From an uncultured Pseudomonadota bacterium (GTDB lineage: Bacteria > Pseudomonadota > Alphaproteobacteria > RF32 > CAG-239), in NCBI GenBank assembly GCA_949286215.1, contig CASDYX010000004.1, positions 20,001 through 84,000 on the forward strand: a stretch of DNA of 64,000 nucleotides, read 5' to 3'. The position numbers were made by a program, and so were the translations under genes. Positions 1 to 64,000 of this stretch are shown here, piece by piece. The notes under the pieces were generated by a model. The model worked only from the letters and a program-made list of their open reading frames with translations, had not been told where the DNA came from and ran no database searches. Within the stretch, counting starts at the first letter, position 1. The number at the start of each line of letters is the position of its first letter.

Positions 1-3000
1 AAATCACACTGCCTGTTCCGGTCGGAGAGGCTTCTGTTTTTCCTAAGCTCCGACGGTTCTTTTCGAGTTCACGTTTTCCGGTTACAACTGGGTCATCAAT
101 AAATACATCTTTCTTGCCTTGTCCACCAAGTTCTTTCGGATTGCGGTCTCTGGTTCTCATCCACAAATCTACGTTCGGATAAACAATAATGCGTGTGCCG
201 GCGGGAACATAGGTCAGCGGACGAATATTGGTCTTATCTGATAAGATTTGCTCAAATACTTGATTCATCTGATTCAAGAAGTTTTGGCGGGCATCGTTAG
301 CTGCTTGTTGTTTCGGGGTTTCATTTACACCCGAGTTGTCATTTTCATCATCTGCCATAATGTATGACGTATAGCTGGTTAGGGCCGTGGTCATAATCGG
401 CAAAGTATATTTCTTGAACAATTGTTGATCAAGATAACCCAGTGCGCCTCCTCGACCTTGGGCGTCTCCGGTAACACCGCTAAAGACAAACAATGAACCA
501 TCAGGACGAATGAGTCTTTCCCATGTTATTTGAACTTTTGCTGACTGAGATGTGGTTTCGGTTGTTCCGGTCAAACTTCCCAATGTGCCCATAATTCGGC
601 TTCCGGCGGGAATTATGATATTCCGTCCTTCTTCTGCATAAACATTTCGCTCGACAAATGCTGTTACCGGTGTTGGGTTATTACTGTCTATTGAACGAGC
701 TATAACTGCCGGAATCGGTTTATCTGCAAATATCATTTCACTTAAGTCAACTCGCCATGAAGATATTGCTTTTTTAATTCCTTGTTCGTCCCAATCTTTT
801 TGCATACCATCAAAAGTATCAGGGCTAATATTGCTGCTGATTTTTCCAACTTGCATATTGCTGCGTCGCTCTTGTTGAGCTGCGTCTAAAGCCATAGCTC
901 GTTGCGGGTCATATCTTTCTCCAGGACCAAAACCACCTCCAGGGCCGAGGTTTCCGCCAGGTCCTGTTCCTGTACCATAAGCTCCTCCTTGTCCAAAGGT
1001 TCCGGCCGGAATAAACATATCTTCGGCTGATGGTTTTGAGGTTTCTTCTATACCGATAAGGGCTCCTTCATCATCAATAACTAAGCCATCTGGCATACGA
1101 TGACCGACAACTTTTCCTTCTTTATTGACAACGCTGCCATCTTCCATAATATCGCCCAAATATTCTCCGTCTGGCGTTAAGGCAATACCTAATGAACGAC
1201 GATATTTCTCGGTCATTTTCTCTTCTTCGGGAGAAAGGCCAATTTCTGGTATGGAACTTGGGCGATTATACCAACCGGGACGACTGACCTTTCCTATTAC
1301 TTTTCCATTTTTATCTAGAACTTCGCCCTTTTCATTTACTTTACCTATTACGTTGCCGTCTTTATCAACAACCGTGCCATCGGGAAGAACTTTTCCTATG
1401 ACATTGCCATTTTCGTCATAGGCTAGATTTTCTTCTTTTTGGGGAGAAATAATTGAACCAATGGTATTGCCGTTGGCATCTATAATTGCACCGTTTTCTC
1501 CCAGCTTTCCAATTACCTTGCCGAAATTGTCAACGACCGTACCGTCTGGGAGAACTTTTCCTATGACATTGCCATTGGCATCATAGGCAACTTTGCTACT
1601 GGCTAATTCACCAATTACATTACCGTTTTTATCTACAACTTTTCCGTTTTGTACAGAACCGATTATTTTACCATTCTCGTCTGTTACGGTTCCATCGGCA
1701 TTAACATAACCTAAGAGATTTCCATTAACATCAAAAACTTTCTCTCTAGCAACTATCTCTCCATGATATTGAAGCGGTTTGGCAACGGCTATGACACGGC
1801 CATTGCTATCAATTATGCTGCCACTTTTGGTGATAGTTCCTAAAACATTATTATTTACATCTCGTAATTCGCCTTTTAGATTTAATTCACCTAAGATGCG
1901 GTTTGAATCGTCTCTGATGTAAAAGTCTCTGTTTCCGCGACCTTTTAGCTCTCCATTCTTATCAAGCAGGAAGCCTTTACTCAAAGTTCCTAAATTTTGA
2001 TTTACAAAAGATAAGACGCTGCCATCTTTCTGAATAACGCCAATTACCTCAAAGTCATTATCATAAATATAAAAATCATATAAAGCGTAACCTATTTTGT
2101 AGCCATCTTTTGTGACATTTCCCTCAAAGTCTACTTGACCAATGTTGTCTCCGCGAGCATCAATAACGGCACCATCTTGGGTGATATGACCTATATATTT
2201 GTTAGCATTGCTAAAGGCATAGTGATATTTAAACAGATGGCCTATCGGAGCACCGGTTTTTGAATTTACATTACCGTTTGCTTGCTCATAGCCGATAAAT
2301 TGATTTTCGGAATTTACGACCTGACCGTCTAAAACGCTGCGTCCAAGAATAACACCATTAAAACTCATTACCGGATAGTATTCAATGGTGTGTGCCAAAG
2401 AGACGCCTTCATCATTCTTTAAGAAGCCTCGCTTATCAATACAGCCCAAAATATTGTTGCTATAATTCAAAACTTGTCCGTTACTGGAAACTGTACCAAT
2501 TATGTTGCCATTATAATCAATAACAGCTGTCGGGTTGACGCTATAGCCGACATAAGAGCCGTTTTCTGAAACAACTTGTCCATTGAGCAAAGGTCTTCCC
2601 ATGACGGTTTCTCGATAATTGCGAACTTCTCCGCGAGAGGTAATAACACCTAAGAAAGAGCATTTATCGTCTATGGCGGTTGCATAATCTATAACACCAC
2701 CAATTGCAGAACCGGTATTGTCAAGCAAAGTTGCTTCGGAGGTGACTTTTCCTAGATTTGAACCGCCGAAATCTTTGGCTATACCTAAATTATTAACATA
2801 ACCGGCTAAACGACCATTAAAATATAGTGCTAAAGAAGCTTTTCGCCCTGTACCTTGCTGAGGCATCATATTTACTGACGCATTATCTGATGAAGAAACT
2901 AATGCTCCGTCAGGAATATATTTTCCGACGACGTTGCCGCTCGTTTTTTCGACCAGATTTCGGTTATTCAATAAACCAAGTGATTCTCCTTTTGAATCTA

Positions 3001-4489
3001 CAAAATAGCCATTTTCCAGACTTTTACCGATGATTAGGTTTCGTTCATCAACATTAAAACCGGATTGTGTTAATTTACCCAAGGCAGCAACATTCTTGTT
3101 GGTCAACTGTCCGTTAGGCATTATTTGAGCTACCGGCGTACCTGTAATGTTATAAATTGAGGATAAGGTTAAGCCTCGTCCAACCGACTTGCCGTCTGCT
3201 GAAAAAAGATAACCAAACGGAGACATATATTTTTTCTCTTCTCCATCCATAACAGAACCGCTAATACCCACAATTCCTAAGCTCTGGTTATTAGAATTCA
3301 CGGCTAATAAATTGTTCATTGTGGCGCCTATTGCGCGTCCGGTATTTTCGTATGCCATATTATCCATAATATAGCCGGCGGGCGTTCCTTCCATAGTTAC
3401 TATAGAGCCATTCTTTGAAGCATGTCCCTTTAGTGCTCCGCGATAATCAAAAACAGGTCCGGTTTTGATAATTTTACCAATGAGTTTTCCATCTGAAGAA
3501 AGGATTGCTCCTCTCGGACCGACTTGACCAATGTCGTCTTTTGCTTTGCGGACTTTTCCTTGAGGAACTACTCGTCCTAAATATTTACCATTTAAATCTG
3601 TAGCCGTTGCCGAAAAATCAACTACGGATCCTATAATTTCACCTTGTAAATTGACAATATTTTCATCTGCCTGAACACGACCGACAATATTGTTCTTATC
3701 AACGACTTCACCGTTGTATGTAACGAAGCCTAAATATTTTCCAGAGTTATCCAAAGCATAACCTGAACGAACAATACTTCCCATGATTTGATTGTCTTTA
3801 TTATAAACAAAACCATTGGCCTTGACATAACCAATCGTTTGAGCATCAAAATTGGTAACATTTCCTCCGGGGGAGACACTGCCGATAAAATCCCCACTTA
3901 GAGATACAACCATTTTTGAGGAAATCAGACGTCCGTCTAAAATATAATCTTGTCCGACTTTGCGATAGGCATAGCCGTCAGGAGATACAAAACCGATTGC
4001 CTGACCTTGTAAATTTGTGTATAAGCCATCGCCTGTCAAACGACCGACAGTTTTTCCATCGTCTGAATAAACAAGCCCAGGAAACAAAACAGAACCAACA
4101 ACATTAAAATATTCATCCAAGACCAAGCCGTTGGGCAATACTTTTGCTATTATTTTTCCTGAAGGAAGACGAACGGAACCATCATTATTGACTTTACCTA
4201 AGGGTTTATTATCATTGCCGATTGCAATACCTTGAGGAACAACGCCACCGATGATTGCGCCGTCAAAATCCAAAATCAAGCTGTCGGCCGTTACATTGCC
4301 GATTAATTGGTTGTCAAAACTTACGACTTTACCATCGGGAATAACTTTTCCGATTAAATCTCCGTTAAAGTCAACCGCCGTAATCTCCTGAGCTTGCGCA
4401 TTAAAGCAAAAGAGCAACATTCCCAAAAGAATGTTGAAAAATCTTAGTGTTTTGGCACAGTTTTTCTTTTTTGTTTTTTCCCGTCCCAA
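1..4489 (-). CDS. Giant tandem-repeat secreted or surface protein, N-terminal about 1500 aa; the ORF continues past the window start. Paralog of 4491..8414.
   Basis: The minus-strand frame is open from 4489 to position 1 with no stop, which is why it is missing from the ORF track. The only plus-strand ORFs here are short antisense artefacts. The likely start is TTG at 4487-4489, 6 nt after GGAGGA and 1 nt after the upstream TGA. The N-terminus KTKKKNCAKTLRFFNILLGMLLFCFNAQA/QE resembles a signal peptide. The body translates to repeats of the form NGN[VI]IG[KR]VxPDGTVVD, for example ...AVDFNGDLIGKVIPDGKVVSFDNQLIGNV... Confidence 0.6.
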   Translation of the reverse strand, partial: MGREKTKKKNCAKTLRFFNILLGMLLFCFNAQAQEITAVDFNGDLIGKVIPDGKVVSFDNQLIGNVTADSLILDFDGAIIGGVVPQGIAIGNDNKPLGKVNNDGSVRLPSGKIIAKVLPNGLVLDEYFNVVGSVLFPGLVYSDDGKTVGRLTGDGLYTNLQGQAIGFVSPDGYAYRKVGQDYILDGRLISSKMVVSLSGDFIGSVSPGGNVTNFDAQTIGYVKANGFVYNKDNQIMGSIVRSGYALDNSGKYLGFVTYNGEVVDKNNIVGRVQADENIVNLQGEIIGSVVDFSATATDLNGKYLGRVVPQGKVRKAKDDIGQVGPRGAILSSDGKLIGKIIKTGPVFDYRGALKGHASKNGSIVTMEGTPAGYIMDNMAYENTGRAIGATMNNLLAVNSNNQSLGIVGISGSVMDGEEKKYMSPFGYLFSADGKSVGRGLTLSSIYNITGTPVAQIMPNGQLTNKNVAALGKLTQSGFNVDERNLIIGKSLENGYFVDSKGESLGLLNNRNLVEKTSGNVVGKYIPDGALVSSSDNASVNMMPQQGTGRKASLALYFNGRLAGYVNNLGIAKDFGGSNLGKVTSEATLLDNTGSAIGGVIDYATAIDDKCSFLGVITSRGEVRNYRETVMGRPLLNGQVVSENGSYVGYSVNPTAVIDYNGNIIGTVSSNGQVLNYSNNILGCIDKRGFLKNDEGVSLAHTIEYYPVMSFNGVILGRSVLDGQVVNSENQFIGYEQANGNVNSKTGAPIGHLFKYHYAFSNANKYIGHITQDGAVIDARGDNIGQVDFEGNVTKDGYKIGYALYDFYIYDNDFEVIGVIQKDGSVLSFVNQNLGTLSKGFLLDKNGELKGRGNRDFYIRDDSNRILGELNLKGELRDVNNNVLGTITKSGSIIDSNGRVIAVAKPLQYHGEIVAREKVFDVNGNLLGYVNADGTVTDENGKIIGSVQNGKVVDKNGNVIGELASSKVAYDANGNVIGKVLPDGTVVDNFGKVIGKLGENGAIIDANGNTIGSIISPQKEENLAYDENGNVIGKVLPDGTVVDKDGNVIGKVNEKGEVLDKNGKVIGKVSRPGWYNRPSSIPEIGLSPEEEKMTEKYRRSLGIALTPDGEYLGDIMEDGSVVNKEGKVVGHRMPDGLVIDDEGALIGIEETSKPSAEDMFIPAGTFGQGGAYGTGTGPGGNLGPGGGFGPGERYDPQRAMALDAAQQERRSNMQVGKISSNISPDTFDGMQKDWDEQGIKKAISSWRVDLSEMIFADKPIPAVIARSIDSNNPTPVTAFVERNVYAEEGRNIIIPAGSRIMGTLGSLTGTTETTSQSAKVQITWERLIRPDGSLFVFSGVTGDAQGRGGALGYLDQQLFKKYTLPIMTTALTSYTSYIMADDENDNSGVNETPKQQAANDARQNFLNQMNQVFEQILSDKTNIRPLTYVPAGTRIIVYPNVDLWMRTRDRNPKELGGQGKKDVFIDDPVVTGKRELEKNRRSLGKTEASPTGTGSVI

Positions 4490-4490
4490 C

Positions 4491-7400
4491 TCAGTTCCTC
4501 CGGTTCTTTGCAACTTCCTGCAACGCATAGCCTGCAACTTTCTTATCCAAATTTACATATGAACCGTTGTTTTTAAGATAACCGACATTCTTGCCTTCGC
4601 TGTCTTGTACAATGCCTTCTGCATTTAAGCGACCGACGTAATTGCCGTCATTTCCTAAAATTGTGGCTCCTATCTTATAAATTTTTCCTATTATGTTGTC
4701 ATTGTTATCTATTGCCAAATCACCAGAAATGGCTCGACCAATGAGGCTACCTTCTTTGTTTCTGATTTTACCATCAAAATTTACATAGCCTACAACTTTA
4801 TCTGAGTTATCAATAACTATATCACCGTGGACAACTTCTCCGATTAATTTTCCTGATGCGCTGATTACATTGCCGTCTGACAAAACTCTGCCAACGACAA
4901 CATTTTCTTTATCAACAACTTGTCCGTTAGGCAACACTGAACCTATTGTATTACCCCCAAAATCAATAACGGTCCCTCTCCTTAGCAGACTCAGATTTTT
5001 ATCTGTCGAACCTCCTGGTAAAACAGCTGTAATTACTTCATTTTTCAAGTCTATTACGTCACCTATCGAATTTACGCGACCTTTATAATTTCCCCAAATA
5101 TCTACAACAATATTTTCGGGTATAACCTCGCCGATTACCGTCCCCTTCAAATCGATAACTTTACCATCAGAACTGGTGGTTCCGACTTTTGCTCCTTCCA
5201 TGCTGATAACCGTACCGTCTGTCGTAGCATAGCCTAAGAATGCTCCGTCATAACCAATTGCACTGCCTCTGGAAACAACTCCACCACGATAAAGCCCCTT
5301 GTTATCAATAAAATTGCCTTTAGCGTCTATTCGCCCTAAATTTTCACCAAAACGCGTAATAACTTGTCCGTCATGCGTAACCAAGCCTATCGTTTTGCCT
5401 TCAAAATCTGCTACAAAGCCTTTTTTGACGGTATTTCCTATCAAAGAATTGTAGAAATTCAGACCATCACCGTGGAGGCGACCGATTGCATTTCCTTTAG
5501 CGTCATAAACTTCTCCGTTGGGGAAAAGACGACCTTTGAAATTGCCTTCCGGAGAGATTATGGTTGCTTTTTCATCCATTAAAACACCAATAATTTCATT
5601 ACGGTCGTTAGCGACTAAATCATTGGCAAAAAGTTTGGCATCTGATTGTCCACTTATCGCAACTCGACCGTTTGGCCCTACTAGATTTAAGAAATTACCG
5701 TGTAAATCATAGGCATTCGTTTTTTCTAAAACACGACCAATATAGGCTCCGTCTTTATTGAAAACATCTCCGTAAGTGCCGACACAACCAACGGGAAGTT
5801 GTGATAAAGCTATAACCAAACCATCAGCAGAAACTTGCCCTAGGTATTCTCCGTCATAAGATAAAGCAACACCATTCCGGACAACACTTCCTATCACATC
5901 GCCTTTTTCACTTAATACCGTGCCATCAGGATTAACGCAACCAACGTAAACCCCTTCAGAAGAACGAACTATACCATCTGTTCCGACATCACCCATATAA
6001 GTACAATTGTTATCAAAGACTTTTCCGGTGCGCACAACTTCTCCGACATAGTTGTTTTCGGGGTCAACAATCACTCCATTGGGCATTGGTTTTAGCTTGG
6101 TTTCAGTATTGCCTTTTTTTATCTTACCATCAGCATCTAAATAGCCGATATTCTTACAACCATAACCAACAACCAAACCGCCCCTTACTAATTTGGCTAC
6201 GACTTCTGAACCCGAAGTATCACGAACCAAACCATTGGATAAAACTCGGCCAACAATTTTACTGTTTTGAACAACCGTTCCGTCGTTGTTGAGCTTTCCA
6301 AGAACTGTACCTTTCGGGGTAATCGGTATCATGCGGGTTTGAACCAATGCTCCTAATGTCTTATTTTGTGAGCTGATAATATTGCCGTTTTCATCAACAT
6401 AACCTATTTCATTACCATTTAGGTCAAATACTTTTCCGTTGGCATCAACATACCCGATAACCTTTCCGTCTTTATCTAAGACAAGATTAACAACCTCACC
6501 GGCTTTTCCGATAACATTTCCTTCCAAATCGACCAAAGTGCCATCGTCTAACATTTTTCCGATGATATTGCCGTTGAAATCAACAACGTTACCGTTTTCA
6601 TCAATATAGCCAATAACATTTCCATCTTTGTCGTATGCCAAGCGTCTTTGTGCGCCAATACTCATATCGGCAACTTTGCCTATGACATTACCGTTATTGT
6701 CAACAACCGTGCCATCGGGCAAAACACGACCTATAATATTGCCATTAGCATCTCGAACGTTGCCATCTTCATCCACATAACCTATGACATTGCCGTCTTT
6801 ATCATAGACCAAACGTCTGCCGGGGACATTTGCTGCTCGTCCTATTGTATTGCCCTCAGAATCCACAATTGTACCATCTGGCAAGACTTTTCCGATGATA
6901 TTGCCATTCAAATCTACGACATTACCGTTTTCATCAACTCGACCTATTATATTGCCGTTTTTATCATAAGCTAATCGTCTTTGAGGGATGGATACGGATT
7001 TTCCGATAATATTGCCATTTTCATCGACGACATTTCCATTGGCGTCGGTTTTACCTATTATATTGCCATTAGAATCGACAACATTTCCATTTGAATCAAC
7101 AAATCCTATAACCTTACCATTTTTATCATAAGCCAATTTTACCGAGCCACCGGCATTGCCTAAAACATTTTTGCCAACAACTTTTCCGTTTTCATCAACA
7201 TGACCAACAATATTGCCGTTTTTATCTACAACTGAACCGTCGGGCATTACAACACCAATCACATTTCCGTTTTCATCAACGGCAACGCGTCCTTGTTTGC
7301 TTACTCGACCAATTACTTTACCGTTAGCATCAACAGCCTCTCCGTTTGCATTGAGACGTCCGGTCACATTACCGTTCATATCAACAACCGTACCATCAGG

Positions 7401-8414
7401 CATGACACGACCGACAATATTGCCGTTTTCATCATATACAAATCCGGCGTCAACCGCTTTACCTATAACATTTCCATTAAGATCAACAACCGTGCCGTCG
7501 GGGAGCATACGACCAATTATGTTACCATCTTTATCAACTACCGTGCCATCGGGATTAACATAGCCAATAACATTACCATTAGCATCATAGACCAATCGAC
7601 GATTTTCTGCTACGCCTATGACATTTCCGTTTTCATCGACAATCATCCCTGCCGAATTTGCTCGTCCGATAATATTTCCATTGGCATCACGCACATAACC
7701 ATCTTCATCAATGGTACCGATTATTTCACCATTAGGACCAATCGCATTTCTTGTGCGGAGACCTTTTGCTTCCTGCCCATCATTTGCTTTGGCTCCATCT
7801 GTCGGAACTTGCTCACAGAAATTGCAATCTTCTTTGCGGATAGCGTTTCCTTCTACTGGAACTTTTTCTGATTTTGCATTTGCTGTTGTTAAATTGGATT
7901 CATGCCAGGTTATGATAAAATTATTTTGTACATTACCAGGCACAACCGGTGTCCAACTCATTGTGATATCACAAGTTTCATGACCGCGCAGTTCTTTATC
8001 CGTACAATCATCCTTAAAGGTAAAACCATCAAAAGGAGGTTCTGCCAATTGAACAGAAACAATTTTTATGGCTGCTTTGGCATTTGTTCCTATGGTCAGA
8101 ACATTTTTAGCATCCGTGCCCAAAACGACTTGCCCCATCTGTACCGGATTTGGGGTGGTTGTTATCGGAGGTTCTTTATCTTCAATCATCCCAAATTCAA
8201 TATTATTGCTTGTGCCGTTATCGGCGGCAATATTTAAGGCATCATCATTGGTTGTAAATACGGGTTCCGTATATTCATTTTCAACCGGACCACTTTGCAT
8301 TAAAAGCATTACACCCAGAACAAAGATTACAAACGAGGTAATACCAACCACAAATATTATGCGGTTGGTCTTCTTTATATAACTCTCCGAATGTGTTAAT
8401 ACCTCTTTGCTCAT
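4491..8414 (-). CDS. Giant tandem-repeat protein of 1307 aa. It has an N-terminal TM/signal anchor, about 40 copies of a 17-residue (10+7) repeat with consensus xNGN[VI]IG[KR]VxPDGTVVD, and a degenerate repeat tail.
   Basis: Complete ORF. The ATG overlaps the virB9-like stop as ATGA at 8411-8414. The N-terminal hydrophobic stretch is IIFVVGITSFVIFVLGVMLL. Spacing between Gly positions in the repeat region alternates 10 and 7 residues. Confidence 0.8.
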   Translation of the reverse strand: MSKEVLTHSESYIKKTNRIIFVVGITSFVIFVLGVMLLMQSGPVENEYTEPVFTTNDDALNIAADNGTSNNIEFGMIEDKEPPITTTPNPVQMGQVVLGTDAKNVLTIGTNAKAAIKIVSVQLAEPPFDGFTFKDDCTDKELRGHETCDITMSWTPVVPGNVQNNFIITWHESNLTTANAKSEKVPVEGNAIRKEDCNFCEQVPTDGAKANDGQEAKGLRTRNAIGPNGEIIGTIDEDGYVRDANGNIIGRANSAGMIVDENGNVIGVAENRRLVYDANGNVIGYVNPDGTVVDKDGNIIGRMLPDGTVVDLNGNVIGKAVDAGFVYDENGNIVGRVMPDGTVVDMNGNVTGRLNANGEAVDANGKVIGRVSKQGRVAVDENGNVIGVVMPDGSVVDKNGNIVGHVDENGKVVGKNVLGNAGGSVKLAYDKNGKVIGFVDSNGNVVDSNGNIIGKTDANGNVVDENGNIIGKSVSIPQRRLAYDKNGNIIGRVDENGNVVDLNGNIIGKVLPDGTIVDSEGNTIGRAANVPGRRLVYDKDGNVIGYVDEDGNVRDANGNIIGRVLPDGTVVDNNGNVIGKVADMSIGAQRRLAYDKDGNVIGYIDENGNVVDFNGNIIGKMLDDGTLVDLEGNVIGKAGEVVNLVLDKDGKVIGYVDANGKVFDLNGNEIGYVDENGNIISSQNKTLGALVQTRMIPITPKGTVLGKLNNDGTVVQNSKIVGRVLSNGLVRDTSGSEVVAKLVRGGLVVGYGCKNIGYLDADGKIKKGNTETKLKPMPNGVIVDPENNYVGEVVRTGKVFDNNCTYMGDVGTDGIVRSSEGVYVGCVNPDGTVLSEKGDVIGSVVRNGVALSYDGEYLGQVSADGLVIALSQLPVGCVGTYGDVFNKDGAYIGRVLEKTNAYDLHGNFLNLVGPNGRVAISGQSDAKLFANDLVANDRNEIIGVLMDEKATIISPEGNFKGRLFPNGEVYDAKGNAIGRLHGDGLNFYNSLIGNTVKKGFVADFEGKTIGLVTHDGQVITRFGENLGRIDAKGNFIDNKGLYRGGVVSRGSAIGYDGAFLGYATTDGTVISMEGAKVGTTSSDGKVIDLKGTVIGEVIPENIVVDIWGNYKGRVNSIGDVIDLKNEVITAVLPGGSTDKNLSLLRRGTVIDFGGNTIGSVLPNGQVVDKENVVVGRVLSDGNVISASGKLIGEVVHGDIVIDNSDKVVGYVNFDGKIRNKEGSLIGRAISGDLAIDNNDNIIGKIYKIGATILGNDGNYVGRLNAEGIVQDSEGKNVGYLKNNGSYVNLDKKVAGYALQEVAKNRRN

Positions 8415-10057
8415 TGCGTCCTTACTACGCTACAAAACACTCCGTTTCTTCCTAAACGACTGCACACATTATCGCCTGATTCCAAACTCTTTACAGGACC
8501 TACGCGTAAGTGAAACAGTTCTTTTCCTTGTCCATCTGCCGGTGCATCTACTGAGAAGAATGGCTCATAACGGCTCAAAACATCAGGATACTTTTTAGAA
8601 AGCTCACTCCACAAATTTTCCAAATTAGAGACATTGGCATCTGTTCCTAACTCAATTGAAATGTTTGAGCTGTCAGCATCAACAAATCCTGAACCAAAAC
8701 CATATCCGCCCTTGCTGCCTCCTTGAGAGCCACTATTTCCGGCATATTGATTATTGTTCTTTATGTGTTGCATTTTGGAATAATCATATCCATCGTTAGG
8801 CGGCTGGAAGCCAATATTTACGCCATTGCCGTTATTTCGGCCATTTGCCATATTATTGCCATAACGAGGAACAACTATTTCACTTTGGCCAACTTGAATA
8901 TCGTATTGTCCGGGCATGCCACCATTGGCTGAAGAATTAAATTCACTATCTCCACCGGATCCTCCCGTCGGGCGCATTGTTCCTCCCGGAAGCGGAGCCG
9001 GAACATCCCATGCGGCATCATCAAAATCTGTGGCGTAAGTTGCATTTTCCAGACCGGCGTCATCCGAACGGCGCATCTTTAAGCAAACAAGTCTTTTACC
9101 GTTACGCAAAACCATATCGCCAATACCTTCAACAATAATCAAGCGATTGTTCGGGCCTTTAGTTCTAAAGCCAACCGGAACTTCTATTCTTTCAACAATT
9201 AATGTGACTATCGGACGCTGTGTCATATTTAGAGCTTTTTCACCAAAATCAATATAAGTGAAAATATCATCTCTCCATACTCTTTCAGGTGCAATAACAA
9301 CATCATCAGGATTTGGAACATAAACCTCAATATCAAATCTAAATTTGCTAGGATCAACAGGAATGTCTTTTATCCAATCACTTCTTTGAAAGCGCTTGGT
9401 AAAAAGAGAATCTGCAGAGTGCGAATTATTAGCTTTGTAGGTTGAGGCGTTCACTCCCGAACCACCGCCGACACTGCCTCCGGATATTCCGGCTCCTCTT
9501 GAGCCTGCCGGTCCATCAATCACATCAATATCAATGATAGAGTTGGTCAAACGTTCTGTATTTACGCCTTCACTTTTTACATAAAATACATATTTATTTC
9601 CTGAACGACCAAAAATAATGATATTAGTATCAACGCCGACATTTGCTCCTTTTCGAGGATAGAGCAAAATTGTATTCGGACCGGAAATTTGCCCATCAAA
9701 TGTCGCATTGTCACCGATATACATATCCTCAATTAGTTCCCACTCAGGAAAATTAAGCAAAGTTATCATACCTTCACGAAGACGTATCGGCAAAATTAAA
9801 TCCGGTGACCAATAGTATTTAGAATATGCCGGTTTGCTTTGACCTTCACCCAGATTTTGGAGCGGATCGAGCCAAGCAGCCTGCGTCATTCCCAAAGAAT
9901 TAAAGCCGGCATAGCCAAGATTCATCGGCATATATTGCCCCTGACTTTGGTCGGCGTTTTGATCCAGACTGCCCATTGTTGCCTGAGATAGAGCATTACG
10001 GCTCAGCGTCAACGCAACGACCATTACTAATAAACTTTTGCCAACTTTCAAAATCAT
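8411..10057 (-). CDS. virB9: VirB9/CagX/TrbG-family outer-membrane core protein with a Gly/Asn-rich linker and a C-terminal SPOR-like peptidoglycan-binding domain
   Basis: It has a signal peptide MILKVGKSLLVMVVALTLSRNALSQA. The N-domain ILPIRLREGMITLLNFPEWELIEDMYIGDNATF...NTILLYPRKGANVGVDTNIIIFGRSGNKYVFYV fits the VirB9 N-domain pattern. The C-domain FRFDIEVYVPNPDDVVIAPERVWRDDIFTYIDFGE...RLIIVEGIGDMVLRNGKRLVCLK fits the VirB9 C-domain pattern. The C-terminal stretch ...ELFHLRVGPVKSLESGDNVCSRLGRNGVFCSVV resembles the FtsN SPOR motif RVVIGPVKGKENADSTLNRLKMAGHTNCIRL. Confidence 0.7.
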   Translation of the reverse strand: MILKVGKSLLVMVVALTLSRNALSQATMGSLDQNADQSQGQYMPMNLGYAGFNSLGMTQAAWLDPLQNLGEGQSKPAYSKYYWSPDLILPIRLREGMITLLNFPEWELIEDMYIGDNATFDGQISGPNTILLYPRKGANVGVDTNIIIFGRSGNKYVFYVKSEGVNTERLTNSIIDIDVIDGPAGSRGAGISGGSVGGGSGVNASTYKANNSHSADSLFTKRFQRSDWIKDIPVDPSKFRFDIEVYVPNPDDVVIAPERVWRDDIFTYIDFGEKALNMTQRPIVTLIVERIEVPVGFRTKGPNNRLIIVEGIGDMVLRNGKRLVCLKMRRSDDAGLENATYATDFDDAAWDVPAPLPGGTMRPTGGSGGDSEFNSSANGGMPGQYDIQVGQSEIVVPRYGNNMANGRNNGNGVNIGFQPPNDGYDYSKMQHIKNNNQYAGNSGSQGGSKGGYGFGSGFVDADSSNISIELGTDANVSNLENLWSELSKKYPDVLSRYEPFFSVDAPADGQGKELFHLRVGPVKSLESGDNVCSRLGRNGVFCSVVRTQ

Positions 10058-10078
10058 TTCCTAATACCTTAATCTACC

Positions 10079-10813
10079 TTATCGAACTTTGTTTAGCGTC
10101 AATGAATATCTATCTACCGTAAAGCCGACCGGGTTATTTAATCGTTCACCATATTTTACGCTTTTTTTAACATAACCGACACGGAGAGATGCCGTCCAAT
10201 AATTTATTTCCGGCTTAACAGAATCCGGATACATATCTTGAGTTTCATATTCTACTTGCCAAAGTCCTTGACCAAGCTCATTTACCGTTAAGATACGAAC
10301 ATTTCTTTGCAGGCTCTTGGTTCGGATAATTTCGATTGCCCTTTTAGCCGTCTTATTCAAAAATTCTTGATAAACTGCCGGAGAAGACATTTCTTGTATC
10401 GGGCCGCCCGGCATCCAACGAGCTTCCATTTCCGGAATATCCCTATCAAAAGAACTCCTTTGCAACACATATTCTCTCACAAACACTTCGGTAATGGCTT
10501 TTTCATCTGCCAAATTGCCCCTAACAGGAACAATATTATAAACCTGTTCCCCCTTTGCCTGAAACGTTAATAAAAACGGCTCTATACGGAACAAAGGCAT
10601 TACTTGAACAATTGCCAAAAACAACACGACATTACAGCACAAACTAATAGCTGTAATTACGGCGAATGCACGAGCCGTCCAAAGATATCTTTTTTCACCG
10701 ACATTCGCAACGAAGACGTCTTCCGTCGTACGAGACTTAACTTGCGACTGAGGACGCACCTGTCCCCCACCAATAAGACGTTGCTGTGTGTTATTTTCCA
10801 GACGATTATCCAT
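10079..10813 (-). CDS. virB8: VirB8-family protein: N-terminal cytoplasmic tail, one TM, and a periplasmic NTF2-like domain
   Basis: The single TM is AFAVITAISLCCNVVLFLAIVQV. The C-terminal NPVGFTVDRYSL matches the VirB8 NPxGF signature. Its size is 244 aa. Confidence 0.75.
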   Translation of the reverse strand: MDNRLENNTQQRLIGGGQVRPQSQVKSRTTEDVFVANVGEKRYLWTARAFAVITAISLCCNVVLFLAIVQVMPLFRIEPFLLTFQAKGEQVYNIVPVRGNLADEKAITEVFVREYVLQRSSFDRDIPEMEARWMPGGPIQEMSSPAVYQEFLNKTAKRAIEIIRTKSLQRNVRILTVNELGQGLWQVEYETQDMYPDSVKPEINYWTASLRVGYVKKSVKYGERLNNPVGFTVDRYSLTLNKVR

Positions 10814-10821
10814 TGGTTTTC

Positions 10822-11010
10822 CTAAATCGTTTCAACAAACCAATCGGGAAGATTTTTAGGCAGTTCAACCTGCATACAAGCGCAAGGTGATAACTTCAAT
10901 TCATCAACACCTTTACCAACGCCTACCGGTTCAGCCTCATAATATGAACCAAAAATGCCGCAAGATGATAGCAGCATGAGCACAAAAAGCATAATTATCT
11001 TTTTTGACAT
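10822..11010 (-). CDS. virB7: Small lipoprotein, VirB7-like by position and size
   Basis: It is 62 aa with the lipobox LLSSC in MSKKIIMLFVLMLLSSCG. It sits between the two virB8 paralogs. Confidence 0.55.
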   Translation of the reverse strand: MSKKIIMLFVLMLLSSCGIFGSYYEAEPVGVGKGVDELKLSPCACMQVELPKNLPDWFVETI

Positions 11011-11124
11011 GTCTTAATTTCCTTATCTATATTATTCGAGTACTCTTATAGATGTTATGAAATTATACTCTTTTTCATTAAAAGTCTAATATCGTCTTGC
11101 GAAAATCCCCAACTTATCAACAAA

Positions 11125-11883
11125 CTATAATATTTCTACTTCAGCTTGCGAGTAGCGCGTGACGGTAAAACCTATCGGATTAATCAATCTCAAGCCCGTA
11201 AATTCTCGCCCGGGGATGAAAAATGCCGTGACTGATGCCGTCCAATATTTAACTGTCATTATTCTGGCGCGGGTCTTTTTATCTACCGCATATTTTGATA
11301 ATTCATAAGTTTTGAAATCCACTTTCCAGACAGGGCTTCTCTCTCCGCCTTGTTTGCCTATGGAGATAATTTCTACTTCTCTAACTATGCCATCGTGGCG
11401 CATTTTTTCCCAAATGCTGTCACGGTACTGAGAAAACTCGTTATAAACTCTTGGAGCTGACAAAAAATTAACCATTCCGCCGTCATACCAGCGAACTTGC
11501 ATTTCTCTTTCATCATCAATTATGGTGTTGCGAAGAATTACAAATTGCGCAACAAAAATTTCCATGAGCTTGTTTTTAGATGCCATCCGGTTTGTAATTG
11601 CTTCTGCGCGAACTATCCCCTCAGATGTATCTTGATTGATGATTAAAAACGGCTCGACCGAAACCTGTGGCGCTAACTTAAAAAGGGCCAAAGAAAAACT
11701 CATAAACACTAAAAGTGATAATATTGCAAAAAATATAAAAAGACGTGAAAGCCACATATAATATTTAAGCTTAAAGCCTTCTTTTTCTTGCTCTGTTTCG
11801 CTGATGAACTCGTGCGTTTGGCCGTTAGAATCCGTCAATGACAGAACCTTGGCGCCTTCTAACTGCGGATTTATATTGTTCAT
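11125..11883 (-). CDS. virB8: VirB8-family paralog
   Basis: The TM is LFIFFAILSLLVFMSFSLALF. The C-terminal INPIGFTVTRYSQ matches the VirB8 signature and parallels 10079..10813. Confidence 0.7.
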   Translation of the reverse strand: MNNINPQLEGAKVLSLTDSNGQTHEFISETEQEKEGFKLKYYMWLSRLFIFFAILSLLVFMSFSLALFKLAPQVSVEPFLIINQDTSEGIVRAEAITNRMASKNKLMEIFVAQFVILRNTIIDDEREMQVRWYDGGMVNFLSAPRVYNEFSQYRDSIWEKMRHDGIVREVEIISIGKQGGERSPVWKVDFKTYELSKYAVDKKTRARIMTVKYWTASVTAFFIPGREFTGLRLINPIGFTVTRYSQAEVEIL

Positions 11884-11898
11884 CTCGTCCTCTTGCCG

Positions 11899-14800
11899 TT
11901 AATATGCTGCACAGAAAGGTATCGGATAAGCATTTATTTGTTTTTCAAATTCTTCATCGGCTTTTTTCTTGTATTCCGATGTTACTTGATGGTTGACTTC
12001 TTCCGTCTTTATTTGTTCATCTAATTCCGAACCACTGTCTGTGGCATCATTTAATGATATGTATGCTTCCTTATCTTTGCGCAAAGCAGTAAATATATTC
12101 TTAATCTTATCTACTCTTTCTTCAACTATTTCATTCTCCATCACATTAACTGCACTTAATTCTTCTGTTCCCTCATTTACTAATGTGTTTTTATAGCGCA
12201 TCAGTGTTTCTTTGGTTAAGTCATAGTCTTCTTGCTTTGCTAAGTCATAATCCGCACGCGGGGTAAAGCCTATCTTTTCAAATTGTTCAAACAAGTCTGC
12301 TTTGGCTTCATCTACGCTCAACTTCATTTCCTCAAGCGCTTGACGATAGCTGATTTCTTGTTCAACAAAGCTCAAGAAATTGCCGATTTGGTTATGATTC
12401 AATAAGGCTTTTTCATATACTATATCTTGCATATTCTCAGTATATGATCCGCCATTTTGTTCTTCTGCCATTTTTTCTAAACGTGTTAATACGGTGTTGG
12501 GGGCATCATTGTAATATAGGCCAGAATCCGTTGCCTTTAACAATGTGCCTAGTTCACTATGCGCACCATTTTCTTCTTTTTCTTGCGAGGTGAGAACTTT
12601 GGCTGAGGCGGTTACATCTTCAACTTTATCTTTTATTGTTACGTATCTCTTTATTTGCCCTAAGATGCCGGGGGCCTTTTCTATGCTTATTTCGTTACAT
12701 TGCGGCATTTGGCTGATTTCCTCTTGATTGGCAAGAGTTTGCTTATTATAGACGCTAAATGTTCCATCCTCATTGACTAAATCTACAATTTGGTCATCCA
12801 AAATACAGGGGTATCTGCCACCGCGCATAAAGTTTGCTGCTTCGTCCCCCTCGGATAACAAGGTTTTTAGGTCAATATCCTTATCAACAAAAGCCTTGTC
12901 TTTTAAGATTAATTTCCATATTTCAGGGAATTTTCCTCCACTGTTAAGGAAACCTTCTTTGCTGATTCCTCCATCTGAAGTTTTTCCTACATTATCAGAA
13001 TCGACATCGTCAAAGTGTACAACCTCTCTGAGTGGCGGTAAATATTCTTTAAGAGAATTTTTCGGAGCCATAAAATCGCGCTCTTTGCCATATGAACCAA
13101 CAAAATATTCCGAATCCTCTTGCATGCAAACATCTTCGGCACAGGCCTTTTCTATTAACATTTTTTGAAACATCGTTGTCAGAGGTTCAATGATAGATTT
13201 TGTTTTTGCATAGGCTCCTACTGATGATGAGAATTCTTGCAAGCCCTCAACAGGTAATGCTTTTAATTTTGTCATTAAATTTTGGTGCAGACTTAAAATC
13301 TTGTCTCCATAAGCACCAATGTACACATCTTCTCCTAAATTTAATATTGCATTGTGGGTATCATCAACCAACTGAATGGCGTATTTTCTCGTATCATCCG
13401 TTAAACCATTGGCTGTTTGCAAAATATTTAACAAACTAAACGCAGGCTTAATTCCATCTATTCCAGGTACGGGAAGTCCTATTTTATCTTTATAATAGGC
13501 AATTAAGTCCAAAGTTTCTTTTGCTTGGCGCTTTTCTTCTATGTATTTTTTAGCTTCTTCTAATTTGGTGTTATATGCCTGCTCTATTTGTTGAACTTGT
13601 GCAATATAATTTTTTTCAACAGCATCTATATCGGCATCAATGGCTTCTATCTGCTCATTTATTGCCCCTATTTCTTTATCCTTACTATCAACCTGAGCCT
13701 TCAGACTTGAGGCTAGTTTGTCTTTTTCTTGTACTTCGGATTGATAACGGTTGATTTCTTCTTTTGCAAAAGTCATCCCCTCCGTATCTTCCAAATTGAG
13801 GACTTCGGTTTCACTATTGTTGGTTGCCGTATATTCTGCACTTTGTGCGGCTTGGGTTTTCTCTTCTACGACATCCGTTGTTTCCAGAGTATTTACATCT
13901 ACCGTTTCTTCGACTTTTGCATCAAGCTCTGCATCTAACTTGGCCTTTTCTTGCTCATAGTTAAAGGTGTTATATTGTGCGCCAAAATATAGTGTTCTAC
14001 TCAGACTATATTTGGTCGTATTCTGAGGTGCATAGTCTCCGTTATCACTAAAAGGCCGACGACGAAACAGTGTTTTCTTTTCTGTGTTGGACTGAGACCC
14101 TGTGGAAGAATTATTCTCCGGATATAGGCTTAATGAACCATCTGGATTGCTGATAACATTTGATTGTTCCAAATTTTGTTTTTCTTGAACTTGTTGTTGC
14201 TTTGCTTGATAGTTTAACTTGTTCATTTTGTCTTTATATTCGGAAATAGCTTCACTGGTATCAAAAAGCATTTTTTGCTCAGTATTTTCCTTATATTCCG
14301 TCGAGTAAACCTGCTTTGTGGTTTCCGGACTAATTTCATAGGTTTCTGATGTATACTCAACATCACTTTGCTTTATGATATTGTCCTCAATATTGCCTTG
14401 GCGGTCTTCAAGATCTTTAAGCATTTTTTCTTGCGTCGAAATCCCTGCTTGTGCGGATAGTTTATCTTCTTGTACTGTATTGAGTTGTTCGGAATAATCT
14501 GATAATAGACTTGAAGCCTTATCTAATTTTGCCTGCAGGTTCTTTTTTTGGCTTTCTAAACTTTGGAGGCGAGATTGCTTTGTGTTTAGAGCCTGTTGCA
14601 ATAAATCATCTCGATTTTTTTCTAACTCTTCCAATACGGTAGCCGGATCTGAAGTTGCGGCTTCTTTCTTCAATTGTGCAGCAAGACTATCAAGACCTGC
14701 TCGATTGTTGGCTCTTTCGTCCGCATCTTCTGTTAAGATGTCATTGAGAGGATAGGCTATCTCTACTATAATTGAGCTAACATCGTACTGTTGTAAGTAA

Positions 14801-16512
14801 TCTTTGATATTGCCATACTTACCGCTCAGATATTGATTATAAAAACTGATTTGATCGTTCCATATTGGAAATTTTTCTGTCGGCGTACCCCATTGTGGCG
14901 TTGTTTTATGTTGATCTTCTACCAACATCTGCGCTGCCTCTGAGCCTATGTTGAAAGATACCATTTGAGATTCCCGTGTGGATTCTTCTATCTTCTCGGT
15001 TTGGCTTGCATCTACCAAACCGTTACTGTTTTTAGTTTCCAGCTCTTTTTGAATTGTTTTAAATCCATCGGCATCATCTATATCAACATCAGTGCTGATT
15101 TCAATTGTTCCCAAATCTTCCGGCTCTATCGGGGTGCTTTCTTCTGATTTTGCTAATTCAAATGCTTTGACAGCCCAACCAGATAAACCTTGGCGAGCAT
15201 CATAGTCATTGGTGGCAGCATCAGCCATATTGCCTTTCCATACTGTTTGAGGAGATGAATAGTAACGGCCTAAATATTGCATAACACATTGGTCTGATGC
15301 ATCTACAGCTTCAATTGCTTTTTGGTGTAATCTTTGATATTGCTGATAGCTCTTAAATATTTCCTGATAACTGTCCAATGCTTGTATTAAATTATGGACC
15401 TCCAGTGCTTCTTGGGCTTTTTCATATACAGGAGCAATTTTATCTAATTCCTTAATTTTTTCTTCATTGCCGGCAAATGGAGAATCAATGTTTGGCTTGG
15501 TTGCCTCTCCAAAGGTGACATTTCCGTAAAGGGACGGATTATAGACATAATCTTCATCATCATCTTGGGTCGTTGTGGTTTCTGCCGCTGTTTGAGATGA
15601 TTTGAGATTGAAATCGGCTTGTGTAATAAAACCTAATTGACCAAACATTAAGGTTTCTTGCCGCGAAACAACACCTGAAGAAGCAAATTTTAACGTCTCA
15701 TGAGTGCTATTGAAAGATGTTTTTTCTTGAGCAGCTTTTTCTTTGGCTTCTCTCTCTTCTTTGCTGACATAGTCTGCAGGAGTAATTTGGTTATGCAGTA
15801 AAAGAGCCGCTTCGTATTGAATTTTCATAGCCAAGACTTCTTGGGTTATTTTTAAGATACTGTCCATGGTTTCATAAGCGTTAAAAGCATTTTTCCAAGC
15901 ACCGTTTTCGTCATCACCACTTTCGGCTCCATCAGCGCCGGAACTACCACCGGCAAATGTGGTTGAAAGTTTGTCAACCTCTACCGTCAAGGTTTCCAGC
16001 TCTTCTTCCAACTTTCGAGAAGATGTATAAATTTCAATAACCGTATCTTCATAAAACTCTTGCGCTTTAGCTTCATAAGCTCTGCATTGCTCATATTCAT
16101 CGGCACCTTTATCACAATCAACAGGATAAGCTAAAAACAGCTCATATAAGGCCTGTTTTACGGAATTGGCATCATAAATATCGGCTGTTTTTGTTTCTTC
16201 AATGGTTTTAGAACCTGGCATGTCCTTTTTTTCTTTTTTTTGGAACAAGCCACTCATGAAACCTGTAAATTTAGACATATATTTGTCTTTAGCCGCCTTA
16301 ACTGCCGCAGTAGCATTGTTGGCATAAGTTTGGAGTTGAGCTGCGGCCCCTTGCGCTGTAGCTGCAATATTTTGTGAAGCTCCGGCCACATCTGTTGGAG
16401 CATCCCCTGTCGGAGTAAATGGCCCCGGGGGTAGAAGAAAGCCATAAGAAGACATTGCCGAACCAAGAATCAGCATAGAAGAAAGAGTAATTATTTTGAG
16501 TAGTTTAATCAT
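11899..16512 (-). CDS. 1537-aa secreted acidic coiled-coil protein with no transmembrane segments
   Basis: It has a signal peptide MIKLLKIITLSSMLILGSAMSSYG. The sequence is E/K/Q/D-rich with heptad-like stretches, and the translation shows no hydrophobic helices. It lies between virB8 and the upstream secreted-protein genes. Confidence 0.7.
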   Translation of the reverse strand: MIKLLKIITLSSMLILGSAMSSYGFLLPPGPFTPTGDAPTDVAGASQNIAATAQGAAAQLQTYANNATAAVKAAKDKYMSKFTGFMSGLFQKKEKKDMPGSKTIEETKTADIYDANSVKQALYELFLAYPVDCDKGADEYEQCRAYEAKAQEFYEDTVIEIYTSSRKLEEELETLTVEVDKLSTTFAGGSSGADGAESGDDENGAWKNAFNAYETMDSILKITQEVLAMKIQYEAALLLHNQITPADYVSKEEREAKEKAAQEKTSFNSTHETLKFASSGVVSRQETLMFGQLGFITQADFNLKSSQTAAETTTTQDDDEDYVYNPSLYGNVTFGEATKPNIDSPFAGNEEKIKELDKIAPVYEKAQEALEVHNLIQALDSYQEIFKSYQQYQRLHQKAIEAVDASDQCVMQYLGRYYSSPQTVWKGNMADAATNDYDARQGLSGWAVKAFELAKSEESTPIEPEDLGTIEISTDVDIDDADGFKTIQKELETKNSNGLVDASQTEKIEESTRESQMVSFNIGSEAAQMLVEDQHKTTPQWGTPTEKFPIWNDQISFYNQYLSGKYGNIKDYLQQYDVSSIIVEIAYPLNDILTEDADERANNRAGLDSLAAQLKKEAATSDPATVLEELEKNRDDLLQQALNTKQSRLQSLESQKKNLQAKLDKASSLLSDYSEQLNTVQEDKLSAQAGISTQEKMLKDLEDRQGNIEDNIIKQSDVEYTSETYEISPETTKQVYSTEYKENTEQKMLFDTSEAISEYKDKMNKLNYQAKQQQVQEKQNLEQSNVISNPDGSLSLYPENNSSTGSQSNTEKKTLFRRRPFSDNGDYAPQNTTKYSLSRTLYFGAQYNTFNYEQEKAKLDAELDAKVEETVDVNTLETTDVVEEKTQAAQSAEYTATNNSETEVLNLEDTEGMTFAKEEINRYQSEVQEKDKLASSLKAQVDSKDKEIGAINEQIEAIDADIDAVEKNYIAQVQQIEQAYNTKLEEAKKYIEEKRQAKETLDLIAYYKDKIGLPVPGIDGIKPAFSLLNILQTANGLTDDTRKYAIQLVDDTHNAILNLGEDVYIGAYGDKILSLHQNLMTKLKALPVEGLQEFSSSVGAYAKTKSIIEPLTTMFQKMLIEKACAEDVCMQEDSEYFVGSYGKERDFMAPKNSLKEYLPPLREVVHFDDVDSDNVGKTSDGGISKEGFLNSGGKFPEIWKLILKDKAFVDKDIDLKTLLSEGDEAANFMRGGRYPCILDDQIVDLVNEDGTFSVYNKQTLANQEEISQMPQCNEISIEKAPGILGQIKRYVTIKDKVEDVTASAKVLTSQEKEENGAHSELGTLLKATDSGLYYNDAPNTVLTRLEKMAEEQNGGSYTENMQDIVYEKALLNHNQIGNFLSFVEQEISYRQALEEMKLSVDEAKADLFEQFEKIGFTPRADYDLAKQEDYDLTKETLMRYKNTLVNEGTEELSAVNVMENEIVEERVDKIKNIFTALRKDKEAYISLNDATDSGSELDEQIKTEEVNHQVTSEYKKKADEEFEKQINAYPIPFCAAY

Positions 16513-16525
16513 TCTTTTTCTCCTT

Positions 16526-17881
16526 TTAGAAGCCTATTCCAAGGCTACCTGTTGCTGACTTGGCTGCTGATAAACCATCTTGTGCCGTGCTTAGTCCAGA
16601 TTTTGCTTTGCCGGCTAAATTACTTAGATTATCTTTACTGAAAAAGCTCGGCTTTTCGTACTTATAATCGTCTAAGTTAAACTGGGTAACATCTTTGTTC
16701 GGATTGTTAAGTTTTCCGGCATTAATACTAGCCAGGTCTGAAGAACTTTTCATCTTCATCTCCTGAACCAATAATTTGGTGTAATCCAGCAGAGCTTGCA
16801 TATTTTGGACTTTTAATTGTGTATCTAATACGATTGCTGCGCTAGAGCCATCCATCATTGCAACGTTAGAGGCTGTATCATCTGCTTTTTCACTATTTTC
16901 ACCTCTATTGGCACGCATTTTTAATGCTAATGAATAAGCGCGCAGAATATCAGCTGTTTTTGTCTTTTGACGATATTCTTCAACCTTTTTCATATTTTCA
17001 GTAGTGAGTTCTTCTTTTTCTGGCACAAAATTATTGGAAATGGTTTGATTAAGTGCCGCTGCCGATTGGCTTTTATCACCAAACAAAGATTTAGCTGCTC
17101 CAATGCCATCTTTAGCAAGGCTTAAACTTTCTTGGGCGGCTTTTTCCTGCAAGGTCTGAATTTGTTTATCAATAGTCGCTACTTGCGCTTGATAAGCTGA
17201 CTGCTCTTTTTCTTCATTAGCCTCGTATTCTGCTTGAAGTTTCTTGATTGCCTCATTGTTGGCGGCTATTTTATCTTCTAACGCTTCTTTTTGTGAAGGA
17301 TCTTGTGCAATCTGTTGTTGGTAAACAGCATTATTATCCTGATAGGATTTTATTTTTCCTTCATATTCCGTTTTGCGTGCTTCTGCCGCTGTATTATATT
17401 CAGATTCTAATGCGCTTTTCTCATTTTTAAGGCTCAATAATTGTTGGGCGGACTGAGTATTACTTGCCATGGATGAAGCTGCTGAAAGAGCTCCTCCGGC
17501 AGCAGAACCTACTGCTCCCGAAGCGGCGCCTGAAACATCACCAACCGTACCACTAACTTCACTCGTTATATCGCCAACGGCAGATGTGGCCGTATTTTTA
17601 ACATCGTTTATGGCACCTGTGGTTTGGTTAATCCCTTCTTTTACAGCATTCGCCTGTTCTTTTAACCATTTTGCGGTTTCCATAGCTCCTTTACCATAGG
17701 CTATCATGGTTTGAATTGTGGTGGATTCATTTATGAGGGTTTGTGCCTGCTCTGCCCAACCACTTACCGTTCCTTGCACCTTATTGGCTGTGTTAGATAT
17801 ATCAAATTTTATTCCGGCTTGGCTCGGAAGACTAATTATTATTCCCAAAAGACAACTCAGAGCAAAAAGTATTTTTTTCAT
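16526..17881 (-). CDS. Secreted coiled-coil protein of 451 aa
   Basis: It has a signal peptide MKKILFALSCLLGIIISLPSQA. Its ATG overlaps the upstream stop as ATGA at 17878-17881. It is rich in Ala, Gln, Glu and Lys. Confidence 0.65.
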   Translation of the reverse strand: MKKILFALSCLLGIIISLPSQAGIKFDISNTANKVQGTVSGWAEQAQTLINESTTIQTMIAYGKGAMETAKWLKEQANAVKEGINQTTGAINDVKNTATSAVGDITSEVSGTVGDVSGAASGAVGSAAGGALSAASSMASNTQSAQQLLSLKNEKSALESEYNTAAEARKTEYEGKIKSYQDNNAVYQQQIAQDPSQKEALEDKIAANNEAIKKLQAEYEANEEKEQSAYQAQVATIDKQIQTLQEKAAQESLSLAKDGIGAAKSLFGDKSQSAAALNQTISNNFVPEKEELTTENMKKVEEYRQKTKTADILRAYSLALKMRANRGENSEKADDTASNVAMMDGSSAAIVLDTQLKVQNMQALLDYTKLLVQEMKMKSSSDLASINAGKLNNPNKDVTQFNLDDYKYEKPSFFSKDNLSNLAGKAKSGLSTAQDGLSAAKSATGSLGIGF

Positions 17882-18663
17882 GAGTCCTCCTCGGCATAGG
17901 TAAATTGTCTTGCCTGTTGAGTGCTATTAAATTCAAAAAGCATAGTGTTCATCAGCATTATTTTGCGAAATCGTTTAGCCATTTCCATTGATTTTGACTT
18001 TGTACTTTGAATTATATCTCGCGTATTTTCTTTGTCGGTTTCTTCGGCTTCTTCTTTTGCCAGATTAGATCTGATACTAAAAGCTGTTGCATATAAGTTA
18101 GCAAAATTGGCACGCTGAATTTCGTTCATCTTTTCTTCTTGCTCGTTATATATTTTGACCAAATCTGTTGTTTCTGAACTATCAGCGTTGCTTGATGTTG
18201 ATTGATTGCTTGCAGATGATGAGGTGCTTGTGTTGGATTTTGGGCGTTGCATAAAATAGTTGTTTTGGACAGCTGAGCTGAGTGCTTTAGCATCATTTAA
18301 GTCTACCTTGGTGGCAAAACCCGGCATTGAGCTACCCAAAGTGTCGAGTGAACCTTCAGGATCATTGGCAAAATTTTGCACTGCATTTACTTTATCTTTA
18401 ACAGCACTAATGTTATTGCTAATATCATTTTTTACCGAATTTACGGTATTGACAGCACTTTTGACTGTTCCCATAGCTCCCTCTGCTGCAGAGCGGATAT
18501 CTTGCTGAATTTCGTTTAAATCTTGTTGAACAGAACGAGCCTCTTCCAATCCTGTTTTGATCGGACCTAAGACTGTTCCTTGCACAGCTTCAATATCCGC
18601 ATAAGATACCTGCGGCCAAAACAAGCTTAGCGCCAACAAGAAATATGTCGACAGCCTTTTCAT
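17878..18663 (-). CDS. Secreted alpha-helical protein of 261 aa; possibly a VirB5/TrbJ-like minor pilus component by size and position
   Basis: It has a signal peptide MKRLSTYFLLALSLFWPQVSYA. It is translationally coupled at both ends. No family motif was recognised with confidence. Confidence 0.55.
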   Translation of the reverse strand: MKRLSTYFLLALSLFWPQVSYADIEAVQGTVLGPIKTGLEEARSVQQDLNEIQQDIRSAAEGAMGTVKSAVNTVNSVKNDISNNISAVKDKVNAVQNFANDPEGSLDTLGSSMPGFATKVDLNDAKALSSAVQNNYFMQRPKSNTSTSSSASNQSTSSNADSSETTDLVKIYNEQEEKMNEIQRANFANLYATAFSIRSNLAKEEAEETDKENTRDIIQSTKSKSMEMAKRFRKIMLMNTMLFEFNSTQQARQFTYAEEDS

Positions 18664-27914: not shown

Positions 27915-28253
27915 TTAAATGTTACCAAATGTGGTTGCTAAGCCTGCTTCGGTAGAACCGGTTGCATATTCAACGATTGAACCTGCGGCTGCCAAAATTG
28001 CCAAACCTACTGCAAGGCCGGCAAACCAAGTCCATTTTACCTTACCAATAATTGCTGAGTAAGCAATACCGACCAAACCGAAACCACCTAAAATAAAGGT
28101 AATGGTTTTAACACTATCAAATACGTTACGTGTTTTCGTAGTTGCAGTATTCATCAAGCTGGCACCATCAGCCCAAGCTTCTCCACAAAAACCCATTGCT
28201 ACAATCAAGGTCAAGCAGCAAAGAGTTAAAATATTTTTCTTAATAAATTTCAT
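27915..28253 (-). CDS. virB2: VirB2/TrbC-family pilin
   Basis: It is 112 aa with a signal peptide ending AWA/DG and two hydrophobic helices. It is the first gene of the minus-strand cluster. Confidence 0.75.
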   Translation of the reverse strand: MKFIKKNILTLCCLTLIVAMGFCGEAWADGASLMNTATTKTRNVFDSVKTITFILGGFGLVGIAYSAIIGKVKWTWFAGLAVGLAILAAAGSIVEYATGSTEAGLATTFGNI

Positions 28254-28553
28254 ATTCTTTCTCCTTAATTAACGCAAAACTTCTTATACTCTTTTAGGAT
28301 AGCTAATTTTTGGCTTTTTGACCAGAAGAAAGAGCACTTCCTAAAATTCTATAACGCCTTGTTTTTGCAAGATATATTTTCCTGTAACAAAAAATTCACA
28401 GAACTGAAACATATCTAAACACCTTATTTTTAATGCTAAAAGGTAAATTTTTCTCTAACAGATTTTGTTTATCTTTTATTTTTGCTTTTTAGAAAAAATT
28501 TTCTTTGTTCATTTTGTGCATAATTTTATATCTGCCTTGCCAAGAGTCGTATA
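28254..28553. promoter_or_regulatory. AT-rich divergent intergenic region between the T4SS pilin operon (leftward) and the type IVb pilus operon (rightward)
   Basis: This is 300 nt of non-coding, very AT-rich sequence between two divergent first genes. It contains the near-palindrome agaaaaaattttct at 28490-28503. Confidence 0.5.
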
Positions 28554-30554
28554 TTGAATTATCAAGGGGTTAGAGGGGTTTTTATTTTGATGGGAAAAAC
28601 AGGTTTAAAAACTTTCGTTTGTAGCTTTACTTTCTCTTTGTTTGCCTTTGTTTGGGCGGGCAAGGAGTTCTTTGTTTTGTCCCAACCTCCTCAAAACGAT
28701 ATTGTTATTCCCAACAAAAATATCTCTTTGTTTTTTAAAGGAATGTCAGCAGATGCTCCGGCTTTGAAAACAATTCCCGTAAAAAAAATTGCGTTATCTG
28801 TTCCTCTTACTTTATCTAAAGATGAAGTTCCTCAGTCAGAATCCCCCTCTATTGAAAAAACTGAGGCTTCTCAAGACAACAAAACAGAGAAGCACAAAGA
28901 CTTAATTCCCTTAACTTTTGCTGAAAACGACATTGAATTTGATTTAAATGAAGATGCGTTGAAATCAAATCAATCTTCCAGCAAAGATAAGAATATTACG
29001 GCACAGAAACAAGCAGAACCTCAAAAAATTGCTCAAAATTTTCAAAAATTTATTGAGCAAAAGCCTGATATAGAGACAAAAGAGCTCCCTAAAGCCGATG
29101 AAACCTCGCTCAGTGAGGAAGAGGAAGATTTTTTTGTAAACAAGCCCCTATTGGCAAATGTGCAAATTTTGCGTCCCAATGCTAAAAACGTACAAAAAAT
29201 CCGCAAAGACCTTCCCTTATCATCAGAGGCAGAAGAAAAGCCTGCAGACGCTTCTATTCCTATGGACACCCAAGTCCCAAAAAATGAAGCTGAGCAATTA
29301 TCTGGTGAACAGCAAGAAGACCATCATTTGATTGCCATGGTACCTGATGAAGAACCCCAAGACAAGCAAGAAGCCAATATTGCGCCTAAACGCCCCATTC
29401 TTCCAGCTTTCAAAGTTGCAAAGGCAAAAACTAACCCTGAAACTTCTCCCAAGGTAGTGACACAAGACAACGGTAAAGATATTGTAGCCCAAGCCCCTAA
29501 AAACCTCCTTATTCCTCTTGAAACAAATGAGGATGCTACCCGTATGGCTAAAGCTAAAATTATTAATGCACCCGAAGAAAATAAGCTGGCTATGAAGAGT
29601 GCAAAAGCCCCAATCAAAAGTATGGAGCAAGAAATTTCTAGAAAAACAAAAGCTACGGAAGAGGATAACACCTCCGAGTGGCAAACAATGGCTGAAAAGC
29701 AAAATTCATCTACAAACGCTTGGGTAGCAGCTAAAGGTTCAGGATATGCGCCAAACAACAAAATAAAAGACGAGCAATTCTACAAGTCTGCCGACAGAAA
29801 AGCCTTGAAAAAGGTTTTACAGGATGACACTTTGCAACCAGGTGCGTCAAAGGATATAAAACTTGCCTCAGAAACAGTGGATAATTTACTTATCCCTATC
29901 CCTGAGGATATCTTAAACGACCCAAATTTAACCCCACAACTTGTATCTTCTTCACAAAACAAAGATTTGGAAGAAAAGGTTACCGAGCAAGAAAACATCG
30001 CCTACGGCACAACCGACAAAACCTCTAAAGCAACTCCTACCAAAAAAGAAGAAAAAACCACCAAAGAGCAAGATTCAGGATTACTCAAAAGCATTACCTC
30101 TATTTTCAAGAAGGATTCAGCCAGCACTGAGCAATCCAACAAAGAAAATGATGAAGGAAGCTTTTTAGACCGCTTTAAGAGAAAAAATAAAGGCTCGGAA
30201 TTTTCGGGAAAAATTTTACCGACGGAAATTCGTTTAGCTTTTCAGCCCAATCGCGCAGAAATTTCAGGTGTTACGCTTAAATGGTTACAAGCTTTCGCCA
30301 ATAAAATCAATGAAGATAAAAATGCAGGTCTTGAAATTCGCATTGACGGCAGCAGCTCTTATGAACTGCAACAAAAGAGACTTAACCTTCTTAACAATAT
30401 TTTAGCAAGCAATGGGGTTGATTTTAATAAGGTTAATACAATTTTTACAACGAGAGAGCCAAACTCTTTTATTATCAGAACTGTTCGGATTAACAACACA
30501 AACGGAGGCATAGAGGAAAATAATGATTGGCAAGACTATTATAAGGTGTGGTAA
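28554..30554 (+). CDS. 666-aa membrane-anchored protein with a long K/E/P/A-rich low-complexity region and a C-terminal domain weakly resembling OmpA-like domains
   Basis: It has an N-terminal hydrophobic segment FVCSFTFSLFAFVWAG. It is the first gene of the plus-strand pil operon. The C-terminal 150 aa is ...RLAFQPNRAEISGVTLKWLQAFANKINEDKNAGLEIRIDGSSSYELQQKRLNLLNNILASNGVDF... Confidence 0.55.
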   Translation: MNYQGVRGVFILMGKTGLKTFVCSFTFSLFAFVWAGKEFFVLSQPPQNDIVIPNKNISLFFKGMSADAPALKTIPVKKIALSVPLTLSKDEVPQSESPSIEKTEASQDNKTEKHKDLIPLTFAENDIEFDLNEDALKSNQSSSKDKNITAQKQAEPQKIAQNFQKFIEQKPDIETKELPKADETSLSEEEEDFFVNKPLLANVQILRPNAKNVQKIRKDLPLSSEAEEKPADASIPMDTQVPKNEAEQLSGEQQEDHHLIAMVPDEEPQDKQEANIAPKRPILPAFKVAKAKTNPETSPKVVTQDNGKDIVAQAPKNLLIPLETNEDATRMAKAKIINAPEENKLAMKSAKAPIKSMEQEISRKTKATEEDNTSEWQTMAEKQNSSTNAWVAAKGSGYAPNNKIKDEQFYKSADRKALKKVLQDDTLQPGASKDIKLASETVDNLLIPIPEDILNDPNLTPQLVSSSQNKDLEEKVTEQENIAYGTTDKTSKATPTKKEEKTTKEQDSGLLKSITSIFKKDSASTEQSNKENDEGSFLDRFKRKNKGSEFSGKILPTEIRLAFQPNRAEISGVTLKWLQAFANKINEDKNAGLEIRIDGSSSYELQQKRLNLLNNILASNGVDFNKVNTIFTTREPNSFIIRTVRINNTNGGIEENNDWQDYYKVW

Positions 30555-30620
30555 GCCTTGGTAATAAGTCGTGCCTGACGCTTGATTATTTATTTTTCAA
30601 TATGTATTATAGGGAAAAAT

Positions 30621-31316
30621 ATGACAAAATATAGCTTAGGAATTAAAATTATGCGCATAAAGTTTCGGCTAATTACCGGATTAATGGGATTATTTATGAC
30701 TTCTGGGTGTTTAGGTACACTCTCCCACCCTGCACAGTTGCCTCCGGAGGCTGTGGAATGTGACGAAAACGGTAACAGAGTTTGCACGGAAACAAATTCT
30801 GCACCACAGATGCCATCTTCTCATCAGGACAGTGAGTTTGTTAATTATACAGAGGTAGCTGCCGATTATAAAGAATATGGAGAAAGAGTTCCCAGAGACC
30901 AAAATATCGCTGATGGTGGCGCAGGAAGCAATATTTCTGCCGCTGTTCCTCCGACAGTAGAAAGTGAAGTTATTGAATACGAACAAGAAATTACCGAAAC
31001 AAACGGAAATGGCTCTGATGGTTCTTCAGAATATAGTGCTGAAGATCCGGTCGAAGATTGGCTAGCTGAAGAGGGACAAACCCTAAAATCTTTGCTGACT
31101 GAGTGGAGTGAAAGAGCCGGTTGGAGATTAATTTGGAATTCAAACCGCAATTATACTTTAACCGCAGGTGCTATGTTCAGAGGTCGTTTTGCTGATGTCA
31201 GTGCTGCTCTTATCAGAGCTTTCGCTCGTGCAACCCCTGCTCCGATTGCCACATTTTATAAAGGAAACCGCGTCTTAGTTGTTGAGACAATGGAGGATGA
31301 GAATGCTTATGAATAG
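30621..31316 (+). CDS. pilL: Lipoprotein with a TcpQ/PilL-like C-terminal domain, the type IVb pilus secretin partner
   Basis: The lipobox is LFMTSGC. The C-terminal stretch WLAEEGQTLKSLLTEWSERAGWRLIWNSNRNYTLTAGAMFRGRFADVSAALIRAFARATPAPIATFYKGNRVLVV fits the TcpQ-domain pattern. The start is ambiguous among 30582, 30621 and 30651. Confidence 0.6.
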   Translation: MTKYSLGIKIMRIKFRLITGLMGLFMTSGCLGTLSHPAQLPPEAVECDENGNRVCTETNSAPQMPSSHQDSEFVNYTEVAADYKEYGERVPRDQNIADGGAGSNISAAVPPTVESEVIEYEQEITETNGNGSDGSSEYSAEDPVEDWLAEEGQTLKSLLTEWSERAGWRLIWNSNRNYTLTAGAMFRGRFADVSAALIRAFARATPAPIATFYKGNRVLVVETMEDENAYE

Positions 31317-32922
31317 AATTACCAAATATAGCTTGGGTGCATTATTGCTTGTCGCAGCAGGCTCTTGTTCCTTATCAACAAAAATGGACGCGACAGTAGA
31401 ACGCGAAGTTGAAGCTACTACAAAGTTAAAAGAAGTGGCTAAAATTCCTGATAAAGTACTGAATGATGATGTCGTTCGTGTTAAAAACGATATTTGGCTC
31501 GGCGACACCAGCCAAGTTGAGTATGACGGTCAACCTATTCCTGCTTATTTGGAAGGGAAAGACGGCATTACATTAATCAGCAATCGTCCGATTACGCTTT
31601 ATGAAATCGGTGATATGATTAATAAGATTACAGGTTTGCGCGTCAGTTATGCTACCCATTTGGAAAAAGATGTACTTGCAAATGCAGCTAAAAACAAACC
31701 TGATGCATCTTCAGTTAATGTAGATTGGACAGATCCAAGCAAGATGTTGGTTTCTTACCAAGGTCCTTTAAGCGGTTTGTTAAATGAAATAGGGTCTCGC
31801 TTTGGAATTTGGTGGAAATATGACCGAAAAGAAATTTATTTTTACAAGTACCAAACAAGAACTTTTGTACTTTACAGCTTACCGACTTCTCCTCAAGTTT
31901 CTGTGAATGTCGGTGGTTCAACAAAAGGTTCAGGCGGTACATCTCAAATTTCTTTGACCAGTGGCGCTAAAATGGACTTCTGGAAAAACATTGAGAATTC
32001 CATAAAAAATATGTTGGACAAGAGTTCAAAATATACTATGGATCCGTCAAACGGTACGATTTCGGTTACCGCAACGCCAAACGATATTAAAAAGATTGCA
32101 AAATTTATTAATGAACAAAATGTTCGCTTATCAAGACAAGTAGCTATTAGTATTAAAGTTTTGCAAGTTAGTATAGATGATAGCGACCAATATGGTTTGG
32201 ATTTGTCTGCAATATGGAAAGATCCGACTGGTGAAAGTGTTGGCATATCCAGTATTGCAGGTGGTTTAGGTCAAGATGTTACAAAGAACTTAACAATGAC
32301 TCTATTGCCAGGAAATGTTTCAATAGATGCCTCTTTGCAAGCTTTGTCTACGCAAGCTACCACAAACTTGATTACAAGTGGTACGGTAACAACTTTGAAC
32401 AACAAGCCTGCACCAATCCAAGTTGTTAAAACTCAAAACTATATTTCCGAAATTACCAAAACAAACAGCGGCGGTGATGCAAGTTATTACGACGTTTCAA
32501 CTGAGACCGAAGAAATTGAAACCGGTTTTACGATGGACGTTTTGCCGAGAATTTTGGAACATGGTCGTTTAATGTTGATGTTTAACCTGACGTTGTCTGA
32601 TTTGATTTCTTTGGAAAAAGTAAGTTTGGATGACAGAGCTGATGGTGAAACAAGTGCCGGTGGCGGTCAATATATTCAAAACCCGATTATCGAATCACGC
32701 GGCTTTACGCAAGAAGTTGCTATGAAATCCGGACAATCATTGGTTTTAACCGGCTATGAAAGAGTTGAAAACACTACAGAAAAATCAGGTGTTGGCTCTG
32801 CTGACAACTCTTTGTTGGGTGGAACAGCTAAAGCTGGAAAAGTAAGAAGCCTCTTGGTTATTATTTTAACTCCGGTTGTTTTGGATTCCCCATTATCACC
32901 CGAATCGAGAATGAAAGAATAA
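31309..32922 (+). CDS. pilN: Lipoprotein secretin of the type IVb pilus (R64 PilN / TcpC / BfpB type)
   Basis: It has a lipoprotein signal MNRITKYSLGALLLVAAGSC. The secretin C-terminal motif is ...SGVGSADNSLLGGTAKAGKVRSLLVIILTPVVL. Its ATG overlaps the pilL stop. Confidence 0.7.
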   Translation: MNRITKYSLGALLLVAAGSCSLSTKMDATVEREVEATTKLKEVAKIPDKVLNDDVVRVKNDIWLGDTSQVEYDGQPIPAYLEGKDGITLISNRPITLYEIGDMINKITGLRVSYATHLEKDVLANAAKNKPDASSVNVDWTDPSKMLVSYQGPLSGLLNEIGSRFGIWWKYDRKEIYFYKYQTRTFVLYSLPTSPQVSVNVGGSTKGSGGTSQISLTSGAKMDFWKNIENSIKNMLDKSSKYTMDPSNGTISVTATPNDIKKIAKFINEQNVRLSRQVAISIKVLQVSIDDSDQYGLDLSAIWKDPTGESVGISSIAGGLGQDVTKNLTMTLLPGNVSIDASLQALSTQATTNLITSGTVTTLNNKPAPIQVVKTQNYISEITKTNSGGDASYYDVSTETEEIETGFTMDVLPRILEHGRLMLMFNLTLSDLISLEKVSLDDRADGETSAGGGQYIQNPIIESRGFTQEVAMKSGQSLVLTGYERVENTTEKSGVGSADNSLLGGTAKAGKVRSLLVIILTPVVLDSPLSPESRMKE

Positions 32923-32934
32923 GGATTTATAAAA

Positions 32935-34212
32935 ATGGTTCTGGAAGATGCTAAATTTCAAGAACAAGATTTTGATTCGAATGTTAATCGTTCGTGGGCC
33001 ACTGAGTTTACCGTGGAAGGTATTTCTTATGCCACCAGCTTGTTTTGGCAACCTTTACAGAATAAAGATGACCCTTACACCGAAGTAGAAGAGACTGCTG
33101 GCGGTGTGTTGGAAGGGGCAGACCTCTTTTGTATAAAACCTGGTAAAGCTCCTCAATTTGGTATTTGTGTTTCTCAAGAAGGATATAAAAACGGAACACT
33201 GGCAGGTGCTGTTTCCTTATCTACTGCTCTTTCGGATCGTTCTTCTTTCGTCGGCGTGTTTAAGGTAAAAGAAGGATGGTGGTACACTTGTGTACGTAAC
33301 GATATTATCCTTTCTGATGGTGATATGCTCTTCTTAAAAGAGGAAGATGCTAAAAACCAATTCATGTCAATGCTCGCCGTTCCGGATTGGGGACGTAAAA
33401 TTGCACCTCCGGAATGGGAAATTGAAGAGACCGAATATCCCGATTTGGCTAAACTTTTGCAACGTGGCGCCAAAAGCAAGCTGCAAAAAATTAAGGCCTT
33501 AAGAGGTTCTAAATTGATTGCCGTTGTGGCGGTATCGGCAATTGTTGGGTTGTGGTTACTGTCTAGCATTATCAGCAGTATATTTTTATCACCTCCGAAA
33601 AAACCAATTATTGCGCCGGTGAGACCAAAGGTTGTTAAACCTGTAGAACAGCCCCCTGAAATTAAGCCTTGGGAAAAATTAAAGAATCCTTCCGAGATTA
33701 TGTTGCAATGCAAAACGGGCGTTAATGCTTTGTTGCATATTCTTCCGCCGGGATGGAAAATCGGAGGAATTTCTTGCAGTGATTCTTCTATTACAACATC
33801 TTGGACAAGAGAGGTGGGTCGTATCAGCTGGATTGACAAGGCTCTTAGTCGCTCGGGAATTAATTTTTCAGGAAAATCTATTTCTGATGACGGAAATACG
33901 GTTATGGTTTCTGTTCCGTTTAATAAAATAGATATTATATCTTCTCCACCTCAATATATGGGAGTTGATTTGAAAAATGTTTTAAATAATATGTTCCAAG
34001 CTATCGGGCAAGATATATCTTTGCAAAGTTTTTCTTATACGTCTCCAAGAAATAACGTATATAGATCTATCAAGTTTAGATTTAAATCTATGCAAAATCC
34101 ATCAGTTTGGAATGATTTATTAATAAAATTTTCAGGACTTGAGATTAATAGTATTAAATATGATGTAAATACGAAGCAATGGCATTACGAAGGAGCAATC
34201 TATGTCTTATAA
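32935..34212 (+). CDS. Type IVb pilus assembly protein at the R64 PilO position; 425 aa with one TM near residue 195
   Basis: The TM is LIAVVAVSAIVGLWLLSSIISSIF. Gene order L-N-O-P-Q-R-S-T matches R64/PAPI-1. No motif was confidently assigned. Confidence 0.5.
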   Translation: MVLEDAKFQEQDFDSNVNRSWATEFTVEGISYATSLFWQPLQNKDDPYTEVEETAGGVLEGADLFCIKPGKAPQFGICVSQEGYKNGTLAGAVSLSTALSDRSSFVGVFKVKEGWWYTCVRNDIILSDGDMLFLKEEDAKNQFMSMLAVPDWGRKIAPPEWEIEETEYPDLAKLLQRGAKSKLQKIKALRGSKLIAVVAVSAIVGLWLLSSIISSIFLSPPKKPIIAPVRPKVVKPVEQPPEIKPWEKLKNPSEIMLQCKTGVNALLHILPPGWKIGGISCSDSSITTSWTREVGRISWIDKALSRSGINFSGKSISDDGNTVMVSVPFNKIDIISSPPQYMGVDLKNVLNNMFQAIGQDISLQSFSYTSPRNNVYRSIKFRFKSMQNPSVWNDLLIKFSGLEINSIKYDVNTKQWHYEGAIYVL

Positions 34213-35713
34213 TACAAATTACAAATTATGCTTTGCAGCTGTGGCTCTGATTCTTGGATTAACTCCTAGTCAGAAGGCTTGGGCTGTTCTTCCTTTAGAT
34301 GCTGAGCAAAATAATTCTGCTGAAATTCCTTTAATCCCTGATGAAATTTCGCTAAATGAAACATCAGATGCCAATGCTTTGTTAACTCCTCCGTCTTTAA
34401 ATGGGAACGGTGCTCCGTCAACTCAGCAAACTGACACAATTCCTTTAAATACAACAGATAGTTCGGATACACCTATTCAAGAGTTGAATTTACCGAATCT
34501 CAATCCTGAGGCTGCAAATGCTGCACCAAACGTCCAACCTTTAGCAGCAAATGCTCCCGCTGATGGAAACAATAATCCTACAATGGTTCAGCCTTTGAAT
34601 AATACTGCTAGTAACAATGCTCCTGACACTCAGGTAAATAGTACTGCTAACAAATTTCAACAGCTTCAGTTGCTAAAACAACAAGCCAAAACGCCTGAAA
34701 GCAATAATTTCGGTGAAACGATTTTGTCGCAGATTGATAATGATTTGTTTAACCAAATGTCAGATTTGGAAAAACAGACTAGTTTGCTCAGTCTTGAATT
34801 ACGCAGAGAAAAAGTAAAAAATGAAATTGAAGCCTTAAAAGCTGCAAGACAAAAATCTATAGATGAAGCAAACGAAAAAAGAGAAGAAAAAGAGCGTAAA
34901 AAACTTGAGTGGGAACAAGAGCAACAAAGGAAATTGTTGATTGAAGAACAAAAGCTCAGAGAACTCAATTTAGCATATGAAAAATTGCGCCAAGAAAATA
35001 TTATCAAGGCCTACAAAGAAGAAATGCTTATGTCAAACCAAAAATGGATTGATACAAATGCTAAATTGTATAGAGACATTGCCAAATTGGAAGAAAGTAA
35101 TAGTAAGGTTGTAGAAGAAATGAAATTAAAACTTAACTATTTACTGCAACTTTCAGCAAAAACATCTGAAGCCGCTGAAACAGCCAAGAAAAATTACAGT
35201 AGAGAATTGGCTAACTTGCAAACCCAAGTTTCTATCTTAAAATCTCGTTTAGCTGCAGAAAAGCAGGCTCGTGAAGAAATTAATACGGCCAACAAGGATA
35301 AAACAAATCCGTTTGCGTCACTTTCTGAAGATGAAAAGAATGAAAAGAAAAGTCAAAAATTGTCCGATGAATATGCTATTATGGAAATTCGCGGACAAGG
35401 CAGCGACTTATCCGCTAAGCTCATAAACAAGAGTGGTTCTTCTTTTCAGGTTCAAAAAGGAACTATCTTGCAAACAGGTCATGAAGTCGGTGAAATTTCT
35501 CAAACCTACGTTATGGCGATGAAAAACGGCAAAAAAGAATATCTCTATTTTGCTGCCGGAGGTATTTTGGACAGAGAGCCTAAATCCGTTTCTCCCGTTT
35601 TATCTTCTGGGGTAACACCTCTGCCTAAAAAATCAGGCGGTTTAGATCCTTTACCGTCTTTAAATGCGAACCAAGGTTTGCCTAGCTTACGCGCAGGAAT
35701 GTTTGTCAGGTAA
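34202..35713 (+). CDS. Secreted low-complexity / coiled-coil protein with a small C-terminal beta domain, at the PilP position
   Basis: It has a signal peptide MSYNTNYKLCFAAVALILGLTPSQKAWA, an N/P/A/T-rich region, then a KE-rich coiled coil. The C-terminal stretch is ...AIMEIRGQGSDLSAKLINKSGSSFQVQKGTIL... Confidence 0.5.
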   Translation: MSYNTNYKLCFAAVALILGLTPSQKAWAVLPLDAEQNNSAEIPLIPDEISLNETSDANALLTPPSLNGNGAPSTQQTDTIPLNTTDSSDTPIQELNLPNLNPEAANAAPNVQPLAANAPADGNNNPTMVQPLNNTASNNAPDTQVNSTANKFQQLQLLKQQAKTPESNNFGETILSQIDNDLFNQMSDLEKQTSLLSLELRREKVKNEIEALKAARQKSIDEANEKREEKERKKLEWEQEQQRKLLIEEQKLRELNLAYEKLRQENIIKAYKEEMLMSNQKWIDTNAKLYRDIAKLEESNSKVVEEMKLKLNYLLQLSAKTSEAAETAKKNYSRELANLQTQVSILKSRLAAEKQAREEINTANKDKTNPFASLSEDEKNEKKSQKLSDEYAIMEIRGQGSDLSAKLINKSGSSFQVQKGTILQTGHEVGEISQTYVMAMKNGKKEYLYFAAGGILDREPKSVSPVLSSGVTPLPKKSGGLDPLPSLNANQGLPSLRAGMFVR

Positions 35714-35721
35714 GATGAAAT

Positions 35722-37386
35722 ATGGCCGAAGAGGAAAATACAGAAGCCACCAATGAAAACAGCAGTCAAGGTTCAGGACAAGTCATTGGTGCTTCTGATG
35801 CAGAAGGGCAAAAAAAATACAATATTATCGAAGATTTATTCAGTAACGGGAATAAGTTATTAACTCTTCCCGGCTCTTCTTTAGTGATTAATGATGATAC
35901 CAGACGTCTTTTGGCTTTATTTGCTGATGGGCGTTTTTTGGTCGTTGAATCTCATAAGTTTGACGGACGCGTTTTGAGCTTTGAGGTTTTAGCGCGCAAA
36001 AAACACTTAAATATCAGTAAACCAACCTATGTAAGCCAAAATGAAATCAATGCTGTTTACGCTTACGGAGAACGTGCTCAGCCTCTTTCTAATATTGAAG
36101 GTGATGAAGACTTAGACCAACTGCAAATGCAGAAGGACTTTGTTAACGTCGTAGCCCGTGCAGCTGCAATGAAAGTGTCTGACGTGCACGTGGTTGTGGC
36201 TGACAGTACGCAAATTATGTTTCGCGTTAACGGCATGATGCAAACCGTTATGGAATATAATAAAGACTGGGGAGAATCTTTTGTTCGTGCAGCATTTGCT
36301 TCTTCTGATATTTCAGATTCAAACTATGCTCAAAATGAATTCCAAGGGGCTCAAAAATTAGGTTCAACACCATTGCGTGGCTCTAAAGGTAAGTTAATGT
36401 TACCGCATAACGTCTTGGCTATTCGTTTGCAATTTAACCCGATTGCATTCGGTTCTCAATATTTGGTTATGCGTTTGCTTTATGCGGATGAAAACCCTGA
36501 TGGAAGCGGCGACTTACAGGCTCTTGGATTTGGTGAATATGAAGAAAATCTGTTTTATCGACTACGTGCTGTTCCTACAGGGTTGAGTGTTATTGCGGGG
36601 CCTACGGGTTCGGGTAAATCAACAACCTTACAGCGCAATATGATTAAGCTCTTGCAAGAAAAAAATTACGAAATTAACCTTATCACCGTGGAAGATCCTC
36701 CCGAATATCCAATTCCAGGCGCAAGGCAAATGCCTGTGACCAATGCTAATACGGAAGAAGAAAAAGCCGAAATGTTTACCAAAGCTTTGTCTGCAGCTTT
36801 GCGTTCAGACCCTGATGTTATGATGGTGGGTGAAACACGTGCTTTGGCAACCGCTGAATTAACATTTAAGGGAGCTCTTTCAGGACACGGTGTTTGGACA
36901 ACTTTGCACGCAAACAGTGCGCCGGCGATTATTACCCGTTTACGTGATATGGGTATCCAACCTTATATGTTGGCCGACCCTGAACTCGTAAAGGGATTAA
37001 TTTCACAACGTTTGTTTAGAAAACTTTGCCCTCACTGCCGAGTTTCGGTGAAAGAAAGACTTAATGATCCTGCAGTTAAAAGATTGCGTATTGCATTAGG
37101 TGATTTTGGTATTGAAAATACCTTTGTGCGTGGTCCCGGATGTAAGTTTTGCGATAATAAAGGCATCAAAGGGCGTATGAGTGTGCCTGAAATTATTTTA
37201 CCTGATGCTGTTTTTCTCGAATTAATGATTGCTGGCGAAACCAGAAAAGCTATCGATTATTGGACCAGTGATTTGAATGGCAGACCTCTTCGTGATGCCG
37301 CGATTGAGCGTATGTTAAAAGGTTATATTGATTTAGATGAAGTTGAGCGTTGGTGCGGTTTGCTTGACCAACGGCCGTCTTACTAG
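35722..37386 (+). CDS. pilQ: GspE/PilB-family assembly ATPase (R64 PilQ type)
   Basis: The Walker A motif is VIAGPTGSGKST. It carries Asp/His boxes, and a tetracysteine motif CPHC...CKFC is typical of GspE-family ATPases. Confidence 0.8.
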   Translation: MAEEENTEATNENSSQGSGQVIGASDAEGQKKYNIIEDLFSNGNKLLTLPGSSLVINDDTRRLLALFADGRFLVVESHKFDGRVLSFEVLARKKHLNISKPTYVSQNEINAVYAYGERAQPLSNIEGDEDLDQLQMQKDFVNVVARAAAMKVSDVHVVVADSTQIMFRVNGMMQTVMEYNKDWGESFVRAAFASSDISDSNYAQNEFQGAQKLGSTPLRGSKGKLMLPHNVLAIRLQFNPIAFGSQYLVMRLLYADENPDGSGDLQALGFGEYEENLFYRLRAVPTGLSVIAGPTGSGKSTTLQRNMIKLLQEKNYEINLITVEDPPEYPIPGARQMPVTNANTEEEKAEMFTKALSAALRSDPDVMMVGETRALATAELTFKGALSGHGVWTTLHANSAPAIITRLRDMGIQPYMLADPELVKGLISQRLFRKLCPHCRVSVKERLNDPAVKRLRIALGDFGIENTFVRGPGCKFCDNKGIKGRMSVPEIILPDAVFLELMIAGETRKAIDYWTSDLNGRPLRDAAIERMLKGYIDLDEVERWCGLLDQRPSY

Positions 37387-37389
37387 GGA

Positions 37390-38520
37390 GTGAATTCTAT
37401 GGCTCAAGAAGAAAAAAAACATTCCGAAGCTCTGACAAGAGCTATGAAAAAAGTTGGTGCTATTGAAATTCAATACGCAAAACTCGTTACTAAAATGTCA
37501 AACAAAACGCGCCTTAAAATGTATCGTAAAATCGCATCATTAATGTCTAACCGATTTTCATTGATGGATGCTCTTGATTTGCTTTATGATGGCGCCAGTA
37601 ATGGCGGTCGAAGCCCTAGTGAACCAATTGCTATTGCTATTGCGGCTTGGTCTAAGTCCTTGCAAAACGGTTTGACCTTTGCAGAAGCTTTGAAAGGTTG
37701 GGCTCCGGCCAGAGAAAGATTGATGCTTTCTACCGGTGACGTATCAAACCTGGAAAGTGCTTTACTCAACCTTATTAAAGTTACCGAAGGTACAACCAAG
37801 ATGGTTCGACCAATTGTCGGAGCTGTTGCTTATCCGTCATTTTTGATGTTTATGGCAGTTTTGATTTTGTATGGTATTGGCGCTTATATGGTACCGCCAA
37901 TGCAAGATGCGGCTCCTAATGTTCGTTGGCGTGGAAGTGCTAAAACCTTGGTCGATGTTTCTGATTGGATTAGAACTTATTGGCAAGTTGCATTTGCTTC
38001 TCTTCCGGCAACTATGCTAATTATTTATGCTACAATCGGTATTTGGACAGGTTTTATTCGCTCTTTCTTTGATAATTTGCCACCTTGGTCTTTGTATAAG
38101 GTATTTACAGGTATCAGTTGGTTGCTGGCTATGTCTGCTTTAGTTAAGAGCGGAACACCGGTTTCTACTTCTTTACAAGCTCTGAGACGTGACGCAAATC
38201 CTTACTTAAGAGAGAGAATCGACAAGACATTAACCTTTGTTAACAATGGTGATAACTTAGGTCAGGCCTTGGAAAAAACCGGTTTGGAGTTTCCTGACCG
38301 TGAAATTATCGCCGACCTGAAGGTCTACTCAGAACTTGATAACTTTGAAGAAGCAATGGATAAATTAGCAAATGAATGGCTGGAAGATTCCGTATATATG
38401 ATTGAACAAAAAGCCAGCGTCTTAAATATGATTGCATTACTTTCCGTTGGTGGTATTATTGCTTGGGCCGTTATGGGCGTATTTGATATGCAAGACCAAA
38501 TTACAAGTGCTATGGGATAA
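37390..38520 (+). CDS. pilR: GspF/PilC/TadB-like inner-membrane platform protein (R64 PilR type)
   Basis: It is 376 aa with three hydrophobic segments (VGAVAYPSFLMFMAVLILYGIGAYM, etc.) and a GspF-like cytoplasmic domain arrangement. Confidence 0.65.
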   Translation: MNSMAQEEKKHSEALTRAMKKVGAIEIQYAKLVTKMSNKTRLKMYRKIASLMSNRFSLMDALDLLYDGASNGGRSPSEPIAIAIAAWSKSLQNGLTFAEALKGWAPARERLMLSTGDVSNLESALLNLIKVTEGTTKMVRPIVGAVAYPSFLMFMAVLILYGIGAYMVPPMQDAAPNVRWRGSAKTLVDVSDWIRTYWQVAFASLPATMLIIYATIGIWTGFIRSFFDNLPPWSLYKVFTGISWLLAMSALVKSGTPVSTSLQALRRDANPYLRERIDKTLTFVNNGDNLGQALEKTGLEFPDREIIADLKVYSELDNFEEAMDKLANEWLEDSVYMIEQKASVLNMIALLSVGGIIAWAVMGVFDMQDQITSAMG

Positions 38521-38524
38521 AACT

Positions 38525-39124
38525 ATGGAAAAAATTAAGCAATATTTATCTATCTATAAGCAGAAAATTTTATCTAGTTCCGTTTTTGCAAAGTTGGGGC
38601 AAAAAATCATCATTGCCACAACCATTATTACTGCCGTTTTGGTCGGAATTTTAGCTTGGATTATCAGACCTAACCCTGAAATTAATCAGGCCGCAGTTCA
38701 ATTGGCTCAAACGGCTAATAATATTCGTTTATTCTATCAAACAAAACCAGGATATTGGGGGTTAAACACTGATAGCGTGATTAAAAATAATCTTTACGCT
38801 TCCGGTATGTTGAAAGATGTAAAACTTTATAATGCCTTCGGGAAACCTGTCATTATCGGTCAAGATACTGAGGGAAATATTGTAATGCCTGGAAGCAGAA
38901 ACTTTGTAATTACGTTTCCAGAGTTATCTAAAAAAGAATGCACGGCTATGGCTGCTTTTAAGCTCAATGAAAGAGAGAATCTTACACTTTTGCAAATGGT
39001 GATTTTGACAGACGGACAAAGATTTGATTTTACTTGGGGAGGAAAAAATCCTCTTCCCGTAACAAAAACCGAAGCTGCAAAATTTTGTGGGAGCAAAAAT
39101 ACTGTCGCTTGGAGCTTTGAATAA
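38525..39124 (+). CDS. pilS: Pilin-like protein at the PilS position, with an atypical N-terminus lacking Glu5
   Basis: The N-terminus is MEKIKQYLSIYKQKILSSSVFAKLG/QKIIIATTIITAVLVGILAWII. It has a Gly and an N-terminal hydrophobic helix, but no Glu at position +5. The track ORF starts earlier at 38432, overlapping pilR. Confidence 0.45.
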   Translation: MEKIKQYLSIYKQKILSSSVFAKLGQKIIIATTIITAVLVGILAWIIRPNPEINQAAVQLAQTANNIRLFYQTKPGYWGLNTDSVIKNNLYASGMLKDVKLYNAFGKPVIIGQDTEGNIVMPGSRNFVITFPELSKKECTAMAAFKLNERENLTLLQMVILTDGQRFDFTWGGKNPLPVTKTEAAKFCGSKNTVAWSFE

Positions 39125-39219
39125 ACTAAAATTTGTCATAAAAGATTAAACAAATATTATTCTTTTTTATGATAAACTGTCGGTTATAGTTTTAAGTTCC
39201 GTTGATTTACGAGGGCATA

Positions 39220-40182
39220 ATGGTTAAACTCAGTGAAGTTTTATTTTCAGATATTTATATTACTCCAGAAAAAGTAGCTTATATTCCGGATAACGTAACA
39301 CCTAACGGATTGGAAGTTTTAAAAGCTGACGATTTTGAAGATTTCTTTGAATTACTTGAACAATCTTGGGATGGTTCAAACCCTAGTTATTCCGTTGTAT
39401 TTGACAATGTTTTTTACCGCGTTGAGAGAACGGTTTCTATTTATGGAATTCAATATTGTGCACGTAAAATGCCAAAACAAGTTCCTCCGTTTAGCAGTTT
39501 AGGTTATCCTATTGAGCTTTCAAAATATTTACTTTCTCTCAGTAATGCTTCCGGCTTAATTCTTTGTGGCGGACCGACTGGTGCCGGTAAAACAACTACG
39601 ATTTCCAGTTTATTAAAAGAATTTTTGACAATGGAAGGCGGCTTCGCTTACACAATCGAAGATCCGACCGAAATGCCGTTAGACGGTGTTTATCACTCTG
39701 TAGCCGGAGGTTTGGGATTGTGTAAACAAACTCTGCCTCCTAACGGAATGTGGGGCGAGGGTTTGAAATCTGCTTTGCGTTCTAAACCTCGTTTTATTTT
39801 GGTTGGTGAGATTCGTACACCCGATACGGCAAGTGAAGTTTTGCGCGCAGCAACGTCCGGACACTTGGTATTGTCAACTATTCACGCTAATAATATTACT
39901 GATGCGATTAACTCCGTTGTTAAGTATGCATCATCTACATCCATGAGTGAAGAATTGGCTTACGACCTGTTCTCCCGTGGTATGCTTGGCGTTTTACACC
40001 AAACACTTATTGGTGTTAAAGATAAAAAACCGCTGGTCAGCTATTTGTTTGCTAACCCAGATTCGACTAAAGGCGACCAAGTTCGTGGTATTATTAAGGG
40101 TGGAAAACTTAACTTAGGAACATCTATTGAAACGCAAATGACGCGTATGAGCCGAGGAAAGAATATTTTCCCTGACTTATAA
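39220..40182 (+). CDS. pilT: PilT/PilU-family (retraction-type) ATPase
   Basis: The Walker A motif is LCGGPTGAGKTTT. The motifs FILVGEIRTPDTA and SGHLVLSTIHANN are present. GAGGG is 6 nt upstream of the ATG at 39220; the track start at 39202 is the alternative. Confidence 0.75.
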   Translation: MVKLSEVLFSDIYITPEKVAYIPDNVTPNGLEVLKADDFEDFFELLEQSWDGSNPSYSVVFDNVFYRVERTVSIYGIQYCARKMPKQVPPFSSLGYPIELSKYLLSLSNASGLILCGGPTGAGKTTTISSLLKEFLTMEGGFAYTIEDPTEMPLDGVYHSVAGGLGLCKQTLPPNGMWGEGLKSALRSKPRFILVGEIRTPDTASEVLRAATSGHLVLSTIHANNITDAINSVVKYASSTSMSEELAYDLFSRGMLGVLHQTLIGVKDKKPLVSYLFANPDSTKGDQVRGIIKGGKLNLGTSIETQMTRMSRGKNIFPDL

Positions 40183-40230
40183 TAGATAGACCTGAGCAAA
40201 ATCGGGGTTTTCTGTAAGACTTTAAGCAAC

Positions 40231-40260
40231 AAAAAAGCTCCTTAACGGAGCTTTTCTTTT
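40231..40260. terminator. Bidirectional intrinsic terminator between the convergent pilT-like and gpt genes
   Basis: The stem aaaagctcc / ggagctttt is a perfect 9 bp with loop ttaac. It is flanked by an A-run and a T-run. Confidence 0.6.
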
Positions 40261-40690
40261 ACAAATCCCAAGGAAAGACTATCCATTTATCAGGCATTTC
40301 TTCAACATAAAAATCAACCAATACTTTTCCTTTTGACTTTGCATAAACAGCGGCAAAATGAGCTTTAGGAAATTCTTGTCTCAAGAGACGAAAGGTATTG
40401 CCCGTGTCGGATAAATCATCAATCACAAGGGTATGCTTATCTACCTCTCCTACAAAACTTTTGATGTCTATATCGTTTTGAGAACGCTGTTTGTCGCCAT
40501 CATAAGAACTCATATTAACGACTTCAACATTGCGAATATCCAATTCATAAGCCAAGATTCCGGCCGGCAACAAGCCTCCTCGGCTGACGGCAACGATTTT
40601 ATTCCATTGGCCGGCATCTTTTAGCTTTGTCGCTAGTTGCTTGGCGTGTTTATGAAATTCTTCCCAGCTGATATATAATTTTTCAGTCAT
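40259..40690 (-). CDS. gpt: Xanthine-guanine phosphoribosyltransferase
   Basis: It is 143 aa. The sequence ...IVAVSRGGLLPAGILAYEL...LVIDDLSDTGNT...KAHFAAVYAK...VFPWD matches Gpt. Confidence 0.85.
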   Translation of the reverse strand: MTEKLYISWEEFHKHAKQLATKLKDAGQWNKIVAVSRGGLLPAGILAYELDIRNVEVVNMSSYDGDKQRSQNDIDIKSFVGEVDKHTLVIDDLSDTGNTFRLLRQEFPKAHFAAVYAKSKGKVLVDFYVEEMPDKWIVFPWDL

Positions 40691-41230
40691 TTAATCTTCT
40701 TTCTTGTTTTGTTGTGCTTTTATTTTATAAATATATTCAATCACATCATCATCATCCCAATCGGCAGCGCCACGAATACGTCCAATTTCTTTGCCTTTAT
40801 TGATTAGGACGGTATTGGGTGAAGTGAAAATTCCTAAATCTGCTGATAAATCGCCTTTTTTATCAACGTAAAAATCTAAGTCCTGAGCATGAAATCGTGC
40901 CAAAAATTTTTGTTGTTCTTCTATTCCCGTCCACTCGCTGGCTGGCGAAATAATTACAACTTTTATTCCATTTTCACTGACTTTTTTGCTGAATTCATTC
41001 AAATCATCTAATTCGCGAATGCATGGGGTACAATGTCTGGACCAAAAATTGGCAATTACAAATTGCTCCGGAAAGTCTGATAACTTATAGGCTTCACCAT
41101 CTTCAGTATAACGATACATTTCTCTATCCGGCAAAGCTCTTGGCTCAGGGTAGATGTTTACCGGTTCGGGATTGCCCCAACCACCCAGAACAAAAACAGA
41201 AAAAAATATGTAGAGTAACTTTTTTGCCAT
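40691..41230 (-). CDS. TlpA/ResA-like periplasmic thiol-disulfide oxidoreductase (thioredoxin fold)
   Basis: It has an N-terminal signal/anchor and the CxxC motif WSRHCTPC. Confidence 0.75.
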   Translation of the reverse strand: MAKKLLYIFFSVFVLGGWGNPEPVNIYPEPRALPDREMYRYTEDGEAYKLSDFPEQFVIANFWSRHCTPCIRELDDLNEFSKKVSENGIKVVIISPASEWTGIEEQQKFLARFHAQDLDFYVDKKGDLSADLGIFTSPNTVLINKGKEIGRIRGAADWDDDDVIEYIYKIKAQQNKKED

Positions 41231-41326
41231 CTGCCTATTAATAACTGAGTTTTAGTTTTTGTATTTCGCTTTGTTTGAGAGTATATATTTATATAATTTC
41301 CTATTTGACAACAAAAAGGTTAAAAA

Positions 41327-41461
41327 ATGAAAAATTTTTGCAAATTAATCTCAATTTTACTGTTGGCCTTTTTTGTATTACAGCTGAGCGGTTGCGGTAA
41401 AGTATCTAACCCTGAACCTATTGAAGGTAGCGGATATCCGCATAAATATCCCCGCTTTTAA
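41327..41461 (+). CDS. 44-aa lipoprotein sORF, below the ORF-track size cutoff
   Basis: The sequence is MKNFCKLISILLLAFFVLQLSGCGKVSNPEPIEGSGYPHKYPRF with lipobox LSGC. AAGG lies 9 nt upstream. It sits immediately upstream of the vWA gene. Confidence 0.4.
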   Translation: MKNFCKLISILLLAFFVLQLSGCGKVSNPEPIEGSGYPHKYPRF

Positions 41462-41475
41462 AAAGGAGTTGAATT

Positions 41476-42165
41476 ATGGCTGATGATAATCAATTTGTTG
41501 ATGAGATAATTCCTTACGTAGAATTTGCAGATAATGCAAATGAACGTACACCTTGTGTTTTGGTTTTGGACTGCTCCGGGTCTATGCGCGGCGAGCCGAT
41601 TAAGCAACTGAATGCCGGCCTCAAAGCGCTGGAAAAAGAGTTAAAAGAAGATATAGATGCCAGCTCACGCGTGCAACTCCTGATTATTAAGGCTTTCGGA
41701 AAAGATGAAGCCGTTATCTCTTCTGATTGGATTGACGCTATGAATTTTACTGCCCCCACTATGGAGGCCGGCGGTTTAACGCCTCTTGGTAAAGCAATGG
41801 AACTCGCTTTGCAAAAAATTGAAGAGCAAAAATGCCTCTATGACAGTTGCGGTATTACCTCTAAAAGACCATGGATTTTCCTTATCAGTGATGGAGAACC
41901 GACCGACTATGATTGGGAAATTGTGGCTGAGAAATGCCGCTATGCTCAACAAAACAAAAAAGTGGTGATTCATGCCGTCGGTACTCAAGGGGCTAATTTG
42001 GATAAGTTGGCAAAATTTTCTTTAATGGCTCCTAAGCGCTTAACCGGTTTGAAGTTTACAGAATTTTTCTTATGGCTTAGCCGTAGCGTTTCTTGTATCT
42101 CTAAAGCAGCGCCTAATGTCCCCGATTTGTTGGAAGATACCGGAGATTGGGATGAAGACAAATAA
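41476..42165 (+). CDS. vWA-domain protein (TerY-like) of the TerY-P triad
   Basis: The MIDAS motif is DCSGSM...SDG. It is 229 aa. Confidence 0.7.
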   Translation: MADDNQFVDEIIPYVEFADNANERTPCVLVLDCSGSMRGEPIKQLNAGLKALEKELKEDIDASSRVQLLIIKAFGKDEAVISSDWIDAMNFTAPTMEAGGLTPLGKAMELALQKIEEQKCLYDSCGITSKRPWIFLISDGEPTDYDWEIVAEKCRYAQQNKKVVIHAVGTQGANLDKLAKFSLMAPKRLTGLKFTEFFLWLSRSVSCISKAAPNVPDLLEDTGDWDEDK

Positions 42166-42895
42166 TATCCGTGTTTTGGCCACAAGTTTGGTCGGACCGA
42201 TGCACACTGCCAAAAATATGCCTTGTCAAGACTACTGCAAATATAGTCTTGAAGGGAAAAATTTTGTGGCGGTTGTGTCAGATGGTGCCGGCTCTTCAAA
42301 ATACGGAAAAATCGGCGCAAAAGTCATTTGCAATACCCTAACAGACCTGCTCCCTAATGCTGATTTCAGCAATGCGAAAGAAGCCGTCATTAAAGCAATT
42401 ATGATTGCAAGAAATAAACTGCTCAGGCATCGACTTAACAAAACAAAAGATGAAGCCGGACTTGTGGATTTTGCAGCAACATTAGTGGGCGTTATTTATT
42501 GCAGAAACAAAGGCTTATTCTTTCATATCGGCGATGGTGCGGCTTTGGCTTTTCATCAGGATAATTTTGAGCATTTTACGGCTTCTCGTCCCGAAAACGG
42601 CCATTTTTCTTGCGAAACTTATTTCTATACCATGGATGACTGGAAAGATAGCTTGCGTTTTACCAGTTTTGACAAGGCACATACCTTGTTTTTGATGAGT
42701 GACGGACTTACTAATTTCTCGTTTTCTAAAGATTACAGCCATATTGAGAAAAATTTTATTGTGCCGATTGATAATTTTTTGACCAATGCCACCAATAAAA
42801 GAAAAGCTAAAAAAGCCTTGGAAAATACACTCAATAACGCCAAAGCGCGCAAGCTCAATTCCGATGACAAAACTTTGCTGTGGGTGAAACTCTGA
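42152..42895 (+). CDS. PP2C-family Ser/Thr phosphatase
   Basis: The motifs VVSDGAGSS and LMSDGL are present. Its ATG overlaps the vWA gene end. Confidence 0.7.
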   Translation: MKTNNIRVLATSLVGPMHTAKNMPCQDYCKYSLEGKNFVAVVSDGAGSSKYGKIGAKVICNTLTDLLPNADFSNAKEAVIKAIMIARNKLLRHRLNKTKDEAGLVDFAATLVGVIYCRNKGLFFHIGDGAALAFHQDNFEHFTASRPENGHFSCETYFYTMDDWKDSLRFTSFDKAHTLFLMSDGLTNFSFSKDYSHIEKNFIVPIDNFLTNATNKRKAKKALENTLNNAKARKLNSDDKTLLWVKL

Positions 42896-44361
42896 TGGAT
42901 AGCGATAGTTCTTTGGTTTATAACGCCATTTATGGTGACGGGCATTTTGAAAAAGTGCAGCTTGGAGAGCTCATCAACAAAGGTGGCGCTGCCGGAAAAA
43001 TTTATTTAGATGCCTCTCACCCCGGAAGCGTGGCTAAAATTTTTCATAACCGCAACAAAAGCTCTACCAACCGCAAAAAATTGGAGGCTATGCTCCTAAA
43101 TCGTCCGAATTTTCCTAGAATCACAAGGGACGAAAATGGCGTGGAACGGGTTCAAATTGCTTGGCCGGATGCCATTTTGGAAGACGAAAACGGTTTTTGC
43201 GTCGGTTATCTTATGCCGATGATTAACATGAGCGAGGCGGTATCTCTCGACCACCTTATGCAAAAGGCAATTCGTGCTAAATTAGGTTTGCCCGAAAAAT
43301 ATGCTTACCGCGTGTTTGCCGCATATAACGTCGCGGCAATGGTGGCGGCAATGCACAAATGCGGGCACTATATTGTAGATTTGAAACCCTCAAACGTTTC
43401 GGTTTATAAAGACACTATGACCGTGGCAATGGTGGATTGCGACGGATTTTCCATTAGAGGCGAAAACAACAACCGATATCCGGCTGAATTTGTCAGTGAA
43501 GAATATATTTACCCTGAAGGTATGGATTTAGGTTGCGAAGAGATGGGCGAAGAGCAAGATAAATTTGCTTTGGCGGTTATTATTTTCAAATTACTCAATA
43601 ACGGCATTCACCCTTTCTCGGGTATTCCTCGCAAAAATGATGAGCAAATGCTCACTATTCAAAACCGAATCGAGGAATATCACTATGCTTATGGTTTATG
43701 GCCAGATACATATCAAGCCCCTCACCCTTATTCCATTCACGAATATTTCGATAAAAAGACGTTGGAATTGTTTGAGAGAGCCTTTGTTAAAGATGAAGAA
43801 AGACCAACCGCTAAAGAGTGGCAAGAGCATTTATGGGGATTGATGCACAATCTCAAGCCTTGCAAAAAGAACCCAAACCACTTCTATTTTACGGCAAAAG
43901 GATGTGGCTTGTGTGTGGCTGAAGAAAAATTCAAAGGGACACTCAACAACGTCAAAAAACAAGCTCAAACGCCGCAAATGGTTCGAGGAATGGAAATCTC
44001 CACTCTGTCGGTTGAACATTTGCAAAAAGACAAAGCCGAAAAGATGCAGCTTAACCACAAGCTCAATCGCATTGCCGCCGGCGGAATTGTGGTTTATTTG
44101 CTCTTTTTTGCACTTTTGTACCCGATGTTAGAACCTATTGAAAAAAATATTCAGGCGATGGGGCTTGGTATTCAAGCAATTGTTACTACATTTCTTATGC
44201 TGGGAATTAACAGCGCATTGCATCTCTTGGAACCAAAATTTCCATTATTGCAAAACAAAGCGCTTACGCAAATGTTGCAAGTTTATGCTTTTATTTGCAT
44301 TTTGATTGTATTGGTCTCTTTGAATAATTTGCCTGAAGGAATTTTCAGCTTGGCTTTGTAG
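42895..44361 (+). CDS. Ser/Thr protein kinase-like protein with a C-terminal 3-TM anchor
   Basis: The catalytic-loop motif is YIVDLKPSNVSV. The start overlaps the phosphatase stop as ATGA. C-terminal hydrophobic helices include IAAGGIVVYLLFFALLYP and others. Confidence 0.65.
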   Translation: MDSDSSLVYNAIYGDGHFEKVQLGELINKGGAAGKIYLDASHPGSVAKIFHNRNKSSTNRKKLEAMLLNRPNFPRITRDENGVERVQIAWPDAILEDENGFCVGYLMPMINMSEAVSLDHLMQKAIRAKLGLPEKYAYRVFAAYNVAAMVAAMHKCGHYIVDLKPSNVSVYKDTMTVAMVDCDGFSIRGENNNRYPAEFVSEEYIYPEGMDLGCEEMGEEQDKFALAVIIFKLLNNGIHPFSGIPRKNDEQMLTIQNRIEEYHYAYGLWPDTYQAPHPYSIHEYFDKKTLELFERAFVKDEERPTAKEWQEHLWGLMHNLKPCKKNPNHFYFTAKGCGLCVAEEKFKGTLNNVKKQAQTPQMVRGMEISTLSVEHLQKDKAEKMQLNHKLNRIAAGGIVVYLLFFALLYPMLEPIEKNIQAMGLGIQAIVTTFLMLGINSALHLLEPKFPLLQNKALTQMLQVYAFICILIVLVSLNNLPEGIFSLAL

Positions 44362-44382
44362 GAGAAAATTTTTCTCACAGAG

Positions 44383-45855
44383 ATGAATTGTTTTGATATT
44401 TTTCTCCACAAAATAAAATTTTTGTGTTATAGAAATACAAAAGTGAATTTTTTAAGGAATAAAAGGTTGTTTAAGTTAAATCCCATTATGATTTCTGGAA
44501 AAGAGGTTTTCCCTCTGATTGAGGGCGGAAAAGGTATTAATGCCAGTGATGGTCGCAGTTGCGGAGCTTGGGCTCATGAAAACTGTGTCGGTACTTTCTC
44601 CGGCGTTAGTCCTGATTTTTATGATGAAAACGGAAATGTCGTTATTGAACGAATTTTTCAGAAAAAACGTGCTGACAGACATGCGCAAATGATTGAATAC
44701 GCAATTAAAGGCGGTGTTGCTCAAGCACAGATTGCTCACGAAATCTCCGGCGGGAATGGTCGAATTCATATGAATATGCTTTGGGAAATGGCTGATTCTG
44801 AGCAGATTTTGACCGGTGTATTGGAAAGAGCTAAAGGCTTGATTCATGGTGTTACCTGCGGTGCCGGTTTGCCTTATCATTTGGGAGAATTGGCATCTAA
44901 ATTCGGGGTTTACTATTATCCGATTGTTTCTTCAGCAAGAGCTTTCCAAGTTTTGTGGAAACGTGCTTATTCCAACTTTAAGGAATTTTTGGGCGGCGTG
45001 GTTTATGAAGACCCTTGGCTTGCCGGTGGTCACAATGGTTTATCAAATGCCGAAGACCCCACCAAACCTCAAAGACCTTATGAACGTTTGGTTGAACTCA
45101 GAAAAACCTTACGCAACCTTGGTTTGGAAGATACACCGATTATTTTGGCCGGTGGTGTTTGGTCGCTAAAAGAATGGGAAGATTATATTGATAATCCAGA
45201 TATTGGTAAAATCGCCTTCCAATTCGGCACTCGCCCGATGATTACCAAAGAAAGTCCGGTTAGCGATGCTTGGAAGAAATTGATGTTGCAACTGAAAAAA
45301 GGCGACGTTATTTTGCAAAAATTCAGCCCGACGGGTTTCTTCTCTTCGGCAATCAAAAATACATTTTTGGAAAATTTAATTCGCCGCAAAGAAGGTGAAA
45401 TCTCTTTCAAGACAGAGGCTGACAACGAGTTTTCTCATCCTTTGGAAATGAGCAGCATTAAAACTGTTTATATTAGACCAGAAGATGTTAACAAGGCTGA
45501 AAGACAAATTAGTGCCGGTTATACCGAAATTAAAGAAACTCCGGACAGCACGGTGGTCTTTTTAACGCCTCAAGAGTGGAAACAAATGCAACAAGACAGA
45601 GCCGAATGTGTTGGTTGTTTGTCTCAATGCCAATTCTCTACTTGGTCAAGAGCAAACGGTACAACCGGAAAAATTCCTGACCCAAGATCTTATTGCATTC
45701 ATAAGACTTTGTATGATGTCGGACATAATGGCAGCATCAAAGATAATCTTTTGTTTGCCGGACATCAGGTTTATCGTTTTGCTACCGACCCGTTATATAG
45801 AGACGGAATTCCCTCGGTTAAGGAATTGATTGATAAAATTAAATCCGGTGACTAG
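44383..45855 (+). CDS. TIM-barrel flavin oxidoreductase of the nitronate monooxygenase / FabK-like family
   Basis: It contains PLIEGGKGINASDG...GVTCGAGLPY...IILAGGVWS. The alternative start is at 44488 (MISGKEV). Confidence 0.4.
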   Translation: MNCFDIFLHKIKFLCYRNTKVNFLRNKRLFKLNPIMISGKEVFPLIEGGKGINASDGRSCGAWAHENCVGTFSGVSPDFYDENGNVVIERIFQKKRADRHAQMIEYAIKGGVAQAQIAHEISGGNGRIHMNMLWEMADSEQILTGVLERAKGLIHGVTCGAGLPYHLGELASKFGVYYYPIVSSARAFQVLWKRAYSNFKEFLGGVVYEDPWLAGGHNGLSNAEDPTKPQRPYERLVELRKTLRNLGLEDTPIILAGGVWSLKEWEDYIDNPDIGKIAFQFGTRPMITKESPVSDAWKKLMLQLKKGDVILQKFSPTGFFSSAIKNTFLENLIRRKEGEISFKTEADNEFSHPLEMSSIKTVYIRPEDVNKAERQISAGYTEIKETPDSTVVFLTPQEWKQMQQDRAECVGCLSQCQFSTWSRANGTTGKIPDPRSYCIHKTLYDVGHNGSIKDNLLFAGHQVYRFATDPLYRDGIPSVKELIDKIKSGD

Positions 45856-45863
45856 AAAAAAAT

Positions 45864-45896
45864 AAAACCCCGCTTGTTGGCGGGGTTTGTTTTTTG
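45864..45896. terminator. Bidirectional intrinsic terminator
   Basis: The stem aaaccccgc / gcggggttt has loop ttgttg and is followed by gtttttt. It lies between convergent genes. Confidence 0.65.
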
Positions 45897-45904
45897 AGTT
45901 TATT

Positions 45905-46288
45905 TTATGCTTGAGGCGCTAATTGAGGTGGAATAATCTCAATCCAATAACCATCAGGATCTTCTATAAAATAAATTCCCATAGCCTCGTTCACAAAACA
46001 AATACAGCCCATGGCTTCATGTTTGGCTTTGGCGGCGGCAAAATCAGGTGCCACAAGAGCCAAGTGGAACTCACATTCTCCCAAATCATACTTTTGAGGG
46101 TGAGAGGGCAAATAAGTCAGCTCCAGTTCAAAGTTGCTTTGACCATCAGTTAAATAAACTATTGTGTAGCTGTTATCTTCGGCTTGAATGCGACGTTTTT
46201 CTTTAAGACCAAGAGCCTTATCATAAAAGCTTAAACTCTTTTGCAAGTCTGAGACATTAAAATTAAAATGTGTAAATTGAAAAGCCAT
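45905..46288 (-). CDS. VOC/glyoxalase-family protein
   Basis: It is 127 aa with a glyoxalase-like fold pattern (...HFNFNVSDLQKSLSFYDKALGL...HLALVAPDF...). Confidence 0.6.
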   Translation of the reverse strand: MAFQFTHFNFNVSDLQKSLSFYDKALGLKEKRRIQAEDNSYTIVYLTDGQSNFELELTYLPSHPQKYDLGECEFHLALVAPDFAAAKAKHEAMGCICFVNEAMGIYFIEDPDGYWIEIIPPQLAPQA

Positions 46289-46351
46289 ACTTTCCTCCTT
46301 GTCGGCTCTTATAATAAATAAAAAATATTTATATGCAAGCTAACAGAATTT

Positions 46352-46428
46352 GAGTCCTCTCGTGAATAAGAAGAGGAGCTCTTGGAAAAGCTATGGCGTG
46401 CCTAAGAGGACTTCGCTGAGTTCGATTT
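46352..46428. repeat. Partial copy of the tRNA-Arg 3' end plus 48 nt of flank; direct repeat of 46539..46607
   Basis: The 48-nt stretch gagtcctctcgt[g/a]aataagaagaggagctcttggaaaagctatggcgt is identical in the two copies except for one base. It is followed by a degenerate copy of the tRNA 3' end (gcctaagaggacttcg versus ccccgagaggactcgaacc). Confidence 0.6.
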
Positions 46429-46580
46429 ATAACAATTGCTTGGTATGCCTCACAGCATAGTCGCAATTTAACAAATCTTCACCTGTCGTTAAAATTGCTC
46501 ATTACTTTGAGCAATTTTTGCCTCCAGCCTCCCGGTTCGAGTCCTCTCGTAAATAAGAAGAGGAGCTCTTGGAAAAGCTA

Positions 46581-46657
<77 letters not shown>

Positions 46658-46791
46658 GTTGCCTTGTTTTATAGCCTGAAATAACGCAGACTGCAAGGAT
46701 TATATTTATACAAAACATTTGACAAAAATATACTTGTCTATGTGGCAAAAATATGGTATAAAGAAAGCCTAATCATTATAATTTAAAAATT

Positions 46792-47142
46792 ATGAAAAAA
46801 ATTTTTGTTAATCTGGCAATGGCGCTAATAGTTTTGGCGTCACCAGTATTCATTACAGAAGAATTTAGCATATGGAACTTTCCGTATGTTATTTATTTTT
46901 TCTGTTTGCTTATGACGGCTTGCGCGCCGTTTTTAAGCATAAATAGAGAAAATCCCAAAGATAACCTTTTTATCTTGGGGATTAATATGGTCATGATGGT
47001 CATATTGGCCATACCGGCTGCTTTCTCGTGCTATCGAGAAGTCCATCTAATTTTTTTGGGAATAGGTGGAATTGGAGCCGCCATATCTTTCGGGGTATCA
47101 ATGCTCCGAATAAGACTTCAAAAAAAATACCATAGAGCCTAA
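46792..47142 (+). CDS. Small four-TM membrane protein, hypothetical
   Basis: It is 116 aa with four hydrophobic segments. Confidence 0.45.
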   Translation: MKKIFVNLAMALIVLASPVFITEEFSIWNFPYVIYFFCLLMTACAPFLSINRENPKDNLFILGINMVMMVILAIPAAFSCYREVHLIFLGIGGIGAAISFGVSMLRIRLQKKYHRA

Positions 47143-47169
47143 GCTTTATGGTATTTTTTTGTTCTGCTT

Positions 47170-48279
47170 TTATGCTTTGGAAGCGAGTTTATCCAAGAAG
47201 CGTTTTTGAATCTCGGCTAGTTTTTGAACCGAATCGATTTCAACATATTCGCCATTGGCGTGCATGCCCTCACCCGTGCCAGAGTTCATAATCACGATTG
47301 AGCCCTTTACAGCAAAAGCTCTTGAATCCGTTGCGCCACCGATTTGTTCAAAAAACATCTTTTGTCCCAGAACTTCTTCTGCCAAAGTTTTATAGGCTTG
47401 GATATATTCATTCTTCGGATCCATCACAACCGGTGTGCTGGAAGAGACAATCTTGTAGCTCACGCCTTTTTCCATGCATTTTTTTAGGTTCTTTTCCAGA
47501 TTTTTGACGGTCGAATCCTCGGTCAAGCGAAAGTCCAGCAAAGCCTCGGCATAATTGGAAATGACGTTGGAGACTTGTCCACCCTCGATTTTGGCAAAGT
47601 GAACCGTATCAATCCAAGTATCTTTCGGCTTTTTGGTTTCTTTGGAATAATAAGGATAAATCTCACGAATATTATTTAATGTATGCAATAATTTTTCGTT
47701 AGCATCTATGCCTTCCCAAGGAGTGGAACCATGCGCTTCTTTTCCCTCGGCAATGATTTTTACAAAAACCGGATTTTTGCATTTATTGACAATACTTAAA
47801 ATATTGCCCCCGACATCATTATCCAAAACGATTTTTGCTTTAATATCTTTGTGCGCTTCTAAGAAAGCTTCCGTTCCTTTACTGCCTTTTTCTTCATCGC
47901 TGGAGAGGATAATACCAAATTTTAAATTCAGCTTATTCTCCAAGACATGAAACATTGAATTAAATGCCACCGCGGCAAAAGATTTCATATCCAATGTTCC
48001 ACGGCCATACATACGTCCGTCTTTAATAACCGGTGTAAACATTTCATCTGTTGCCGGAACGACATCTAAATGCCCCAGACACAAAACATCAAACTTATCG
48101 GCATCGGTATTGCGGATATATAAAACCGGCGCAACGCCTTCTTTTTCAAAAATTTCTACCTTGGCATCCGTCTTGGCAAATAAAATTTTGCAATATTCAA
48201 AACATTGTTTGATTTCAGGAATATTCCCCGTTTCGGTGCGAAACTTGATTAAATCAGTAATGATGTTGATTAAATCCAT
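47170..48279 (-). CDS. M20-family metallopeptidase (ArgE/DapE-like)
   Basis: The motifs HLDVV and GRGTLDMK are present. The likely start is ATG at 48279 with AAGGA 8 nt upstream; the track start at 48297 is TTG. Confidence 0.7.
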   Translation of the reverse strand: MDLINIITDLIKFRTETGNIPEIKQCFEYCKILFAKTDAKVEIFEKEGVAPVLYIRNTDADKFDVLCLGHLDVVPATDEMFTPVIKDGRMYGRGTLDMKSFAAVAFNSMFHVLENKLNLKFGIILSSDEEKGSKGTEAFLEAHKDIKAKIVLDNDVGGNILSIVNKCKNPVFVKIIAEGKEAHGSTPWEGIDANEKLLHTLNNIREIYPYYSKETKKPKDTWIDTVHFAKIEGGQVSNVISNYAEALLDFRLTEDSTVKNLEKNLKKCMEKGVSYKIVSSSTPVVMDPKNEYIQAYKTLAEEVLGQKMFFEQIGGATDSRAFAVKGSIVIMNSGTGEGMHANGEYVEIDSVQKLAEIQKRFLDKLASKA

Positions 48280-48385
48280 GTTTTTTGTCCTTATCAAATT
48301 GTGAAACTTTACGTTTTATTCATCTTATTTAAGTATGATTACGCTAAATATAATAAGAAATAATTAAAATGTGAGAGTGGTCTGT

Positions 48386-48892
48386 ATGAAAGCTGTATTT
48401 TTTAGTTTATTAGCCGCGGTTATGGTCGCTTTTCCGGCTCTGGCTCAAGATGCTCAAGATGAAAGCGAAAGCGGTTTGGCTCTGCCCAGAATGGTATCTT
48501 TGCGCTCTAACCTCATTAATGCTCGTTCCGGTCCGGGGGCCAGATATCCGATTGAATGGGTCTATATGCAAAAAGGCGCTCCGGTTGAAATCGTTGCCGA
48601 ATTTGAACTTTGGCGCAAAATTAAAGACTGGCAAGGCTCCGAATCTTGGGTACATAAATCCATGCTTTCAGGAAAACGCACAATTAAGATGACAACTCCG
48701 GGCGAAAGCAATGTTTATGACAAACCTGACTTTACTTCTCCGGTTGTGGCCAAAGTGGAAGATGAGGTAGTCGGAAACATCAAAAAATGTCCGGCCGGAA
48801 GCCAATTCTGCTTAATTAGCTTTGGGGCTTATGAAGGCTGGGTTCCGAGAAGCAATTTCTTTGGTGTTTACCCAAAAGAAGAAATTAAATAA
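48386..48892 (+). CDS. Secreted SH3b-like domain protein
   Basis: It has a signal peptide MKAVFFSLLAAVMVAFPALA and two SH3-like segments. Confidence 0.55.
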   Translation: MKAVFFSLLAAVMVAFPALAQDAQDESESGLALPRMVSLRSNLINARSGPGARYPIEWVYMQKGAPVEIVAEFELWRKIKDWQGSESWVHKSMLSGKRTIKMTTPGESNVYDKPDFTSPVVAKVEDEVVGNIKKCPAGSQFCLISFGAYEGWVPRSNFFGVYPKEEIK

Positions 48893-48894
48893 TC

Positions 48895-48928
48895 ACAAAA
48901 AAAGGAGGTTTGACCTCCTTTTTTTATT
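48895..48928. terminator. Bidirectional intrinsic terminator
   Basis: The stem aaaggagg / cctccttt has loop tttga and is flanked by A- and T-runs. Confidence 0.6.
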
Positions 48929-49490
48929 CTAAAAATTCAATACGCGTTAAGGTCGCTTCAAATCCTTCGTGTTGCGGAGAGCAAACAAAAGCTCCGACTT
49001 TGACTTCGGGTTGGTCTTTCAATAAATGCAACATTCTCATTTGGCGAAAATTCTGACCGTCAAAAGAATATGAAATGACATAATCCCCCTTATGGCGTTT
49101 GATTTTGTAATACATTTCTTCTACACCGGCAGGAATATCGATATTTGCCCAATCAGAATAGCCGTTATTGGTGACACAACTCCCTATCATCGGGTATTGC
49201 GGTGCATCATACATTATTGATGCCTTAAACCAATTTTTTTCATCAATACGCAACATTATGCCACATTGGTCAAACCGACCGTTGATTTGAAATTTCCACC
49301 CCACAACAAAGCTAAAATCATCATAACGGCGCGTATAAAAGAAATGTCCGTTATCTTTAGATACACGATGATGTGCCGACTGCCAAAAATCCGTCTTATT
49401 GTGGGTTAAAACCCGCATACCGGTTTCTTCAAAATTCACATCCAACGGCTCGTTTAGCCATTCAAAGTCTCGCAAGGCATCAAGAAGCAT
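48924..49490 (-). CDS. Hypothetical protein, DUF1349-like beta-sandwich
   Basis: It is 188 aa. The family assignment is tentative. Confidence 0.45.
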   Translation of the reverse strand: MLLDALRDFEWLNEPLDVNFEETGMRVLTHNKTDFWQSAHHRVSKDNGHFFYTRRYDDFSFVVGWKFQINGRFDQCGIMLRIDEKNWFKASIMYDAPQYPMIGSCVTNNGYSDWANIDIPAGVEEMYYKIKRHKGDYVISYSFDGQNFRQMRMLHLLKDQPEVKVGAFVCSPQHEGFEATLTRIEFLE

Positions 49491-50437
49491 TAAAAGTTCC
49501 TTACATTTTCATCGGCAAGGGATGATAATACTTTTTCCAGCTCTGCATTTTTGGTCTTTGGCGCAACAATCTTTAATGTTACGATTTCATCGCCTTGTGC
49601 TGTTTTGGTCTTCATGCCTTTGCCTTTGAGGCGCAACTTCTCTCCACTGGTCGAATAAGGCGGAACAGTTACCGCTACTTTACCACTGATGGTCGGAATC
49701 GTAATCTTTGCGCCTAAAACCGCTTCTTTCATGGTTATCGGAAGTTCTAACAAAATATTCAAACCATCGGCCGTAAAATATGGGTGTGGCGCAACATTCA
49801 GCGTAATGAGGACATCTCCGTTTTCGCCCCCGTTATAGCCAACATCGCCTAAGCCTTTAAGACGTAAAGTTTGACCATTTTGGGTGCCGGAAGGAATTTT
49901 GACGTTAATATTTTTACCATTCAGATTTACTGTTCGCTCTGCGCCCTGAGCAGCCGTCAGAAAATCAATCTGCATGGTATAGTTGATGTCTTGCCCTCGA
50001 CGTGCACGACGCCCATAGCCAGAAAAGCCACCTTGTTGAGCCCCGCCAAACTGAGAAAAAATATCTTCACCAAAAATTGAGGAGAAATCAAAACCTCCGG
50101 CGTTGCCGCCTCTAAATCCTCCGGCGCCAAACGGATTGCCCCCGCTCCCAAACGGATTTCCACCCGTGTAGCTGTAATTACCTCCGCCAAAACCGGCTCC
50201 AAATCCCGTGGGTTTGCCATCGGCATCTATTTCGCCGTTATCATATTTCTTACGCTTATCGGCATTGCCCAAAATATCATAAGCACAAGAAATTTCTTTG
50301 AATTTTTCGGCTGCTGATTTGTCATCCTTATTCAAGTCAGGATGATATTTACGCGCTAATTTTCTATATGCTGATTTAATTTCGGCATCAGAGGCTTCTT
50401 TTGAAACCCCTAAAACATGATATAAATTTTTATTCAT
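49490..50437 (-). CDS. cbpA: J-domain co-chaperone: J domain, G/F-rich region and DnaJ C-terminal domain, with no zinc finger (CbpA-like)
   Basis: The HPD motif is in [17 protein letters not shown] Gly/Phe-rich linker and a C-terminal substrate-binding domain follow. Confidence 0.75.
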
Positions 50438-50486
50438 CTTCTGTTTAGCACTCCTTCCTTCTTATTTTTTATATAGGAAGAGCCGC

Positions 50487-50804
50487 TTAATTTTGCAACT
50501 CTAAGCAATCAAAAGTCGCACGACGTGAAAAATTGCGATACAAAACCGTATCATGCAGATAAGCATGTTTATTCCCTTGCTCTTGGCAGTAGCGTGACGC
50601 TAAAAATGCCAACTCATCTATACGTACATCTTTATACTCGTATGTGATGTAATATGGGGTTTTCTCTTTAATTACCACATTTTGAAAAAAGCGTTCATAA
50701 TCAGAATCATAAGCCTGTTTTACAGATGCTTTTTCGGTAGATGAGAAAGCACATCCAACAATCAAAGGAAAGATTAAGAATAGTGTTTTTAGTTTATTTT
50801 TCAT
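50487..50804 (-). CDS. Small lipoprotein, hypothetical
   Basis: The lipobox is LIVGC in MKNKLKTLFLIFPLIVGCAFS. Confidence 0.5.
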   Translation of the reverse strand: MKNKLKTLFLIFPLIVGCAFSSTEKASVKQAYDSDYERFFQNVVIKEKTPYYITYEYKDVRIDELAFLASRYCQEQGNKHAYLHDTVLYRNFSRRATFDCLELQN

Positions 50805-51024
50805 GGTTTTCTTTCTCTTTATTTGAGAATATCACAGACTTTATTTCAGGTGTGGGTTCCGGAACATTTTCTGAAATATTTTCTACACGCTCAAAGCCTT
50901 CCATTGCATGCAAGCGTTGGCGCATATTTAGTATTTTTTCTCGAAAATATTCTGCGTTTTCCATGGTTATCTCTTTATTCGTTTTCTTTATTGTTTATGA
51001 TAGCATTTTATCCTTAATGCTTTA

Positions 51025-51333
51025 TTAATCAAGCAAACGATAAATATCTTGTCCCGCTTTTTCTAAGATTTGTTGAACCTTGGTGTTGGTGGTGTTTTTG
51101 GTGCGAGTATTTTGCAACTTATTTAACATTCTTTGTAATTTTTGATTAAATGCCCGATTTTGGCGTAGGCTTTCTACATCCTTGATGATTTCTTCATCAT
51201 TGATTTTATAATTCACCACCGCTTTAAGAGTTGCTATATATTGTGCATCTTTTTGAGCGCTAAACTGAGCTGAGGCTTCTTTACTTACCAAAAATACACT
51301 CAAACAAATAATGCTTAACAGAATTTTACGCAT
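51025..51333 (-). CDS. Small secreted protein, hypothetical
   Basis: It has a signal peptide MRKILLSIICLSVFLVSKEASA. Confidence 0.45.
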   Translation of the reverse strand: MRKILLSIICLSVFLVSKEASAQFSAQKDAQYIATLKAVVNYKINDEEIIKDVESLRQNRAFNQKLQRMLNKLQNTRTKNTTNTKVQQILEKAGQDIYRLLD

Positions 51334-51421
51334 AACAACCTCCCAAAATTTGTTGCTTTTACTTTTATTTATATTAGCATAACTCTTATTCTTTGCTAAT
51401 GTATTTTATGAGTTATTAAAT

Positions 51422-52396
51422 ATGAAAAAATGTATTTGGGCCCTTCTTGACAATCGAATGGGAAGTGTCGGGCAGATTAAAGGCGTGCTCAATGAGTTAA
51501 ACCCTAACGCCTATGATATCAAAGAAAAGCAAATTAAATATACTAAGTTGGCTGCTTTACCGAATTTGCTCAAAGGAGCTTCTTTGTTGGGCGTGGAAAA
51601 AGAAAGCATTGCTCAAATTAATTCTGATTTTCCCGATATTGTTCTATCTGCCAGTCGTCGTACAGCTCCGATTGCTCTTTGGATTAAAAAGAAATCTCCC
51701 AAAACAAAAATTGTGCAACTTTTGCATCCTGACGTATCTAAGTCAAATCTCCTTAAATTTGACCGAATCTTTTTACCTGAACATGATAAATACAAAAAAT
51801 CTAAAGGAAATTGTTTTTATACTATCGGGTCTCCTCACAAAGTATCACAACGTGTGTTGGTTGAAGCGCGGGAAAAATGGCAAAAAGTATTCGCCAAACT
51901 CCCCAAACCGTTAACCGCAGTTATTATTGGCGGAAGTATTAAAGGAAAACCTTTTACCCTCAAAAACGCTGAAGCCTTAGCTTTAGAAATTAAAAATTTG
52001 AAAGAAAGAATCGGCGGCTCTTTGTTGGTTACTGATTCCAGACGCACAGGTGATGAGGCCGAAAAAATAATTATGAGTTATCTCAAAGATATTCCTGCGC
52101 ATACCTTTCTTTGGGGAAGCAAGGATGAAAATCCTCTCCTTGGATACTATGCTTGCGCTGATAATATTGTGGTAACCGGAGATTCTGTTTCTATGGCTTG
52201 CGAATCTTGCGGAACAGGTTGCCCTGTTTTCGTTTTTTGCGGTGAAAAATGGCTCACACAAAAGCATTTACGCTTTGTTCAGTCTTTATATGACGGAGGA
52301 TATGCCGTTCCACTACAAAAGGGCTGCGAAAAATTTAAGGGCGGGAAAATTCTCTTCCCCGCCGCACAAATTGCACAAGACATTGATTCTTTATAG
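51422..52396 (+). CDS. ELM1/DUF1022-like putative glycosyltransferase-fold protein
   Basis: It is 324 aa with the conserved alphaproteobacterial ELM1-like layout. The assignment is tentative. Confidence 0.45.
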   Translation: MKKCIWALLDNRMGSVGQIKGVLNELNPNAYDIKEKQIKYTKLAALPNLLKGASLLGVEKESIAQINSDFPDIVLSASRRTAPIALWIKKKSPKTKIVQLLHPDVSKSNLLKFDRIFLPEHDKYKKSKGNCFYTIGSPHKVSQRVLVEAREKWQKVFAKLPKPLTAVIIGGSIKGKPFTLKNAEALALEIKNLKERIGGSLLVTDSRRTGDEAEKIIMSYLKDIPAHTFLWGSKDENPLLGYYACADNIVVTGDSVSMACESCGTGCPVFVFCGEKWLTQKHLRFVQSLYDGGYAVPLQKGCEKFKGGKILFPAAQIAQDIDSL

Positions 52397-53179
52397 AAAA
52401 TCAGAATATTTTGGTGCTTCCTCAAACATTTTTGGGCGTTTAACCGCAACTACTTTTTGATACATTCCGCCAAAGTAACGCGTACGGTGCCATATATAAT
52501 CCAAATTATCTTTAGCAAAAGTATCTATTCCTCTATCCCATAATTTTTCGGCAAAAGGTTGATACAAGCGATTAAACATTCTCACAACATATCTTAACGG
52601 GTGCCAATAGTTCGGTTGCGAGTAGTCTATAAATATGACTTTGCCATTTTCTTTAATGGCATGCAAAGCATTTTCAACCACTTTAATTTTGCTGGCAATA
52701 GGCAATTCATGCAACAGCATAAAACATACAACCGCATCATATTCTCCTTCTATCCCATCTTCTGCATTGGCACGGATAAAATGCATTTGCGGGTATGGGG
52801 TTTCATATTTCCCTTCCAGACGGCTCAGTTGAGTGCCGTTTACATCCATTACATCTAAATGCCCATAATAGCCGACACTGTCTGCCAACTCAGCGAGTTG
52901 ATTACCAAAAGTACCGCCTAATTGCAAAACTTTGCTATGCATATCTATTTCATTGCAACAAGCTCGAACCAATTTTGAATAAGTGCCAAATGTAACGATA
53001 TTGAGCAACAAATTGTTATCCAACAAAGAACTCCACTTTACACTATTGTACAGCTTGGAATAAAACAGACGCTGATATAAGGGGATTGAAACTTCTTTGG
53101 GCGCCTGAAAAGTAGGTTCTCGTGAAATTACATCTTCTTCTGCTTCTTCTTGGTCAATATCACTTATCAATTTTATCAT
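52391..53179 (-). CDS. Class I SAM-methyltransferase-fold protein with an atypical motif I (UbiE/RquA-like)
   Basis: Motif I is VLQLGGTFG rather than the canonical GxGxG. Motifs II/III are HFIRANAED...DAVVCFMLLHEL...GKVIFIDY. Confidence 0.5.
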   Translation of the reverse strand: MIKLISDIDQEEAEEDVISREPTFQAPKEVSIPLYQRLFYSKLYNSVKWSSLLDNNLLLNIVTFGTYSKLVRACCNEIDMHSKVLQLGGTFGNQLAELADSVGYYGHLDVMDVNGTQLSRLEGKYETPYPQMHFIRANAEDGIEGEYDAVVCFMLLHELPIASKIKVVENALHAIKENGKVIFIDYSQPNYWHPLRYVVRMFNRLYQPFAEKLWDRGIDTFAKDNLDYIWHRTRYFGGMYQKVVAVKRPKMFEEAPKYSDFL

Positions 53180-53528
53180 TTTTTGGTTCCTTCTTATTCA
53201 GAATGTTTTCAACCTGCTTGGCTTCTTGCTCAAATAATTCGCTTATGTGAGATAATCTGGAATTGATAATCTCTATCCCGCCACCGGCTTGGAGATGTTC
53301 TTCCATTTGCTTGCAAGCTAAGACAAAATCATTCATTCCAAATGTTTTGCCTCCAGCTTGACGTGAATGAAAAAAATTTTGCAACAAATCTTTTTCGGAT
53401 TGCAACACCCATCGTGAAAGCCTGGAATACAAACCGTCCCTTGTTTCTGTCTTGTATATATTCCAGAGTTCGGTCGTTTTAGCTTGACCTAACTGCTTTT
53501 GGTATTCTTGCAAAATAGCATTACTCAT
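53160..53528 (-). CDS. Hypothetical 122-aa protein, possibly an Hpt-like phosphotransfer protein
   Basis: It contains HSRQAGGKTFG, which resembles the Hpt motif H..KG....G. It overlaps the upstream response-regulator gene by 4 nt. Confidence 0.35.
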   Translation of the reverse strand: MSNAILQEYQKQLGQAKTTELWNIYKTETRDGLYSRLSRWVLQSEKDLLQNFFHSRQAGGKTFGMNDFVLACKQMEEHLQAGGGIEIINSRLSHISELFEQEAKQVENILNKKEPKNDKIDK

Positions 53529-54166
53529 GATTTTATCAATCCTTGACGTTCGGCTTCTCTAACAGCGCCGGTTCGATTGTTAACATTGAGCAATTTTAAT
53601 ATCGCCGTAACATGGAGTTTAACCGTACCTTCACTCAAGCCTAACTCATAAGCAATCACTTTATTGGACTTGCCTTCGGCTACTTTTTCCAAAACTTCAA
53701 TTTGACGAGGAGTTAATACGTTTTGCTCCGAATTTTGGTTTGAATCCATATTCATCTCAGTTTGAAGCTTGCTATTCAATAATTCAGGCGGAATATAAAC
53801 GCCTCCCGATAAAACCAAATTTATCGCACTGATAATGACCATATTAGATGATGTTTTAGGAATATAGCCAGAAACGCCCAAATCAATGGTTTTTTGAACA
53901 ATCTCTTTATCAAAAACTGCAGATAGCACTATTATCGGCGTATCGGGCAACTCATGATGTATTTGTTGCAGCGAATCCTGCCATTTCCCGCCAGGCATGG
54001 CCAAATCTGTCATTACAAGAGAAAAATTATGGTCTTTTTCTAAAATATGGAAAATATCTGAATAACTATGAGCAAAAACCAAATCTATGCCGGAATAGTT
54101 TTCTTTTAGAACAAATTCCAATCCCTTCAAAAATAAATCATGGTCATCAGCTACTAAAAAGCGCAT
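53525..54166 (-). CDS. Two-component response regulator of the NarL/FixJ family (REC + LuxR HTH)
   Basis: It has FLVADDHDL...MTDLAMPGG...GVSGYIPK and LTPRQIEVLEKVAEGKSNKVIAYELGLSEGTVKLHV. Confidence 0.85.
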   Translation of the reverse strand: MRFLVADDHDLFLKGLEFVLKENYSGIDLVFAHSYSDIFHILEKDHNFSLVMTDLAMPGGKWQDSLQQIHHELPDTPIIVLSAVFDKEIVQKTIDLGVSGYIPKTSSNMVIISAINLVLSGGVYIPPELLNSKLQTEMNMDSNQNSEQNVLTPRQIEVLEKVAEGKSNKVIAYELGLSEGTVKLHVTAILKLLNVNNRTGAVREAERQGLIKS

Positions 54167-54909
54167 TAGATTTGCTCCTTATAATTTACCCAATCGCCAC
54201 TTAAAGCCTGCCAACAGCTTAAAGCTGATACAACTGCCGTTTCGGCACGCAAAATTCTGGGGCCCAGAGTTACTCCGGTTGCGAAATCTAATTGACGCAA
54301 AAGCTTTAACTCATCTTCGCTAAAACCGCCCTCCGGACCAACTAAAATTGCTATTGGCGCAGAGGCTTGAGAAAAGGCTTCTCTTACAGGGGTTCCGGTT
54401 CGGCTTTCATCCATATAATAAAGACGACGAGAAGAATCCCAATTTGATAAAATTTCAGACAAAGATTTTGCAGACACAACTTCGGGAATATCGAGCCGAC
54501 GACATTGTTCTGCGGCTTCAATGCTTTGAGCGACAAATCTTTCGGTTTTGGTTTTATCGCTGATGGTATAGCGGGTAATAGTGGGAATTAATTTGCTTAC
54601 CCCTAACTCCACCGATTTTTGAATAACAAAATCTGTTTGGTCTTTTTTTAGCGGTGCAAACAAAAGCCAAACATCCGGCGAGGCTATAAAATTTCTGTGC
54701 TTTTGTAATATTTTGGCCTCAACATGTTTTTTGGCTTGTTTTGTTATTTGCAATTCATATTCACCACTCGTTCCGTCAAAGCCCAAAAATTTGTCATCCG
54801 CTTTTAACTTCATAACATTACACAAATAATGGCTTTGCGCTTCGGACAATTCAAGTGTTTGTCCGAGAGAAAGAGGGGTATTTATAAACAAACGTATTGT
54901 TGAAGCCAA
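54166..54909 (-). CDS. rsmE: 16S rRNA (uracil1498-N3)-methyltransferase
   Basis: The motifs GPEGGFS and LGPRILRAETA are present. It is 247 aa. Confidence 0.8.
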   Translation of the reverse strand: MASTIRLFINTPLSLGQTLELSEAQSHYLCNVMKLKADDKFLGFDGTSGEYELQITKQAKKHVEAKILQKHRNFIASPDVWLLFAPLKKDQTDFVIQKSVELGVSKLIPTITRYTISDKTKTERFVAQSIEAAEQCRRLDIPEVVSAKSLSEILSNWDSSRRLYYMDESRTGTPVREAFSQASAPIAILVGPEGGFSEDELKLLRQLDFATGVTLGPRILRAETAVVSALSCWQALSGDWVNYKEQI

Positions 54910-54913
54910 TTTC

Positions 54914-55567
54914 TTACTCTACTTTAATGACTATTAATTTTGTTTCCAATACTTGAATATTATCCGGATTTCCAACATCTAAACAATCAAAATAAACTGT
55001 TTCTTGACCTGGAGCTTTTGCTTTAAATACTACATGAAAAAATCCATCTTCAGTGCGTTCCGATAAATATTCAAGAGATTGAAATTCTTTATCAAAATTC
55101 CATTTCAAATTAGATGATGTTCTTAATTTTAAATCAATCGTATGTCCCATACCCAGTGTAGCTTTAGAGGTTGGCTCCGTAATTGTGAATATTACATCTT
55201 CATAGGTTTTGGGTTGTGCCTTTTCAGCATTAGCTGCTGAATTTTCAGCCTTTTCTTCTTTGTTGCCACTAAAATAAGCATTGGCTATTCCTTTATAGTC
55301 TATCGGAGTATTGACGTTTGATGAGCTCCCCTGAGGAACTGTTGCCAAAACGGAATTTTCACTCTCTTGTCTTGCTTGTTCTGCTTGTTGAGCGGCTTGT
55401 TCCTGCTCCATTTGCTCTCTTGCAACTTGTTCTGCATAGGTTTCCTCAAAACCTCCCATTTCCTGAACTTGAGGCGTTTCTCCTTGAGAATCTACGGCTT
55501 GAGCTTGTACTTTTCCACACATAAAACTTAATAGCAACGCTAAACCTAAAACCTTTATTTGAGACAT
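54914..55567 (-). CDS. Secreted protein, hypothetical
   Basis: It has a signal peptide MSQIKVLGLALLLSFMCGKVQA and a Q/E-rich region. Confidence 0.5.
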   Translation of the reverse strand: MSQIKVLGLALLLSFMCGKVQAQAVDSQGETPQVQEMGGFEETYAEQVAREQMEQEQAAQQAEQARQESENSVLATVPQGSSSNVNTPIDYKGIANAYFSGNKEEKAENSAANAEKAQPKTYEDVIFTITEPTSKATLGMGHTIDLKLRTSSNLKWNFDKEFQSLEYLSERTEDGFFHVVFKAKAPGQETVYFDCLDVGNPDNIQVLETKLIVIKVE

Positions 55568-55677
55568 TTGTCCTCCTCGTTTTAAAAGCTCTGTATAACC
55601 TATTTAATCTCTGTTAATTTATAACAGATATGTTAATGAATAGATAAAATTTTGTAAAGACTTTAAGGTAATAACAA

Positions 55678-56334
55678 ATGATTATAACTATTGATGGTCC
55701 GGCCGCTGCCGGAAAAGGTACTCTTGCGGCTCAATTGGCTCAAAAATATAAATTGGCTTATTTTGATACCGGAATGGTTTATCGAGCTGTCGGCTTGTTG
55801 ATGAGACTTAATCATTTTGACCTTAATGATGAAAGTAAAGCCGAAAATTTGGCTCAAAAACTTACTTTTCCGCAAATGATGGAACTCTCTCAAAATTCTG
55901 AATTCAGAAGCTCTGAAGGCGGGGTGGCTGCTTCTATCGTATCTTCTCAACCTAAAGTGCGCGCCGCTTTGCTTAAGATGCAACAAGATTTTGCTCTTAA
56001 ACCGGTTTTTGCAGACGGAACACCTGCAAACGGCGCAATCTATGACGGAAGAGATACCGGAACGGTTGTGTGCCCTAATGCGGATGTTAAGTTTTTTATT
56101 ACTGCTTCTACGGAAGTGCGCGCCAAACGTCGTTTTGAAGAACTTAAAACAAAAGGGAAAGACACTCCGTTTGAAAAAGTTTTGCAAGATATGATTGAAC
56201 GCGATGAACGTGATGCAAAAAGGGCAACGGCTCCCATGAAACCTGCTGAAGATGCTTATATTTTTGACACCTCGGCTTTGAGTATTCAAGAAGTTGTTCA
56301 AAAGGCTGAAGAAATTATTGAAAACAAGCACTAA
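55678..56334 (+). CDS. cmk: Cytidylate kinase
   Basis: The P-loop is IITIDGPAAAGKGT. The cmk-rpsA synteny is present. Confidence 0.9.
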   Translation: MIITIDGPAAAGKGTLAAQLAQKYKLAYFDTGMVYRAVGLLMRLNHFDLNDESKAENLAQKLTFPQMMELSQNSEFRSSEGGVAASIVSSQPKVRAALLKMQQDFALKPVFADGTPANGAIYDGRDTGTVVCPNADVKFFITASTEVRAKRRFEELKTKGKDTPFEKVLQDMIERDERDAKRATAPMKPAEDAYIFDTSALSIQEVVQKAEEIIENKH

Positions 56335-56493
56335 AAATAAGCCTTAACACAAAGAAAATACTTGAAATTTTAAATTTTGACTGTATAAATATCCTAACTT
56401 TAGGTATATGGGTGCGCATTACCTATCGATTTAACTCGCACAAGTCCGTTTCTTTTTTATCTGAAATCGGCATTTTTGAAATTAATTTTTTAT

Positions 56494-58179
56494 ATGACAA
56501 ATACTGAATTCCAAATTCCTGAAACCAACGAAAATTTTGAAGCTCTCTTAAATGAGCAATTCGGTGAAAACAGCCTCACCGGTTCTGTGGTTAAAGGTAC
56601 TATCGTTCGCGTTACTCCTGATTTCGCTTTGGTTGACGTCGGTCTTAAATCTGAAGGCCGCATTCCTTTGCGTGAATTCGGTCAAAACGCTGAACTCAAA
56701 GCCGGCGACAAAGTTGAAGTTTATGTTGACCGCTATGAAGACAAAGATGGTCAAATCGTTCTCTCTCGCGAAAAAGCTCGTCGTGAAGAAGTTTGGCAAG
56801 ATCTTGAAAAATCTCTTAACGCCGGTGAAAGAGTTAACGGTGTTATCTTCGGTAGAGTTAAAGGTGGATTTACCGTTGACCTCAATGGTGCTATCGCTTT
56901 CTTGCCGGGTTCTCAAATCGATATTCGCCCAATTCGCGATATCACTCCGTTAATGGGTATTTCTCAACCGTTCCAAATTTTGAAAATGGATAAAGTTAGA
57001 GGAAATATCGTTGTTTCTCGCCGTGTTGTTTTGGAAGAAACAAGAGCTGAAGCTCGCGCTGAATTAATCGATACCTTGAAAGAAGGTTCTGTTCTCGAAG
57101 GTGTTGTTAAAAACATTACCGATTACGGTGCATTTATTGATTTGGGCGGTGTTGACGGCTTGCTCCACGTTACCGATATTTCTTGGAAACGTATTAACCA
57201 CCCGAGCGAAGTTCTCTCTGTTGGTCAAACCGTTAAAGTTCAAGTTATCAAATTCAATGAAGATAACCAACGCATTTCTTTGGGTATGAAACAACTCGAA
57301 AACGACCCTTGGCAAGCTGTTGCCGACAAATATAAAGTTGGCGAAATCTACAAAGGTAAAGTTACCAACATTACTGATTACGGCGCATTCGTTGAACTCG
57401 AAGACGGTATCGAAGGTTTGGTTCACGTTTCTGAAATGAGCTGGACTCGTAAAAACGTTCATCCGGGTAAAATCGTTTCTACTTCTCAAGAAGTTGAAGT
57501 TAAGGTTTTGGAAGTTGATCCGGATAAGAGACGTATCAGCCTCGGCATCAAACAATGCACTCCGAACCCTTGGGCTGCTTATATTGAAGAGCATCCGGTC
57601 GGTTCAATCATTGAAGGCAAAATCAAAAACATTACCGAATTCGGTTTGTTTGTTGGTTTGTCTGACGAAATCGACGGCATGATTCACCTCTCTGATATCT
57701 CTTGGGAGAAATCCGGTGAAGAAGCTGTTAAAGACTATGTTAAAGGTCAAGATATTCAGGCTAAAATTATTGATGTTGATGTTGAAAAAGAACGCATCAG
57801 CCTCGGTATTAAACAATTGTCTGAAAACAACTTGGCTGCCGCTTTAGATGAAATCAAAAAAGGCGATGTTGTTAAAGCAACCGTTGTCAGCATTGAAGAC
57901 AAAGGTGTTAACGTTGAAGTTAACGGCGTTAGCGCTATGATTAAAAAAGCTGACTTGTCTAAAGAAAAAGCTAACCAAAATCCTGAAAACTACAAAGAAG
58001 GCGATGTATTAGAAGCCAAAGTTACTTCAGTTGATAAGAAAAACAACAAGCTCGGCTTGTCTGTTAAAGCTTTAGAAATTGAAGAAGAAAAGAAAGCTTT
58101 GGAAGAATATTCATCTACTGCTTCCAGTGGTTCTTCTTTGGGTGACGCTTTAGGCGAAGCTTTGAAGAAAAACGCTTAA
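56494..58179 (+). CDS. rpsA: 30S ribosomal protein S1
   Basis: It has six S1 repeats with the alphaproteobacterial N-terminal pattern (EGSVVKGTIV...DVGLKSEGRIPLREFG). The track start at 56476 is TTG; the first ATG is at 56494. Confidence 0.9.
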   Translation: MTNTEFQIPETNENFEALLNEQFGENSLTGSVVKGTIVRVTPDFALVDVGLKSEGRIPLREFGQNAELKAGDKVEVYVDRYEDKDGQIVLSREKARREEVWQDLEKSLNAGERVNGVIFGRVKGGFTVDLNGAIAFLPGSQIDIRPIRDITPLMGISQPFQILKMDKVRGNIVVSRRVVLEETRAEARAELIDTLKEGSVLEGVVKNITDYGAFIDLGGVDGLLHVTDISWKRINHPSEVLSVGQTVKVQVIKFNEDNQRISLGMKQLENDPWQAVADKYKVGEIYKGKVTNITDYGAFVELEDGIEGLVHVSEMSWTRKNVHPGKIVSTSQEVEVKVLEVDPDKRRISLGIKQCTPNPWAAYIEEHPVGSIIEGKIKNITEFGLFVGLSDEIDGMIHLSDISWEKSGEEAVKDYVKGQDIQAKIIDVDVEKERISLGIKQLSENNLAAALDEIKKGDVVKATVVSIEDKGVNVEVNGVSAMIKKADLSKEKANQNPENYKEGDVLEAKVTSVDKKNNKLGLSVKALEIEEEKKALEEYSSTASSGSSLGDALGEALKKNA

Positions 58180-58195
58180 TTTTTATAGAAGTTAG

Positions 58196-58233
58196 CAAAA
58201 ACACCCTTCGGTCTTCCGGAGGGTGTTTTTTTG
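58196..58233 (+). terminator. rpsA intrinsic terminator
   Basis: The stem acacccttcgg / ccggagggtgt is 11 bp with one G·U pair and loop tctt. It is followed by T7. Confidence 0.7.
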
Positions 58234-58234
58234 C

Positions 58235-58405
58235 GATTCGGAGAAAGGCTTTGCGATTCGGAGAAAAATTAACTTTTATTTTGAACGAATCGAAAAAAAT
58301 TTTTTAATCGGACTCAATGCGAATCTGGGCAAGGCTTTGAGCGAATCGAAGATAGAAAGAAAAGAATCGGCATAAGATTTTGTTAATAATTAAAATTATA
58401 GAATC
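58235..58405. promoter_or_regulatory. Cluster of eight GANTC sites, seven of them as GAATCG/CGATTC cores, including an 18-nt direct repeat ttgcgattcggagaaa, upstream of the autotransporter gene
   Basis: GANTC occurs at 58235, 58255, 58287, 58311, 58321, 58343, 58364 and 58401. The expected number is below one in 170 nt. Confidence 0.45.
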
Positions 58406-58473
58406 GGGGCAAATCGATTTATCTTCCTTATGTTCTCCAGAAAAGAGAACTAGCAAAAAACAAGGCCGACGCT

Positions 58474-61400
58474 ATGACGAAACAACTTCTTTCTTTTTCT
58501 TTTAGCCTTCTTACTGCAGTTGCTTTATGCAATTCTCCGGCTTTGGCTGATGATCCGGTCAACATTACTTGTCCCGGAGGCATGTGTGATTTTCAGACTA
58601 TCGATAATAACGGCACAATGAACGTTAATGACACTGGAGTAGCCAACTCCAATACTGTCGGCGATACCGGAACAATGACTATTAATAAAGGAGGCATTGC
58701 AAATGAAACAACAGTCAATACCGGTGGTAACGTTATTGTTAATCAAGGAGGCGATGCTCAAAAAACAACTATTGAAGGTGGCTTAGTTACAGTAGCCGAA
58801 GAAGGAAGCACTACCACAACAACCATTAATTCCGGTTCTATGATAAGTGAAGGAAATACACTCGGGACCATAGTGAACTCCTCTGGCGGACAAATCGGTG
58901 AAAATACTTATCAAGGTTTTGAAGTTAGCGGAAACGGAATTGCAACGACAACACAAGTCAACACCGGCGGTACCATGCTGGTGAAAGATGGCGGTACTGC
59001 AGATGGAACTATTATAGACGGCGGTACAGTTGAAGTACGTTTTGATGAACCTGATAGCGGTGAAGATGTTACTGTAGAACCAACTCCAGGAGAAGGAGAG
59101 GAAGAAACAGTTGCGAGAATTGAGGATACAACGAATAGTGACGGAAATACTGATACCGGTCTAAATGATGAAACCGGTAGCGGAACTGAAGATGGCTCCG
59201 GTAGTTCAGACGGCTCTGATGGTTCCGATGGCTCTGATGTAACGGAACCCACAGAACCAACATATTCAACCGTTCAAAATACTACTATCAATTCAGGTAC
59301 TTTAAATGTAGAAACCGGCGGTCTTGCCAGTGTGACCGAAGTAAATACTGATGGTGTTATGAACGTTAATAACGGGGGTATTGCCGACAACACTACAATT
59401 AACGGAGGAACCGTTAACGTTAATATGGATGGTATTGCTACAAACACTACCCTAACAGATGGAACACTAAATATTACTGATGGAGGGAGCGCCTCCCTAT
59501 CCACCATTAATGGCGGCGTGATGAATGTCACCGGAGGTGGTACAGCTCAAACCTCTATTGTTAATAATGGCGGCGAAATTGTCGCTCAAGATGCCTCTAT
59601 GGTAACAGATACAACAATTAATAACGGTGGTACCTTGACCCTTGAGGGTAGTGCCAATGCTGATATTGTTGTTGTCAACAAGGGCGGATTGATTGATGCC
59701 TCGCAAACAAATGCAACTGTTCGTGGCTTGACGGTGAATGACCAAGGCTCTTATCACCTGACTACGGATAACGACGTTATTGATGCTAATCTTTACGGAA
59801 AGCACTATGATACCCTCTTTAATAATGGCGTTGGAAACGGAATTATCGTAGGAGGTGAAAGTCAACTTGATGTCCTTGACAAAGGTGTTTTAACCAATAC
59901 TCTTCTTCAAGACAGTGGTTTGGTTGAAGTCCAAAGCGGAGGCAGTATTTCAGATACTGTTGCTAACGGCTCCAGCAATATTGCGGTTGAGACCGGGGGT
60001 AGTGCAAATAATACTGTTTTGAATGAAAGCAGCTCTATGATTGTTGATGGTACAGCACTTGGAACAATCATTAACTCCGGCGGGCATGCTACCGATAGCG
60101 GTAATGTTCAAGGTCTAGAAGTTAATTCCGGTGGTATGGTATTTAATTCTACCGTCAATACAAACGGCTCAATGCTGGTTAAAAATGGCGGTGATGCCTA
60201 TGATACGGTTGTTAATGGCGGTTTTTTGAGTGCTGAAAGCGGTGCTAGCCTCAATAACGTGGAAGCACTGGGTTCTTCAACTTTGGGCTTAGCTGATGGA
60301 ACGAACCTTAATGGAAGTGTTGCTATTTCTCAAAATGCCACCTTAGCCGGAAGTTACGATTACAACAAACTCTTTAGCGATGGAAACATTTCATCTTTGA
60401 TAATTGTTAACGGTGTTAATGAAAAATTTGGAAATAAACTTGAAGCCACAACTGCCGGTAAAGACTTAACCTTTGCTGATGGTAGTTTTAAGATTTCCTC
60501 TGATGGGACAAATGGTTCAACAACTGTTAATGGCTGGAACAGCATTAATATTGGAGGAAAAAACGGAGCTGCAAATGTTTCATTAGGTAGCGATATTAAT
60601 ATGGACAGTACGGCAAGCGAAATTAAAATTAACCAAGGTTCCGTACTTGATACTTCTGAAATTGAAAATGTAAATATTCTTGGCTCAGTTGTTAACGCCG
60701 GAGACCTCAACATGGTTAGCCCCGGAAGTTTGGCTGATGAAAAAGACAACACCACGACGATTGAAGGAAATTATACCGGTCAAAGCAATTCATCAATTAC
60801 GCTAAAAGTGGATACAGAGAATAATATCTCCGACAAGTTAGTCGTTAACGGCGATGTTAAAGGAACATCCGAACTTAATATTCAACTTGCTTCGGTGGCA
60901 AAAACCAGTGAAAAAATTCTGTTTTTGGAAGCTCCGAATGACGATGCTTCGACTGCTGCAAACTTTACCATTTGGAGAGTAAATTCCAGCCCATACCTTT
61001 GGGATACCTATAATGAGGGCAATAACTGGTATATGGGTATGGCTAATAGTGGTGGAAAGATTGGCGTTTACTCTGAAGTTTTGGCTTACATGGGATTACC
61101 TCACGCCGCATTGGAGCAAACCAGAAGCGTGGTCTATAACGTGATTAATAAAATAAACTTGAGAAACAATAATCTGGTTGATAATCGTGTTATGCATTCT
61201 CCGGCTTATCGCTATTACTCTAAAGGAATTGAAAACTTTTATAATAACTACAATTTCTGGATTATGCCTATTTTCCACTCAATTACCAACGAAGGCTCTA
61301 TTAATTATGATGCCGATATTATGGGTGGTGAGGCAGGAATTGATATTTACAACAATAACAACAATAGAATAGGCTTGTTTGCCTCTTACCGACAAGGTGA

Positions 61401-62040
61401 CTATGATTTTGACGGAGAAGCCGAAGATTTCTTTGCCAGATATGGCAGCGAGATTGATATCGACAGCTATTTGGGTGGCGTTTACTATCGCCACAACTGG
61501 CAAAATGCTTGGGCTTTGGCTACCGTTTACGGCGGTATTCAAGAGGCTGACATCAAAACCAAAGATAACGTTACTTCAGACACTGATGCTACCGAATATG
61601 GTTTAAGCCTTGCTGCAGGATACGTTTATAACGTTAATTACAGTTTCAACATTGAGCCAAGCGCCATTATTAATATCACATCTATCAGTTATGATGATGC
61701 TAAAGATATTTATGGCAAATCGGCAGAATTTGATACCCTTACATCTCTGGAAGCAGATTTAGGTGTGAAATTTGAACAAACCTGGAATCTGGATAAGGGC
61801 TTTGCTAAAGCCTACATCAGACCGAGTGTTCTCTTTAATTCGGTCTCTGGAAGTGATGTGACAATTACCAACTTGCTTGATAATACTCCCGAAATGGACG
61901 ACGGTGCATTTGCTCGTCTGGAAATTGGTGGAAGTGCTGATATCAGTAAATTTTTCAGCCTGTATGCTACCGCTCGCGCTACTGCCGGAAGCGATTATCA
62001 AGATGTGGCAATTACCGCAGGGTTAAACTATGTCTTTTGA
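58474..62040 (+). CDS. Classical (type Va) autotransporter with passenger-associated repeats and a C-terminal beta-barrel
   Basis: It has a signal peptide MTKQLLSFSFSLLTAVALCNSPALA. Passenger repeats are of the form NTGG[TN]M.V..GG.A..T.I.GG, and an acidic DGSGSSDGSDGSDGSD linker is present. The C-terminal stretch of about 280 aa has alternating hydrophobic residues and ends ...AGLNYVF. Confidence 0.8.
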   Translation: MTKQLLSFSFSLLTAVALCNSPALADDPVNITCPGGMCDFQTIDNNGTMNVNDTGVANSNTVGDTGTMTINKGGIANETTVNTGGNVIVNQGGDAQKTTIEGGLVTVAEEGSTTTTTINSGSMISEGNTLGTIVNSSGGQIGENTYQGFEVSGNGIATTTQVNTGGTMLVKDGGTADGTIIDGGTVEVRFDEPDSGEDVTVEPTPGEGEEETVARIEDTTNSDGNTDTGLNDETGSGTEDGSGSSDGSDGSDGSDVTEPTEPTYSTVQNTTINSGTLNVETGGLASVTEVNTDGVMNVNNGGIADNTTINGGTVNVNMDGIATNTTLTDGTLNITDGGSASLSTINGGVMNVTGGGTAQTSIVNNGGEIVAQDASMVTDTTINNGGTLTLEGSANADIVVVNKGGLIDASQTNATVRGLTVNDQGSYHLTTDNDVIDANLYGKHYDTLFNNGVGNGIIVGGESQLDVLDKGVLTNTLLQDSGLVEVQSGGSISDTVANGSSNIAVETGGSANNTVLNESSSMIVDGTALGTIINSGGHATDSGNVQGLEVNSGGMVFNSTVNTNGSMLVKNGGDAYDTVVNGGFLSAESGASLNNVEALGSSTLGLADGTNLNGSVAISQNATLAGSYDYNKLFSDGNISSLIIVNGVNEKFGNKLEATTAGKDLTFADGSFKISSDGTNGSTTVNGWNSINIGGKNGAANVSLGSDINMDSTASEIKINQGSVLDTSEIENVNILGSVVNAGDLNMVSPGSLADEKDNTTTIEGNYTGQSNSSITLKVDTENNISDKLVVNGDVKGTSELNIQLASVAKTSEKILFLEAPNDDASTAANFTIWRVNSSPYLWDTYNEGNNWYMGMANSGGKIGVYSEVLAYMGLPHAALEQTRSVVYNVINKINLRNNNLVDNRVMHSPAYRYYSKGIENFYNNYNFWIMPIFHSITNEGSINYDADIMGGEAGIDIYNNNNNRIGLFASYRQGDYDFDGEAEDFFARYGSEIDIDSYLGGVYYRHNWQNAWALATVYGGIQEADIKTKDNVTSDTDATEYGLSLAAGYVYNVNYSFNIEPSAIINITSISYDDAKDIYGKSAEFDTLTSLEADLGVKFEQTWNLDKGFAKAYIRPSVLFNSVSGSDVTITNLLDNTPEMDDGAFARLEIGGSADISKFFSLYATARATAGSDYQDVAITAGLNYVF

Positions 62041-62207
62041 CGACAGAAGTCCCAAAAGCATAAAAAGATAACGGCAGGAGCCGAGGTCTTATATTAATTG
62101 AAGATATTATTACTCCCCATCCCCATCTATCATTATGTATTTTTTAAGGTTATGATTAATATATTAAGATTATTGATTATTAAGGCCCAGTTAAAAGGAG
62201 ATTATAC

Positions 62208-62822
62208 ATGTATAAAAAAACATTGACGGTTGCCGCTTGTGTTTTGGCTCTCGGAATTTCATCTGCAAATGCTGAACTTGTCACTCAGCCTTTGCCCAAG
62301 CCCAACATGGTTGGTGGCAAAACCCTGATGCAAAGCCTGCAGGAAAGACGGACTGCGCGTGAATTCGGCAGACGTGCCGTTAATGAACAAACTTTGGCTG
62401 ATATGCTGTGGGCAGCGGTTGGTGTCAATCGCCAGGATGGCAAGCGAACCATTCCGACCGCCCGCGACAGCCAAGATTTATCCGTCTATGTGCTTAAATA
62501 TGACGGTGTATGGCTTTATGATGCAAAAGCTCATCGATTGGTGCAAGTCTCTGATAAAGATTTGCGAACAATGTTGGCTACGCAAGAATTTGCTAAAGAA
62601 GCTGCATTGGATTTGATTTATGTCTCTACTAACGAAAATCCGATGTATGGCGCTATGCATGCCGGTTCGGCTTATCAAAATGTCGGACTTTATTGTGCGG
62701 ACAAAGGCTTAAACAATGTGGTCAGAGGTTATTTTGACCACGATGCCGTGGCTCATGAACTCAAACTTGATGATAAACAGCAAGTGATTGTGTCTCAGGC
62801 AATCGGTTGGCCCAAAGAATAA
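62208..62822 (+). CDS. Nitroreductase-family protein with an N-terminal signal peptide
   Basis: It has a signal peptide MYKKTLTVAACVLALGISSANA, and AAGGAG lies upstream. The rest matches the nitroreductase fold pattern. The gene is visibly more GC-rich than its neighbours. Confidence 0.55.
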   Translation: MYKKTLTVAACVLALGISSANAELVTQPLPKPNMVGGKTLMQSLQERRTAREFGRRAVNEQTLADMLWAAVGVNRQDGKRTIPTARDSQDLSVYVLKYDGVWLYDAKAHRLVQVSDKDLRTMLATQEFAKEAALDLIYVSTNENPMYGAMHAGSAYQNVGLYCADKGLNNVVRGYFDHDAVAHELKLDDKQQVIVSQAIGWPKE

Positions 62823-62902
62823 AAAATTAGCGACTTTTTTGAATTTAAGCAAAAAAACTCTTGTCAAACGCAACTTTTGACATTATGAATAGTTTCGTTC
62901 GT

Positions 62903-62993
62903 GGATAGATGGCCGAGTGGTCGAAGGCGCACGATTGGAAATCGTGTATACCCCTAAAGGGTATCCAGGGTTCGAATCCCTGTCTATCCGCCA
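62903..62993 (+). tRNA. tRNA-Ser(GGA)
   Basis: The cloverleaf reads GGATAGA-TG-GCCG-AGTGGTCGAA-GGCG-C-ACGAT-TGGAAAT-CGTGT, then a long variable arm ATACCCCTAAAGGGTATC, then CAGGG-TTCGAAT-CCCTG-TCTATCC-G-CCA. Confidence 0.85.
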
Positions 62994-63029
62994 TTTACAA
63001 GAAAACCCTGCAGAAATGCGGGGTTTTGT
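62975..63029 (+). repeat. Direct repeat copy 1, covering the tRNA-Ser 3' end plus its terminator hairpin; copy 2 is at 63160..63214
   Basis: The sequence aatccctgtctatcc[g/a]ccatttaca...ccctgcagaaatgcggggttttgtt appears twice, about 90% identical. The 130 nt between the copies contains an inverted degenerate tRNA T-arm, ccggatttgaaccctggat, at about 63045-63063. Confidence 0.6.
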
Positions 63030-63159
63030 TGTAAATGATGAGGATTGCCGGATTTGAACCCTGGATAAAAAGGGTTCGACTACCAGCGAAAGGCGGGCGG
63101 GAGAACGCCAGTGAGCGGTAGCGAATGAGCGCCTGTGCAACTCTAGCGGAGCGACGAGT

Positions 63160-63214
63160 AATCCCTGTCTATCCACCATTTACAGAAAGCCCTGCAGAAA
63201 TGCGGGGTTTTGTT
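63160..63214 (+). repeat. Direct repeat copy 2 of the tRNA-Ser 3' end plus terminator
   Basis: See copy 1. The terminator hairpin ccctgcagaaatgcgggg is retained. Confidence 0.6.
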
Positions 63215-63226
63215 TTCTTATAGGCT

Positions 63227-63558
63227 TTAATCCCACTTTTTAAAGACGAAAAATACGGCTAACAATATTAACCCAAAGCCAACAATATAATTCCAGCGCA
63301 AATCCTCTTTTAAATAAAGAATCGAAAAAATACAAAAGATGCTAATGGTAATAGCTTCTTGCATTATCTTTAGCTGTGGTGCGCTAAAGTAGTCATGTCC
63401 GATACGATTTGTCGGCACTTGAAAAAAAAGCTATGCCCCAACTGGCTAAAATTACTACCCATAAAGATGTACTTTTAAACTTTAGGTGTCCATACCATGC
63501 AAATGTCATGAATATATTTGAAATTATAAGTAAAAATACCGGATAAAATTGTCTCATG
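63227..63558 (-). pseudogene. DMT-superfamily small four-TM membrane protein (DUF486-like), frameshifted at an A8/T8 homopolymer
   Basis: The upstream frame reads MRQFYPVFLLIISNIFMTFAWYGHLKFKSTSLWVVILASWGIAFF. The sequence then switches frame at the A run 63421-63428 into the track ORF 63227..63418, ...PTNRIGHDYFSAPQLKIMQEAITISIFCIFSILYLKEDLRWNYIVGFGLILLAVFFVFKKW. The two parts together make a complete family member. Confidence 0.5.
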
Positions 63559-63693
63559 CTTTCGCCTCTTTTTATGTTTAATGGTATCTTTATGCTTTAA
63601 TTCTCATTTGTCAAAAAAAATTAACACAATTTCAATAAAAGATTCTTTATACTAAAGGTTATTGGCAAGTTTGGTTTTAGAAGGACGTATACT

Positions 63694-64000
63694 ATGAATT
63701 TTTTTGATAAAGGTAACTCGGATAATAAAATGAATTTAAGACCCATGGGAAATTCAAGTGAAGAACTGATAAAGCAAATGTCAGTCAATAATGTTAGAGC
63801 CGCAGCTGAAGCTACCCCTACGCCTTCTAAAAGTGTTGATACTTCTGCTACCCCTACAAACACTGCAGAAGCTAAACCGCAACAACCAACAAATACTGCT
63901 CCTGTAAATTCTACACCTTCTCTTGCCAGACACCCTATTTCTGTTAACAAAATAAATCCTGAAGATGTTCTTGTTAGTAAATATAGCTCCGGTCCGATTA
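63694..64000 (+). CDS. Hypothetical Thr/Pro/Ala-rich protein, N-terminal part only; the ORF runs off the window end
   Basis: The ATG at 63694 is preceded by AAGGA. The frame is open to the window end with no stop (MNFFDKGNSDNKMNLRPMGNSSEELIKQ...). Confidence 0.4.
   Translation, partial: MNFFDKGNSDNKMNLRPMGNSSEELIKQMSVNNVRAAAEATPTPSKSVDTSATPTNTAEAKPQQPTNTAPVNSTPSLARHPISVNKINPEDVLVSKYSSGPI

Follow-up and report, generated by a model that had tools for sequence, protein, structure and literature searches.

The window, a stretch of 64,000 nucleotides from an uncultured gut alphaproteobacterium, contains most of a type IV secretion system (T4SS). Positions 1 to 28,253, together with 1.2 kb outside the window start, make up operon 1, the larger of two convergent operons that span ~48 kb and encode a complete, chromosomally fixed "expanded" VirB-type (type IVA, P-type) T4SS. 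An earlier note on this DNA had read it as a VirB-like locus rich in large lineage-specific secreted proteins, with the T4SS genes closely set on one strand, and this reading was correct: the intergenic gaps ranged from -11 to +196 nt. In the direction of transcription, operon 1 encodes two VirB2 pilins, a giant protein with a VirB2 domain, VirB3 and VirB4, then four coiled-coil secreted proteins, VirB8-VirB7-VirB8, VirB9 with a SPOR domain, the membrane-anchored beta-flower protein, the giant VirB10 with its beta-flower array, and VirB11.

Table 1 Features of operon 1 inside the window, listed in the order of transcription.
Feature	Position	Strand	Basis
VirB2 pilin paralog a, 112 aa, first gene of the operon	27915..28253	-	Pfam TrbC/VirB2 PF04956, E=2.3e-9
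VirB2 pilin paralog b, 149 aa	27426..27875	-	Pfam TrbC (PF04956), 1.3e-6
1145-aa secreted protein with embedded VirB2 pilin domain, aa 470-546	23964..27401	-	blastp to the VirB2 paralogs
VirB3, 96 aa	23477..23767	-	tblastn versus annotated VirB3 of Microvirga pMVF16-3: 31% identity, E=1e-6
VirB4 ATPase, 810 codons	21055..23487	-	Pfam CagE_TrbE_VirB PF03135 4e-9, P-loop
773-aa secreted protein, coiled coil followed by Ala/Pro/Thr-rich 32-aa tandem repeat	18660..20981	-	signal peptide
261-aa secreted all-helical protein	17878..18663	-	VirB5-like in size and position
451-aa secreted coiled-coil protein	16526..17881	-	signal peptide
1537-aa secreted protein, conserved N- and C-terminal regions, variable coiled-coil middle	11899..16512	-	
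VirB8 paralog a, more divergent copy, 252 aa	11125..11883	-	Pfam VirB8 2e-17
VirB7-like lipoprotein, 62 aa, between the virB8 genes	10822..11010	-	lipobox LLSSC
VirB8 paralog b, more canonical copy, 244 aa	10079..10813	-	Pfam VirB8 7.2e-21, NCBIfam VirB8 2e-15
VirB9, 548 aa, with C-terminal SPOR peptidoglycan-binding domain	8411..10057	-	Pfam CagX 2.4e-11, SPOR 5.9e-6
1307-aa inner-membrane-anchored beta-flower repeat protein	4491..8414	-	Pfam Bflower_2 9.5e-83, DUF3659, RHS_repeat, weak ASH
Giant VirB10, 1574 aa in full	1..4489	-	Pfam TrbI PF03743 7.5e-34, Bflower_2 1.9e-69

The two VirB2 pilins claimed previously both matched the pilin family and were homologous to each other (24% identity, E=1e-11); paralog a has a signal peptide and two hydrophobic helices. 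Pfam and NCBIfam searches with the 1145-aa protein gave no match. In blastp, its embedded domain was 34–38% identical to the two pilins (E of 2e-10 and 1.6e-9), with hydrophobic helices at residues 474–509, a ~450-aa coiled-coil arm on the N-terminal side and a ~600-aa arm on the C-terminal side. This pilin domain was overlooked by the first reading. The gene is accessory, being missing from one related locus (L089) and encoding 1430 aa in another (L090).

The assignment of VirB3, which had no Pfam match, was backed by its similarity to the annotated Microvirga plasmid protein. It contains one hydrophobic helix, and its gene lies directly upstream of virB4 with an 11-nt overlap. VirB4 was likewise recognized correctly by its family domain and P-loop (Walker A motif GPTGQGKT), and an intact ortholog matched NCBIfam TIGR00929 (VirB4_CagE) at 3.5e-108. 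Unseen by the first reading, virB4 of the window strain contains an in-frame TGA at 22381–22383 (codon 369), and the machine may therefore be dead in this strain. It is quite conceivable, if not our favoured view, that the window strain carries a recently inactivated pseudogene cluster, which would apply to the strain rather than the family and could hold alongside the functional readings discussed below. The TGA replaces an Arg codon kept in all relatives examined, whose VirB4 proteins are intact (807–811 aa, 81–92% identical), and it is the sole virB4 change relative to a 99.87%-identical strain (L093), which has AGA at this site. On the other hand, every other gene is intact in the window strain, the lone A-to-T change could stem from an error of consensus calling or sequencing in the metagenome assembly, and no independent assembly of exactly this strain covering virB4 was found.

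The five proteins reported as secreted (773, 261, 451, 1537, and 1145 aa) all carry signal peptides, and the number of secreted coiled-coil genes between virB4 and virB8 varies from four to six among loci. The 773-aa protein, for which Pfam and NCBIfam gave coiled-coil noise only, is encoded with a 96-bp repeat (4.4 copies, 19812–20229), and near-identical strains have orthologs of 773, 741, and 677 aa that differ by whole repeat units. The 261-aa protein had only 16 homologs among 5.8 billion proteins, no match in the PDB, and no detectable homology to plasmid VirB5 proteins (hhalign probability 7.6%); its structure prediction was uninformative (AF2 pLDDT 41). The 451-aa protein had no family match in Pfam or NCBIfam, and its AF2 single-sequence model, one long helix that was confident only at residues 150–240, was also uninformative. 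The 1537-aa protein had no match in Pfam or NCBIfam either. Its C-terminal 538 aa recruited 208 cluster representatives, all matching at their own C-terminus; the full-length relatives are mostly 1050–1855 aa (1235 aa in L089 and 1305 aa in L090), and the other representatives look like fragments. Between the window and L089, the accessory proteins are 26–37% identical (29% for the 451-aa protein), compared with 86% for VirB4 and 77% for VirB7.

The arrangement of two VirB8 paralogs around a VirB7-like lipoprotein, as described previously, was supported by Pfam for the VirB8 proteins and by a Microvirga match for the lipoprotein, which was 43% identical over 28 aa (tblastn, E=5.7e-5) to a 58-aa gene that occupies the VirB7 position in the Microvirga operon. 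The VirB8 paralogs share 30% identity (E=1e-31) and grouped together in a crude neighbour-joining tree, and the top PDB matches of paralog b were the VirB8 proteins of Bartonella and Agrobacterium. VirB9 was also identified correctly by the earlier note, and it additionally bears a SPOR tail, the last ~31 aa of which match VirB9 proteins encoded on plasmids in Sphingosinicella and Erythrobacter.

Both giant 17-residue-repeat proteins noted before are beta-flower proteins (Table 1). One of them overturns the claim that VirB10 is missing, since the ORF at the window start ends in a TrbI/VirB10 domain at about nt 161–733 (NCBIfam ComB10 1.3e-31, VirB10 domain 4.4e-27). This giant VirB10 begins with a signal peptide, which is followed by a beta-flower hairpin array, then a Gly-rich linker, and finally the C-terminal TrbI/VirB10 barrel domain. 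Its last 78 codons lie outside the window start, and the full length was read from a contig (L001) that is 100% identical to window positions 1–10100. The 1307-aa protein has a short N-terminal tail, a transmembrane helix (aa 19–37), an Ig-like domain, and about 36 hairpins of 17 residues, and over ~1100 aa it shares 26–29% identity with the giant VirB10. All fetched loci with sufficient sequence upstream of virB10 contain its gene. The Ig-like domain of the protein has weak similarity to the N-terminal domain of VirB10 from Microvirga (blastp 1e-4, hhalign probability 15%). On the basis of topology and this weak similarity, we propose that the 1307-aa protein could be the N-terminal half of a split VirB10. 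The beta-hairpin (beta-flower/YD-like) repeats are divergent in DNA and left just weak 51-bp tandem signals. The lengths of the two proteins differ by hundreds of residues among relatives, with giant VirB10 ORFs of about 1405–2372 codons. Together, the signal peptides, the fast divergence, the variable gene number and repeat copy number, and the length variation of VirB10 and its partner are signs of surface exposure.

The reported absences of VirB11 and VirB6 were window-edge effects. The virB11 gene is the next one after virB10 and starts 249 nt past base 1 on contig L001, encoding a 322-aa protein (T2SSE; NCBIfam TIGR02788 VirB11, 8.2e-43). The adjoining convergent operon 2 contains four tandem polytopic VirB6 paralogs of 935, 438, 699, and 1247 aa, which are mutually homologous (blastp 1e-10 to 1e-42). 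Every paralog type matched the same part of the Pfam TrbL/VirB6 profile in at least one genome, with scores of 27.4, 26.8, 25.7, 23.5, and 22.0 bits against a Pfam cut-off of 25.9. One paralog is fused to cell-wall hydrolase domains, M23 (3e-18) and VgrG3-like lysozyme (3e-11), which probably play a VirB1-like role; a separate VirB1 is absent from the locus. Of the 80 VirB11-anchored loci, 35 have a VirB6-like gene downstream of virB11, and at least some of the other contigs stop short of this site. Other products of operon 2 are a regulator, two lipoproteins, and cytoplasmic proteins that lack signal peptides, among them a 1029-aa acidic repeat protein. The outer-membrane core is complete (VirB7 lipoprotein, VirB9, and VirB10), and the inner-membrane components VirB6 and VirB8 are both present.

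Of the four components that the earlier note had considered replaced by giant proteins, only VirD4 is still unfound. That note had allowed for an ordinary T4SS with the missing genes just beyond the window start; VirB11 and VirB6 are indeed there, and VirB10 is inside the window, so that the "unusual composition" arose mostly from the reading and from the window edge. The absence of VirD4 stands for the whole ~48-kb locus. With two plasmid VirD4 queries, tblastn gave no match in the window or in 92 related loci, and VirD4 was also absent from 46 kb of the rightward flank (36 kb of the window beyond operon 1 and 10 kb past the window end) and, in all 80 related species loci, from the sequence that follows virB11 (up to 10 kb). 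The only Walker-A proteins across both operons are VirB4 and VirB11. In the closest sequence relatives virD4 follows virB11 directly, so the gut locus has lost the gene at this place. Relaxase, VirB5, and canonical VirB6 likewise gave no tblastn match in the window or the 92 related loci. Among the locus proteins, no VirB5 (PF07996) was detected by Pfam, NCBIfam, hhalign, or PDB profile searches, and the fast-evolving helical secreted proteins could conceal one.

Species-representative genomes from the gut of humans, mice, ruminants, and chickens yielded about 200 matching stretches, and relatives of VirB4 number more than 1000. The hosts of the related loci are gut MAGs labelled Alphaproteobacteria, Azospirillum, or Candidatus Scatocola, the last of which is placed in Rhodospirillales by NCBI. 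On one side the locus is bordered by an rRNA operon and on the other by housekeeping genes, the surrounding synteny is kept across relatives, and its GC content equals that of its surroundings. From its flanks and GC content, the locus is chromosomal and long-resident. Core proteins are 81–100% identical across the roughly 200 species-level genomes, and vertical inheritance therefore fits. A type IVb pilus cluster adjoins the T4SS locus.

We lean towards the view that the locus encodes a complete chromosomal "expanded" VirB T4SS that acts as a cell-surface organelle without a cis-encoded coupling protein, and not as a conjugation machine. Of the functional readings, we consider a pilus, adhesin fibre, or similar surface organelle, as already suggested by the earlier note, the most likely. 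VirB4 and VirB11 would energise the assembly of a VirB2 pilus, while the VirB2-domain giant and the signal-peptide-bearing coiled-coil proteins would enter the periplasm via the Sec pathway and then decorate or tip the pilus, or leave to the surface. The beta-flower arrays of the putative split VirB10 pair and VirB9-SPOR could form an enlarged, peptidoglycan-associated periplasmic cage that connects the 1307-aa protein's anchor in the inner membrane with the VirB10 barrel in the outer membrane, and the hydrolase domains borne by VirB6 may open the cell wall locally. The likely purpose would be to attach the cell to host mucosa or other cells, or to interact with them in a contact-dependent manner.

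Alternatively, the system might translocate effectors, as do Cag, rvh, and the bacterial-killing system of Xanthomonas, with VirD4 encoded elsewhere in the chromosome, cytoplasmic effectors injected into host or rival cells, and the coiled-coil proteins serving as structural or adhesive accessories. We regard this as rather unlikely, while noting that the energising and channel set is entire (VirB3, VirB4, VirB6, VirB8, VirB9, VirB10, and VirB11), that the multicopy VirB6 and duplicated VirB8 are shared with the rvh effector system (PMC11077975, PMC4676284), and that the acidic repeat protein of operon 2 could be a substrate. T4SS genes are scattered over the genome in Rickettsia (PMC4676284), and if a VirD4 gene exists elsewhere in this genome, the system could be an ordinary effector translocator. 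The negative VirD4 searches in the locus, its right flank, and the 80 related loci, and the loss of virD4 from its place after virB11, argue against it.

A merely rearranged mating-pair-formation module of an integrated conjugative element or plasmid is very improbable. The closest VirB4, VirB9, VirB10, and VirB11 proteins do occur on alphaproteobacterial plasmids that carry a MobA/MobL relaxase and VirD4 beside the same core order, and some conjugative elements have an adjoining type IVb pilus cluster, but no relaxase or VirD4 was present in any of about 100 fetched stretches, and the flanks, the conserved synteny, the GC content, and the high identity of the core proteins all speak for a resident chromosomal locus. 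A truly minimal T4SS-derived organelle, in which giant proteins substitute for VirB6, VirB10, and VirB11, is almost certainly wrong. In its favour, positions 1–28,253 themselves encode no polytopic protein and no second ATPase; against it, the VirB10 domain lies within them, VirB11 begins just outside, and the four VirB6 paralogs of the neighbouring operon are kept across relatives.

Returning to the surface organelle that we prefer, this "expanded" variant of the VirB T4SS is undescribed in the literature searched. We tentatively suggest that it may represent a type IVA class of its own, fixed in the chromosomes of a whole lineage of gut Alphaproteobacteria from humans, mice, ruminants, and chickens. 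A plasmid-type VirB ancestor would have independently acquired features like those of rvh and Cag (two VirB8 copies around VirB7, a tandem set of four oversized VirB6, and a giant VirB10 with repeats), in addition to a split VirB10 with ~1100-residue beta-flower arrays on both its inner-membrane-anchored and outer-membrane halves, a pilin domain in the 1145-aa protein, and hydrolases fused to VirB6, with no coupling protein at all. It would serve these common commensals as a variable host- or cell-contact organelle. If this is true, traits held as signatures of Rickettsiales rvh and Helicobacter Cag arose independently in gut commensals.

By sequence, the closest systems are the P-type plasmid T4SSs of Microvirga sp. 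VF16 (pMVF16-3), Erythrobacter aureus YH-07, and Sphingosinicella sp. BN140058 (p1). Identities are 35–39% for VirB4, 33% for VirB9 and 34% for the VirB10 domain (both with Microvirga), 32% for VirB8, 31% for VirB3, and 41–43% for VirB11, the last measured with the copies of gut relatives because virB11 lies outside the window. The core order B2-B3-B4-...-B7-B8-B9-B10-B11 is shared. The plasmids have one VirB8 and a VirB10 of 530–590 aa, whereas in the gut locus VirB8 is duplicated and VirB10 is giant and apparently split. The Erythrobacter VirB5 is recognisable by Pfam, unlike the proteins in the VirB5 position of the other two plasmids, and a 420–450-aa hypothetical protein between B5 and B7 is a candidate VirB6 by position alone. 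The plasmids have VirD4 directly after VirB11 and a MobA/MobL relaxase upstream; the gut locus has neither, nor a recognisable VirB5, and has in addition four relocated giant VirB6 paralogs and 5–7 extra secreted proteins.

No described operon layout fits the locus as a whole, as the earlier note stated, but its denial of any likeness to rvh was wrong: the local order VirB8-VirB7-VirB8-VirB9-(...)-VirB10-VirB11 is that of Rickettsia typhi, rvhB8-II, rvhB7, rvhB8-I, rvhB9-II, rvhB10, rvhB11 (PMC4676284). Both systems are chromosomal and lineage-wide and have tandem, multicopy, oversized VirB6 genes. Up to three of the five rvh hallmarks are seen in the gut locus, namely VirB8 duplication, multicopy VirB6, and perhaps the lack of VirB5, none being detectable (PMC11077975), whereas VirB4 and VirB9, duplicated in rvh, are single in the ~48 kb. 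The gut locus further differs in lacking VirD4 after VirB11 and in its host, which is outside Rickettsiales, and rvh has neither the beta-flower VirB10 nor the coiled-coil gene set. The VirB8 duplications look independent, because the gut copies group together and their nearest relatives are single-copy; the comparison with Rickettsia covered one PDB chain, a weak match (E=0.0099).

The giant VirB10 recalls CagY, the VirB10 homolog of the Helicobacter pylori Cag system that is giant through a large internal repeat region, and both systems have an enlarged VirB9 and several lineage-specific proteins among the core genes (PMC9371333). No Cag-specific component (Cag3, CagM, CagT, CagL, and others) was matched by Pfam at E<=0.01 in positions 1–28,253, and sequence kinship is limited to shared VirB domains, the generic CagX/VirB9 and CagE/VirB4. 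A further difference lies in the repeats, which in the gut locus are beta-hairpins with divergent DNA.

The Cag T4SS has a VirD4 homolog, Cag-beta. VirD4 is lacking from Bartonella Trw, an adhesion pilus in which VirB2, B5, B6, and B7 are amplified, and from Bordetella Ptl, a T4SS that exports the Sec-delivered pertussis toxin. Neither Trw nor Ptl is known to have a giant VirB10 or a hydrolase-fused VirB6. In gene content, the gut locus resembles both in having no coupling protein in the locus. It shares multiple VirB2 and VirB6 genes with Trw, which also amplifies VirB5, undetectable in the gut locus, and it resembles Ptl in that candidate cargo or decoration proteins with Sec signal peptides are encoded in the operon.

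Judged by gene content, the ~48-kb locus was shown to encode a predicted type IVA secretion machine that is complete except for VirD4 and a recognisable VirB5. Its first part, operon 1, comprises the minus-strand T4SS genes of the window, whose large ORFs are close-set (gaps of -11 to +196 nt), and virB11 beyond the window start. Profile searches recovered core components that the earlier note had read by eye, namely two VirB2 pilins (TrbC/VirB2 matches), VirB4 (CagE_TrbE_VirB and a P-loop domain), VirB8 twice, and VirB9 (CagX with a C-terminal SPOR domain). Two small ORFs without a Pfam match also kept their assignments: in a Microvirga plasmid operon, an annotated VirB3 resembled the 96-aa VirB3 (E = 1e-6), and the gene placed where VirB7 is expected resembled the 62-aa VirB7-like lipoprotein, which has a lipobox (E = 5.7e-5). 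The tail of the VirB9 SPOR region (last ~31 aa, in the window and in virB9 of the related stretches L100 and L092) matched VirB9 of Sphingosinicella and Erythrobacter plasmids, so this tail may belong to the T4SS clade at large and not be specific to the gut lineage; the SPOR domain as such was confirmed in the window VirB9 alone.

The two giant 17-residue-repeat proteins were real, and their hairpins were assigned by Pfam to beta-flower families and DUF3659/RHS (Bflower_2, E = 9.5e-83 and 1.9e-69), a fold first defined in 2023 (PMC10584680). The giant repeat ORF at the window start closes with a TrbI/VirB10 domain (PF03743, E = 7.5e-34), contrary to the earlier note, which had reported VirB10 as missing; it also matched the NCBIfam VirB10/ComB10 domain and was 34% identical to plasmid VirB10. 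An independently assembled contig (L001), 100% identical to window positions 1-10100, gave the full VirB10 of 1574 aa, in which a signal peptide is followed by ~1150 residues of beta-flower hairpins fused to the VirB10 domain. On the same contig, a gene for a 322-aa VirB11, likewise thought absent, starts 249 nt past window base 1 (T2SSE, 1.4e-21; TIGR02788, 8.2e-43; Walker A present). VirB6 had been missed as well, and four VirB6-like polytopic paralogs were found in operon 2, beyond the window. Three of the four claimed absences (VirB10, VirB11, and VirB6) are thus due to an unrecognised domain ending a repeat protein and to the window edge, a caution that such domains and edges can mimic gene absence. 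The idea that the 17-residue repeats recombine at the DNA level, like those of cagY, was rejected, as only weak 51-bp tandem signals appeared.

Positions of the features discussed, in the window or in stretches fetched from related genomes (L-numbers)
Feature	Source	Position	Strand	Product
Operon 1, large ORFs	window	1-28253	-	
Giant VirB10 (part in window)	window	1-4489	-	
TrbI/VirB10 domain	window	~161-733	-	
Beta-flower partner	window	4491-8414	-	1307 aa
VirB9	window	8411-10057	-	
VirB9 SPOR region	window	8420-8659	-	
Accessory protein	window	11899-16512	-	1537 aa
Accessory protein	window	16526-17881	-	451 aa
Accessory protein	window	17878-18663	-	261 aa
Accessory protein	window	18660-20981	-	773 aa
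96-bp tandem repeat	window	19812-20229		
VirB4	window	21055-23487	-	
In-frame TGA of virB4	window	22381-22383	-	
Accessory protein with VirB2 domain	window	23964-27401	-	1145 aa
Type IVb pilus cluster	window	28554-40182	+	
VWA-domain protein, PP2C phosphatase, Ser/Thr protein kinase	window	41476-44361	+	
AIDA-type autotransporter adhesin	window	58474-62040	+	1188 aa
VirB6-hydrolase fusion	L045	16758-19778	-	
VirB6-hydrolase fusion	L082	8211-11954	+	
Acidic repeat protein	L004	13721-16810	-	1029 aa
rRNA operon	L087	338-5186	-	

Operon 2 begins just past VirB11 and is convergent on operon 1. Its first genes encode a 144-aa lipoprotein, a 281-aa protein, and a two-helix protein of 63 aa. Next come four polytopic proteins in tandem (935, 438, 699, and 1247 aa), then a regulator with a double HTH, an acidic repeat protein found either whole (1029 aa) or in two pieces (368 + 554 aa), a 228-aa protein, a lipoprotein of 420 aa, and a bitopic protein of 234 aa; the uncharacterised products of operon 2 gave coiled-coil noise only in NCBIfam. 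The polytopic proteins are mutually paralogous (blastp 1e-10 to 1e-42), and every paralog type matched the same stretch of the Pfam TrbL/VirB6 profile in at least one genome, with scores of 27.4, 26.8, 25.7, 23.5, and 22.0 bits that are borderline against the cut-off of 25.9 bits. Together with topology and paralogy, these scores suggest that all four are VirB6 proteins; when the alignment of the VirB6 fusion was run as a profile against PDB, it matched M23 peptidases only and no solved VirB6 chain. A VirB6-like gene lies downstream of virB11 in 35 of 80 VirB11-anchored loci; among the remainder, the contig ends earlier in at least some cases. In the 1247-aa paralog, a signal peptide, a Peptidase_M23 domain (3e-18), and a VgrG3-like lysozyme domain (3e-11) all precede the VirB6 module, and the hydrolase domains may supply the cell-wall cutting that is done elsewhere by VirB1. 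The hydrolase part differs among relatives, being M23 plus lysozyme-like (~1240 aa) in some versus M23 only (~890-1010 aa) in others, as compared between L045 and L082. The acidic protein of L004 has no signal peptide and ~8 copies of the motif ENADGQDWEWEYEE(V/I)PE, and its split form is found in L082; it is possibly a substrate or cytoplasmic partner of the machine.

The fourth claimed absence held: no VirD4 was present in the window or operon 2, in the stretch of up to 10 kb that follows virB11 in 80 species loci, or within 10 kb past the right end of the window, the search being confined to the window, operon 2, and the fetched related loci with their flanks. Queries from the nearest plasmids for VirD4, MobA/MobL relaxase, VirB5, and proteins at the expected VirB6 position gave no tblastn match in the window and 92 loci. 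The Walker-A proteins in both operons were VirB4 and VirB11 only.

The five long proteins described as secreted (773, 261, 451, 1537, and 1145 aa) each begin with a signal peptide, and none matched a family beyond coiled-coil noise in Pfam profile searches or, for all but the 261-aa protein, in NCBIfam. Embedded in the 1145-aa protein is a VirB2 pilin domain (aa 470-546, 34-38% identity to both pilins, E ~1e-10); this giant is missing in one relative and has 1430 aa in another. A homolog search with the 261-aa protein yielded 16 relatives only, from which AF2 gave an unreliable model (pLDDT 41), and a PDB profile search found nothing; hhalign against plasmid VirB5 proteins gave its candidacy as VirB5 no support (probability 7.6%). 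The model of the 451-aa protein, a single long helix (pLDDT 52), was uninformative, and for the C-terminal domain of the 1537-aa protein a search of 1.84 billion representatives recovered nothing outside its own family of giant proteins and fragments.

Between the window and the related locus L089, core parts were conserved but accessory parts were not. Protein identities were 86% for VirB4, 77% for VirB7, 70% for VirB3, 64% and 68% for VirB8a and VirB8b, and 66% and 51% for VirB2a and VirB2b, compared with 37%, 36%, 29%, and 26% for the 773-, 1537-, 451-, and 261-aa proteins. Relatives have four to six genes between virB4 and virB8, and across 80 species the VirB10 ORF ranged over ~1405-2372 codons and its beta-flower partner over ~1071-1842. 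The tandem repeat in the 773-aa gene has 4.4 copies (92% matches) of a unit encoding 32 Ala/Pro/Thr-rich residues; in strains sharing an identical 261-aa protein, the product of this gene is 773, 741, or 677 aa long, whole 96-bp units apart. The fast divergence and repeat-number variation of accessory proteins would fit their exposure to pressure from host or competitors.

The virB4 of the window has an in-frame TGA in place of a conserved Arg codon. A single A-to-T change (AGA to TGA) is the sole virB4 nucleotide difference from the 99.87%-identical strain L093, where VirB4 is intact. The TGA is not a trait of the system but either a nonsense allele at strain level or an error of assembly. 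The idea that the system features a split virB4 was rejected given this one-base distance from a sister strain, and TGA recoding was dismissed because Arg occupies the position in relatives and TGA terminates other genes here.

VirB4 had more than 1000 relatives, the best 120 of which were 81-92% identical and intact (807-811 aa). A VirB11 scan with one genome per species gave ~200 matching stretches, and the 80 retrieved loci (VirB11 88-100% identical) came from human, mouse, ruminant, rabbit, and chicken gut MAGs titled uncultured Alphaproteobacteria, Azospirillum sp., or Candidatus Scatocola. NCBI places Ca. Scatocola in Rhodospirillales; we take the GTDB order of these genomes to be RF32. 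The GC content of the T4SS region is the same as that of the remaining window, and operon 1 is neighboured by a type IVb pilus cluster, past which lie housekeeping genes, while in a relative an rRNA operon (16S, two tRNAs, 23S, 5S) adjoins the start of operon 2. The rRNA operon explains why several assemblies break at this border; by estimated coordinates, contigs of two assemblies (ERZ16268236 scaffold_16 and ERZ4198922 NODE_4) end near it. The start of the pilus cluster also adjoins virB2 in the relatives L089 (as far as the first ATPase gene) and L090 (first three genes). The system thus looks like a long-resident chromosomal one, not a mobile element. The pilus cluster, divergent from virB2, encodes a 666-aa protein without Pfam match, a TcpQ-like protein, secretin, PilO, a 503-aa protein of unknown family, a T2SSE ATPase, a T2SSF platform protein, a bundlin-like pilin, and a second T2SSE ATPase. 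Farther along the window are adjacent VWA, phosphatase, and kinase genes and, beside rpsA, an autotransporter adhesin (Autotransporter beta-domain, E = 7.7e-29).

We propose that VirB4 and VirB11 would assemble a VirB2 pilus. Given pilin topology, the VirB2-domain giant would have both long arms facing the periplasm or the exterior, as decoration of the pilus. Sec would carry the coiled-coil proteins to the periplasm, after which they would be mounted on or released by the machine, whose core would be anchored in the cell wall by VirB9-SPOR, with local cutting by M23/lysozyme-VirB6. VirB10 may be split between two proteins, one forming its inner-membrane half and the other its outer-membrane half, with beta-flower arrays as the junction; this is the weakest step of the proposal. 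The N-terminus of the 1307-aa protein, a short cytoplasmic tail and a transmembrane helix, is as expected for VirB10, and the Ig-like domain of this protein faintly resembles a Microvirga VirB10 domain (blastp 1e-4; hhalign probability 15%); the giant VirB10 has at its N-terminus nothing but a cleavable signal peptide, and the two beta-flower arrays are paralogous (26-29% identity over ~1100 aa).

Gut Alphaproteobacteria of this type are widespread and uncultured in the human and animal gut, and to our knowledge their interactions with the host or with neighbouring cells have hardly been described. A conserved ~48-kb machine with fast-diversifying surface components is a strong candidate for such interaction. 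No description of this system was found in the literature searched, the coverage of which was incomplete. For T4SS biology it would be a third natural example of a minimal VirB machine made larger, with a VirB10 apparently divided over two polypeptides and VirB6-hydrolase fusions, and it would give the beta-flower fold a first functional context.

The annotated systems nearest in sequence are carried by Microvirga, Erythrobacter, and Sphingosinicella plasmids (VirB4 35-39%), with the order relaxase, DnaB-like, B2, B3, B4, two to three mostly unannotated proteins, B7, B8, B9, B10, B11, and VirD4. The proteins between B4 and B7 include a Pfam-recognisable VirB5 in the Erythrobacter plasmid, and each plasmid system has a single VirB8 and an ordinary-sized VirB10. 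On sequence grounds, the gut system looks like a domesticated, enlarged descendant of such a plasmid P-type system. The local order VirB8-VirB7-VirB8-VirB9-...-VirB10-VirB11 is that of R. typhi (rvhB8-II, rvhB7, rvhB8-I, rvhB9-II, rvhB10, rvhB11; PMC4676284), and multicopy VirB6 is a further rvh hallmark, as is the lack of VirB5 (PMC11077975), of which no recognisable copy was detected in the gut locus. Unlike rvh, however, the gut locus has single VirB4 and VirB9 and no VirD4 after VirB11, and its two VirB8 copies are each other's nearest relatives with single-copy closest outgroups; we therefore read the resemblance as probable convergence, in a comparison whose tree held no Rickettsiales sequences. 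That several rvh hallmarks occur outside Rickettsiales bears on their use in recognising rickettsial genomes. The 'expanded' Cag system has a giant repeat-bearing VirB10 (CagY) and many lineage-specific proteins (PMC9371333), as does the gut locus. None of the Cag-specific families was matched there. The Trw system of Bartonella and the Ptl system of Bordetella have no coupling protein; Trw carries extra VirB2/VirB6 copies, and Ptl handles Sec-dependent cargo. At this level of general comparison, the gut locus recalls both, with no coupling protein in the locus, extra VirB2 and VirB6-like copies, and Sec-dependent candidate cargo.

Follow-up and report, generated by a model that had tools for sequence, protein, structure and literature searches.

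A repeat-enlarged VirB10 of an uncultured gut alphaproteobacterium, probably divided between an anchor gene and a channel gene

The analysed window, a 64,000-nucleotide stretch of DNA, comes from the chromosome of an uncultured alphaproteobacterium of the gut, closely related to Candidatus Scatocola, and contains a VirB-type type IV secretion system (T4SS). Two adjacent giant repeat genes of this locus, termed g1 and g2, lie on the minus strand, as do all features described below. The gene nearer virB9 is g1 (4491..8414; 1307 residues). The second gene, g2 (1..4489), starts at a TTG (4489..4487) and leaves the window at its start, with 1496 codons inside and the last 78 outside; the full-length protein of 1574 residues was taken from the identical Logan contig L001. 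The preceding virB9 gene (8411..10057) encodes 548 residues with a Pfam CagX match (E 2.4e-11) and a C-terminal SPOR domain (E 5.9e-6). The gene order in the window and in L001 is virB8-virB7like-virB8-virB9-g1-g2-virB11, and the succession of virB9, VirB10 gene or genes and virB11 recurs in L002–L005, the last of which has a single 2213-residue VirB10 between virB9 and virB11 and lacks a separate g1. The junctions are those given in the preliminary description: the TGA stop of virB9 overlaps the ATG of g1 in an ATGA (8414..8411), and at the g1/g2 boundary (4491..4501) a Shine-Dalgarno GGAGGA (4501..4496), within the codons for the invariant g1 C-terminus, ...NRRN, is followed by the g1 TGA stop (4493..4491), one base (G) and the TTG of g2. 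The junctions are consistent with co-transcription of g1 and g2 with the T4SS genes, and promoter and terminator motifs show no excess. Neither VirD4 nor a relaxase was seen within the window. Nearby are a gene cluster for a type IVb pilus and an autotransporter of the AIDA type.

The g1 protein begins with a predicted cytoplasmic tail and a single transmembrane helix (residues 1–42; 8289..8414), delineated by hydropathy, AF2 and invariant columns. The helix, of 21 residues with a KD peak of 3.0, falls within residues 18–42 (AF2 helix 8–39), and S9, Y12, K15 and N17 of the tail are nearly invariant. An ASH/PapD-like Ig domain, predicted to be periplasmic, occupies residues 84–192 (7839..8165; AF2 pLDDT ~85). 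Foldseek retrieves HYDIN (2e6j, TMt 0.70) and CEP192 for this domain, which also has weak matches to Pfam ASH and NCBIfam choice-of-anchor-D; in the Ig region Cys137, Cys148 and Cys200 are invariant, and Cys197 is nearly so. Residues 222–680 (6375..7751; repeat HMM, AF2) form a canonical block of 17-residue hairpins, organized in part in super-units of ~54 residues that comprise three hairpins and an xRRLAYD linker, and residues 681–1297 (4524..6374; repeat HMM) consist of degenerate hairpin repeats with 12 Bflower_2 stretches. Residues 1–227 align with residues 1–221 of P0157, a fused VirB10 of 2201 residues (BLASTP E 7e-27), and an HMM of the N-domain matches 83 TrbI-containing proteins. As judged from sequence, g1 is a homologue of the anchor-bearing N-terminal part of VirB10s encoded by one gene.

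The g2 protein carries a predicted signal peptide of the cleavable type (residues 1–33; 4391..4489), with an h-region and then AQA followed by QE at the cleavage site; an alternative in-frame ATG at 4528–4526 would merely extend the n-region. Species differ in the sequence of the signal peptide but share the AxA site and the start of the mature protein, (Q/I)EITAIDFNGDLIGK. Degenerate hairpin repeats (residues 34–905; 1775..4390; repeat HMM, Pfam) lead to a canonical hairpin block (residues 906–1072; 1274..1774) that includes two copies of a copy-number-variable unit of 51–55 residues (residues 967–1072; 1274..1591). A linker, three further hairpins and a Gly-rich low-complexity stretch, read from the translation, occupy residues 1073–1215 (845..1273). 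The TrbI/VirB10 beta-barrel domain follows at residues 1253–1443 (161..733; Pfam TrbI), and the protein ends in a Pro-rich tail.

The TrbI domain (PF03743) reaches 117.7 bits (cut-off 35; E 7.4e-34), and a phmmer search of the PDB with g2 returned ComB10 (2bhv, E 2e-20), CagY (8cb2 and 6x6j), TraF (3jqo), VirB10 (6gyb) and TrwE (7o3j). Members of the VirB10/TrbI family assemble as 14-mers into an outer-membrane channel that has a pair of antenna helices, and the alignment of g2 to ComB10 spans the segment between barrel strands that corresponds to the ComB10 antenna. The NCBIfam equivalog models for ComB10 and VirB10 match under their strict cut-offs (109.8 of 300 and 95 of 220). The identification of g2 as VirB10 follows from its TrbI domain, from the solved VirB10 structures that it matches and from its place between virB9 and virB11. 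The VirB10-type cytoplasmic tail and inner-membrane helix are absent from g2 and sit on g1. The N-terminal signal or anchor sequences read earlier from the DNA thus correspond to a transmembrane helix in g1 and a predicted signal peptide in g2, and the proposed T4SS association is tighter than had been claimed, with g2 itself a core subunit. By contrast, the earlier description of the genes as almost wholly repeats does not hold, since g2 contains the TrbI/VirB10 domain (residues 1253–1443) and residues 1–220 of g1 form a non-repeat region of anchor and Ig-like domain.

These assignments bear on the function first proposed for the pair, namely a fibre or adhesin. On such a reading the repeats would be exported or presented by the T4SS and displayed at the surface for attachment to host or prey, comparable to CagY on the Cag pilus sheath. 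The long, regular beta-repeat arrays would suit this role, host exposure has been suggested for the repeat regions of CagY and DotG (PMC6761968), the organisms inhabit animal guts, and the neighbouring pilus cluster and autotransporter suggest an adhesive lifestyle. Against it stand the VirB10 channel domain at the end of g2, within the virB9-g2-virB11 synteny and with its matches to VirB10 structures, the homology of g1 to the VirB10 N-terminus, with an N-in membrane anchor and a conserved cytoplasmic tail, and lengths that are near-invariant within species, unlike those of immune-driven surface antigens; RTX, YadA and solenoid adhesin folds are unmatched. Both proteins bear Sec-type N-terminal signals, which fit T4SS cargo poorly and argue against g1 and g2 being substrates of the system. 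The repeats are, moreover, topologically periplasmic, because fused relatives place them between the inner-membrane anchor and TrbI. Surface display for attachment is therefore considered unlikely.

A profile HMM built from the repeat units recovers 51 of them in g1 and another 38 in g2 as far as it lies within the window; 79 of these score positive, in agreement with the initial estimate of about 80 copies in two genes, and ~46 hairpins are assigned to g1 and ~33 to g2. The G..[VIL]G motifs of g1 keep an exact 17-residue spacing over nine consecutive units (229, 246, ... 365). Only ~35 units lie near the NGN[VI]IG[KR]VxPDGTVVD consensus (g1 228–680, g2 ~905–1140), and the others are degenerate. 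The beta-type character attributed to the repeat is supported by AF2, which predicts alternating 5- and 3-residue strands and one hairpin per ~17 residues. Pfam Bflower_2 matches the two genes with E values of 9.5e-83 and 1.8e-69, which excludes a chance origin of the repeat. PF21785 scores 273.9 and 231.1 bits (cut-off 38), and PF21784 (129.6 and 95.4 bits) and PF12396 (DUF3659; 145.1 and 85.2 bits) are likewise above the gathering score. By these profiles the 17-residue repeat, which the preliminary description could not place in a named family, belongs to the beta-flower/DUF3659 family of Pfam clan CL0395. The earlier proviso of a known family with an independent secretion route does not apply, as the family now named has no known secretion route.

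In the beta-flower fold, hairpins form a shallow 8-, 10- or 12-stranded barrel. The NGN.IG and PDG/ENG turns that recur every 17 residues fit the family motif, [DNEQ]xxG, found at the turns of the hairpin 'petals' (PMC10584680). The beta-flower proteins described so far, some lipoproteins among them, each consist of one small domain of ~96 residues, whereas g1 and g2 have 80–90 predicted hairpins strung within a T4SS core subunit. Structure and sequence comparison found no solved-structure homologue of the hairpin repeats, and the paper that describes the fold (Durairaj et al. 2023) also reports none. Three other assignments were rejected. Matches to Pfam RHS_repeat (E 2.5e-24) and TIGR01643 (E 4.6e-23) arise from the xAYDxNGNxIG motif; for an RHS/YD-repeat protein the RHS core and toxin domain are absent, and the period is 17. 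An RTX, YadA-head or beta-solenoid adhesin was discarded for lack of a GGxGxD or YadA repeat or a fold match, and a DotG-type pentapeptide-repeat VirB10 for lack of a Pfam Pentapeptide match.

Among 77 loci in which both parts are present, 76 keep the division into two genes, and the arrangement extends over more than 70 species of uncultured Alphaproteobacteria from the gut. With 76 independent assemblies in agreement, a g1/g2 boundary created by misassembly is unlikely. Sister lineages have fused giants of more than 1,900 residues (n = 77; 1,930–2,406 residues), each with a g1-type N-domain and TrbI. Ordinary VirB10s of 520–630 residues (n = 13), such as that of Microvirga tunisiensis, combine the N-domain and TrbI with zero or one repeat unit, and are laid out as cytoplasmic tail, transmembrane helix, ASH/Ig-like domain, linker and TrbI barrel; ~1,600–2,200 residues of hairpin repeats occupy the position of this linker. 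VirB10 has been enlarged about five-fold by ~80 hairpin repeats in the window, and five- to seven-fold in its clade. An NJ tree built on TrbI domains places the split forms within the fused giants, and these in turn within the ordinary forms. The split pair is longer than the fused proteins by about 450–700 residues, and no internal hydrophobic segment was found in the fused forms. A unique mapping of the repeat regions between split and fused forms was not obtained, so that simple fission and duplication with complementary loss are not distinguishable.

At the boundary, g1 invariably terminates in LQEVAKNRRN and g2 starts 0–4 nt downstream. The CGG-AGG codon pair that provides the Shine-Dalgarno sequence in the last codons of g1 is present in 65–68 of 72 species and is conserved at synonymous sites; the last residues of g1 double as Shine-Dalgarno-coding sequence, a second source of C-terminal conservation. 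The translational coupling initially read from the junction is borne out in 65 of 72 species, and implies stoichiometric co-production of g1 and g2. The virB4 gene of the window is interrupted by an in-frame TGA, and this particular T4SS may therefore be inactive; virB4 relatives of 89–91% identity include single ORFs of 600–757 residues with both VirB4 domains. The broken virB4, set beside its uninterrupted relatives, could be taken to mean that the split is itself decay, a nonsense or frameshift mutation in a giant virB10 at a pseudogenising locus. This is highly improbable and is largely refuted by conservation: the boundary is maintained in 76 species-level genomes together with a gained signal peptide, a Shine-Dalgarno sequence and the flanking peptides, and both ORFs are intact over 2,500–3,500 codons. 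On the comparative evidence, the split is derived and functional.

Among close species the length changes only at a single hot spot, which lies in g2 and holds the unit of 51–55 residues in 1, 2, 5 or 6 copies, and no g1 indel of at least 5 residues was found among the six closest species. Within the CAG:239-type species, alleles of +48 and +141 residues occur in 6 of about 115 near-identical clusters, and short-read assemblies may hide further variation. The g2 length is 1570 residues in 91 of 120 clusters, and a fused cluster has 2201 or 2202 residues in all 15 members listed. The two hot-spot copies of the window are 77% identical in DNA with an exact core of 26 nt, which is the longest exact DNA repeat in the window (at 1386 and 1551, 165 nt apart). 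The suggested recombinational length variation therefore holds for this one hot spot of g2 and fails for g1. Widespread gene conversion between g1 and g2, for which a nucleotide comparison had been proposed, is not seen, because the DNA repeats have diverged (best g1–g2 match 80% over 79 nt).

The unlike evolution of the two genes, with a hot spot in g2 and no indels in g1 in close species, could mean that g1 is a subfunctionalised paralogue, a periplasmic scaffold or a DotF-like accessory that binds peptidoglycan or membrane, and that g2 alone is VirB10 without an inner-membrane connection. The separate export signal of g2 and the peptidoglycan-binding SPOR domain on VirB9 would agree with this, and in the Dot/Icm system DotF is an inner-membrane partner of DotG (PMC6761968). 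Such a paralogue is doubtful, however, as the conserved tail and transmembrane helix of g1 are those of VirB10, the extreme conservation of the g1 C-terminus and the mature g2 N-terminus suggests a specific joint function, and 65 of 72 species retain the tight coupling.

We favour, with a probability of about 0.7, the reading that positions 1–8414 encode VirB10 in an extreme form, enlarged by repeats and split into an anchor gene, g1, and a channel gene, g2. In this scheme g1 would be anchored in the inner membrane, and g2 would be exported by Sec and join VirB9 and VirB7 in the outer-membrane core. The hairpin arrays of both would fold into chains of small beta modules filling or bridging the periplasm, and their non-covalent association may restore the link between the membranes normally given by one VirB10 chain. 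Unequal recombination in the unit array beside TrbI would alter the copy number and could tune the spacer length between lineages.

Canonical VirB10, of about 380–450 residues in one polypeptide with a Pro-rich linker, is regarded as the sole T4SS subunit across both membranes, through which ATP-dependent signals of the inner-membrane ATPases reach the outer-membrane gate. With VirB10, TrbI, TraF, TrwE and ComB10 the pair shares the TrbI domain, the operon position and the N-terminal tail and transmembrane helix (here on g1), but it comprises 2,881 residues over two polypeptides, with an Ig-like domain and hairpin arrays in place of the linker. Helicobacter pylori CagY (Cag7) of the Cag T4SS likewise carries its VirB10 C-terminal domain behind an extensive repeat region, is part of an 'expanded' T4SS that has additional large exported components, and undergoes in-frame copy-number change in the array next to this domain (as cited in PMC6761968). 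In contrast to CagY, in which near-identical DNA repeats drive frequent copy-number change between strains, the repeats of g1 and g2 are 17-residue beta-flower hairpins with no sequence relation seen to the CagY repeat region, their copies differ at the DNA level (26 nt being the longest exact repeat), the variation seen in g2 is between species and in rare alleles and not a frequent switching among strains, and the protein is split and has an ASH/Ig-like N-domain. Legionella DotG (IcmE) of the Dot/Icm T4BSS resembles g2 in its TrbI C-terminus after a variable number of short repeats (1–13 pentapeptides, with strains differing in size), and its adjacent interacting partner in the inner membrane, DotF, is functionally comparable to g1 (PMC6761968). 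DotG differs in repeat type and retains its own membrane anchor, unlike g2, and DotF is not known to derive from the DotG N-terminus, in contrast to g1, a homologue of the N-terminus of VirB10. The expansion is the third independent one by repeats in VirB10, after CagY and DotG, and provides the first functional context found for the recently named beta-flower fold.

A gene cut between anchor and gate in this clade amounts to a natural experiment on the need for covalent continuity. It is possible, and put forward here tentatively, that abundant commensal gut Alphaproteobacteria possess a natural two-chain VirB10, in which g1 as inner-membrane sensor and g2 as outer-membrane gate would be joined by non-covalent hairpin pairing only, a CagY-like copy-number 'rheostat' beside the gate would set length or activity heritably, and arrays of at least 14 copies would build an unseen megadalton assembly in the periplasm. 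If so, covalent continuity across the periplasm would be unnecessary for T4SS function. The locus draws attention to a Cag-like 'expanded' T4SS, vertically inherited and so far unstudied, in common uncultured gut bacteria; source samples of the clade are from the gut of human, mouse, chicken, rabbit and ruminant.

The two giant repeat genes lie on the minus strand directly downstream of virB9. The upstream gene, g1 (4491..8414), encodes 1307 aa, and the downstream gene, g2, begins with a TTG at 4489 and is cut off by the window start after 1496 codons; an identical Logan contig (L001, ERR10610604) completes it to 1574 aa, followed by virB11. Sequence comparison identifies g2 as a VirB10. Its TrbI domain comprises residues 1253–1443 (Pfam, E 7.4e-34), the last 395 aa match the solved ComB10 (E 2e-20), CagY, pKM101 TraF, Xanthomonas VirB10 and R388 TrwE, and the gene is placed between virB9 and virB11. 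The preliminary description had suggested that the two proteins are fibres or adhesins exported or displayed by the secretion system, a reading that is superseded by that of a giant VirB10 split over two genes. The possibility that g2 is a lipoprotein was rejected, as LLFC has a Phe at position -1 and no Cys lies beside the AxA cleavage site in the orthologues shown.

By sequence homology, g1 corresponds to the N-terminal part of VirB10. With g1 as the query, many proteins of 2,000–2,400 aa with TrbI as well as beta-flower repeats were retrieved, covering 99% of g1, and its residues 1–227 (tail, TM helix and Ig-like domain) align with residues 1–221 of one relative, P0157, with 27% identity (E 7e-27). 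The related locus L005 has the order virB8, small ORF, virB8, virB9, a single 2213-aa VirB10 and virB11, without a separate g1. When the retrieved proteins were sorted with an HMM of the N-domain and by TrbI content, both domains were found together in 83 proteins, 77 of which exceed 1,900 aa, with the rest spanning about 520 to 1,500 aa; 40 proteins contain the N-domain only, like g1, and 223 contain TrbI only (g2-like proteins, ordinary VirB10s or fragments). Thirteen proteins of 520–630 aa, one of them from Microvirga tunisiensis, combine the two domains with no or one repeat unit, and a Rickettsiales MAG encodes a 755-aa protein with two units. In a neighbor-joining tree of the TrbI domain, computed without bootstrap, the ordinary forms are basal, the fused giants form a grade and the split forms are nested within it. 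We infer that a VirB10 of TM-Ig-linker-TrbI organization gained a hairpin array in the place of its linker, and that the gene was later split in one lineage.

The split itself could have arisen by simple fission or by duplication followed by complementary loss. Searches of the g1 and g2 repeat regions against the fused proteins in 100-aa windows gave best hits close to the second-best ones, and these are not collinear. No unique mapping was obtained from whole proteins, whose HSP ranges overlap, or from end fragments, which give conflicting positions, and the junction motifs NRRN and ITAID are absent from the first 40 fused proteins. Because the repeats map ambiguously, the comparison favors neither origin.

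A profile scan with the TrbI alignment over one genome per GTDB species yielded 292 related loci. The best 80 of these all lie in gut MAGs (human, mouse, chicken, rabbit and ruminant) that belong to uncultured Alphaproteobacteria; nearest are CALXOP010000113, with 98% in TrbI, and Ca. Scatocola faecipullorum, with 94%. VirB10 is split in 76 of the 77 loci with both parts, a count that takes in five loci fetched earlier; L005 is the sole fused locus. The g1 C-terminus is invariably L[Q/P/L]EVAKNRRN, and g2 starts 0–4 nt past the g1 stop, mostly with TTG or GTG. The g2 N-terminus consists of a predicted signal peptide of variable sequence with an AxA site, followed by a conserved mature N-terminus, (Q/I)EITAIDFNGDLIGK. 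The fused proteins have an N-terminal TM only and no internal hydrophobic segment, which makes the g2 signal peptide an innovation.

In the window, an ATGA overlap joins the virB9 stop to the g1 start, and g1 ends in ...AAC CGG AGG AAC TGA, one base before the TTG of g2, so that its terminal codons supply a GGAGGA that precedes the g2 start by 6 nt. Both arrangements agree with the preliminary description, as do the N-terminal anchor of g1 (a TM helix) and the predicted signal peptide of g2. The two Arg codons before the g1 stop are CGG AGG in 65–68 of 72 species, and GGAGG is thus preserved at synonymous sites; this is strong sequence evidence for the translational coupling of g1 and g2 that had been proposed. 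An alternative in-frame ATG (4526–4528, minus strand) lies about 38 nt (13 codons) 5' of the g2 TTG, inside the g1 end. About 10 of 72 species have an in-frame ATG at the equivalent position, and one relative, P0002, is called from such an ATG; a start at this codon would lengthen the signal-peptide n-region with no other change to g2. A scan for promoters and terminators gave no excess over shuffled sequence. The split is old and maintained. Decay of virB10 is very unlikely given a conserved split with coupling and a new signal peptide.

In the repeat, G..[VIL]G motifs stand at an exact spacing of 17 residues. An HMM built from the repeat units detects 51 of them in g1 and 38 in g2, with a positive score in 79, in agreement with the initial estimate of about 80 copies; near-consensus units are found mostly at g1 228–680 and g2 ~905–1140, and the others are degenerate. 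The repeat had been described as fitting no named family. Pfam assigns both proteins to Bflower_2/PF21785 (E 9.5e-83 and 1.8e-69), and also to Bflower/PF21784 and DUF3659/PF12396. These families were made for the "beta-flower" fold seen in AlphaFold models, which has short beta-hairpin "petals" with a [DNEQ]xxG turn; the fold lacks both a PDB homologue and a known function (Durairaj et al. 2023, PMC10584680). Matches of g1 and g2 to RHS/YD repeats arise from the xAYDxNGNxIG motif without an RHS core in Pfam or NCBIfam, and this identity was rejected. AlphaFold2 models of g1 residues 1–700, built with orthologue alignments, show a TM helix (8–39), a disordered stretch, an Ig-like sandwich (84–192, pLDDT ~85) and then ~28 predicted hairpins with alternating 5- and 3-residue strands; over part of the array, confidence drops at intervals of ~54 residues. 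The Ig-like domain resembles ASH/PapD-like domains (HYDIN 2e6j, TMt 0.70; CEP192).

Sequence signals imply that g1 would be anchored with its N-terminus inside and that g2 would be Sec-exported; coupling and synteny are conserved. The hairpin arrays would sit in the periplasm, replacing the Pro-rich linker, and association of g1 with g2 would restore the link from inner to outer membrane, with the variable array setting the spacer length beside the channel domain. The repeats may alternatively be displayed on the surface, as proposed for CagY, or g1 may act as an independent DotF-like scaffold.

Length ranges across 71 species are 1068–1574 aa for g1 and 1420–2181 aa for g2. In the six closest species, g1 is free of indels of at least 5 aa, and g2 varies at one site only (residues ~1018–1070), by -48, +153 (136+17), +153 and +204 aa. 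This site holds tandem copies of a 51–55 aa unit of three hairpins (consensus LAYDxNGNVIGRxLPDGTVVDxNGNVIGRVNxNGExVDxNGNVIG), present once in L006, L010 and L011, twice in the window, five times in L007 and L009 and six times in L008; adjacent copies are almost identical in L009. In the well-sampled "Azospirillum sp. CAG:239"-type species, 91 of 120 protein clusters have 1570 aa, and the place equivalent to this hot spot carries +48 aa in five clusters and +141 aa in one; the remaining length classes reflect a different start-codon call or the change of a single residue. The fused proteins do not vary in length within clusters. From these comparisons of species and clusters, recombinational copy-number change is real, local, confined to g2 and infrequent, although short-read assembly may under-report it. 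The length variation initially suggested for both genes thus holds for one g2 site and, among the closest species, not for g1. The DNA copies of the repeats in the window have diverged, the longest exact repeat being 26 nt (at 1386 and 1551, 165 nt apart, within g2), and the suggested comparison of g1 with g2 revealed no gene-conversion tracts in the window (best match 80% over 79 nt). In a sister species, virB10 on one contig, L003 (10001–15136, P0004), contains a 141-aa in-frame tandem duplication in comparison with L002 (P0051). The crossover joins a canonical DGTVVD hairpin with the post-linker DDGSVVD hairpin, meaning that the linker itself was duplicated. The duplication may be a true allele or may stem from the assembly. 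In some species of the split clade (L020, L021, L024, L033, L081 and L016), g2 is much longer, at 2,080–2,370 aa stop-to-stop, beside a g1 of ~1,160–1,400 aa, a pair of >3,400 aa.

Known repeat-expanded VirB10 homologues are CagY and DotG, the latter with pentapeptide repeats that vary in number (PMC6761968). In contrast to these, the repeat here is a beta-flower hairpin, the total size is 2,881 aa, an ASH-like periplasmic domain is present, and the coding sequence is divided between two genes, of which the channel half has gained a new signal peptide. Relatives carry the database labels "TrbI family", "cOMB3", "DUF3659" and "5-fold beta-flower protein", and our literature searches found no published description of a split giant beta-flower VirB10 or its relatives. 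Repeat expansion of VirB10 is therefore known, and the two-gene, beta-flower version with an ASH-like domain is new.

The operon also holds two virB2, virB4, two virB8, a lipoprotein gene and several large exported proteins of no family. The tandem VirB2/TrbC pilin paralogues (27426–28253, minus strand) and the virB8 paralogues (10079–10813 and 11125–11883) are duplications that resemble those of Rickettsiales-type T4SSs. Between the latter, a 62-aa ORF (10822–11010, minus strand) with the lipoprotein signal LLSSC is likely a VirB7-like lipoprotein; L002–L005 have a 62–69 aa gene at this position. VirB9 (CagX family; 8411–10057, minus strand) ends in a SPOR peptidoglycan-binding domain (residues 467–546), also flagged in L001 and L004, with no match on record for L002, L003 and L005. 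Five large signal-peptide proteins (1537, 451, 261, 773 and 1145 aa; 11899–20981 and 23964–27401, minus strand) have no Pfam or NCBIfam family, and several are rich in coiled coils; their presence suggests that the T4SS is of an "expanded", Cag-like type with components specific to the lineage. In the operon, neither Pfam nor NCBIfam gave a match to a canonical VirB6/TrbL. The virB4 gene appears as two minus-strand ORFs, an N-part (22381–23487, 368 aa) and a P-loop C-part (21055–22362, 435 aa), which share a frame and are separated by one TGA (22383–22381) and six codons. Among relatives at 89–91% identity, several are single ORFs of 600–757 aa with both domains and others have the C-part only. 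The TGA of the window represents a nonsense mutation, an error in the sequence or a site of read-through, and may mean an inactive T4SS in this genome.

Elsewhere in the window, a eukaryote-type Ser/Thr protein kinase domain protein (42880–44361), ribosomal protein S1 (rpsA, 56476–58179) and an AIDA-type autotransporter (58474–62040), all on the plus strand, indicate a chromosomal locus of a Gram-negative, host-associated bacterium. Divergent from the T4SS operon lies a type IVb pilus-like cluster (28554–40182, plus strand) encoding a TcpQ-like protein, a secretin, PilO, a T2SSE ATPase, a T2SSF platform protein and a second ATPase, similar to the thin-pilus gene set of R64 or to that of Tcp.

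Follow-up and report, generated by a model that had tools for sequence, protein, structure and literature searches.

The window, meaning the whole 64,000-nucleotide stretch analysed here, carries near its left end a run of leftwards-transcribed genes that appear to encode a chromosomal VirB/rvh-like type IV secretion system (T4SS) of an uncultured gut alphaproteobacterium (Candidatus Scatocola and its relatives). Its predicted subunits include a VirB9 with a C-terminal SPOR domain (VirB9-SPOR). In the order of transcription the genes are:

11125..11883, reverse strand: virB8 paralogue a (Pfam VirB8, 64 bits)
10822..11010, reverse strand: 62-aa lipoprotein (lipobox LSSC), VirB7-like by position and size
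10079..10813, reverse strand: virB8 paralogue b, directly upstream of virB9 (Pfam VirB8, 75 bits)
8411..10057, reverse strand: virB9-SPOR gene, 548 aa plus stop codon, ATG start
4491..8414, reverse strand: gene for a protein of 1307 aa, with beta-flower repeats and, at its N-terminus, a TM helix (from the ORF, Pfam and locus comparison)
2..4423, reverse strand: virB10, with about 1150 aa of beta-flower repeats and then a TrbI barrel; it runs off the left window edge and its start codon is uncertain

The order virB8, lipoprotein, virB8, virB9, (beta-flower gene), virB10 and virB11 is kept in 55 of 55 genomes, and the 62-aa lipoprotein, which has no Pfam match, is conserved in 55 of 55 loci. The virB9-SPOR stop codon (8411-8413) overlaps the ATG of the following gene (8412-8414), and this ATGA arrangement suggests that the 1307-aa beta-flower gene is probably translationally coupled to virB9. 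The initial annotation described a system lacking VirB10, a statement that does not survive inspection of the open reading frame at 2-4423, in which a TrbI/VirB10 domain (PF03743, 117.8 bits) lies behind the beta-flower repeats; in the orthologous locus L001 the virB10 product is 1541 aa long and is followed by a VirB11-like ATPase. We note separately that virB4 of this locus contains an in-frame TGA at a site where the intact VirB4 proteins of relatives (700-800 aa) have a conserved Arg. Recoding is ruled out by that conserved Arg, and on sequence comparison the TGA is either a nonsense mutation or an assembly error; the machine may therefore be inactive in this strain.

The virB9-SPOR gene and its product are laid out as follows:

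9983..10057, reverse strand: signal peptide, aa 1-25 (MILKVGKSLLVMVVALTLSRNALSQA, with T following the presumed cleavage site), read from the sequence
9824..9982, reverse strand: N-terminal extension, aa 26-78, preceding the VirB9 N-domain (53% invariant columns)
9518..9823, reverse strand: VirB9 N-terminal domain, aa 79-180, which we take to be the I-layer domain of solved core complexes (Pfam CagX, and a profile match to 6gyb 31-97)
9413..9517, reverse strand: Gly-rich variable loop between the VirB9 domains, aa 181-215 (3% invariant columns)
9065..9412, reverse strand: VirB9 C-terminal domain region, aa 216-331, the O-layer domain (Pfam CagX; TIGR02781 at aa 251-326), containing an invariant C325
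8669..9064, reverse strand: G/N/S-rich hypervariable linker, aa 332-463, about 130 aa (2% invariant columns)
8414..8668, reverse strand: C-terminal SPOR-fold domain, aa 464-548, 85 aa (Pfam, hhalign, AlphaFold, Foldseek and conservation)
8651..8653, reverse strand: E469 codon, at the Gln position of solved SPOR domains (FtsN Q251, RlpA Q270; by alignment and PMC6895207)
8504..8512, reverse strand: H516-L517-R518 codons in strand b3, at the RlpA R309/R311 (FtsN R285) positions (by alignment and PMC6895207)
8432..8464, reverse strand: C532 to C542 (C-x9-C), the invariant Cys pair, from helix a2 to the start of b4 (by alignments)

The assignment to VirB9, with two VirB9 domains, made by the initial annotation is borne out. 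Pfam CagX/VirB9 (PF03524) covers both domains at aa 79-327 (44.3 bits against a cut-off of 34.2; profile positions 4-196 of 198), and a family profile built from a more diverse alignment finds Xanthomonas citri VirB9 (6gyb) in the PDB at an E of 1.7e-7, matching its N-domain (residues 31-97) and C-domain (residues 174-253), as well as R388 TrwF (7o3j) at 4e-4, in which residues 165-247 match the C-terminal region. A full-length profile from a less diverse alignment found nothing in the PDB at E <= 0.01. NCBIfam TIGR02781 scores 29.6 bits against an equivalog cut-off of 217.7, with the C-domain alone aligned, and the 548-aa protein is a divergent VirB9 that is not a P-type VirB9 equivalog. The full-length AlphaFold model has a pLDDT of 42, from a shallow alignment in which all sequences are at least 66% identical; it places a helix at residues 2-21, within the signal peptide, which lacks a lipobox Cys and is thus of the predicted SPase I type.

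The canonical VirB9/TraO/TrwF proteins (X. citri 6gyb, R388 7o3j, pKM101 2ofq) share with this protein a signal peptide, an N-domain, a variable linker and a C-domain, and their genes occupy the same place, after virB7/virB8 and before virB10. They are however only about 255-295 aa long and stop directly after the C-domain, X. citri VirB9 ending at residue 255, where the match ends, whereas the protein described here has in addition a conserved extension of 53 aa at its N-terminus, a Gly-rich loop between the two domains, and a tether and SPOR domain that together take up about 217 aa. The G/N/S-rich character of the linker noted previously is evident in its composition (G 21%, N 12% and S 10% over residues 346-466). 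Its length varies from 103 to 147 aa among homologues, its pLDDT in the full-length model is below 50, and it includes two semi-conserved motifs, PGQYDIQVG.SE.IVP and DYSKMQ.I.NN.

Several lines of evidence identify the C-terminal domain. A Pfam scan, proposed together with a fold comparison when the domain was first noticed, is positive for SPOR (PF05036) at aa 467-546, with 27.0 bits against a cut-off of 21, an E of 5.9e-6 and profile positions 6-76 of 76, although the scores of members of the tail's family straddle the cut-off (27, 25, 21, 19, 17 and 14 bits, or no match). Profile-profile alignment with hhalign against the SPOR domains of E. coli FtsN, DamX, DedD and RlpA gives 93% probability and an E of 3.3e-7. 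The SPOR fold is RNP-like, with a four-stranded antiparallel sheet and two helices on one side, and the AlphaFold model of aa 450-548 (pLDDT 87, with domain blocks at 88-98) has the corresponding beta-alpha-beta-beta-alpha-beta topology (b1 466-473, a1 476-494, b2 498-504, b3 514-520, a2 525-536, b4 543-546). Searched with Foldseek against 350,542 PDB chains, this model returns as its top three matches the RlpA SPOR structures 6i09 and 6i05 (TM 0.76, rmsd 2.5 A) and the CwlC SPOR structure 1x60, with the DedD SPOR 6ztg also among the matches. Profile searches and the structural model thus confirm the last domain of the protein as a divergent SPOR fold, with a match beyond chance on three counts (Pfam, hhalign and AlphaFold/Foldseek).

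The initial annotation was right that this part of the protein is SPOR-like, but the domain spans about 85 aa (464-548) rather than the last 70 or so (the C-terminal sequence ELFHLRVGPVKSLESGDNVCSRLGRNGVFCSVV corresponds to residues 513-545), and to say that it closely mimics FtsN or DedD overstates the likeness. Identity to the E. coli SPOR domains is only about 20%, and neither phmmer with the C-terminal 110 aa nor a 27-sequence HMMER family profile of the tail yielded anything but noise against PDB sequences, with no solved SPOR domain among the matches, so that the link is carried by Pfam, hhalign and the fold. A search of the whole window in six frames with family HMMs found no second copy of the domain.

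The modest Pfam score and the lack of a HMMER link to solved SPOR domains could be taken to mean that the resemblance is fortuitous, or that the domain is a decaying, functionless remnant. The conservation data already contradict such a reading. Among 47 homologues of 66-95% identity, 60% of the columns in the SPOR domain are invariant, compared with 58-62% in the VirB9 core and only 2% in the adjoining linker; the SPOR domain is under strong purifying selection while the tether drifts freely. With a Cys pair that is invariant across the whole tail family, and a confident fold prediction that is specific to SPOR, we regard a chance or relict origin as very improbable.

Nor is the fusion an isolated case. 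Beyond the domain architecture and the SPOR fold, the data show that the fusion is conserved across a VirB9 subfamily: in 119 of 120 close homologues the tail closes the protein exactly at its C-terminus, always with C-x9-C, and the fusion is present in 55 of 55 related gut-alphaproteobacterial genomes. In Erythrobacter, Sphingosinicella and Microvirga, VirB9 proteins from conjugative megaplasmids end in a form of the tail that is invisible to Pfam, and tailed VirB9 proteins also occur in canonical virB8-virB9-virB10-virB11 contexts, which makes the tail a feature of the machine rather than a peculiarity of this genome. It co-occurs both with normal VirB10 and with the giant beta-flower VirB10, and plasmid relatives in Azospirillum and Roseibium have a VirB9 without the tail.

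A more complex picture is seen at the positions that contact glycan in other SPOR domains. The conserved b1 Gln (FtsN Q251, DamX Q351, RlpA Q270) hydrogen-bonds glycan at its lactyl and N-acetyl groups (PMC6895207), and all seven SPOR sequences with solved structures have it. In hhalign it aligns with E469, where 119 of 119 close homologues have Glu; in the wider family (<50% identity) the position is E in 16, D in eight and Q in one, with E or D in 24 of 29. Asp473, after the b1 Gly, takes the place of RlpA F274. RlpA R309 and R311, which bind the MurNAc lactyl carboxylate (PMC6895207), align together with FtsN R285 with H516 and R518; at 516 the wider family has R in 18 and H in seven (R or H in 25 of 38), and at 518 R in 26 and K in three (R or K in 29 of 39), with the motif R-x-R/V-G-P kept as H-L-R-V-G-P. 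With His rather than Arg at 516, this protein has the basic b3 pair in a softened form. More generally, the ligand-facing RlpA positions stay polar or charged in the VirB9 tails of the family below 50% identity.

The paired Cys described initially as shared with FtsN and DedD is not the same pair. C542, at the start of b4, aligns with FtsN C312, but FtsN C252 in strand b1 aligns with L470, and the partner of C542 is C532 on helix a2, whereas the E. coli DedD SPOR domain contains no Cys at all. C532 and C542 probably form a periplasmic disulfide, which would run from helix to strand.

These substitutions bear on what the domain binds. One reading is that the SPOR fold has been repurposed to form an accessory ring, in the manner of the N0 domain of Xanthomonas VirB7, with its ligand not peptidoglycan but another polymer or a protein partner (from the core complex itself, a pilus or an adhesin). 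Loss of the hallmark Gln and aromatic residue of the glycan site (E469, D473) agrees with this, as do the family-specific invariant segments ADGQGKELFH and LGRNG.FCSVVRTQ and the exact C-terminus, and there is precedent for C-terminal accessory domains on T4SS core subunits (PMC6536674). We consider it doubtful, as the b3 basic pair is retained, a disordered and length-variable tether of about 130 aa is better suited to reaching the sacculus, or some other diffuse target, than to docking at one fixed site, and the tail, being found with both forms of VirB10, is not tied to the beta-flower additions.

The most likely scenario, to which we give slightly better than even confidence, is that the tethered SPOR modules of VirB9 bind peptidoglycan glycan strands and so anchor or position the T4SS core complex. 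The signal peptide would export VirB9-SPOR, and its two VirB9 domains, with the VirB7-like lipoprotein and VirB10, would form the I- and O-layers of the core complex at the outer membrane. The known VirB7/9/10 core is 14-fold, with the VirB9 C-domain in the O-layer (PMC6536674). From the end of this domain the disordered Gly/Asn/Ser-rich tether would pass into the periplasm carrying a disulfide-stapled SPOR fold. As each core complex has about 14 copies of VirB9, the flexible hooks, also about 14, would form a ring beneath the outer membrane. The hooks may grip glycan strands through the face of the SPOR beta-sheet that bears the conserved basic pair (H/R516, R518), either fastening the core complex to the sacculus or placing it where suitable peptidoglycan is exposed. 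We also note features that speak against glycan anchoring, namely the replacement of the SPOR Gln by Glu/Asp, the Asp at the RlpA F274 equivalent, the modest Pfam score, and the lack of a HMMER match to any solved SPOR domain; the in-frame TGA in virB4 likewise counts against a working machine in this strain.

SPOR domains so far characterised send their proteins to septal denuded glycan (PMC6895207; bioRxiv 10.1101/2022.07.01.498525), and the VirB9 tail could likewise be a targeting device, recognising denuded or remodelled glycan at the division septum or a new pole. The core complex would then assemble where the sacculus is already open and no dedicated VirB1 would be needed. In keeping with this, none of the 38 ORFs of at least 150 aa in the 64-kb window has a lytic transglycosylase (VirB1), SLT or hydrolase Pfam domain, and in five other SPOR-tailed clusters no lytic transglycosylase lies between virB2 and virB11. 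However, no annotated transglycosylase appears in either tailed or untailed plasmid clusters in the PLSDB gene tables, which are incomplete; the tail-less Azospirillum and Roseibium plasmids are among these, so that possession of the tail does not correlate with VirB1 loss. Upstream of one tailed cluster, that of Microvirga, a 'cell wall hydrolase' lies at a distance of 6 kb. Since Glu/Asp replaces the key glycan-contact Gln, binding to septal denuded glycan cannot be assumed, and we regard septal or polar targeting as possible but unlikely.

A further, tentative and rather unlikely proposal is that the VirB9 tail is a distinct SPOR subfamily, with its acidic-for-Gln substitution and helix-to-strand disulfide, that either recognises some feature of peptidoglycan that is not plain denuded glycan (it may be the end of a strand, or glycan that is modified or positively charged) or seeds core assembly on septal peptidoglycan at division sites. 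If so, a whole lineage of alphaproteobacterial T4SSs would both cross and grip the sacculus without a VirB1 transglycosylase.

Comparison with other SPOR proteins places the tail in context. The domains of FtsN, DamX, DedD and RlpA (E. coli, P. aeruginosa) and CwlC (B. subtilis) have the same fold and periplasmic location, and in FtsN and DamX the domain is similarly C-terminal behind a long low-complexity linker. The VirB9 tail differs in having Glu/Asp for Gln and Asp for Phe, and in drawing the partner for its probable disulfide from helix a2 rather than from b1 as in FtsN; the known carriers are division proteins or cell-wall enzymes, whereas here the carrier is a subunit of a secretion machine. 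In the parts of the literature searched, mostly outside subscription journals, we found no description of a VirB9-SPOR fusion or of a peptidoglycan-binding C-terminal extension on VirB9, and nothing on type IV secretion in RF32. The VirB9-tethered SPOR domain would be a conserved means, apparently not described before, of fastening this T4SS to the cell wall.

Peptidoglycan anchors of other machines include TsaP-LysM with the PilQ secretin, GspB/OutB and ExeA in type II secretion, and TagL in type VI secretion. These differ from VirB9-SPOR in the machine, the binding fold (LysM, OmpA-like or PF01471) and the carrier protein. The logic of a trans-envelope machine fastened to the sacculus by a dedicated binding domain would be shared (compare PMC9239104). 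DotK and Dis1 of the Legionella Dot/Icm system offer a precedent in a T4SS, putting peptidoglycan-binding modules into the outer-membrane core in stoichiometric copies (PMC9302130), but there the modules are OmpA-like domains on lipoproteins of their own in a type IVB system, rather than a SPOR fold fused through a flexible tether to VirB9 in type IVA. In the Xanthomonas X-T4SS a core subunit has likewise gained a C-terminal accessory domain, the N0 domain of VirB7 that decorates the O-layer 14-fold (PMC6536674), although the subunit, the fold and the role (a protein-protein ring) differ, and no peptidoglycan binding is proposed there.

How T4SSs cross the peptidoglycan, hold on to it and reach particular cell sites is only partly understood, and the answers so far are mainly VirB1-type transglycosylases and the separate OmpA-like subunits of Dot/Icm. 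A VirB9 with its own tethered SPOR fold offers a simple and testable handle, and cultured relatives carry the tail on conjugative plasmids. It adds an acidic-for-Gln variant to the SPOR domains, and proteins now annotated merely as 'TrbG/VirB9 family' end in SPOR domains that Pfam does not see. The host clade is a widespread uncultured lineage of gut alphaproteobacteria, whose chromosomal T4SS is otherwise heavily elaborated.

The gene under study, at window positions 8411-10057 (-), is a real open reading frame with an ATG start that encodes a 548-aa protein, VirB9-SPOR. As the initial annotation had described, it is a VirB9 homologue with a Gly/Asn/Ser-rich linker (21% Gly, 12% Asn and 10% Ser in residues 346-466) and a SPOR-like end; the stretch quoted there corresponds to aa 513-545. 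Pfam reports CagX/VirB9 (PF03524) at aa 79-327 with 44.3 bits (cut-off 34.2), and the SPOR (PF05036) scan suggested for the C-terminus is positive at aa 467-546 with 27.0 bits (cut-off 21, E 5.9e-6). The protein is organized as follows:

aa 1-25, signal peptide, no lipobox
aa 26-78, window 9824-9982 (-), conserved extension (53 aa, 53% invariant)
aa 79-180, VirB9 N-domain
aa 181-215, Gly-rich variable loop
aa 216-331, VirB9 C-domain region
aa 332-463, window 8669-9064 (-), hypervariable linker
aa 464-548, compact C-terminal domain, its end coinciding with the protein C-terminus

With a profile that draws on diverse relatives, X. citri VirB9 (6gyb, 255 residues) is matched in each of its two domains, at residues 31-97 and 174-253 (E 1.7e-7), and R388 TrwF (7o3j, E 4e-4) is matched as well. 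Canonical VirB9 ends where the C-domain match ends, and the last ~217 residues of VirB9-SPOR are thus an addition. The score against the NCBIfam P-type VirB9 equivalog is far below the cut-off (29.6 vs 217.7), and on these profile matches the protein is a divergent VirB9. W350 and P357 are invariant shortly after the C-domain, and the linker holds two semi-conserved motifs amid free drift, PGQYDIQVG.SE.IVP (aa ~382-397) and DYSKMQ.I.NN (aa ~425-435).

Three independent lines, Pfam, hhalign and AlphaFold/Foldseek, identify the predicted fold of the domain that ends the tail (the linker plus C-terminal domain) as SPOR. In hhalign, the aligned tail family matches the aligned SPOR domains of E. 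coli FtsN, DamX, DedD and RlpA (drawn from NC_000913.3) with 93% probability and an E value of 3.3e-7 over 71 columns. An AlphaFold model of aa 450-548 from 36 sequences has a pLDDT of 87, with 10-residue blocks in the domain at 88-98, and a b-a-b-b-a-b order of strands and helices. The fold comparison that the initial annotation had called for returned SPOR topology: among 350,542 PDB chains searched with Foldseek the P. aeruginosa RlpA SPOR domain ranks 1 and 3 (6i09 and 6i05; target-normalised TM 0.76, rmsd 2.5 A) and that of B. subtilis CwlC (1x60) ranks 2, with DedD (6ztg) lower down amid generic ferredoxin-like folds of much lower TM. No solved SPOR domain was matched by HMMER with either the single tail sequence or a 27-sequence family profile, which is consistent with the pairwise identity of <20% among SPOR domains (bioRxiv 10.1101/2022.07.01.498525). 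The domain is divergent at the sequence level.

Among 47 homologues of 66-95% identity, 60% of columns are invariant in the SPOR domain and 58-62% in the VirB9 domains, and only 2% in the linker, which spans 103-147 aa in close homologues; this pattern is in keeping with a functional domain carried by a flexible tether. A large protein database holds >1200 relatives of VirB9-SPOR, nearly all of 520-565 aa, many of which already carry PF05036 as a precomputed Pfam annotation, and the 55 species-level genomes recovered all come from uncultured Alphaproteobacteria of gut or rumen (Candidatus Scatocola, CAG:495 and bins under the label Azospirillum). There are 554 relatives among 1.8 billion cluster representatives, and an HMM iterated over a small set, on which the count hinges, finds the tail in the last 130 residues of 39 of the 99 listed representatives of at least 330 aa. 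The tail is also present in plasmid-encoded VirB9s of Erythrobacter aureus YH-07 (WP_115418090.1, E 1e-15) and Sphingosinicella sp. BN140058 (p1, WP_129392748.1, E 5e-15) with a non-iterated HMM, and of Microvirga sp. VF16 (pMVF16-3, WP_203447098.1) with the iterated one; all three are cultured, and in each case the cluster is a conjugative virB2-virB11/virD4 system of the ordinary kind that includes a MobA/MobL relaxase. The Pfam model gives no SPOR call for these three plasmid VirB9s, which is probably why the tail has so far gone unremarked. It is absent from the more distant VirB9s of Azospirillum and Roseibium plasmids. Relatives with 45% and 36% identity carry the same tail, the former (locus L066) with a single 2717-aa gene in place of the 1307-aa beta-flower gene and virB10 described below, and the latter beside a normal 580-aa VirB10. 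The tail is therefore older than, and independent of, the beta-flower elaboration.

The residues equivalent to those of the tail are listed here in the hhalign register; FtsN-RlpA pairs are from PMC6895207, except F255/F274, which is placed by its position adjoining S254/A273.

Residue equivalences (VirB9-SPOR; FtsN; P. aeruginosa RlpA)
E469; Q251; Q270
T472; S254; A273
D473; F255; F274
L514; W283; L307
H516; R285; R309
R518; V287 (read from the hhalign register); R311
C542; C312; none

The glycan-bound structure of RlpA shows hydrogen bonds between Q270 and both the MurNAc lactyl and the GlcNAc N-acetyl groups, a basic patch of R302, R309 and R311 for the lactyl carboxylate, and hydrophobic contacts by F274 and L307, with many contacts being main-chain (PMC6895207). 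The hallmark Gln is present in all seven solved SPOR sequences, and position 469 is Glu in 119/119 close homologues and acidic in most of the wider tail family (E16, D8, Q1). The basic pair is retained across that family (R18 and H7 at position 516, R26 and K3 at 518), and the glycan site is thus partly retained and partly changed. With a SPOR profile match, fold and basic patch but not the hallmark Gln, the tail probably belongs to the SPOR superfamily as one of its divergent branches. Caution about peptidoglycan binding stems mainly from the Gln-to-acid change; a SPOR fold repurposed for a protein or other ligand is one of the two main alternatives and is rather improbable.

The initial annotation also noted paired Cys as in FtsN and DedD. 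The tail does have a pair, C532 and C542, invariant in every aligned family member, and C542 aligns with FtsN C312; the partner differs, however: C532 is part of helix a2, while the FtsN partner, C252, belongs to b1 and aligns with L470. The SPOR domain of E. coli DedD lacks Cys.

We lean modestly towards a reading of sequence and model in which the tail binds peptidoglycan and has an anchoring or positioning role. Type IVA core complexes of solved structure are built from 14 VirB7-VirB9-VirB10 heterotrimers; the C-domain of VirB9 is part of the O-layer, which is associated with the outer membrane, and its N-domain is part of the I-layer (PMC6536674). The tail would exit the O-layer into the periplasm, where a disordered tether of ~130 residues would give the SPOR domain reach to the sacculus, and fourteen such domains would use the sheet face with E469, H516 and R518 to bind glycan strands. 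A C532-C542 disulfide may stabilise the a2-b4 region, which in FtsN borders the binding site and requires its disulfide (PMC6895207). The core complex would then be anchored to peptidoglycan, or positioned where suitable glycan is exposed.

Secretion machines with peptidoglycan-binding parts, and core subunits with an accessory C-terminal domain, are already known: the outer-membrane complex of Legionella Dot/Icm includes the OmpA-like DotK and Dis1, which bind peptidoglycan (PMC9302130), GspB/OutB is reported as a peptidoglycan-binding scaffolding protein of the type 2 secretion system (PMC9239104), and Xanthomonas VirB7 has an N0 domain (PMC6536674). No account of a VirB9 with a fused SPOR-fold domain turned up in the literature that could be searched, whose coverage is incomplete.

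VirB9-SPOR lies in a type IV secretion cluster transcribed leftwards:

27915-28253 and 27426-27875 (-), two VirB2 pilins
23964-27401 (-), 1145-aa secreted protein, coiled-coil and low-complexity, with a VirB2-like hairpin inside
between the 1145-aa protein and VirB4 (-), VirB3-sized ORF
in-frame TGA at 22381-22383 (-), VirB4
11899-20981 (-), four conserved ORFs between virB4 and virB8 (773, 261, 451 and 1537 aa)
10079-11883 (-), VirB8, 62-aa VirB7-like lipoprotein and VirB8, followed by VirB9-SPOR
4491-8414 (-), 1307-aa beta-flower protein between virB9 and virB10
2-4423 (-), VirB10 with C-terminal TrbI domain (117.8 bits), running off the left window edge

The system had been thought to lack VirB10, which is contradicted by this TrbI domain and by the orthologous locus of a related genome (L001), where the VirB10 gene is 1541 aa (15515-20140) and a VirB11-like ATPase comes next; the oversight arose because ~1150 aa of repeats precede the TrbI barrel. 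The gene order from virB8 to virB10 is kept in 55/55 genomes. No lytic-transglycosylase domain was detected in the 38 ORFs of at least 150 aa in the 64-kb window. That the tail serves purely for septal or polar targeting, substituting for VirB1, is the other main alternative and is likewise rather improbable; peptidoglycan binding with anchoring or positioning is preferred.

The ~1150 aa of VirB10 repeats are beta-flower/DUF3659/RHS-like, separate the barrel from an N-terminal signal/TM segment, and recall CagY, a repeat-expanded VirB10 homologue. The 1307-aa protein has one N-terminal TM helix, an ASH/Ig-like segment and 13-14 beta-flower repeats; its gene, whose ATG overlaps the virB9 stop (ATGA), is conserved in 55/55 genomes. 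The 1145-aa protein has no Pfam match, and its hydrophobic VirB2/TrbC-like hairpin (aa ~470-546; blastp E 3e-11 and 4e-12 against the neighbouring VirB2 paralogues) makes it look like a giant pilin-like fusion. The 773-, 261-, 451- and 1537-aa ORFs have no significant Pfam or NCBIfam match; given their position between virB4 and virB8, the equivalents of VirB5 and VirB6 are expected among them, and the 1537-aa ORF far exceeds any canonical VirB6 in size. The two VirB8 paralogues around a VirB7-like lipoprotein resemble the arrangement in Rickettsiales rvh clusters.

VirB4 is 61% identical to a protein of a 'Rickettsiaceae bacterium' MAG. Its in-frame TGA divides the gene into ORFs of 368 and 435 aa, and relatives, many called as longer spanning proteins of up to 757 aa, have a conserved Arg at this position (EVQ-R-ICR). 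Recoding is thereby ruled out, and from this comparison the TGA reflects either a nonsense mutation or an error of the assembly; the machine copy at this locus may be defective, or the assembly incorrect.

Among the other genes in the window, a type IVb pilus cluster (28554-40182, +) is divergent from the secretion cluster and encodes TcpQ-like, secretin, R64 PilO-like, T2SSE ATPase, T2SSF platform and bundlin-like pilin proteins and a second ATPase. Genes for a VWA-domain protein, a PP2C phosphatase and a Ser/Thr protein kinase follow in succession at 41476-44361 (+). A 1188-aa AIDA-type autotransporter adhesin (58474-62040, +) adjoins ribosomal protein S1 (56476-58179), which confirms a chromosomal setting.

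What the first reader, a model, noticed from the sequence alone, without database searches (positions are those of the whole stretch)
28554..40182. R64/PAPI-1-style type IVb pilus locus divergent from the T4SS, with a non-canonical pilin and no prepilin peptidase
The gene order is membrane protein, TcpQ-domain lipoprotein, lipoprotein secretin, two accessory proteins, GspE-type ATPase, GspF-type platform, pilin-like protein and PilT-type ATPase. This mirrors the pilL-N-O-P-Q-R-S-T clusters that accompany conjugative systems such as the IncI1 thin pilus and PAPI-1/SPI-7. Here the partner is a VirB-like T4SS rather than Dot/Icm-like or GI-type. The only pilin candidate (…SSVFAKLG/QKIIIATTIIT…) lacks the almost invariant Glu5, and no PilU/TadV-type peptidase is in the cluster. 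Both an assembly ATPase and a retraction ATPase are present.
Basis: partly seen in the sequence, partly recalled or inferred. Interest (0 to 1): 0.7.

Follow-up and report, generated by a model that had tools for sequence, protein, structure and literature searches.

The report
BFP-like type IVb pilus locus, pilin lost
This is a chromosomal type IVb pilus machine in an uncultured gut alphaproteobacterium, closest to the E. coli bundle-forming pilus; its odd "pilin" is a membrane-anchored copy of the real pilin, whose gene relatives keep next door and this lineage has lost from the locus.

Summary
The nine-gene cluster is real and intact. It encodes a membrane protein with an OmpA-like end, a TcpQ/BfpG protein, a secretin, PilO2/BfpC, a PilP-like protein, an extension ATPase, a platform, a pilin-fold protein and a PilT/BfpF-type ATPase. 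It lies divergent from a VirB-type T4SS.

It matches EPEC BFP better than R64. It is chromosomal, syntenic and vertically inherited in uncultured gut Alphaproteobacteria related to Candidatus Scatocola, with housekeeping flanks and no relaxase in the window.

The pilin candidate lacks Glu5, and Gly-1 is not conserved among its homologues. About 100 clusters at 50% identity carry a plain N-terminal membrane anchor instead of a class III signal.

It is a paralogue of a canonical bundlin/PilS-type prepilin (MTNLLKKNDQTG|RSMVEML). Relatives carry one to three copies of that gene between it and the retraction ATPase. The window's clade has none there, and none in the 64 kb.

All nine genes are under strong purifying selection. 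No prepilin peptidase lies in the window or in 18 related loci.

The most likely reading is that the pilin-like protein is an accessory part, and that the filament subunit and peptidase are encoded elsewhere. This was not testable here. Verdict: a new variant of a known kind, of moderate interest.

The parts
28254..28589 (.). Divergent intergenic region between the VirB2 gene (- strand) and the first pilus gene (+ strand).
   Evidence: ORF map. One sigma-70-like site at 28318-28347, no more than shuffles give. The same head-to-head arrangement occurs in L019 and L021.
28590..30554 (+). Lineage-specific bitopic membrane protein (ORF from 28554; likely start ATG 28590, 654 aa). It has an N-terminal TM anchor, a long low-complexity linker, the conserved motif LLIPIPEDILND-NLTPQLVSS, and a conserved C-terminal OmpA/MotB/Pal-like domain. 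It probably anchors the machine to peptidoglycan.
   Evidence: No Pfam or NCBIfam hit. Alignment with five relatives. Sequence searches of the C-terminal domain were negative. The single-sequence AF2 model has pLDDT 59.5. Its top 50 Foldseek PDB hits are almost all OmpA/MotB/Pal-type peptidoglycan-binding domains, prob 1.0.
30621..31316 (+). TcpQ/BfpG-type secretin partner, a probable lipoprotein (ORF from 30582).
   Evidence: PF10671 2e-16. hhalign to BfpG gives 98.2%, E 2.7e-14; to R64 PilL 82%. tblastn to BfpG gives 34%, E 3e-16.
31279..32922 (+). Type IVb secretin (BfpB/PilN type), a probable lipoprotein.
   Evidence: PF00263 1.6e-14 and TIGR02520 1.7e-79. Best plasmid matches are BfpB at 31% and PilN-family proteins at 29%.
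32935..34212 (+). PilO2/BfpC bitopic assembly protein. In homologues the N-terminal domain is actin-like and cytoplasmic.
   Evidence: PF06864 3.8e-14. hhalign to BfpC gives 97.8%, E 1e-12 over 371 columns; to R64 PilO 90% over the C-terminal half only. The fold and role of homologues are described in PMC3984277.
34202..35713 (+). PilP-like periplasmic protein with a long low-complexity and coiled-coil N-terminal extension.
   Evidence: TIGR03021 scores 35.0 bits against a cutoff of 34.65, over residues 334-437. hhalign to R64 PilP and BfpU is not significant.
35722..37386 (+). Extension ATPase (BfpD/PilQ/GspE type) with Walker A and two CxxC motifs.
   Evidence: PF00437 1.7e-65. BfpD 35%, E 3.5e-93; R64 PilQ 30%, E 1e-47. 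Motifs read from the sequence.
37390..38520 (+). Platform protein (BfpE/PilR/GspF type).
   Evidence: PF00482 3.9e-26. BfpE 34%, E 2.7e-68; R64 PilR 26%.
38525..39124 (+). Pilin-fold protein (199 aa) with a basic N-terminus and a TM anchor but no class III signal: no Glu5, and Gly-1 not conserved in the family. It is a paralogue of the lineage's canonical pilin.
   Evidence: Bundlin PF05307 at 23.2 bits. Alignments A1 and of distant members. hhalign to canonical pilins gives 95%, E 3.9e-8; to BfpA 89.7%. The AF2 model's top 7 PDB hits are CofA, TcpA and S. Typhi PilS. About 100 clusters at 50% identity all lack G-x4-E.
39125..39219 (.). Short intergenic gap at the place where relatives carry one to three canonical prepilin genes. 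No remnant is visible.
   Evidence: Gene maps of L005-L012, L019 and L021 compared with the window, L001-L004 and L013-L015. Alignment of the gap.
39220..40182 (+). PilT/BfpF-type retraction ATPase (ORF from 39202; 320 aa in relatives).
   Evidence: TIGR01420 4.3e-32. BfpF 31% over full length, E 4.7e-40; only partial matches in R64. A terminator-like hairpin lies at 40191-40206.
2..28253 (-). Neighbouring VirB-type T4SS (context, not part of the pilus). Genes: VirB2 x2 (27915-28253, 27426-27875), a 1145-aa protein, VirB3-like (23480-23767), VirB4 (21055-23487, interrupted), three proteins without family hits, a 1537-aa protein, VirB8 x2, VirB9-SPOR (8411-10057), a beta-flower/RHS protein, and a giant VirB10/TrbI (2-4450, cut by the window end).

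Best explanation
The locus encodes a type IVb pilus machine of the bundle-forming-pilus (BFP) kind. It is inherited vertically on the chromosome of an uncultured gut alphaproteobacterium related to Candidatus Scatocola.

Shown by homology:
- a BfpG/TcpQ-BfpB secretin pair in the outer membrane;
- a BfpC/PilO2 protein, a PilP-like protein, a BfpE platform and a BfpD extension ATPase in the inner membrane;
- a BfpF-type ATPase for retraction.

Inferred from a low-confidence fold model: a lineage-specific inner-membrane protein with an OmpA/MotB-like end ties the machine to peptidoglycan.

The gene taken for the pilin is a paralogue of the true pilin. It has exchanged the class III signal and the conserved alpha1-N helix for an ordinary, fast-evolving membrane anchor. 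I infer that it stays in the inner membrane as an accessory part of the machine and is not a filament subunit.

The true subunit in this lineage is a bundlin/PilS-type prepilin (leader MTNLLKKNDQTG, mature RSMVEMLGVLAIIGVLS..., with Glu at +5). It is present in one to three copies right after the pilin-like gene in relatives. The window's clade has lost it from that site.

All nine genes have stayed under strong purifying selection since that loss, so the machine is still in use. The most likely reason (inferred, not shown) is that the subunit gene lies elsewhere in the genome. The prepilin peptidase must also lie elsewhere in every relative that has a canonical pilin.

Likely role, by analogy with BFP: retractile pili for aggregation or adhesion in the gut.
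For: Machine identity: Pfam and NCBIfam hits.

Closer to BFP than to R64 for six components: tblastn and hhalign. The same core order, TcpQ-secretin-PilO2-x-ATPase-platform-ATPase, occurs in EPEC BFP and in two other enterobacterial plasmid clusters.

Chromosomal and vertical:
- Relatives are MAGs of uncultured Alphaproteobacteria and Ca. Scatocola faecipullorum.
- They share gene order and the same housekeeping flank.
- GC is even, 37-42%.

The pilin-like protein is a pilin paralogue without a class III signal:
- Gly-1 varies (G/D/V) and no Glu5 occurs in 16 homologues, nor in three distant ones.
- Nearly all of the ~100 family representatives listed lack G-x4-E; the two regex hits are one chance match far beyond the membrane anchor and one canonical pilin.
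- hhalign to the canonical pilins gives 95%, E 3.9e-8, with both Cys aligned.
- The model's best PDB matches are type IVb pilins.
- Across the same eight genomes the first 55 residues are 82% identical among canonical pilins but 30% among pilin-like proteins. The globular parts are about 50% in both.

Canonical pilins sit next door in relatives.

Absent from the window: tblastn and a motif scan of all six frames.

Machine maintained: dN/dS is 0.01-0.20 for all nine genes, at dS of about 0.7 to above 3 (p666 saturated against L004), against six members of the clade that lacks the pilin.

Peptidase outside the cluster in all relatives. Precedent in PAPI-1/PilD: PMC8565334, PMC3984277.
Against: - No canonical pilin or prepilin peptidase of this genome has been seen.
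- The accessory role of the pilin-like protein is inferred from sequence patterns only.
- The window's clade mostly keeps a Gly at the would-be -1 position (LG/QKIII), so cleavage by a peptidase cannot be excluded there. L013 and L014 lack both the Gly and the canonical pilin.
- The pilin-like model has modest confidence (pLDDT 68). The OmpA-like model is weaker (59.5).
- BFP's minor pilins BfpI/J/K, BfpL, BfpH and BfpP have no counterpart here, so the analogy to BFP is partial.
Confidence: 0.6

Rival explanations
1. This is an R64/PAPI-1-style accessory thin pilus that serves the neighbouring T4SS, for example by stabilising mating pairs or target-cell contact. It uses an unconventional pilin.
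For: The head-to-head arrangement with the T4SS is conserved down to relatives with 65-71% PilO identity. An extra VirB2/TrbC gene sits just after the retraction ATPase in L002, L013 and L014, so T4SS genes flank the pilus locus on both sides there. PilO2, PilP, the PilN-type secretin and the pilin position after the platform gene are R64-like.
Against: Every comparable component is closer to BFP than to R64. There is no PilV adhesin or shufflon, no PilM and no PilU. No relaxase or coupling protein was found in 64 kb, and the flanks are housekeeping genes. L020 has the pilus locus without a T4SS beside it. The unconventional pilin is accompanied by canonical pilins in relatives.
Confidence: 0.2
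2. In the window's clade the machine works with no class III pilin and no prepilin peptidase. The anchored pilin-fold protein is its only pilin-like substrate, and the machine has a changed role. Possibilities are a short piston-like structure, secretion, or support for the T4SS.
For: No canonical pilin lies in the locus in at least eight contigs of the clade or anywhere in the 64-kb window. All nine genes are nevertheless under strong purifying selection at dS of 0.7 and above. No peptidase was found in any of 18 loci.
Against: Only 64 kb of the genome was seen. Pilin genes often lie apart from their machines. Sister lineages with the same machine use canonical pilins. The retained retraction ATPase fits a normal retractile filament. 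No type IV filament machine without a class III pilin is known (my own knowledge; the ancestral machine is described as pilin, peptidase, ATPase, platform and secretin in PMC10191384).
Confidence: 0.15
3. The locus is a decaying remnant. Loss of the pilin gene inactivated the pilus, and the remaining genes are on the way to becoming pseudogenes.
For: The pilin gene is gone from the locus. The neighbouring VirB4 carries an in-frame stop in this window.
Against: All nine pilus ORFs are intact in the window and in seven or more diverged relatives that lack the pilin, with dN/dS of 0.01-0.20.
Confidence: 0.05

Closest known systems
Bundle-forming pilus (BFP) of enteropathogenic E. coli (bfpA-G-B-C-U-D-E-F-P-H-I-J-K-L)
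   Same: The core order BfpG/TcpQ - BfpB secretin - BfpC/PilO2 - small periplasmic protein - BfpD - BfpE - BfpF is the same. BFP gives the best matches for TcpQ, PilO, both ATPases and the platform. For the secretin, BfpB and an unnamed E. coli BFP-like plasmid cluster score equally. The lineage's canonical pilin is 26-27% identical to bundlin over its full length, E 4e-17. A retraction ATPase is present.
   Different: There is no peptidase (BfpP), no lytic transglycosylase (BfpH), no minor pilins BfpI/J/K and no BfpL. The pilin genes lie between the platform and the retraction ATPase instead of first. There is an extra first gene with an OmpA-like end and an extra anchored pilin-fold paralogue. 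The locus is chromosomal in an alphaproteobacterium and sits next to a T4SS. This window has no canonical pilin gene.
R64 (IncI1) thin pilus and its PAPI-1 / B. pseudomallei Tfp7 relatives (pilL-M-N-O-P-Q-R-S-T-U-V)
   Same: It belongs to the same type IVb class. A PilN-type lipoprotein secretin, PilO2 (PF06864), a PilP-like protein, an ATPase and a platform are followed by the pilin gene. It is linked to a T4SS. PAPI-1 and Tfp7 also lack a cluster-encoded peptidase and borrow one (PMC3984277, PMC8565334).
   Different: Sequence similarity is lower for every component. There is no PilV adhesin or shufflon and no PilM. R64's gene in the pilT position is a lytic transglycosylase. The partner T4SS is VirB-type, and no conjugation genes were seen. 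PAPI-1 and SPI-7 themselves were not compared here.
Tip or initiator minor pilins that naturally lack Glu5 (GspK / PilK class)
   Same: It is a pilin-fold protein without Glu5, encoded in the machine's operon (comparison from my own knowledge).
   Different: GspK-class proteins keep the class III signal with Gly-1 and are cleaved by the prepilin peptidase. The family here has no conserved Gly-1, a variable N-terminus and a globular domain related to the major pilin. hhalign finds BfpA but not BfpI/J/K.

Membership tests
Type IVb pilus machinery | Secretin of the PilN/BfpB/TcpC type with a TcpQ/BfpG-type partner | tested here: met
   PF00263 1.6e-14. TIGR02520 1.7e-79, at 268 bits just under its 288-bit cutoff. 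PF10671 2e-16. BfpB 29-31% and BfpG 34%.
Type IVb pilus machinery | PilO2/BfpC (PF06864) bitopic protein, extension ATPase and GspF-type platform in one operon | tested here: met
Type IVb pilus machinery | Prepilin with a class III signal peptide (Gly-1, Glu+5) | tested here: not met
   None in the 64-kb window. Met in relatives at the same site.
Type IVb pilus machinery | Dedicated A24 prepilin peptidase | tested here: not met
   None in the window or in 18 related loci, 378 kb in all. The whole genome cannot be tested with these tools. PAPI-1 shows that the enzyme can be encoded elsewhere (PMC8565334).
BFP variant of type IVb pili | BfpF-type retraction ATPase after the platform gene | tested here: met
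   31% identity over full length, E 4.7e-40. TIGR01420 4.3e-32.
BFP variant of type IVb pili | Bundlin-type major pilin | tested here: inconclusive
   The window's pilin-like protein passes the Bundlin gathering score (23.2 against 22.3) but has no class III signal. Relatives' canonical pilins hit Bundlin and PilS and match BfpA at E 4e-17.
BFP variant of type IVb pili | BfpP, BfpH, minor pilins BfpI/J/K, and BfpL | tested here: not met
   No matches by tblastn or hhalign.
R64/PAPI-1 thin-pilus variant | PilV tip adhesin (with shufflon in R64) and PilM | tested here: not met
   hhalign of the pilin-like family to R64 PilV and PilM was not significant. The tightly packed locus has no further ORF.
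R64/PAPI-1 thin-pilus variant | Carried on a conjugative plasmid or ICE (relaxase, coupling protein, integrase) | tested here: not met
   None detected in 64 kb. The flanks are housekeeping genes and are conserved across species. The T4SS continues beyond the left edge of the window, so more genes may lie there.
Tad/Flp pilus | TadA/CpaF ATPase, TadB/TadC, RcpA and a Flp pilin | tested here: not met
   The ATPases score only 34-42 bits on TIGR03819, against 211-221 bits on the PilB and GspE models. The secretin and accessory proteins are of type IVb kind.
Type II secretion system | Pseudopilins GspG-K and GspC/L/M | tested here: not met
   No such genes in the cluster. The GspD model scores only 36 bits.

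The most novel reading that the evidence does not exclude
A type IV filament machine has been kept under strong purifying selection for a long time (dS of 0.7 and above) in a clade that has no class III signal pilin and no prepilin peptidase at all. A membrane-anchored, uncleaved pilin-fold protein would be its only pilin-like component. That would make it a peptidase-independent or filament-less type IVb machine, possibly working together with the adjacent VirB-type T4SS.
Probability: 0.13. Interest if true: 0.85.

Novelty: new variant of a known kind. Interest (0 to 1): 0.5.

Why it matters
Type IVb pili are known mainly from enteric pathogens and conjugative elements. Here the same machine is a conserved chromosomal trait of a widespread, uncultured group of gut Alphaproteobacteria. 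PilO homologues form 677 clusters at 90% identity, and one pilin sequence is indexed in 262 blocks of the assembly collection.

Two features are not described for known systems. The first is a large family of major-pilin paralogues that have replaced the class III signal with an ordinary membrane anchor. The second is a clade that keeps the whole machine although the canonical pilin genes have left the locus.

If the pilin and peptidase turn out to be elsewhere, this is an interesting variant with a new accessory part. If they are absent, it would challenge the rule that type IV filament machines need a prepilin and a prepilin peptidase.

The canonical pilin is very variable in its outer half and in copy number (0-3). 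That points to selection at the cell surface by the host or by phages.

Tried and rejected
1. I asked whether Gly at the would-be -1 position of the pilin-like protein tracks loss of the canonical pilin, which would suggest regained cleavage. Most members of the pilin-less clade have LG/QK. L013 and L014 have FD/QK and also lack the pilin. Rejected as a rule.

2. I tried to identify the C-terminal domain of the first gene by sequence. A PDB profile search and Pfam at E up to 10 gave nothing meaningful. Only the fold search on a weak model pointed to OmpA/MotB/Pal.

3. I looked for a prepilin peptidase and a lytic transglycosylase in the window and 18 loci by tblastn and a three-sequence HMM. 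There was one stray tblastn hit (R64 PilU against L006, E 0.003). It lies on the opposite strand inside the kinase gene and was not seen by the HMM. Rejected.

4. I looked for a remnant of the pilin gene in the 95-bp gap before the retraction ATPase. There is none.

5. Literature searches for this lineage's pili or T4SS (RF32, Scatocola) found only microbiome surveys.

I did not try to walk along contigs, because look-ups are limited to proteins of the window or of earlier searches.

7. PilP-like against BfpU or R64 PilP by hhalign was not significant. The PilP assignment rests on a borderline NCBIfam hit.

Full report
**Observation**

The stretch 28554-40182 holds nine tightly packed + strand ORFs. 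Family scans give the following.
- 30582-31316: TcpQ, PF10671, 2e-16.
- 31279-32922: a secretin, PF00263, 1.6e-14. The best NCBIfam is the PilN-family type IVB secretin TIGR02520 at 1.7e-79, at 268 bits just under its 288-bit cutoff.
- 32935-34212: PAP_PilO, PF06864, 3.8e-14.
- 34202-35713: a borderline PilP match, TIGR03021, 35.0 bits against 34.65.
- 35722-37386: a GspE/PilB-type ATPase, PF00437, 1.7e-65.
- 37390-38520: a GspF-type platform, PF00482, 3.9e-26.
- 38525-39124: a 199-aa protein that just passes the Bundlin gathering score (23.2 against 22.3 bits).
- 39202-40182: a PilT-family ATPase, TIGR01420, 4.3e-32.
- The first ORF has no family hit.

The pilin-like N-terminus is MEKIKQYLSIYKQKILSSSVFAKLG/QKIIIATTIITAVLVGILAWII. 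It has no Glu in the hydrophobic segment.

No A24 peptidase turned up in Pfam scans of essentially all ORFs of at least 100 aa in the window. None turned up by tblastn or a small HMM.

The - strand upstream carries a VirB-type T4SS. It has two VirB2/TrbC genes, a weak VirB3 match, VirB4, two VirB8 genes, VirB9 with a SPOR domain, and a giant protein with a TrbI/VirB10 domain that runs off the left edge.

**Where it comes from**

A scan of one genome per species with the pilin-like family found six loci. All are MAGs of uncultured Alphaproteobacteria from gut samples, one of them named Candidatus Scatocola faecipullorum. NCBI places that genus in Rhodospirillales incertae sedis.

All six show the same nine genes in the same order. 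In every locus that extends far enough (all but L005, whose contig ends after PilT), the same housekeeping genes follow: a phosphoribosyltransferase, a redoxin, VWA, PP2C, a kinase and an NMO-like protein.

The right half of the window is ordinary chromosome: rpsA, cmk, a DnaJ-family (CbpA-like) chaperone, and methyltransferases. GC is even at 37-42%. No relaxase, coupling protein or integrase was seen.

This is a vertically inherited chromosomal locus, not a mobile element.

**Which known system it resembles**

I compared it with annotated EPEC BFP, another BFP-like E. coli plasmid cluster, and R64. Every comparable protein is closer to BFP.

| Window protein | BFP match | R64 match |
|---|---|---|
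| Extension ATPase | BfpD 35%, E 3.5e-93 | PilQ 30%, E 1e-47 |
| Platform | BfpE 34%, E 2.7e-68 | PilR 26%, E 6e-30 |
| Second ATPase | BfpF 31% over full length, E 4.7e-40 | partial only (PilQ, TraJ) |
| TcpQ protein | BfpG 34%, E 3e-16 | PilL, E 4e-4 |

The secretin is about 29% identical to both.

Profile comparisons agree. PilO against BfpC gives 97.8%, E 1e-12, over 371 columns. PilO against R64 PilO gives 90% over the C-terminal half only. TcpQ against BfpG gives 98.2%.

A Salmonella plasmid cluster with the best match to the second ATPase (35%) has the same core order.

In R64 the gene in the pilT position is annotated as a lytic transglycosylase and the next gene as the prepilin peptidase. 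A paper on the R64 variant describes PilT2 of B. pseudomallei Tfp7 as an ATPase. It also reports that PAPI-1 and Tfp7 lack pilU2 and borrow a peptidase (PMC3984277; also PMC8565334 for PilD and PilS2).

Tad and T2SS readings fail. The TadA-type model scores about 40 bits, GspD scores 36 bits, and there are no pseudopilins or GspC/L/M.

**The pilin-like protein**

Its 32 close homologues were aligned as 16 representatives. They show no Glu in the hydrophobic segment, and the would-be -1 residue is G, D or V.

More distant members from loci found through PilO also have only a basic stretch followed by a 20-residue hydrophobic anchor.

A full HMM search of 1.84 billion representatives found 104 clusters at 50% identity with E up to 1e-10. 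In their N-termini the G-x4-E pattern occurs only twice. One is a chance match far beyond the anchor, and the other is a canonical pilin.

The fold is nonetheless a type IVb pilin fold. The AF2 model (pLDDT 68) has CofA, TcpA and S. Typhi PilS as its seven best PDB matches, prob 1.0. The family profile matches BfpA (89.7%, E 1.9e-6). It does not match BfpI/J/K/L or R64 PilM/PilV.

**The missing canonical pilin**

In L005 and L006 an extra gene lies between the pilin-like gene and the retraction ATPase. It reads MTNLLKKNDQTG|RSMVEMLGVLAIIGVLSVGGIAGYSKAM..., with Gly at -1 and Glu at +5. It hits PilS_N (2e-16), Bundlin (1e-11) and, weakly, N_methyl. It matches BfpA at 26-27% over its full length.

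The same arrangement holds in L007-L012. Farther relatives have two copies (L020, L021) or three (L019), the third being divergent and possibly a minor pilin.

The window, L001-L004 and L013-L015 have only a 41-95-bp gap there. These are all the loci whose pilin-like protein is at least 70% identical to the window's.

tblastn with the canonical pilin and a six-frame motif scan find nothing in the whole 64 kb.

The outgroups carry the gene, so the simplest history is loss from the locus in the window's clade.

The canonical pilin and the pilin-like protein are paralogues. hhalign gives 95%, E 3.9e-8, with both cysteines aligned.

Their conservation patterns are opposite. Across the same eight genomes the first 55 residues are 82% identical among canonical pilins and 30% among pilin-like proteins. 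The globular parts are about 50% in both.

A filament subunit and peptidase substrate must keep its N-terminal helix. The pilin-like protein does not. I therefore read it as a membrane-anchored accessory part of the machine. This is an inference.

**Is the machine still used?**

I measured dN/dS against six members of the clade that lacks the pilin. It is 0.01-0.07 for the secretin, PilO, both ATPases and the platform. It is 0.04-0.15 for the pilin-like gene and 0.05-0.20 for the three genes with low-complexity regions. In these comparisons dS runs from about 0.7 to above 3.

The locus is not decaying. Either the subunit gene, and a peptidase gene, lie elsewhere in the genome, or the machine works without them.

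I could not search the rest of these genomes, so this stays open. I give the first option about four times the weight of the second. Three points favour it: pilin genes are often unlinked, sister lineages with the same machine use canonical pilins although no peptidase is in their loci either, and a retraction ATPase is retained.

**The first gene**

Relatives start at MGKTGLKTF, which corresponds to ATG 28590 in the window. The protein has a TM anchor, a long variable linker, a conserved LLIPIPEDILND-NLTPQLVSS motif, and a conserved C-terminal domain of about 115 residues.

Sequence searches of that domain failed. A single-sequence AF2 model (pLDDT 59.5) gave OmpA, MotB and Pal peptidoglycan-binding domains as almost all of its 50 best PDB matches (E about 1e-5, rmsd about 3 A). 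An Asp and an Arg that are invariant in the alignment lie where OmpA-like domains bind peptidoglycan; this placement is read by eye.

A peptidoglycan anchor is a reasonable but weakly supported role.

**Link to the T4SS**

The head-to-head arrangement with VirB2-VirB2-(large protein)-VirB3-VirB4 is kept in L019 and L021. L002, L013 and L014 have an extra VirB2 gene after the retraction ATPase. L020 has the pilus genes beside housekeeping genes, without a T4SS and without the retraction ATPase.

The linkage is therefore frequent but not obligatory. Functional coupling is possible but not shown.

**Verdict**

This is a BFP-like type IVb pilus locus of a gut alphaproteobacterial lineage.

It is a new variant of a known kind because of three features: an anchored pilin paralogue that forms a large undescribed family, an OmpA-like first gene, and loss of the canonical pilin genes from the locus in one clade while the machine is maintained.

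Its interpretation is partly right. Interest is moderate, and it would be high if whole genomes of the clade prove to lack both the prepilin and the peptidase.

Noticed in passing
window 22381-22383 (- strand), within VirB4 21055-23487: VirB4 is split into 368-aa and 435-aa ORFs by one in-frame TGA. L019 and L021 have Arg at this position and encode an intact 810-aa protein. With the stop read through, the window gene is also 810 codons. This is a nonsense mutation (probably CGA to TGA), a population variant or a sequencing error. If real, the T4SS of this genome may be inactive.
   Followed up: partly
window 2-4450 (- strand, cut by the window edge) and 4491-8414 (- strand): The T4SS operon ends with two giant proteins full of beta-flower/DUF3659/RHS-type repeats. 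The first also carries a TrbI/VirB10 domain (PF03743, 7e-34) at its C-terminal end, so it is a VirB10 more than 1,400 residues long with a repeat-rich extension.
   Followed up: partly
window 8411-28253 (- strand): The T4SS has duplicated VirB2 and VirB8 genes, a VirB9 fused to a SPOR peptidoglycan-binding domain, and five large or medium proteins (1145, 773, 261, 451 and 1537 aa) with no family hit beyond coiled-coil noise. No VirB11, VirD4 or relaxase was seen in the window.
   Followed up: partly
L002 11857-12189; L013 11904-12185; L014 11847-12185: An extra TrbC/VirB2-family gene, 76% identical to the window's VirB2 at 27915-28253, sits between the retraction ATPase and the phosphoribosyltransferase gene in some relatives. 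It is absent from the window.
   Followed up: no
L005-L012, L019-L021 (canonical pilin genes); one search hit list: The canonical pilin is very variable. Dozens of the best hits are single-member clusters at 90% identity with the same 205-aa length. The N-terminal ~100 residues are almost invariant and the C-terminal half varies. Copy number per locus ranges from 0 to 3. This suggests diversifying selection on a surface-exposed subunit.
   Followed up: partly
L020 (GCA_964017795.1, CAXHLX010000005.1) 5965-17814: A relative has the pilus locus with two canonical pilins but no retraction ATPase after them and no T4SS upstream. Housekeeping genes flank it on both sides.
   Followed up: no
window 41476-44361 (+ strand): A VWA - PP2C phosphatase - Ser/Thr kinase gene triad with overlapping ORFs lies just downstream of the pilus locus. 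It is kept at 81-99% protein identity in all relatives that extend that far, and VWA is often more conserved than the pilus machine itself.
   Followed up: no
window 58474-62040 (+ strand): A 1188-aa AIDA-type autotransporter adhesin (PF03797 8e-29, PF16168) is a second candidate surface adhesin in the window.
   Followed up: no
window 51422-52396 (+ strand): A protein matches the Mito_fiss_Elm1 family (PF06258) strongly, 4.5e-68.
   Followed up: no
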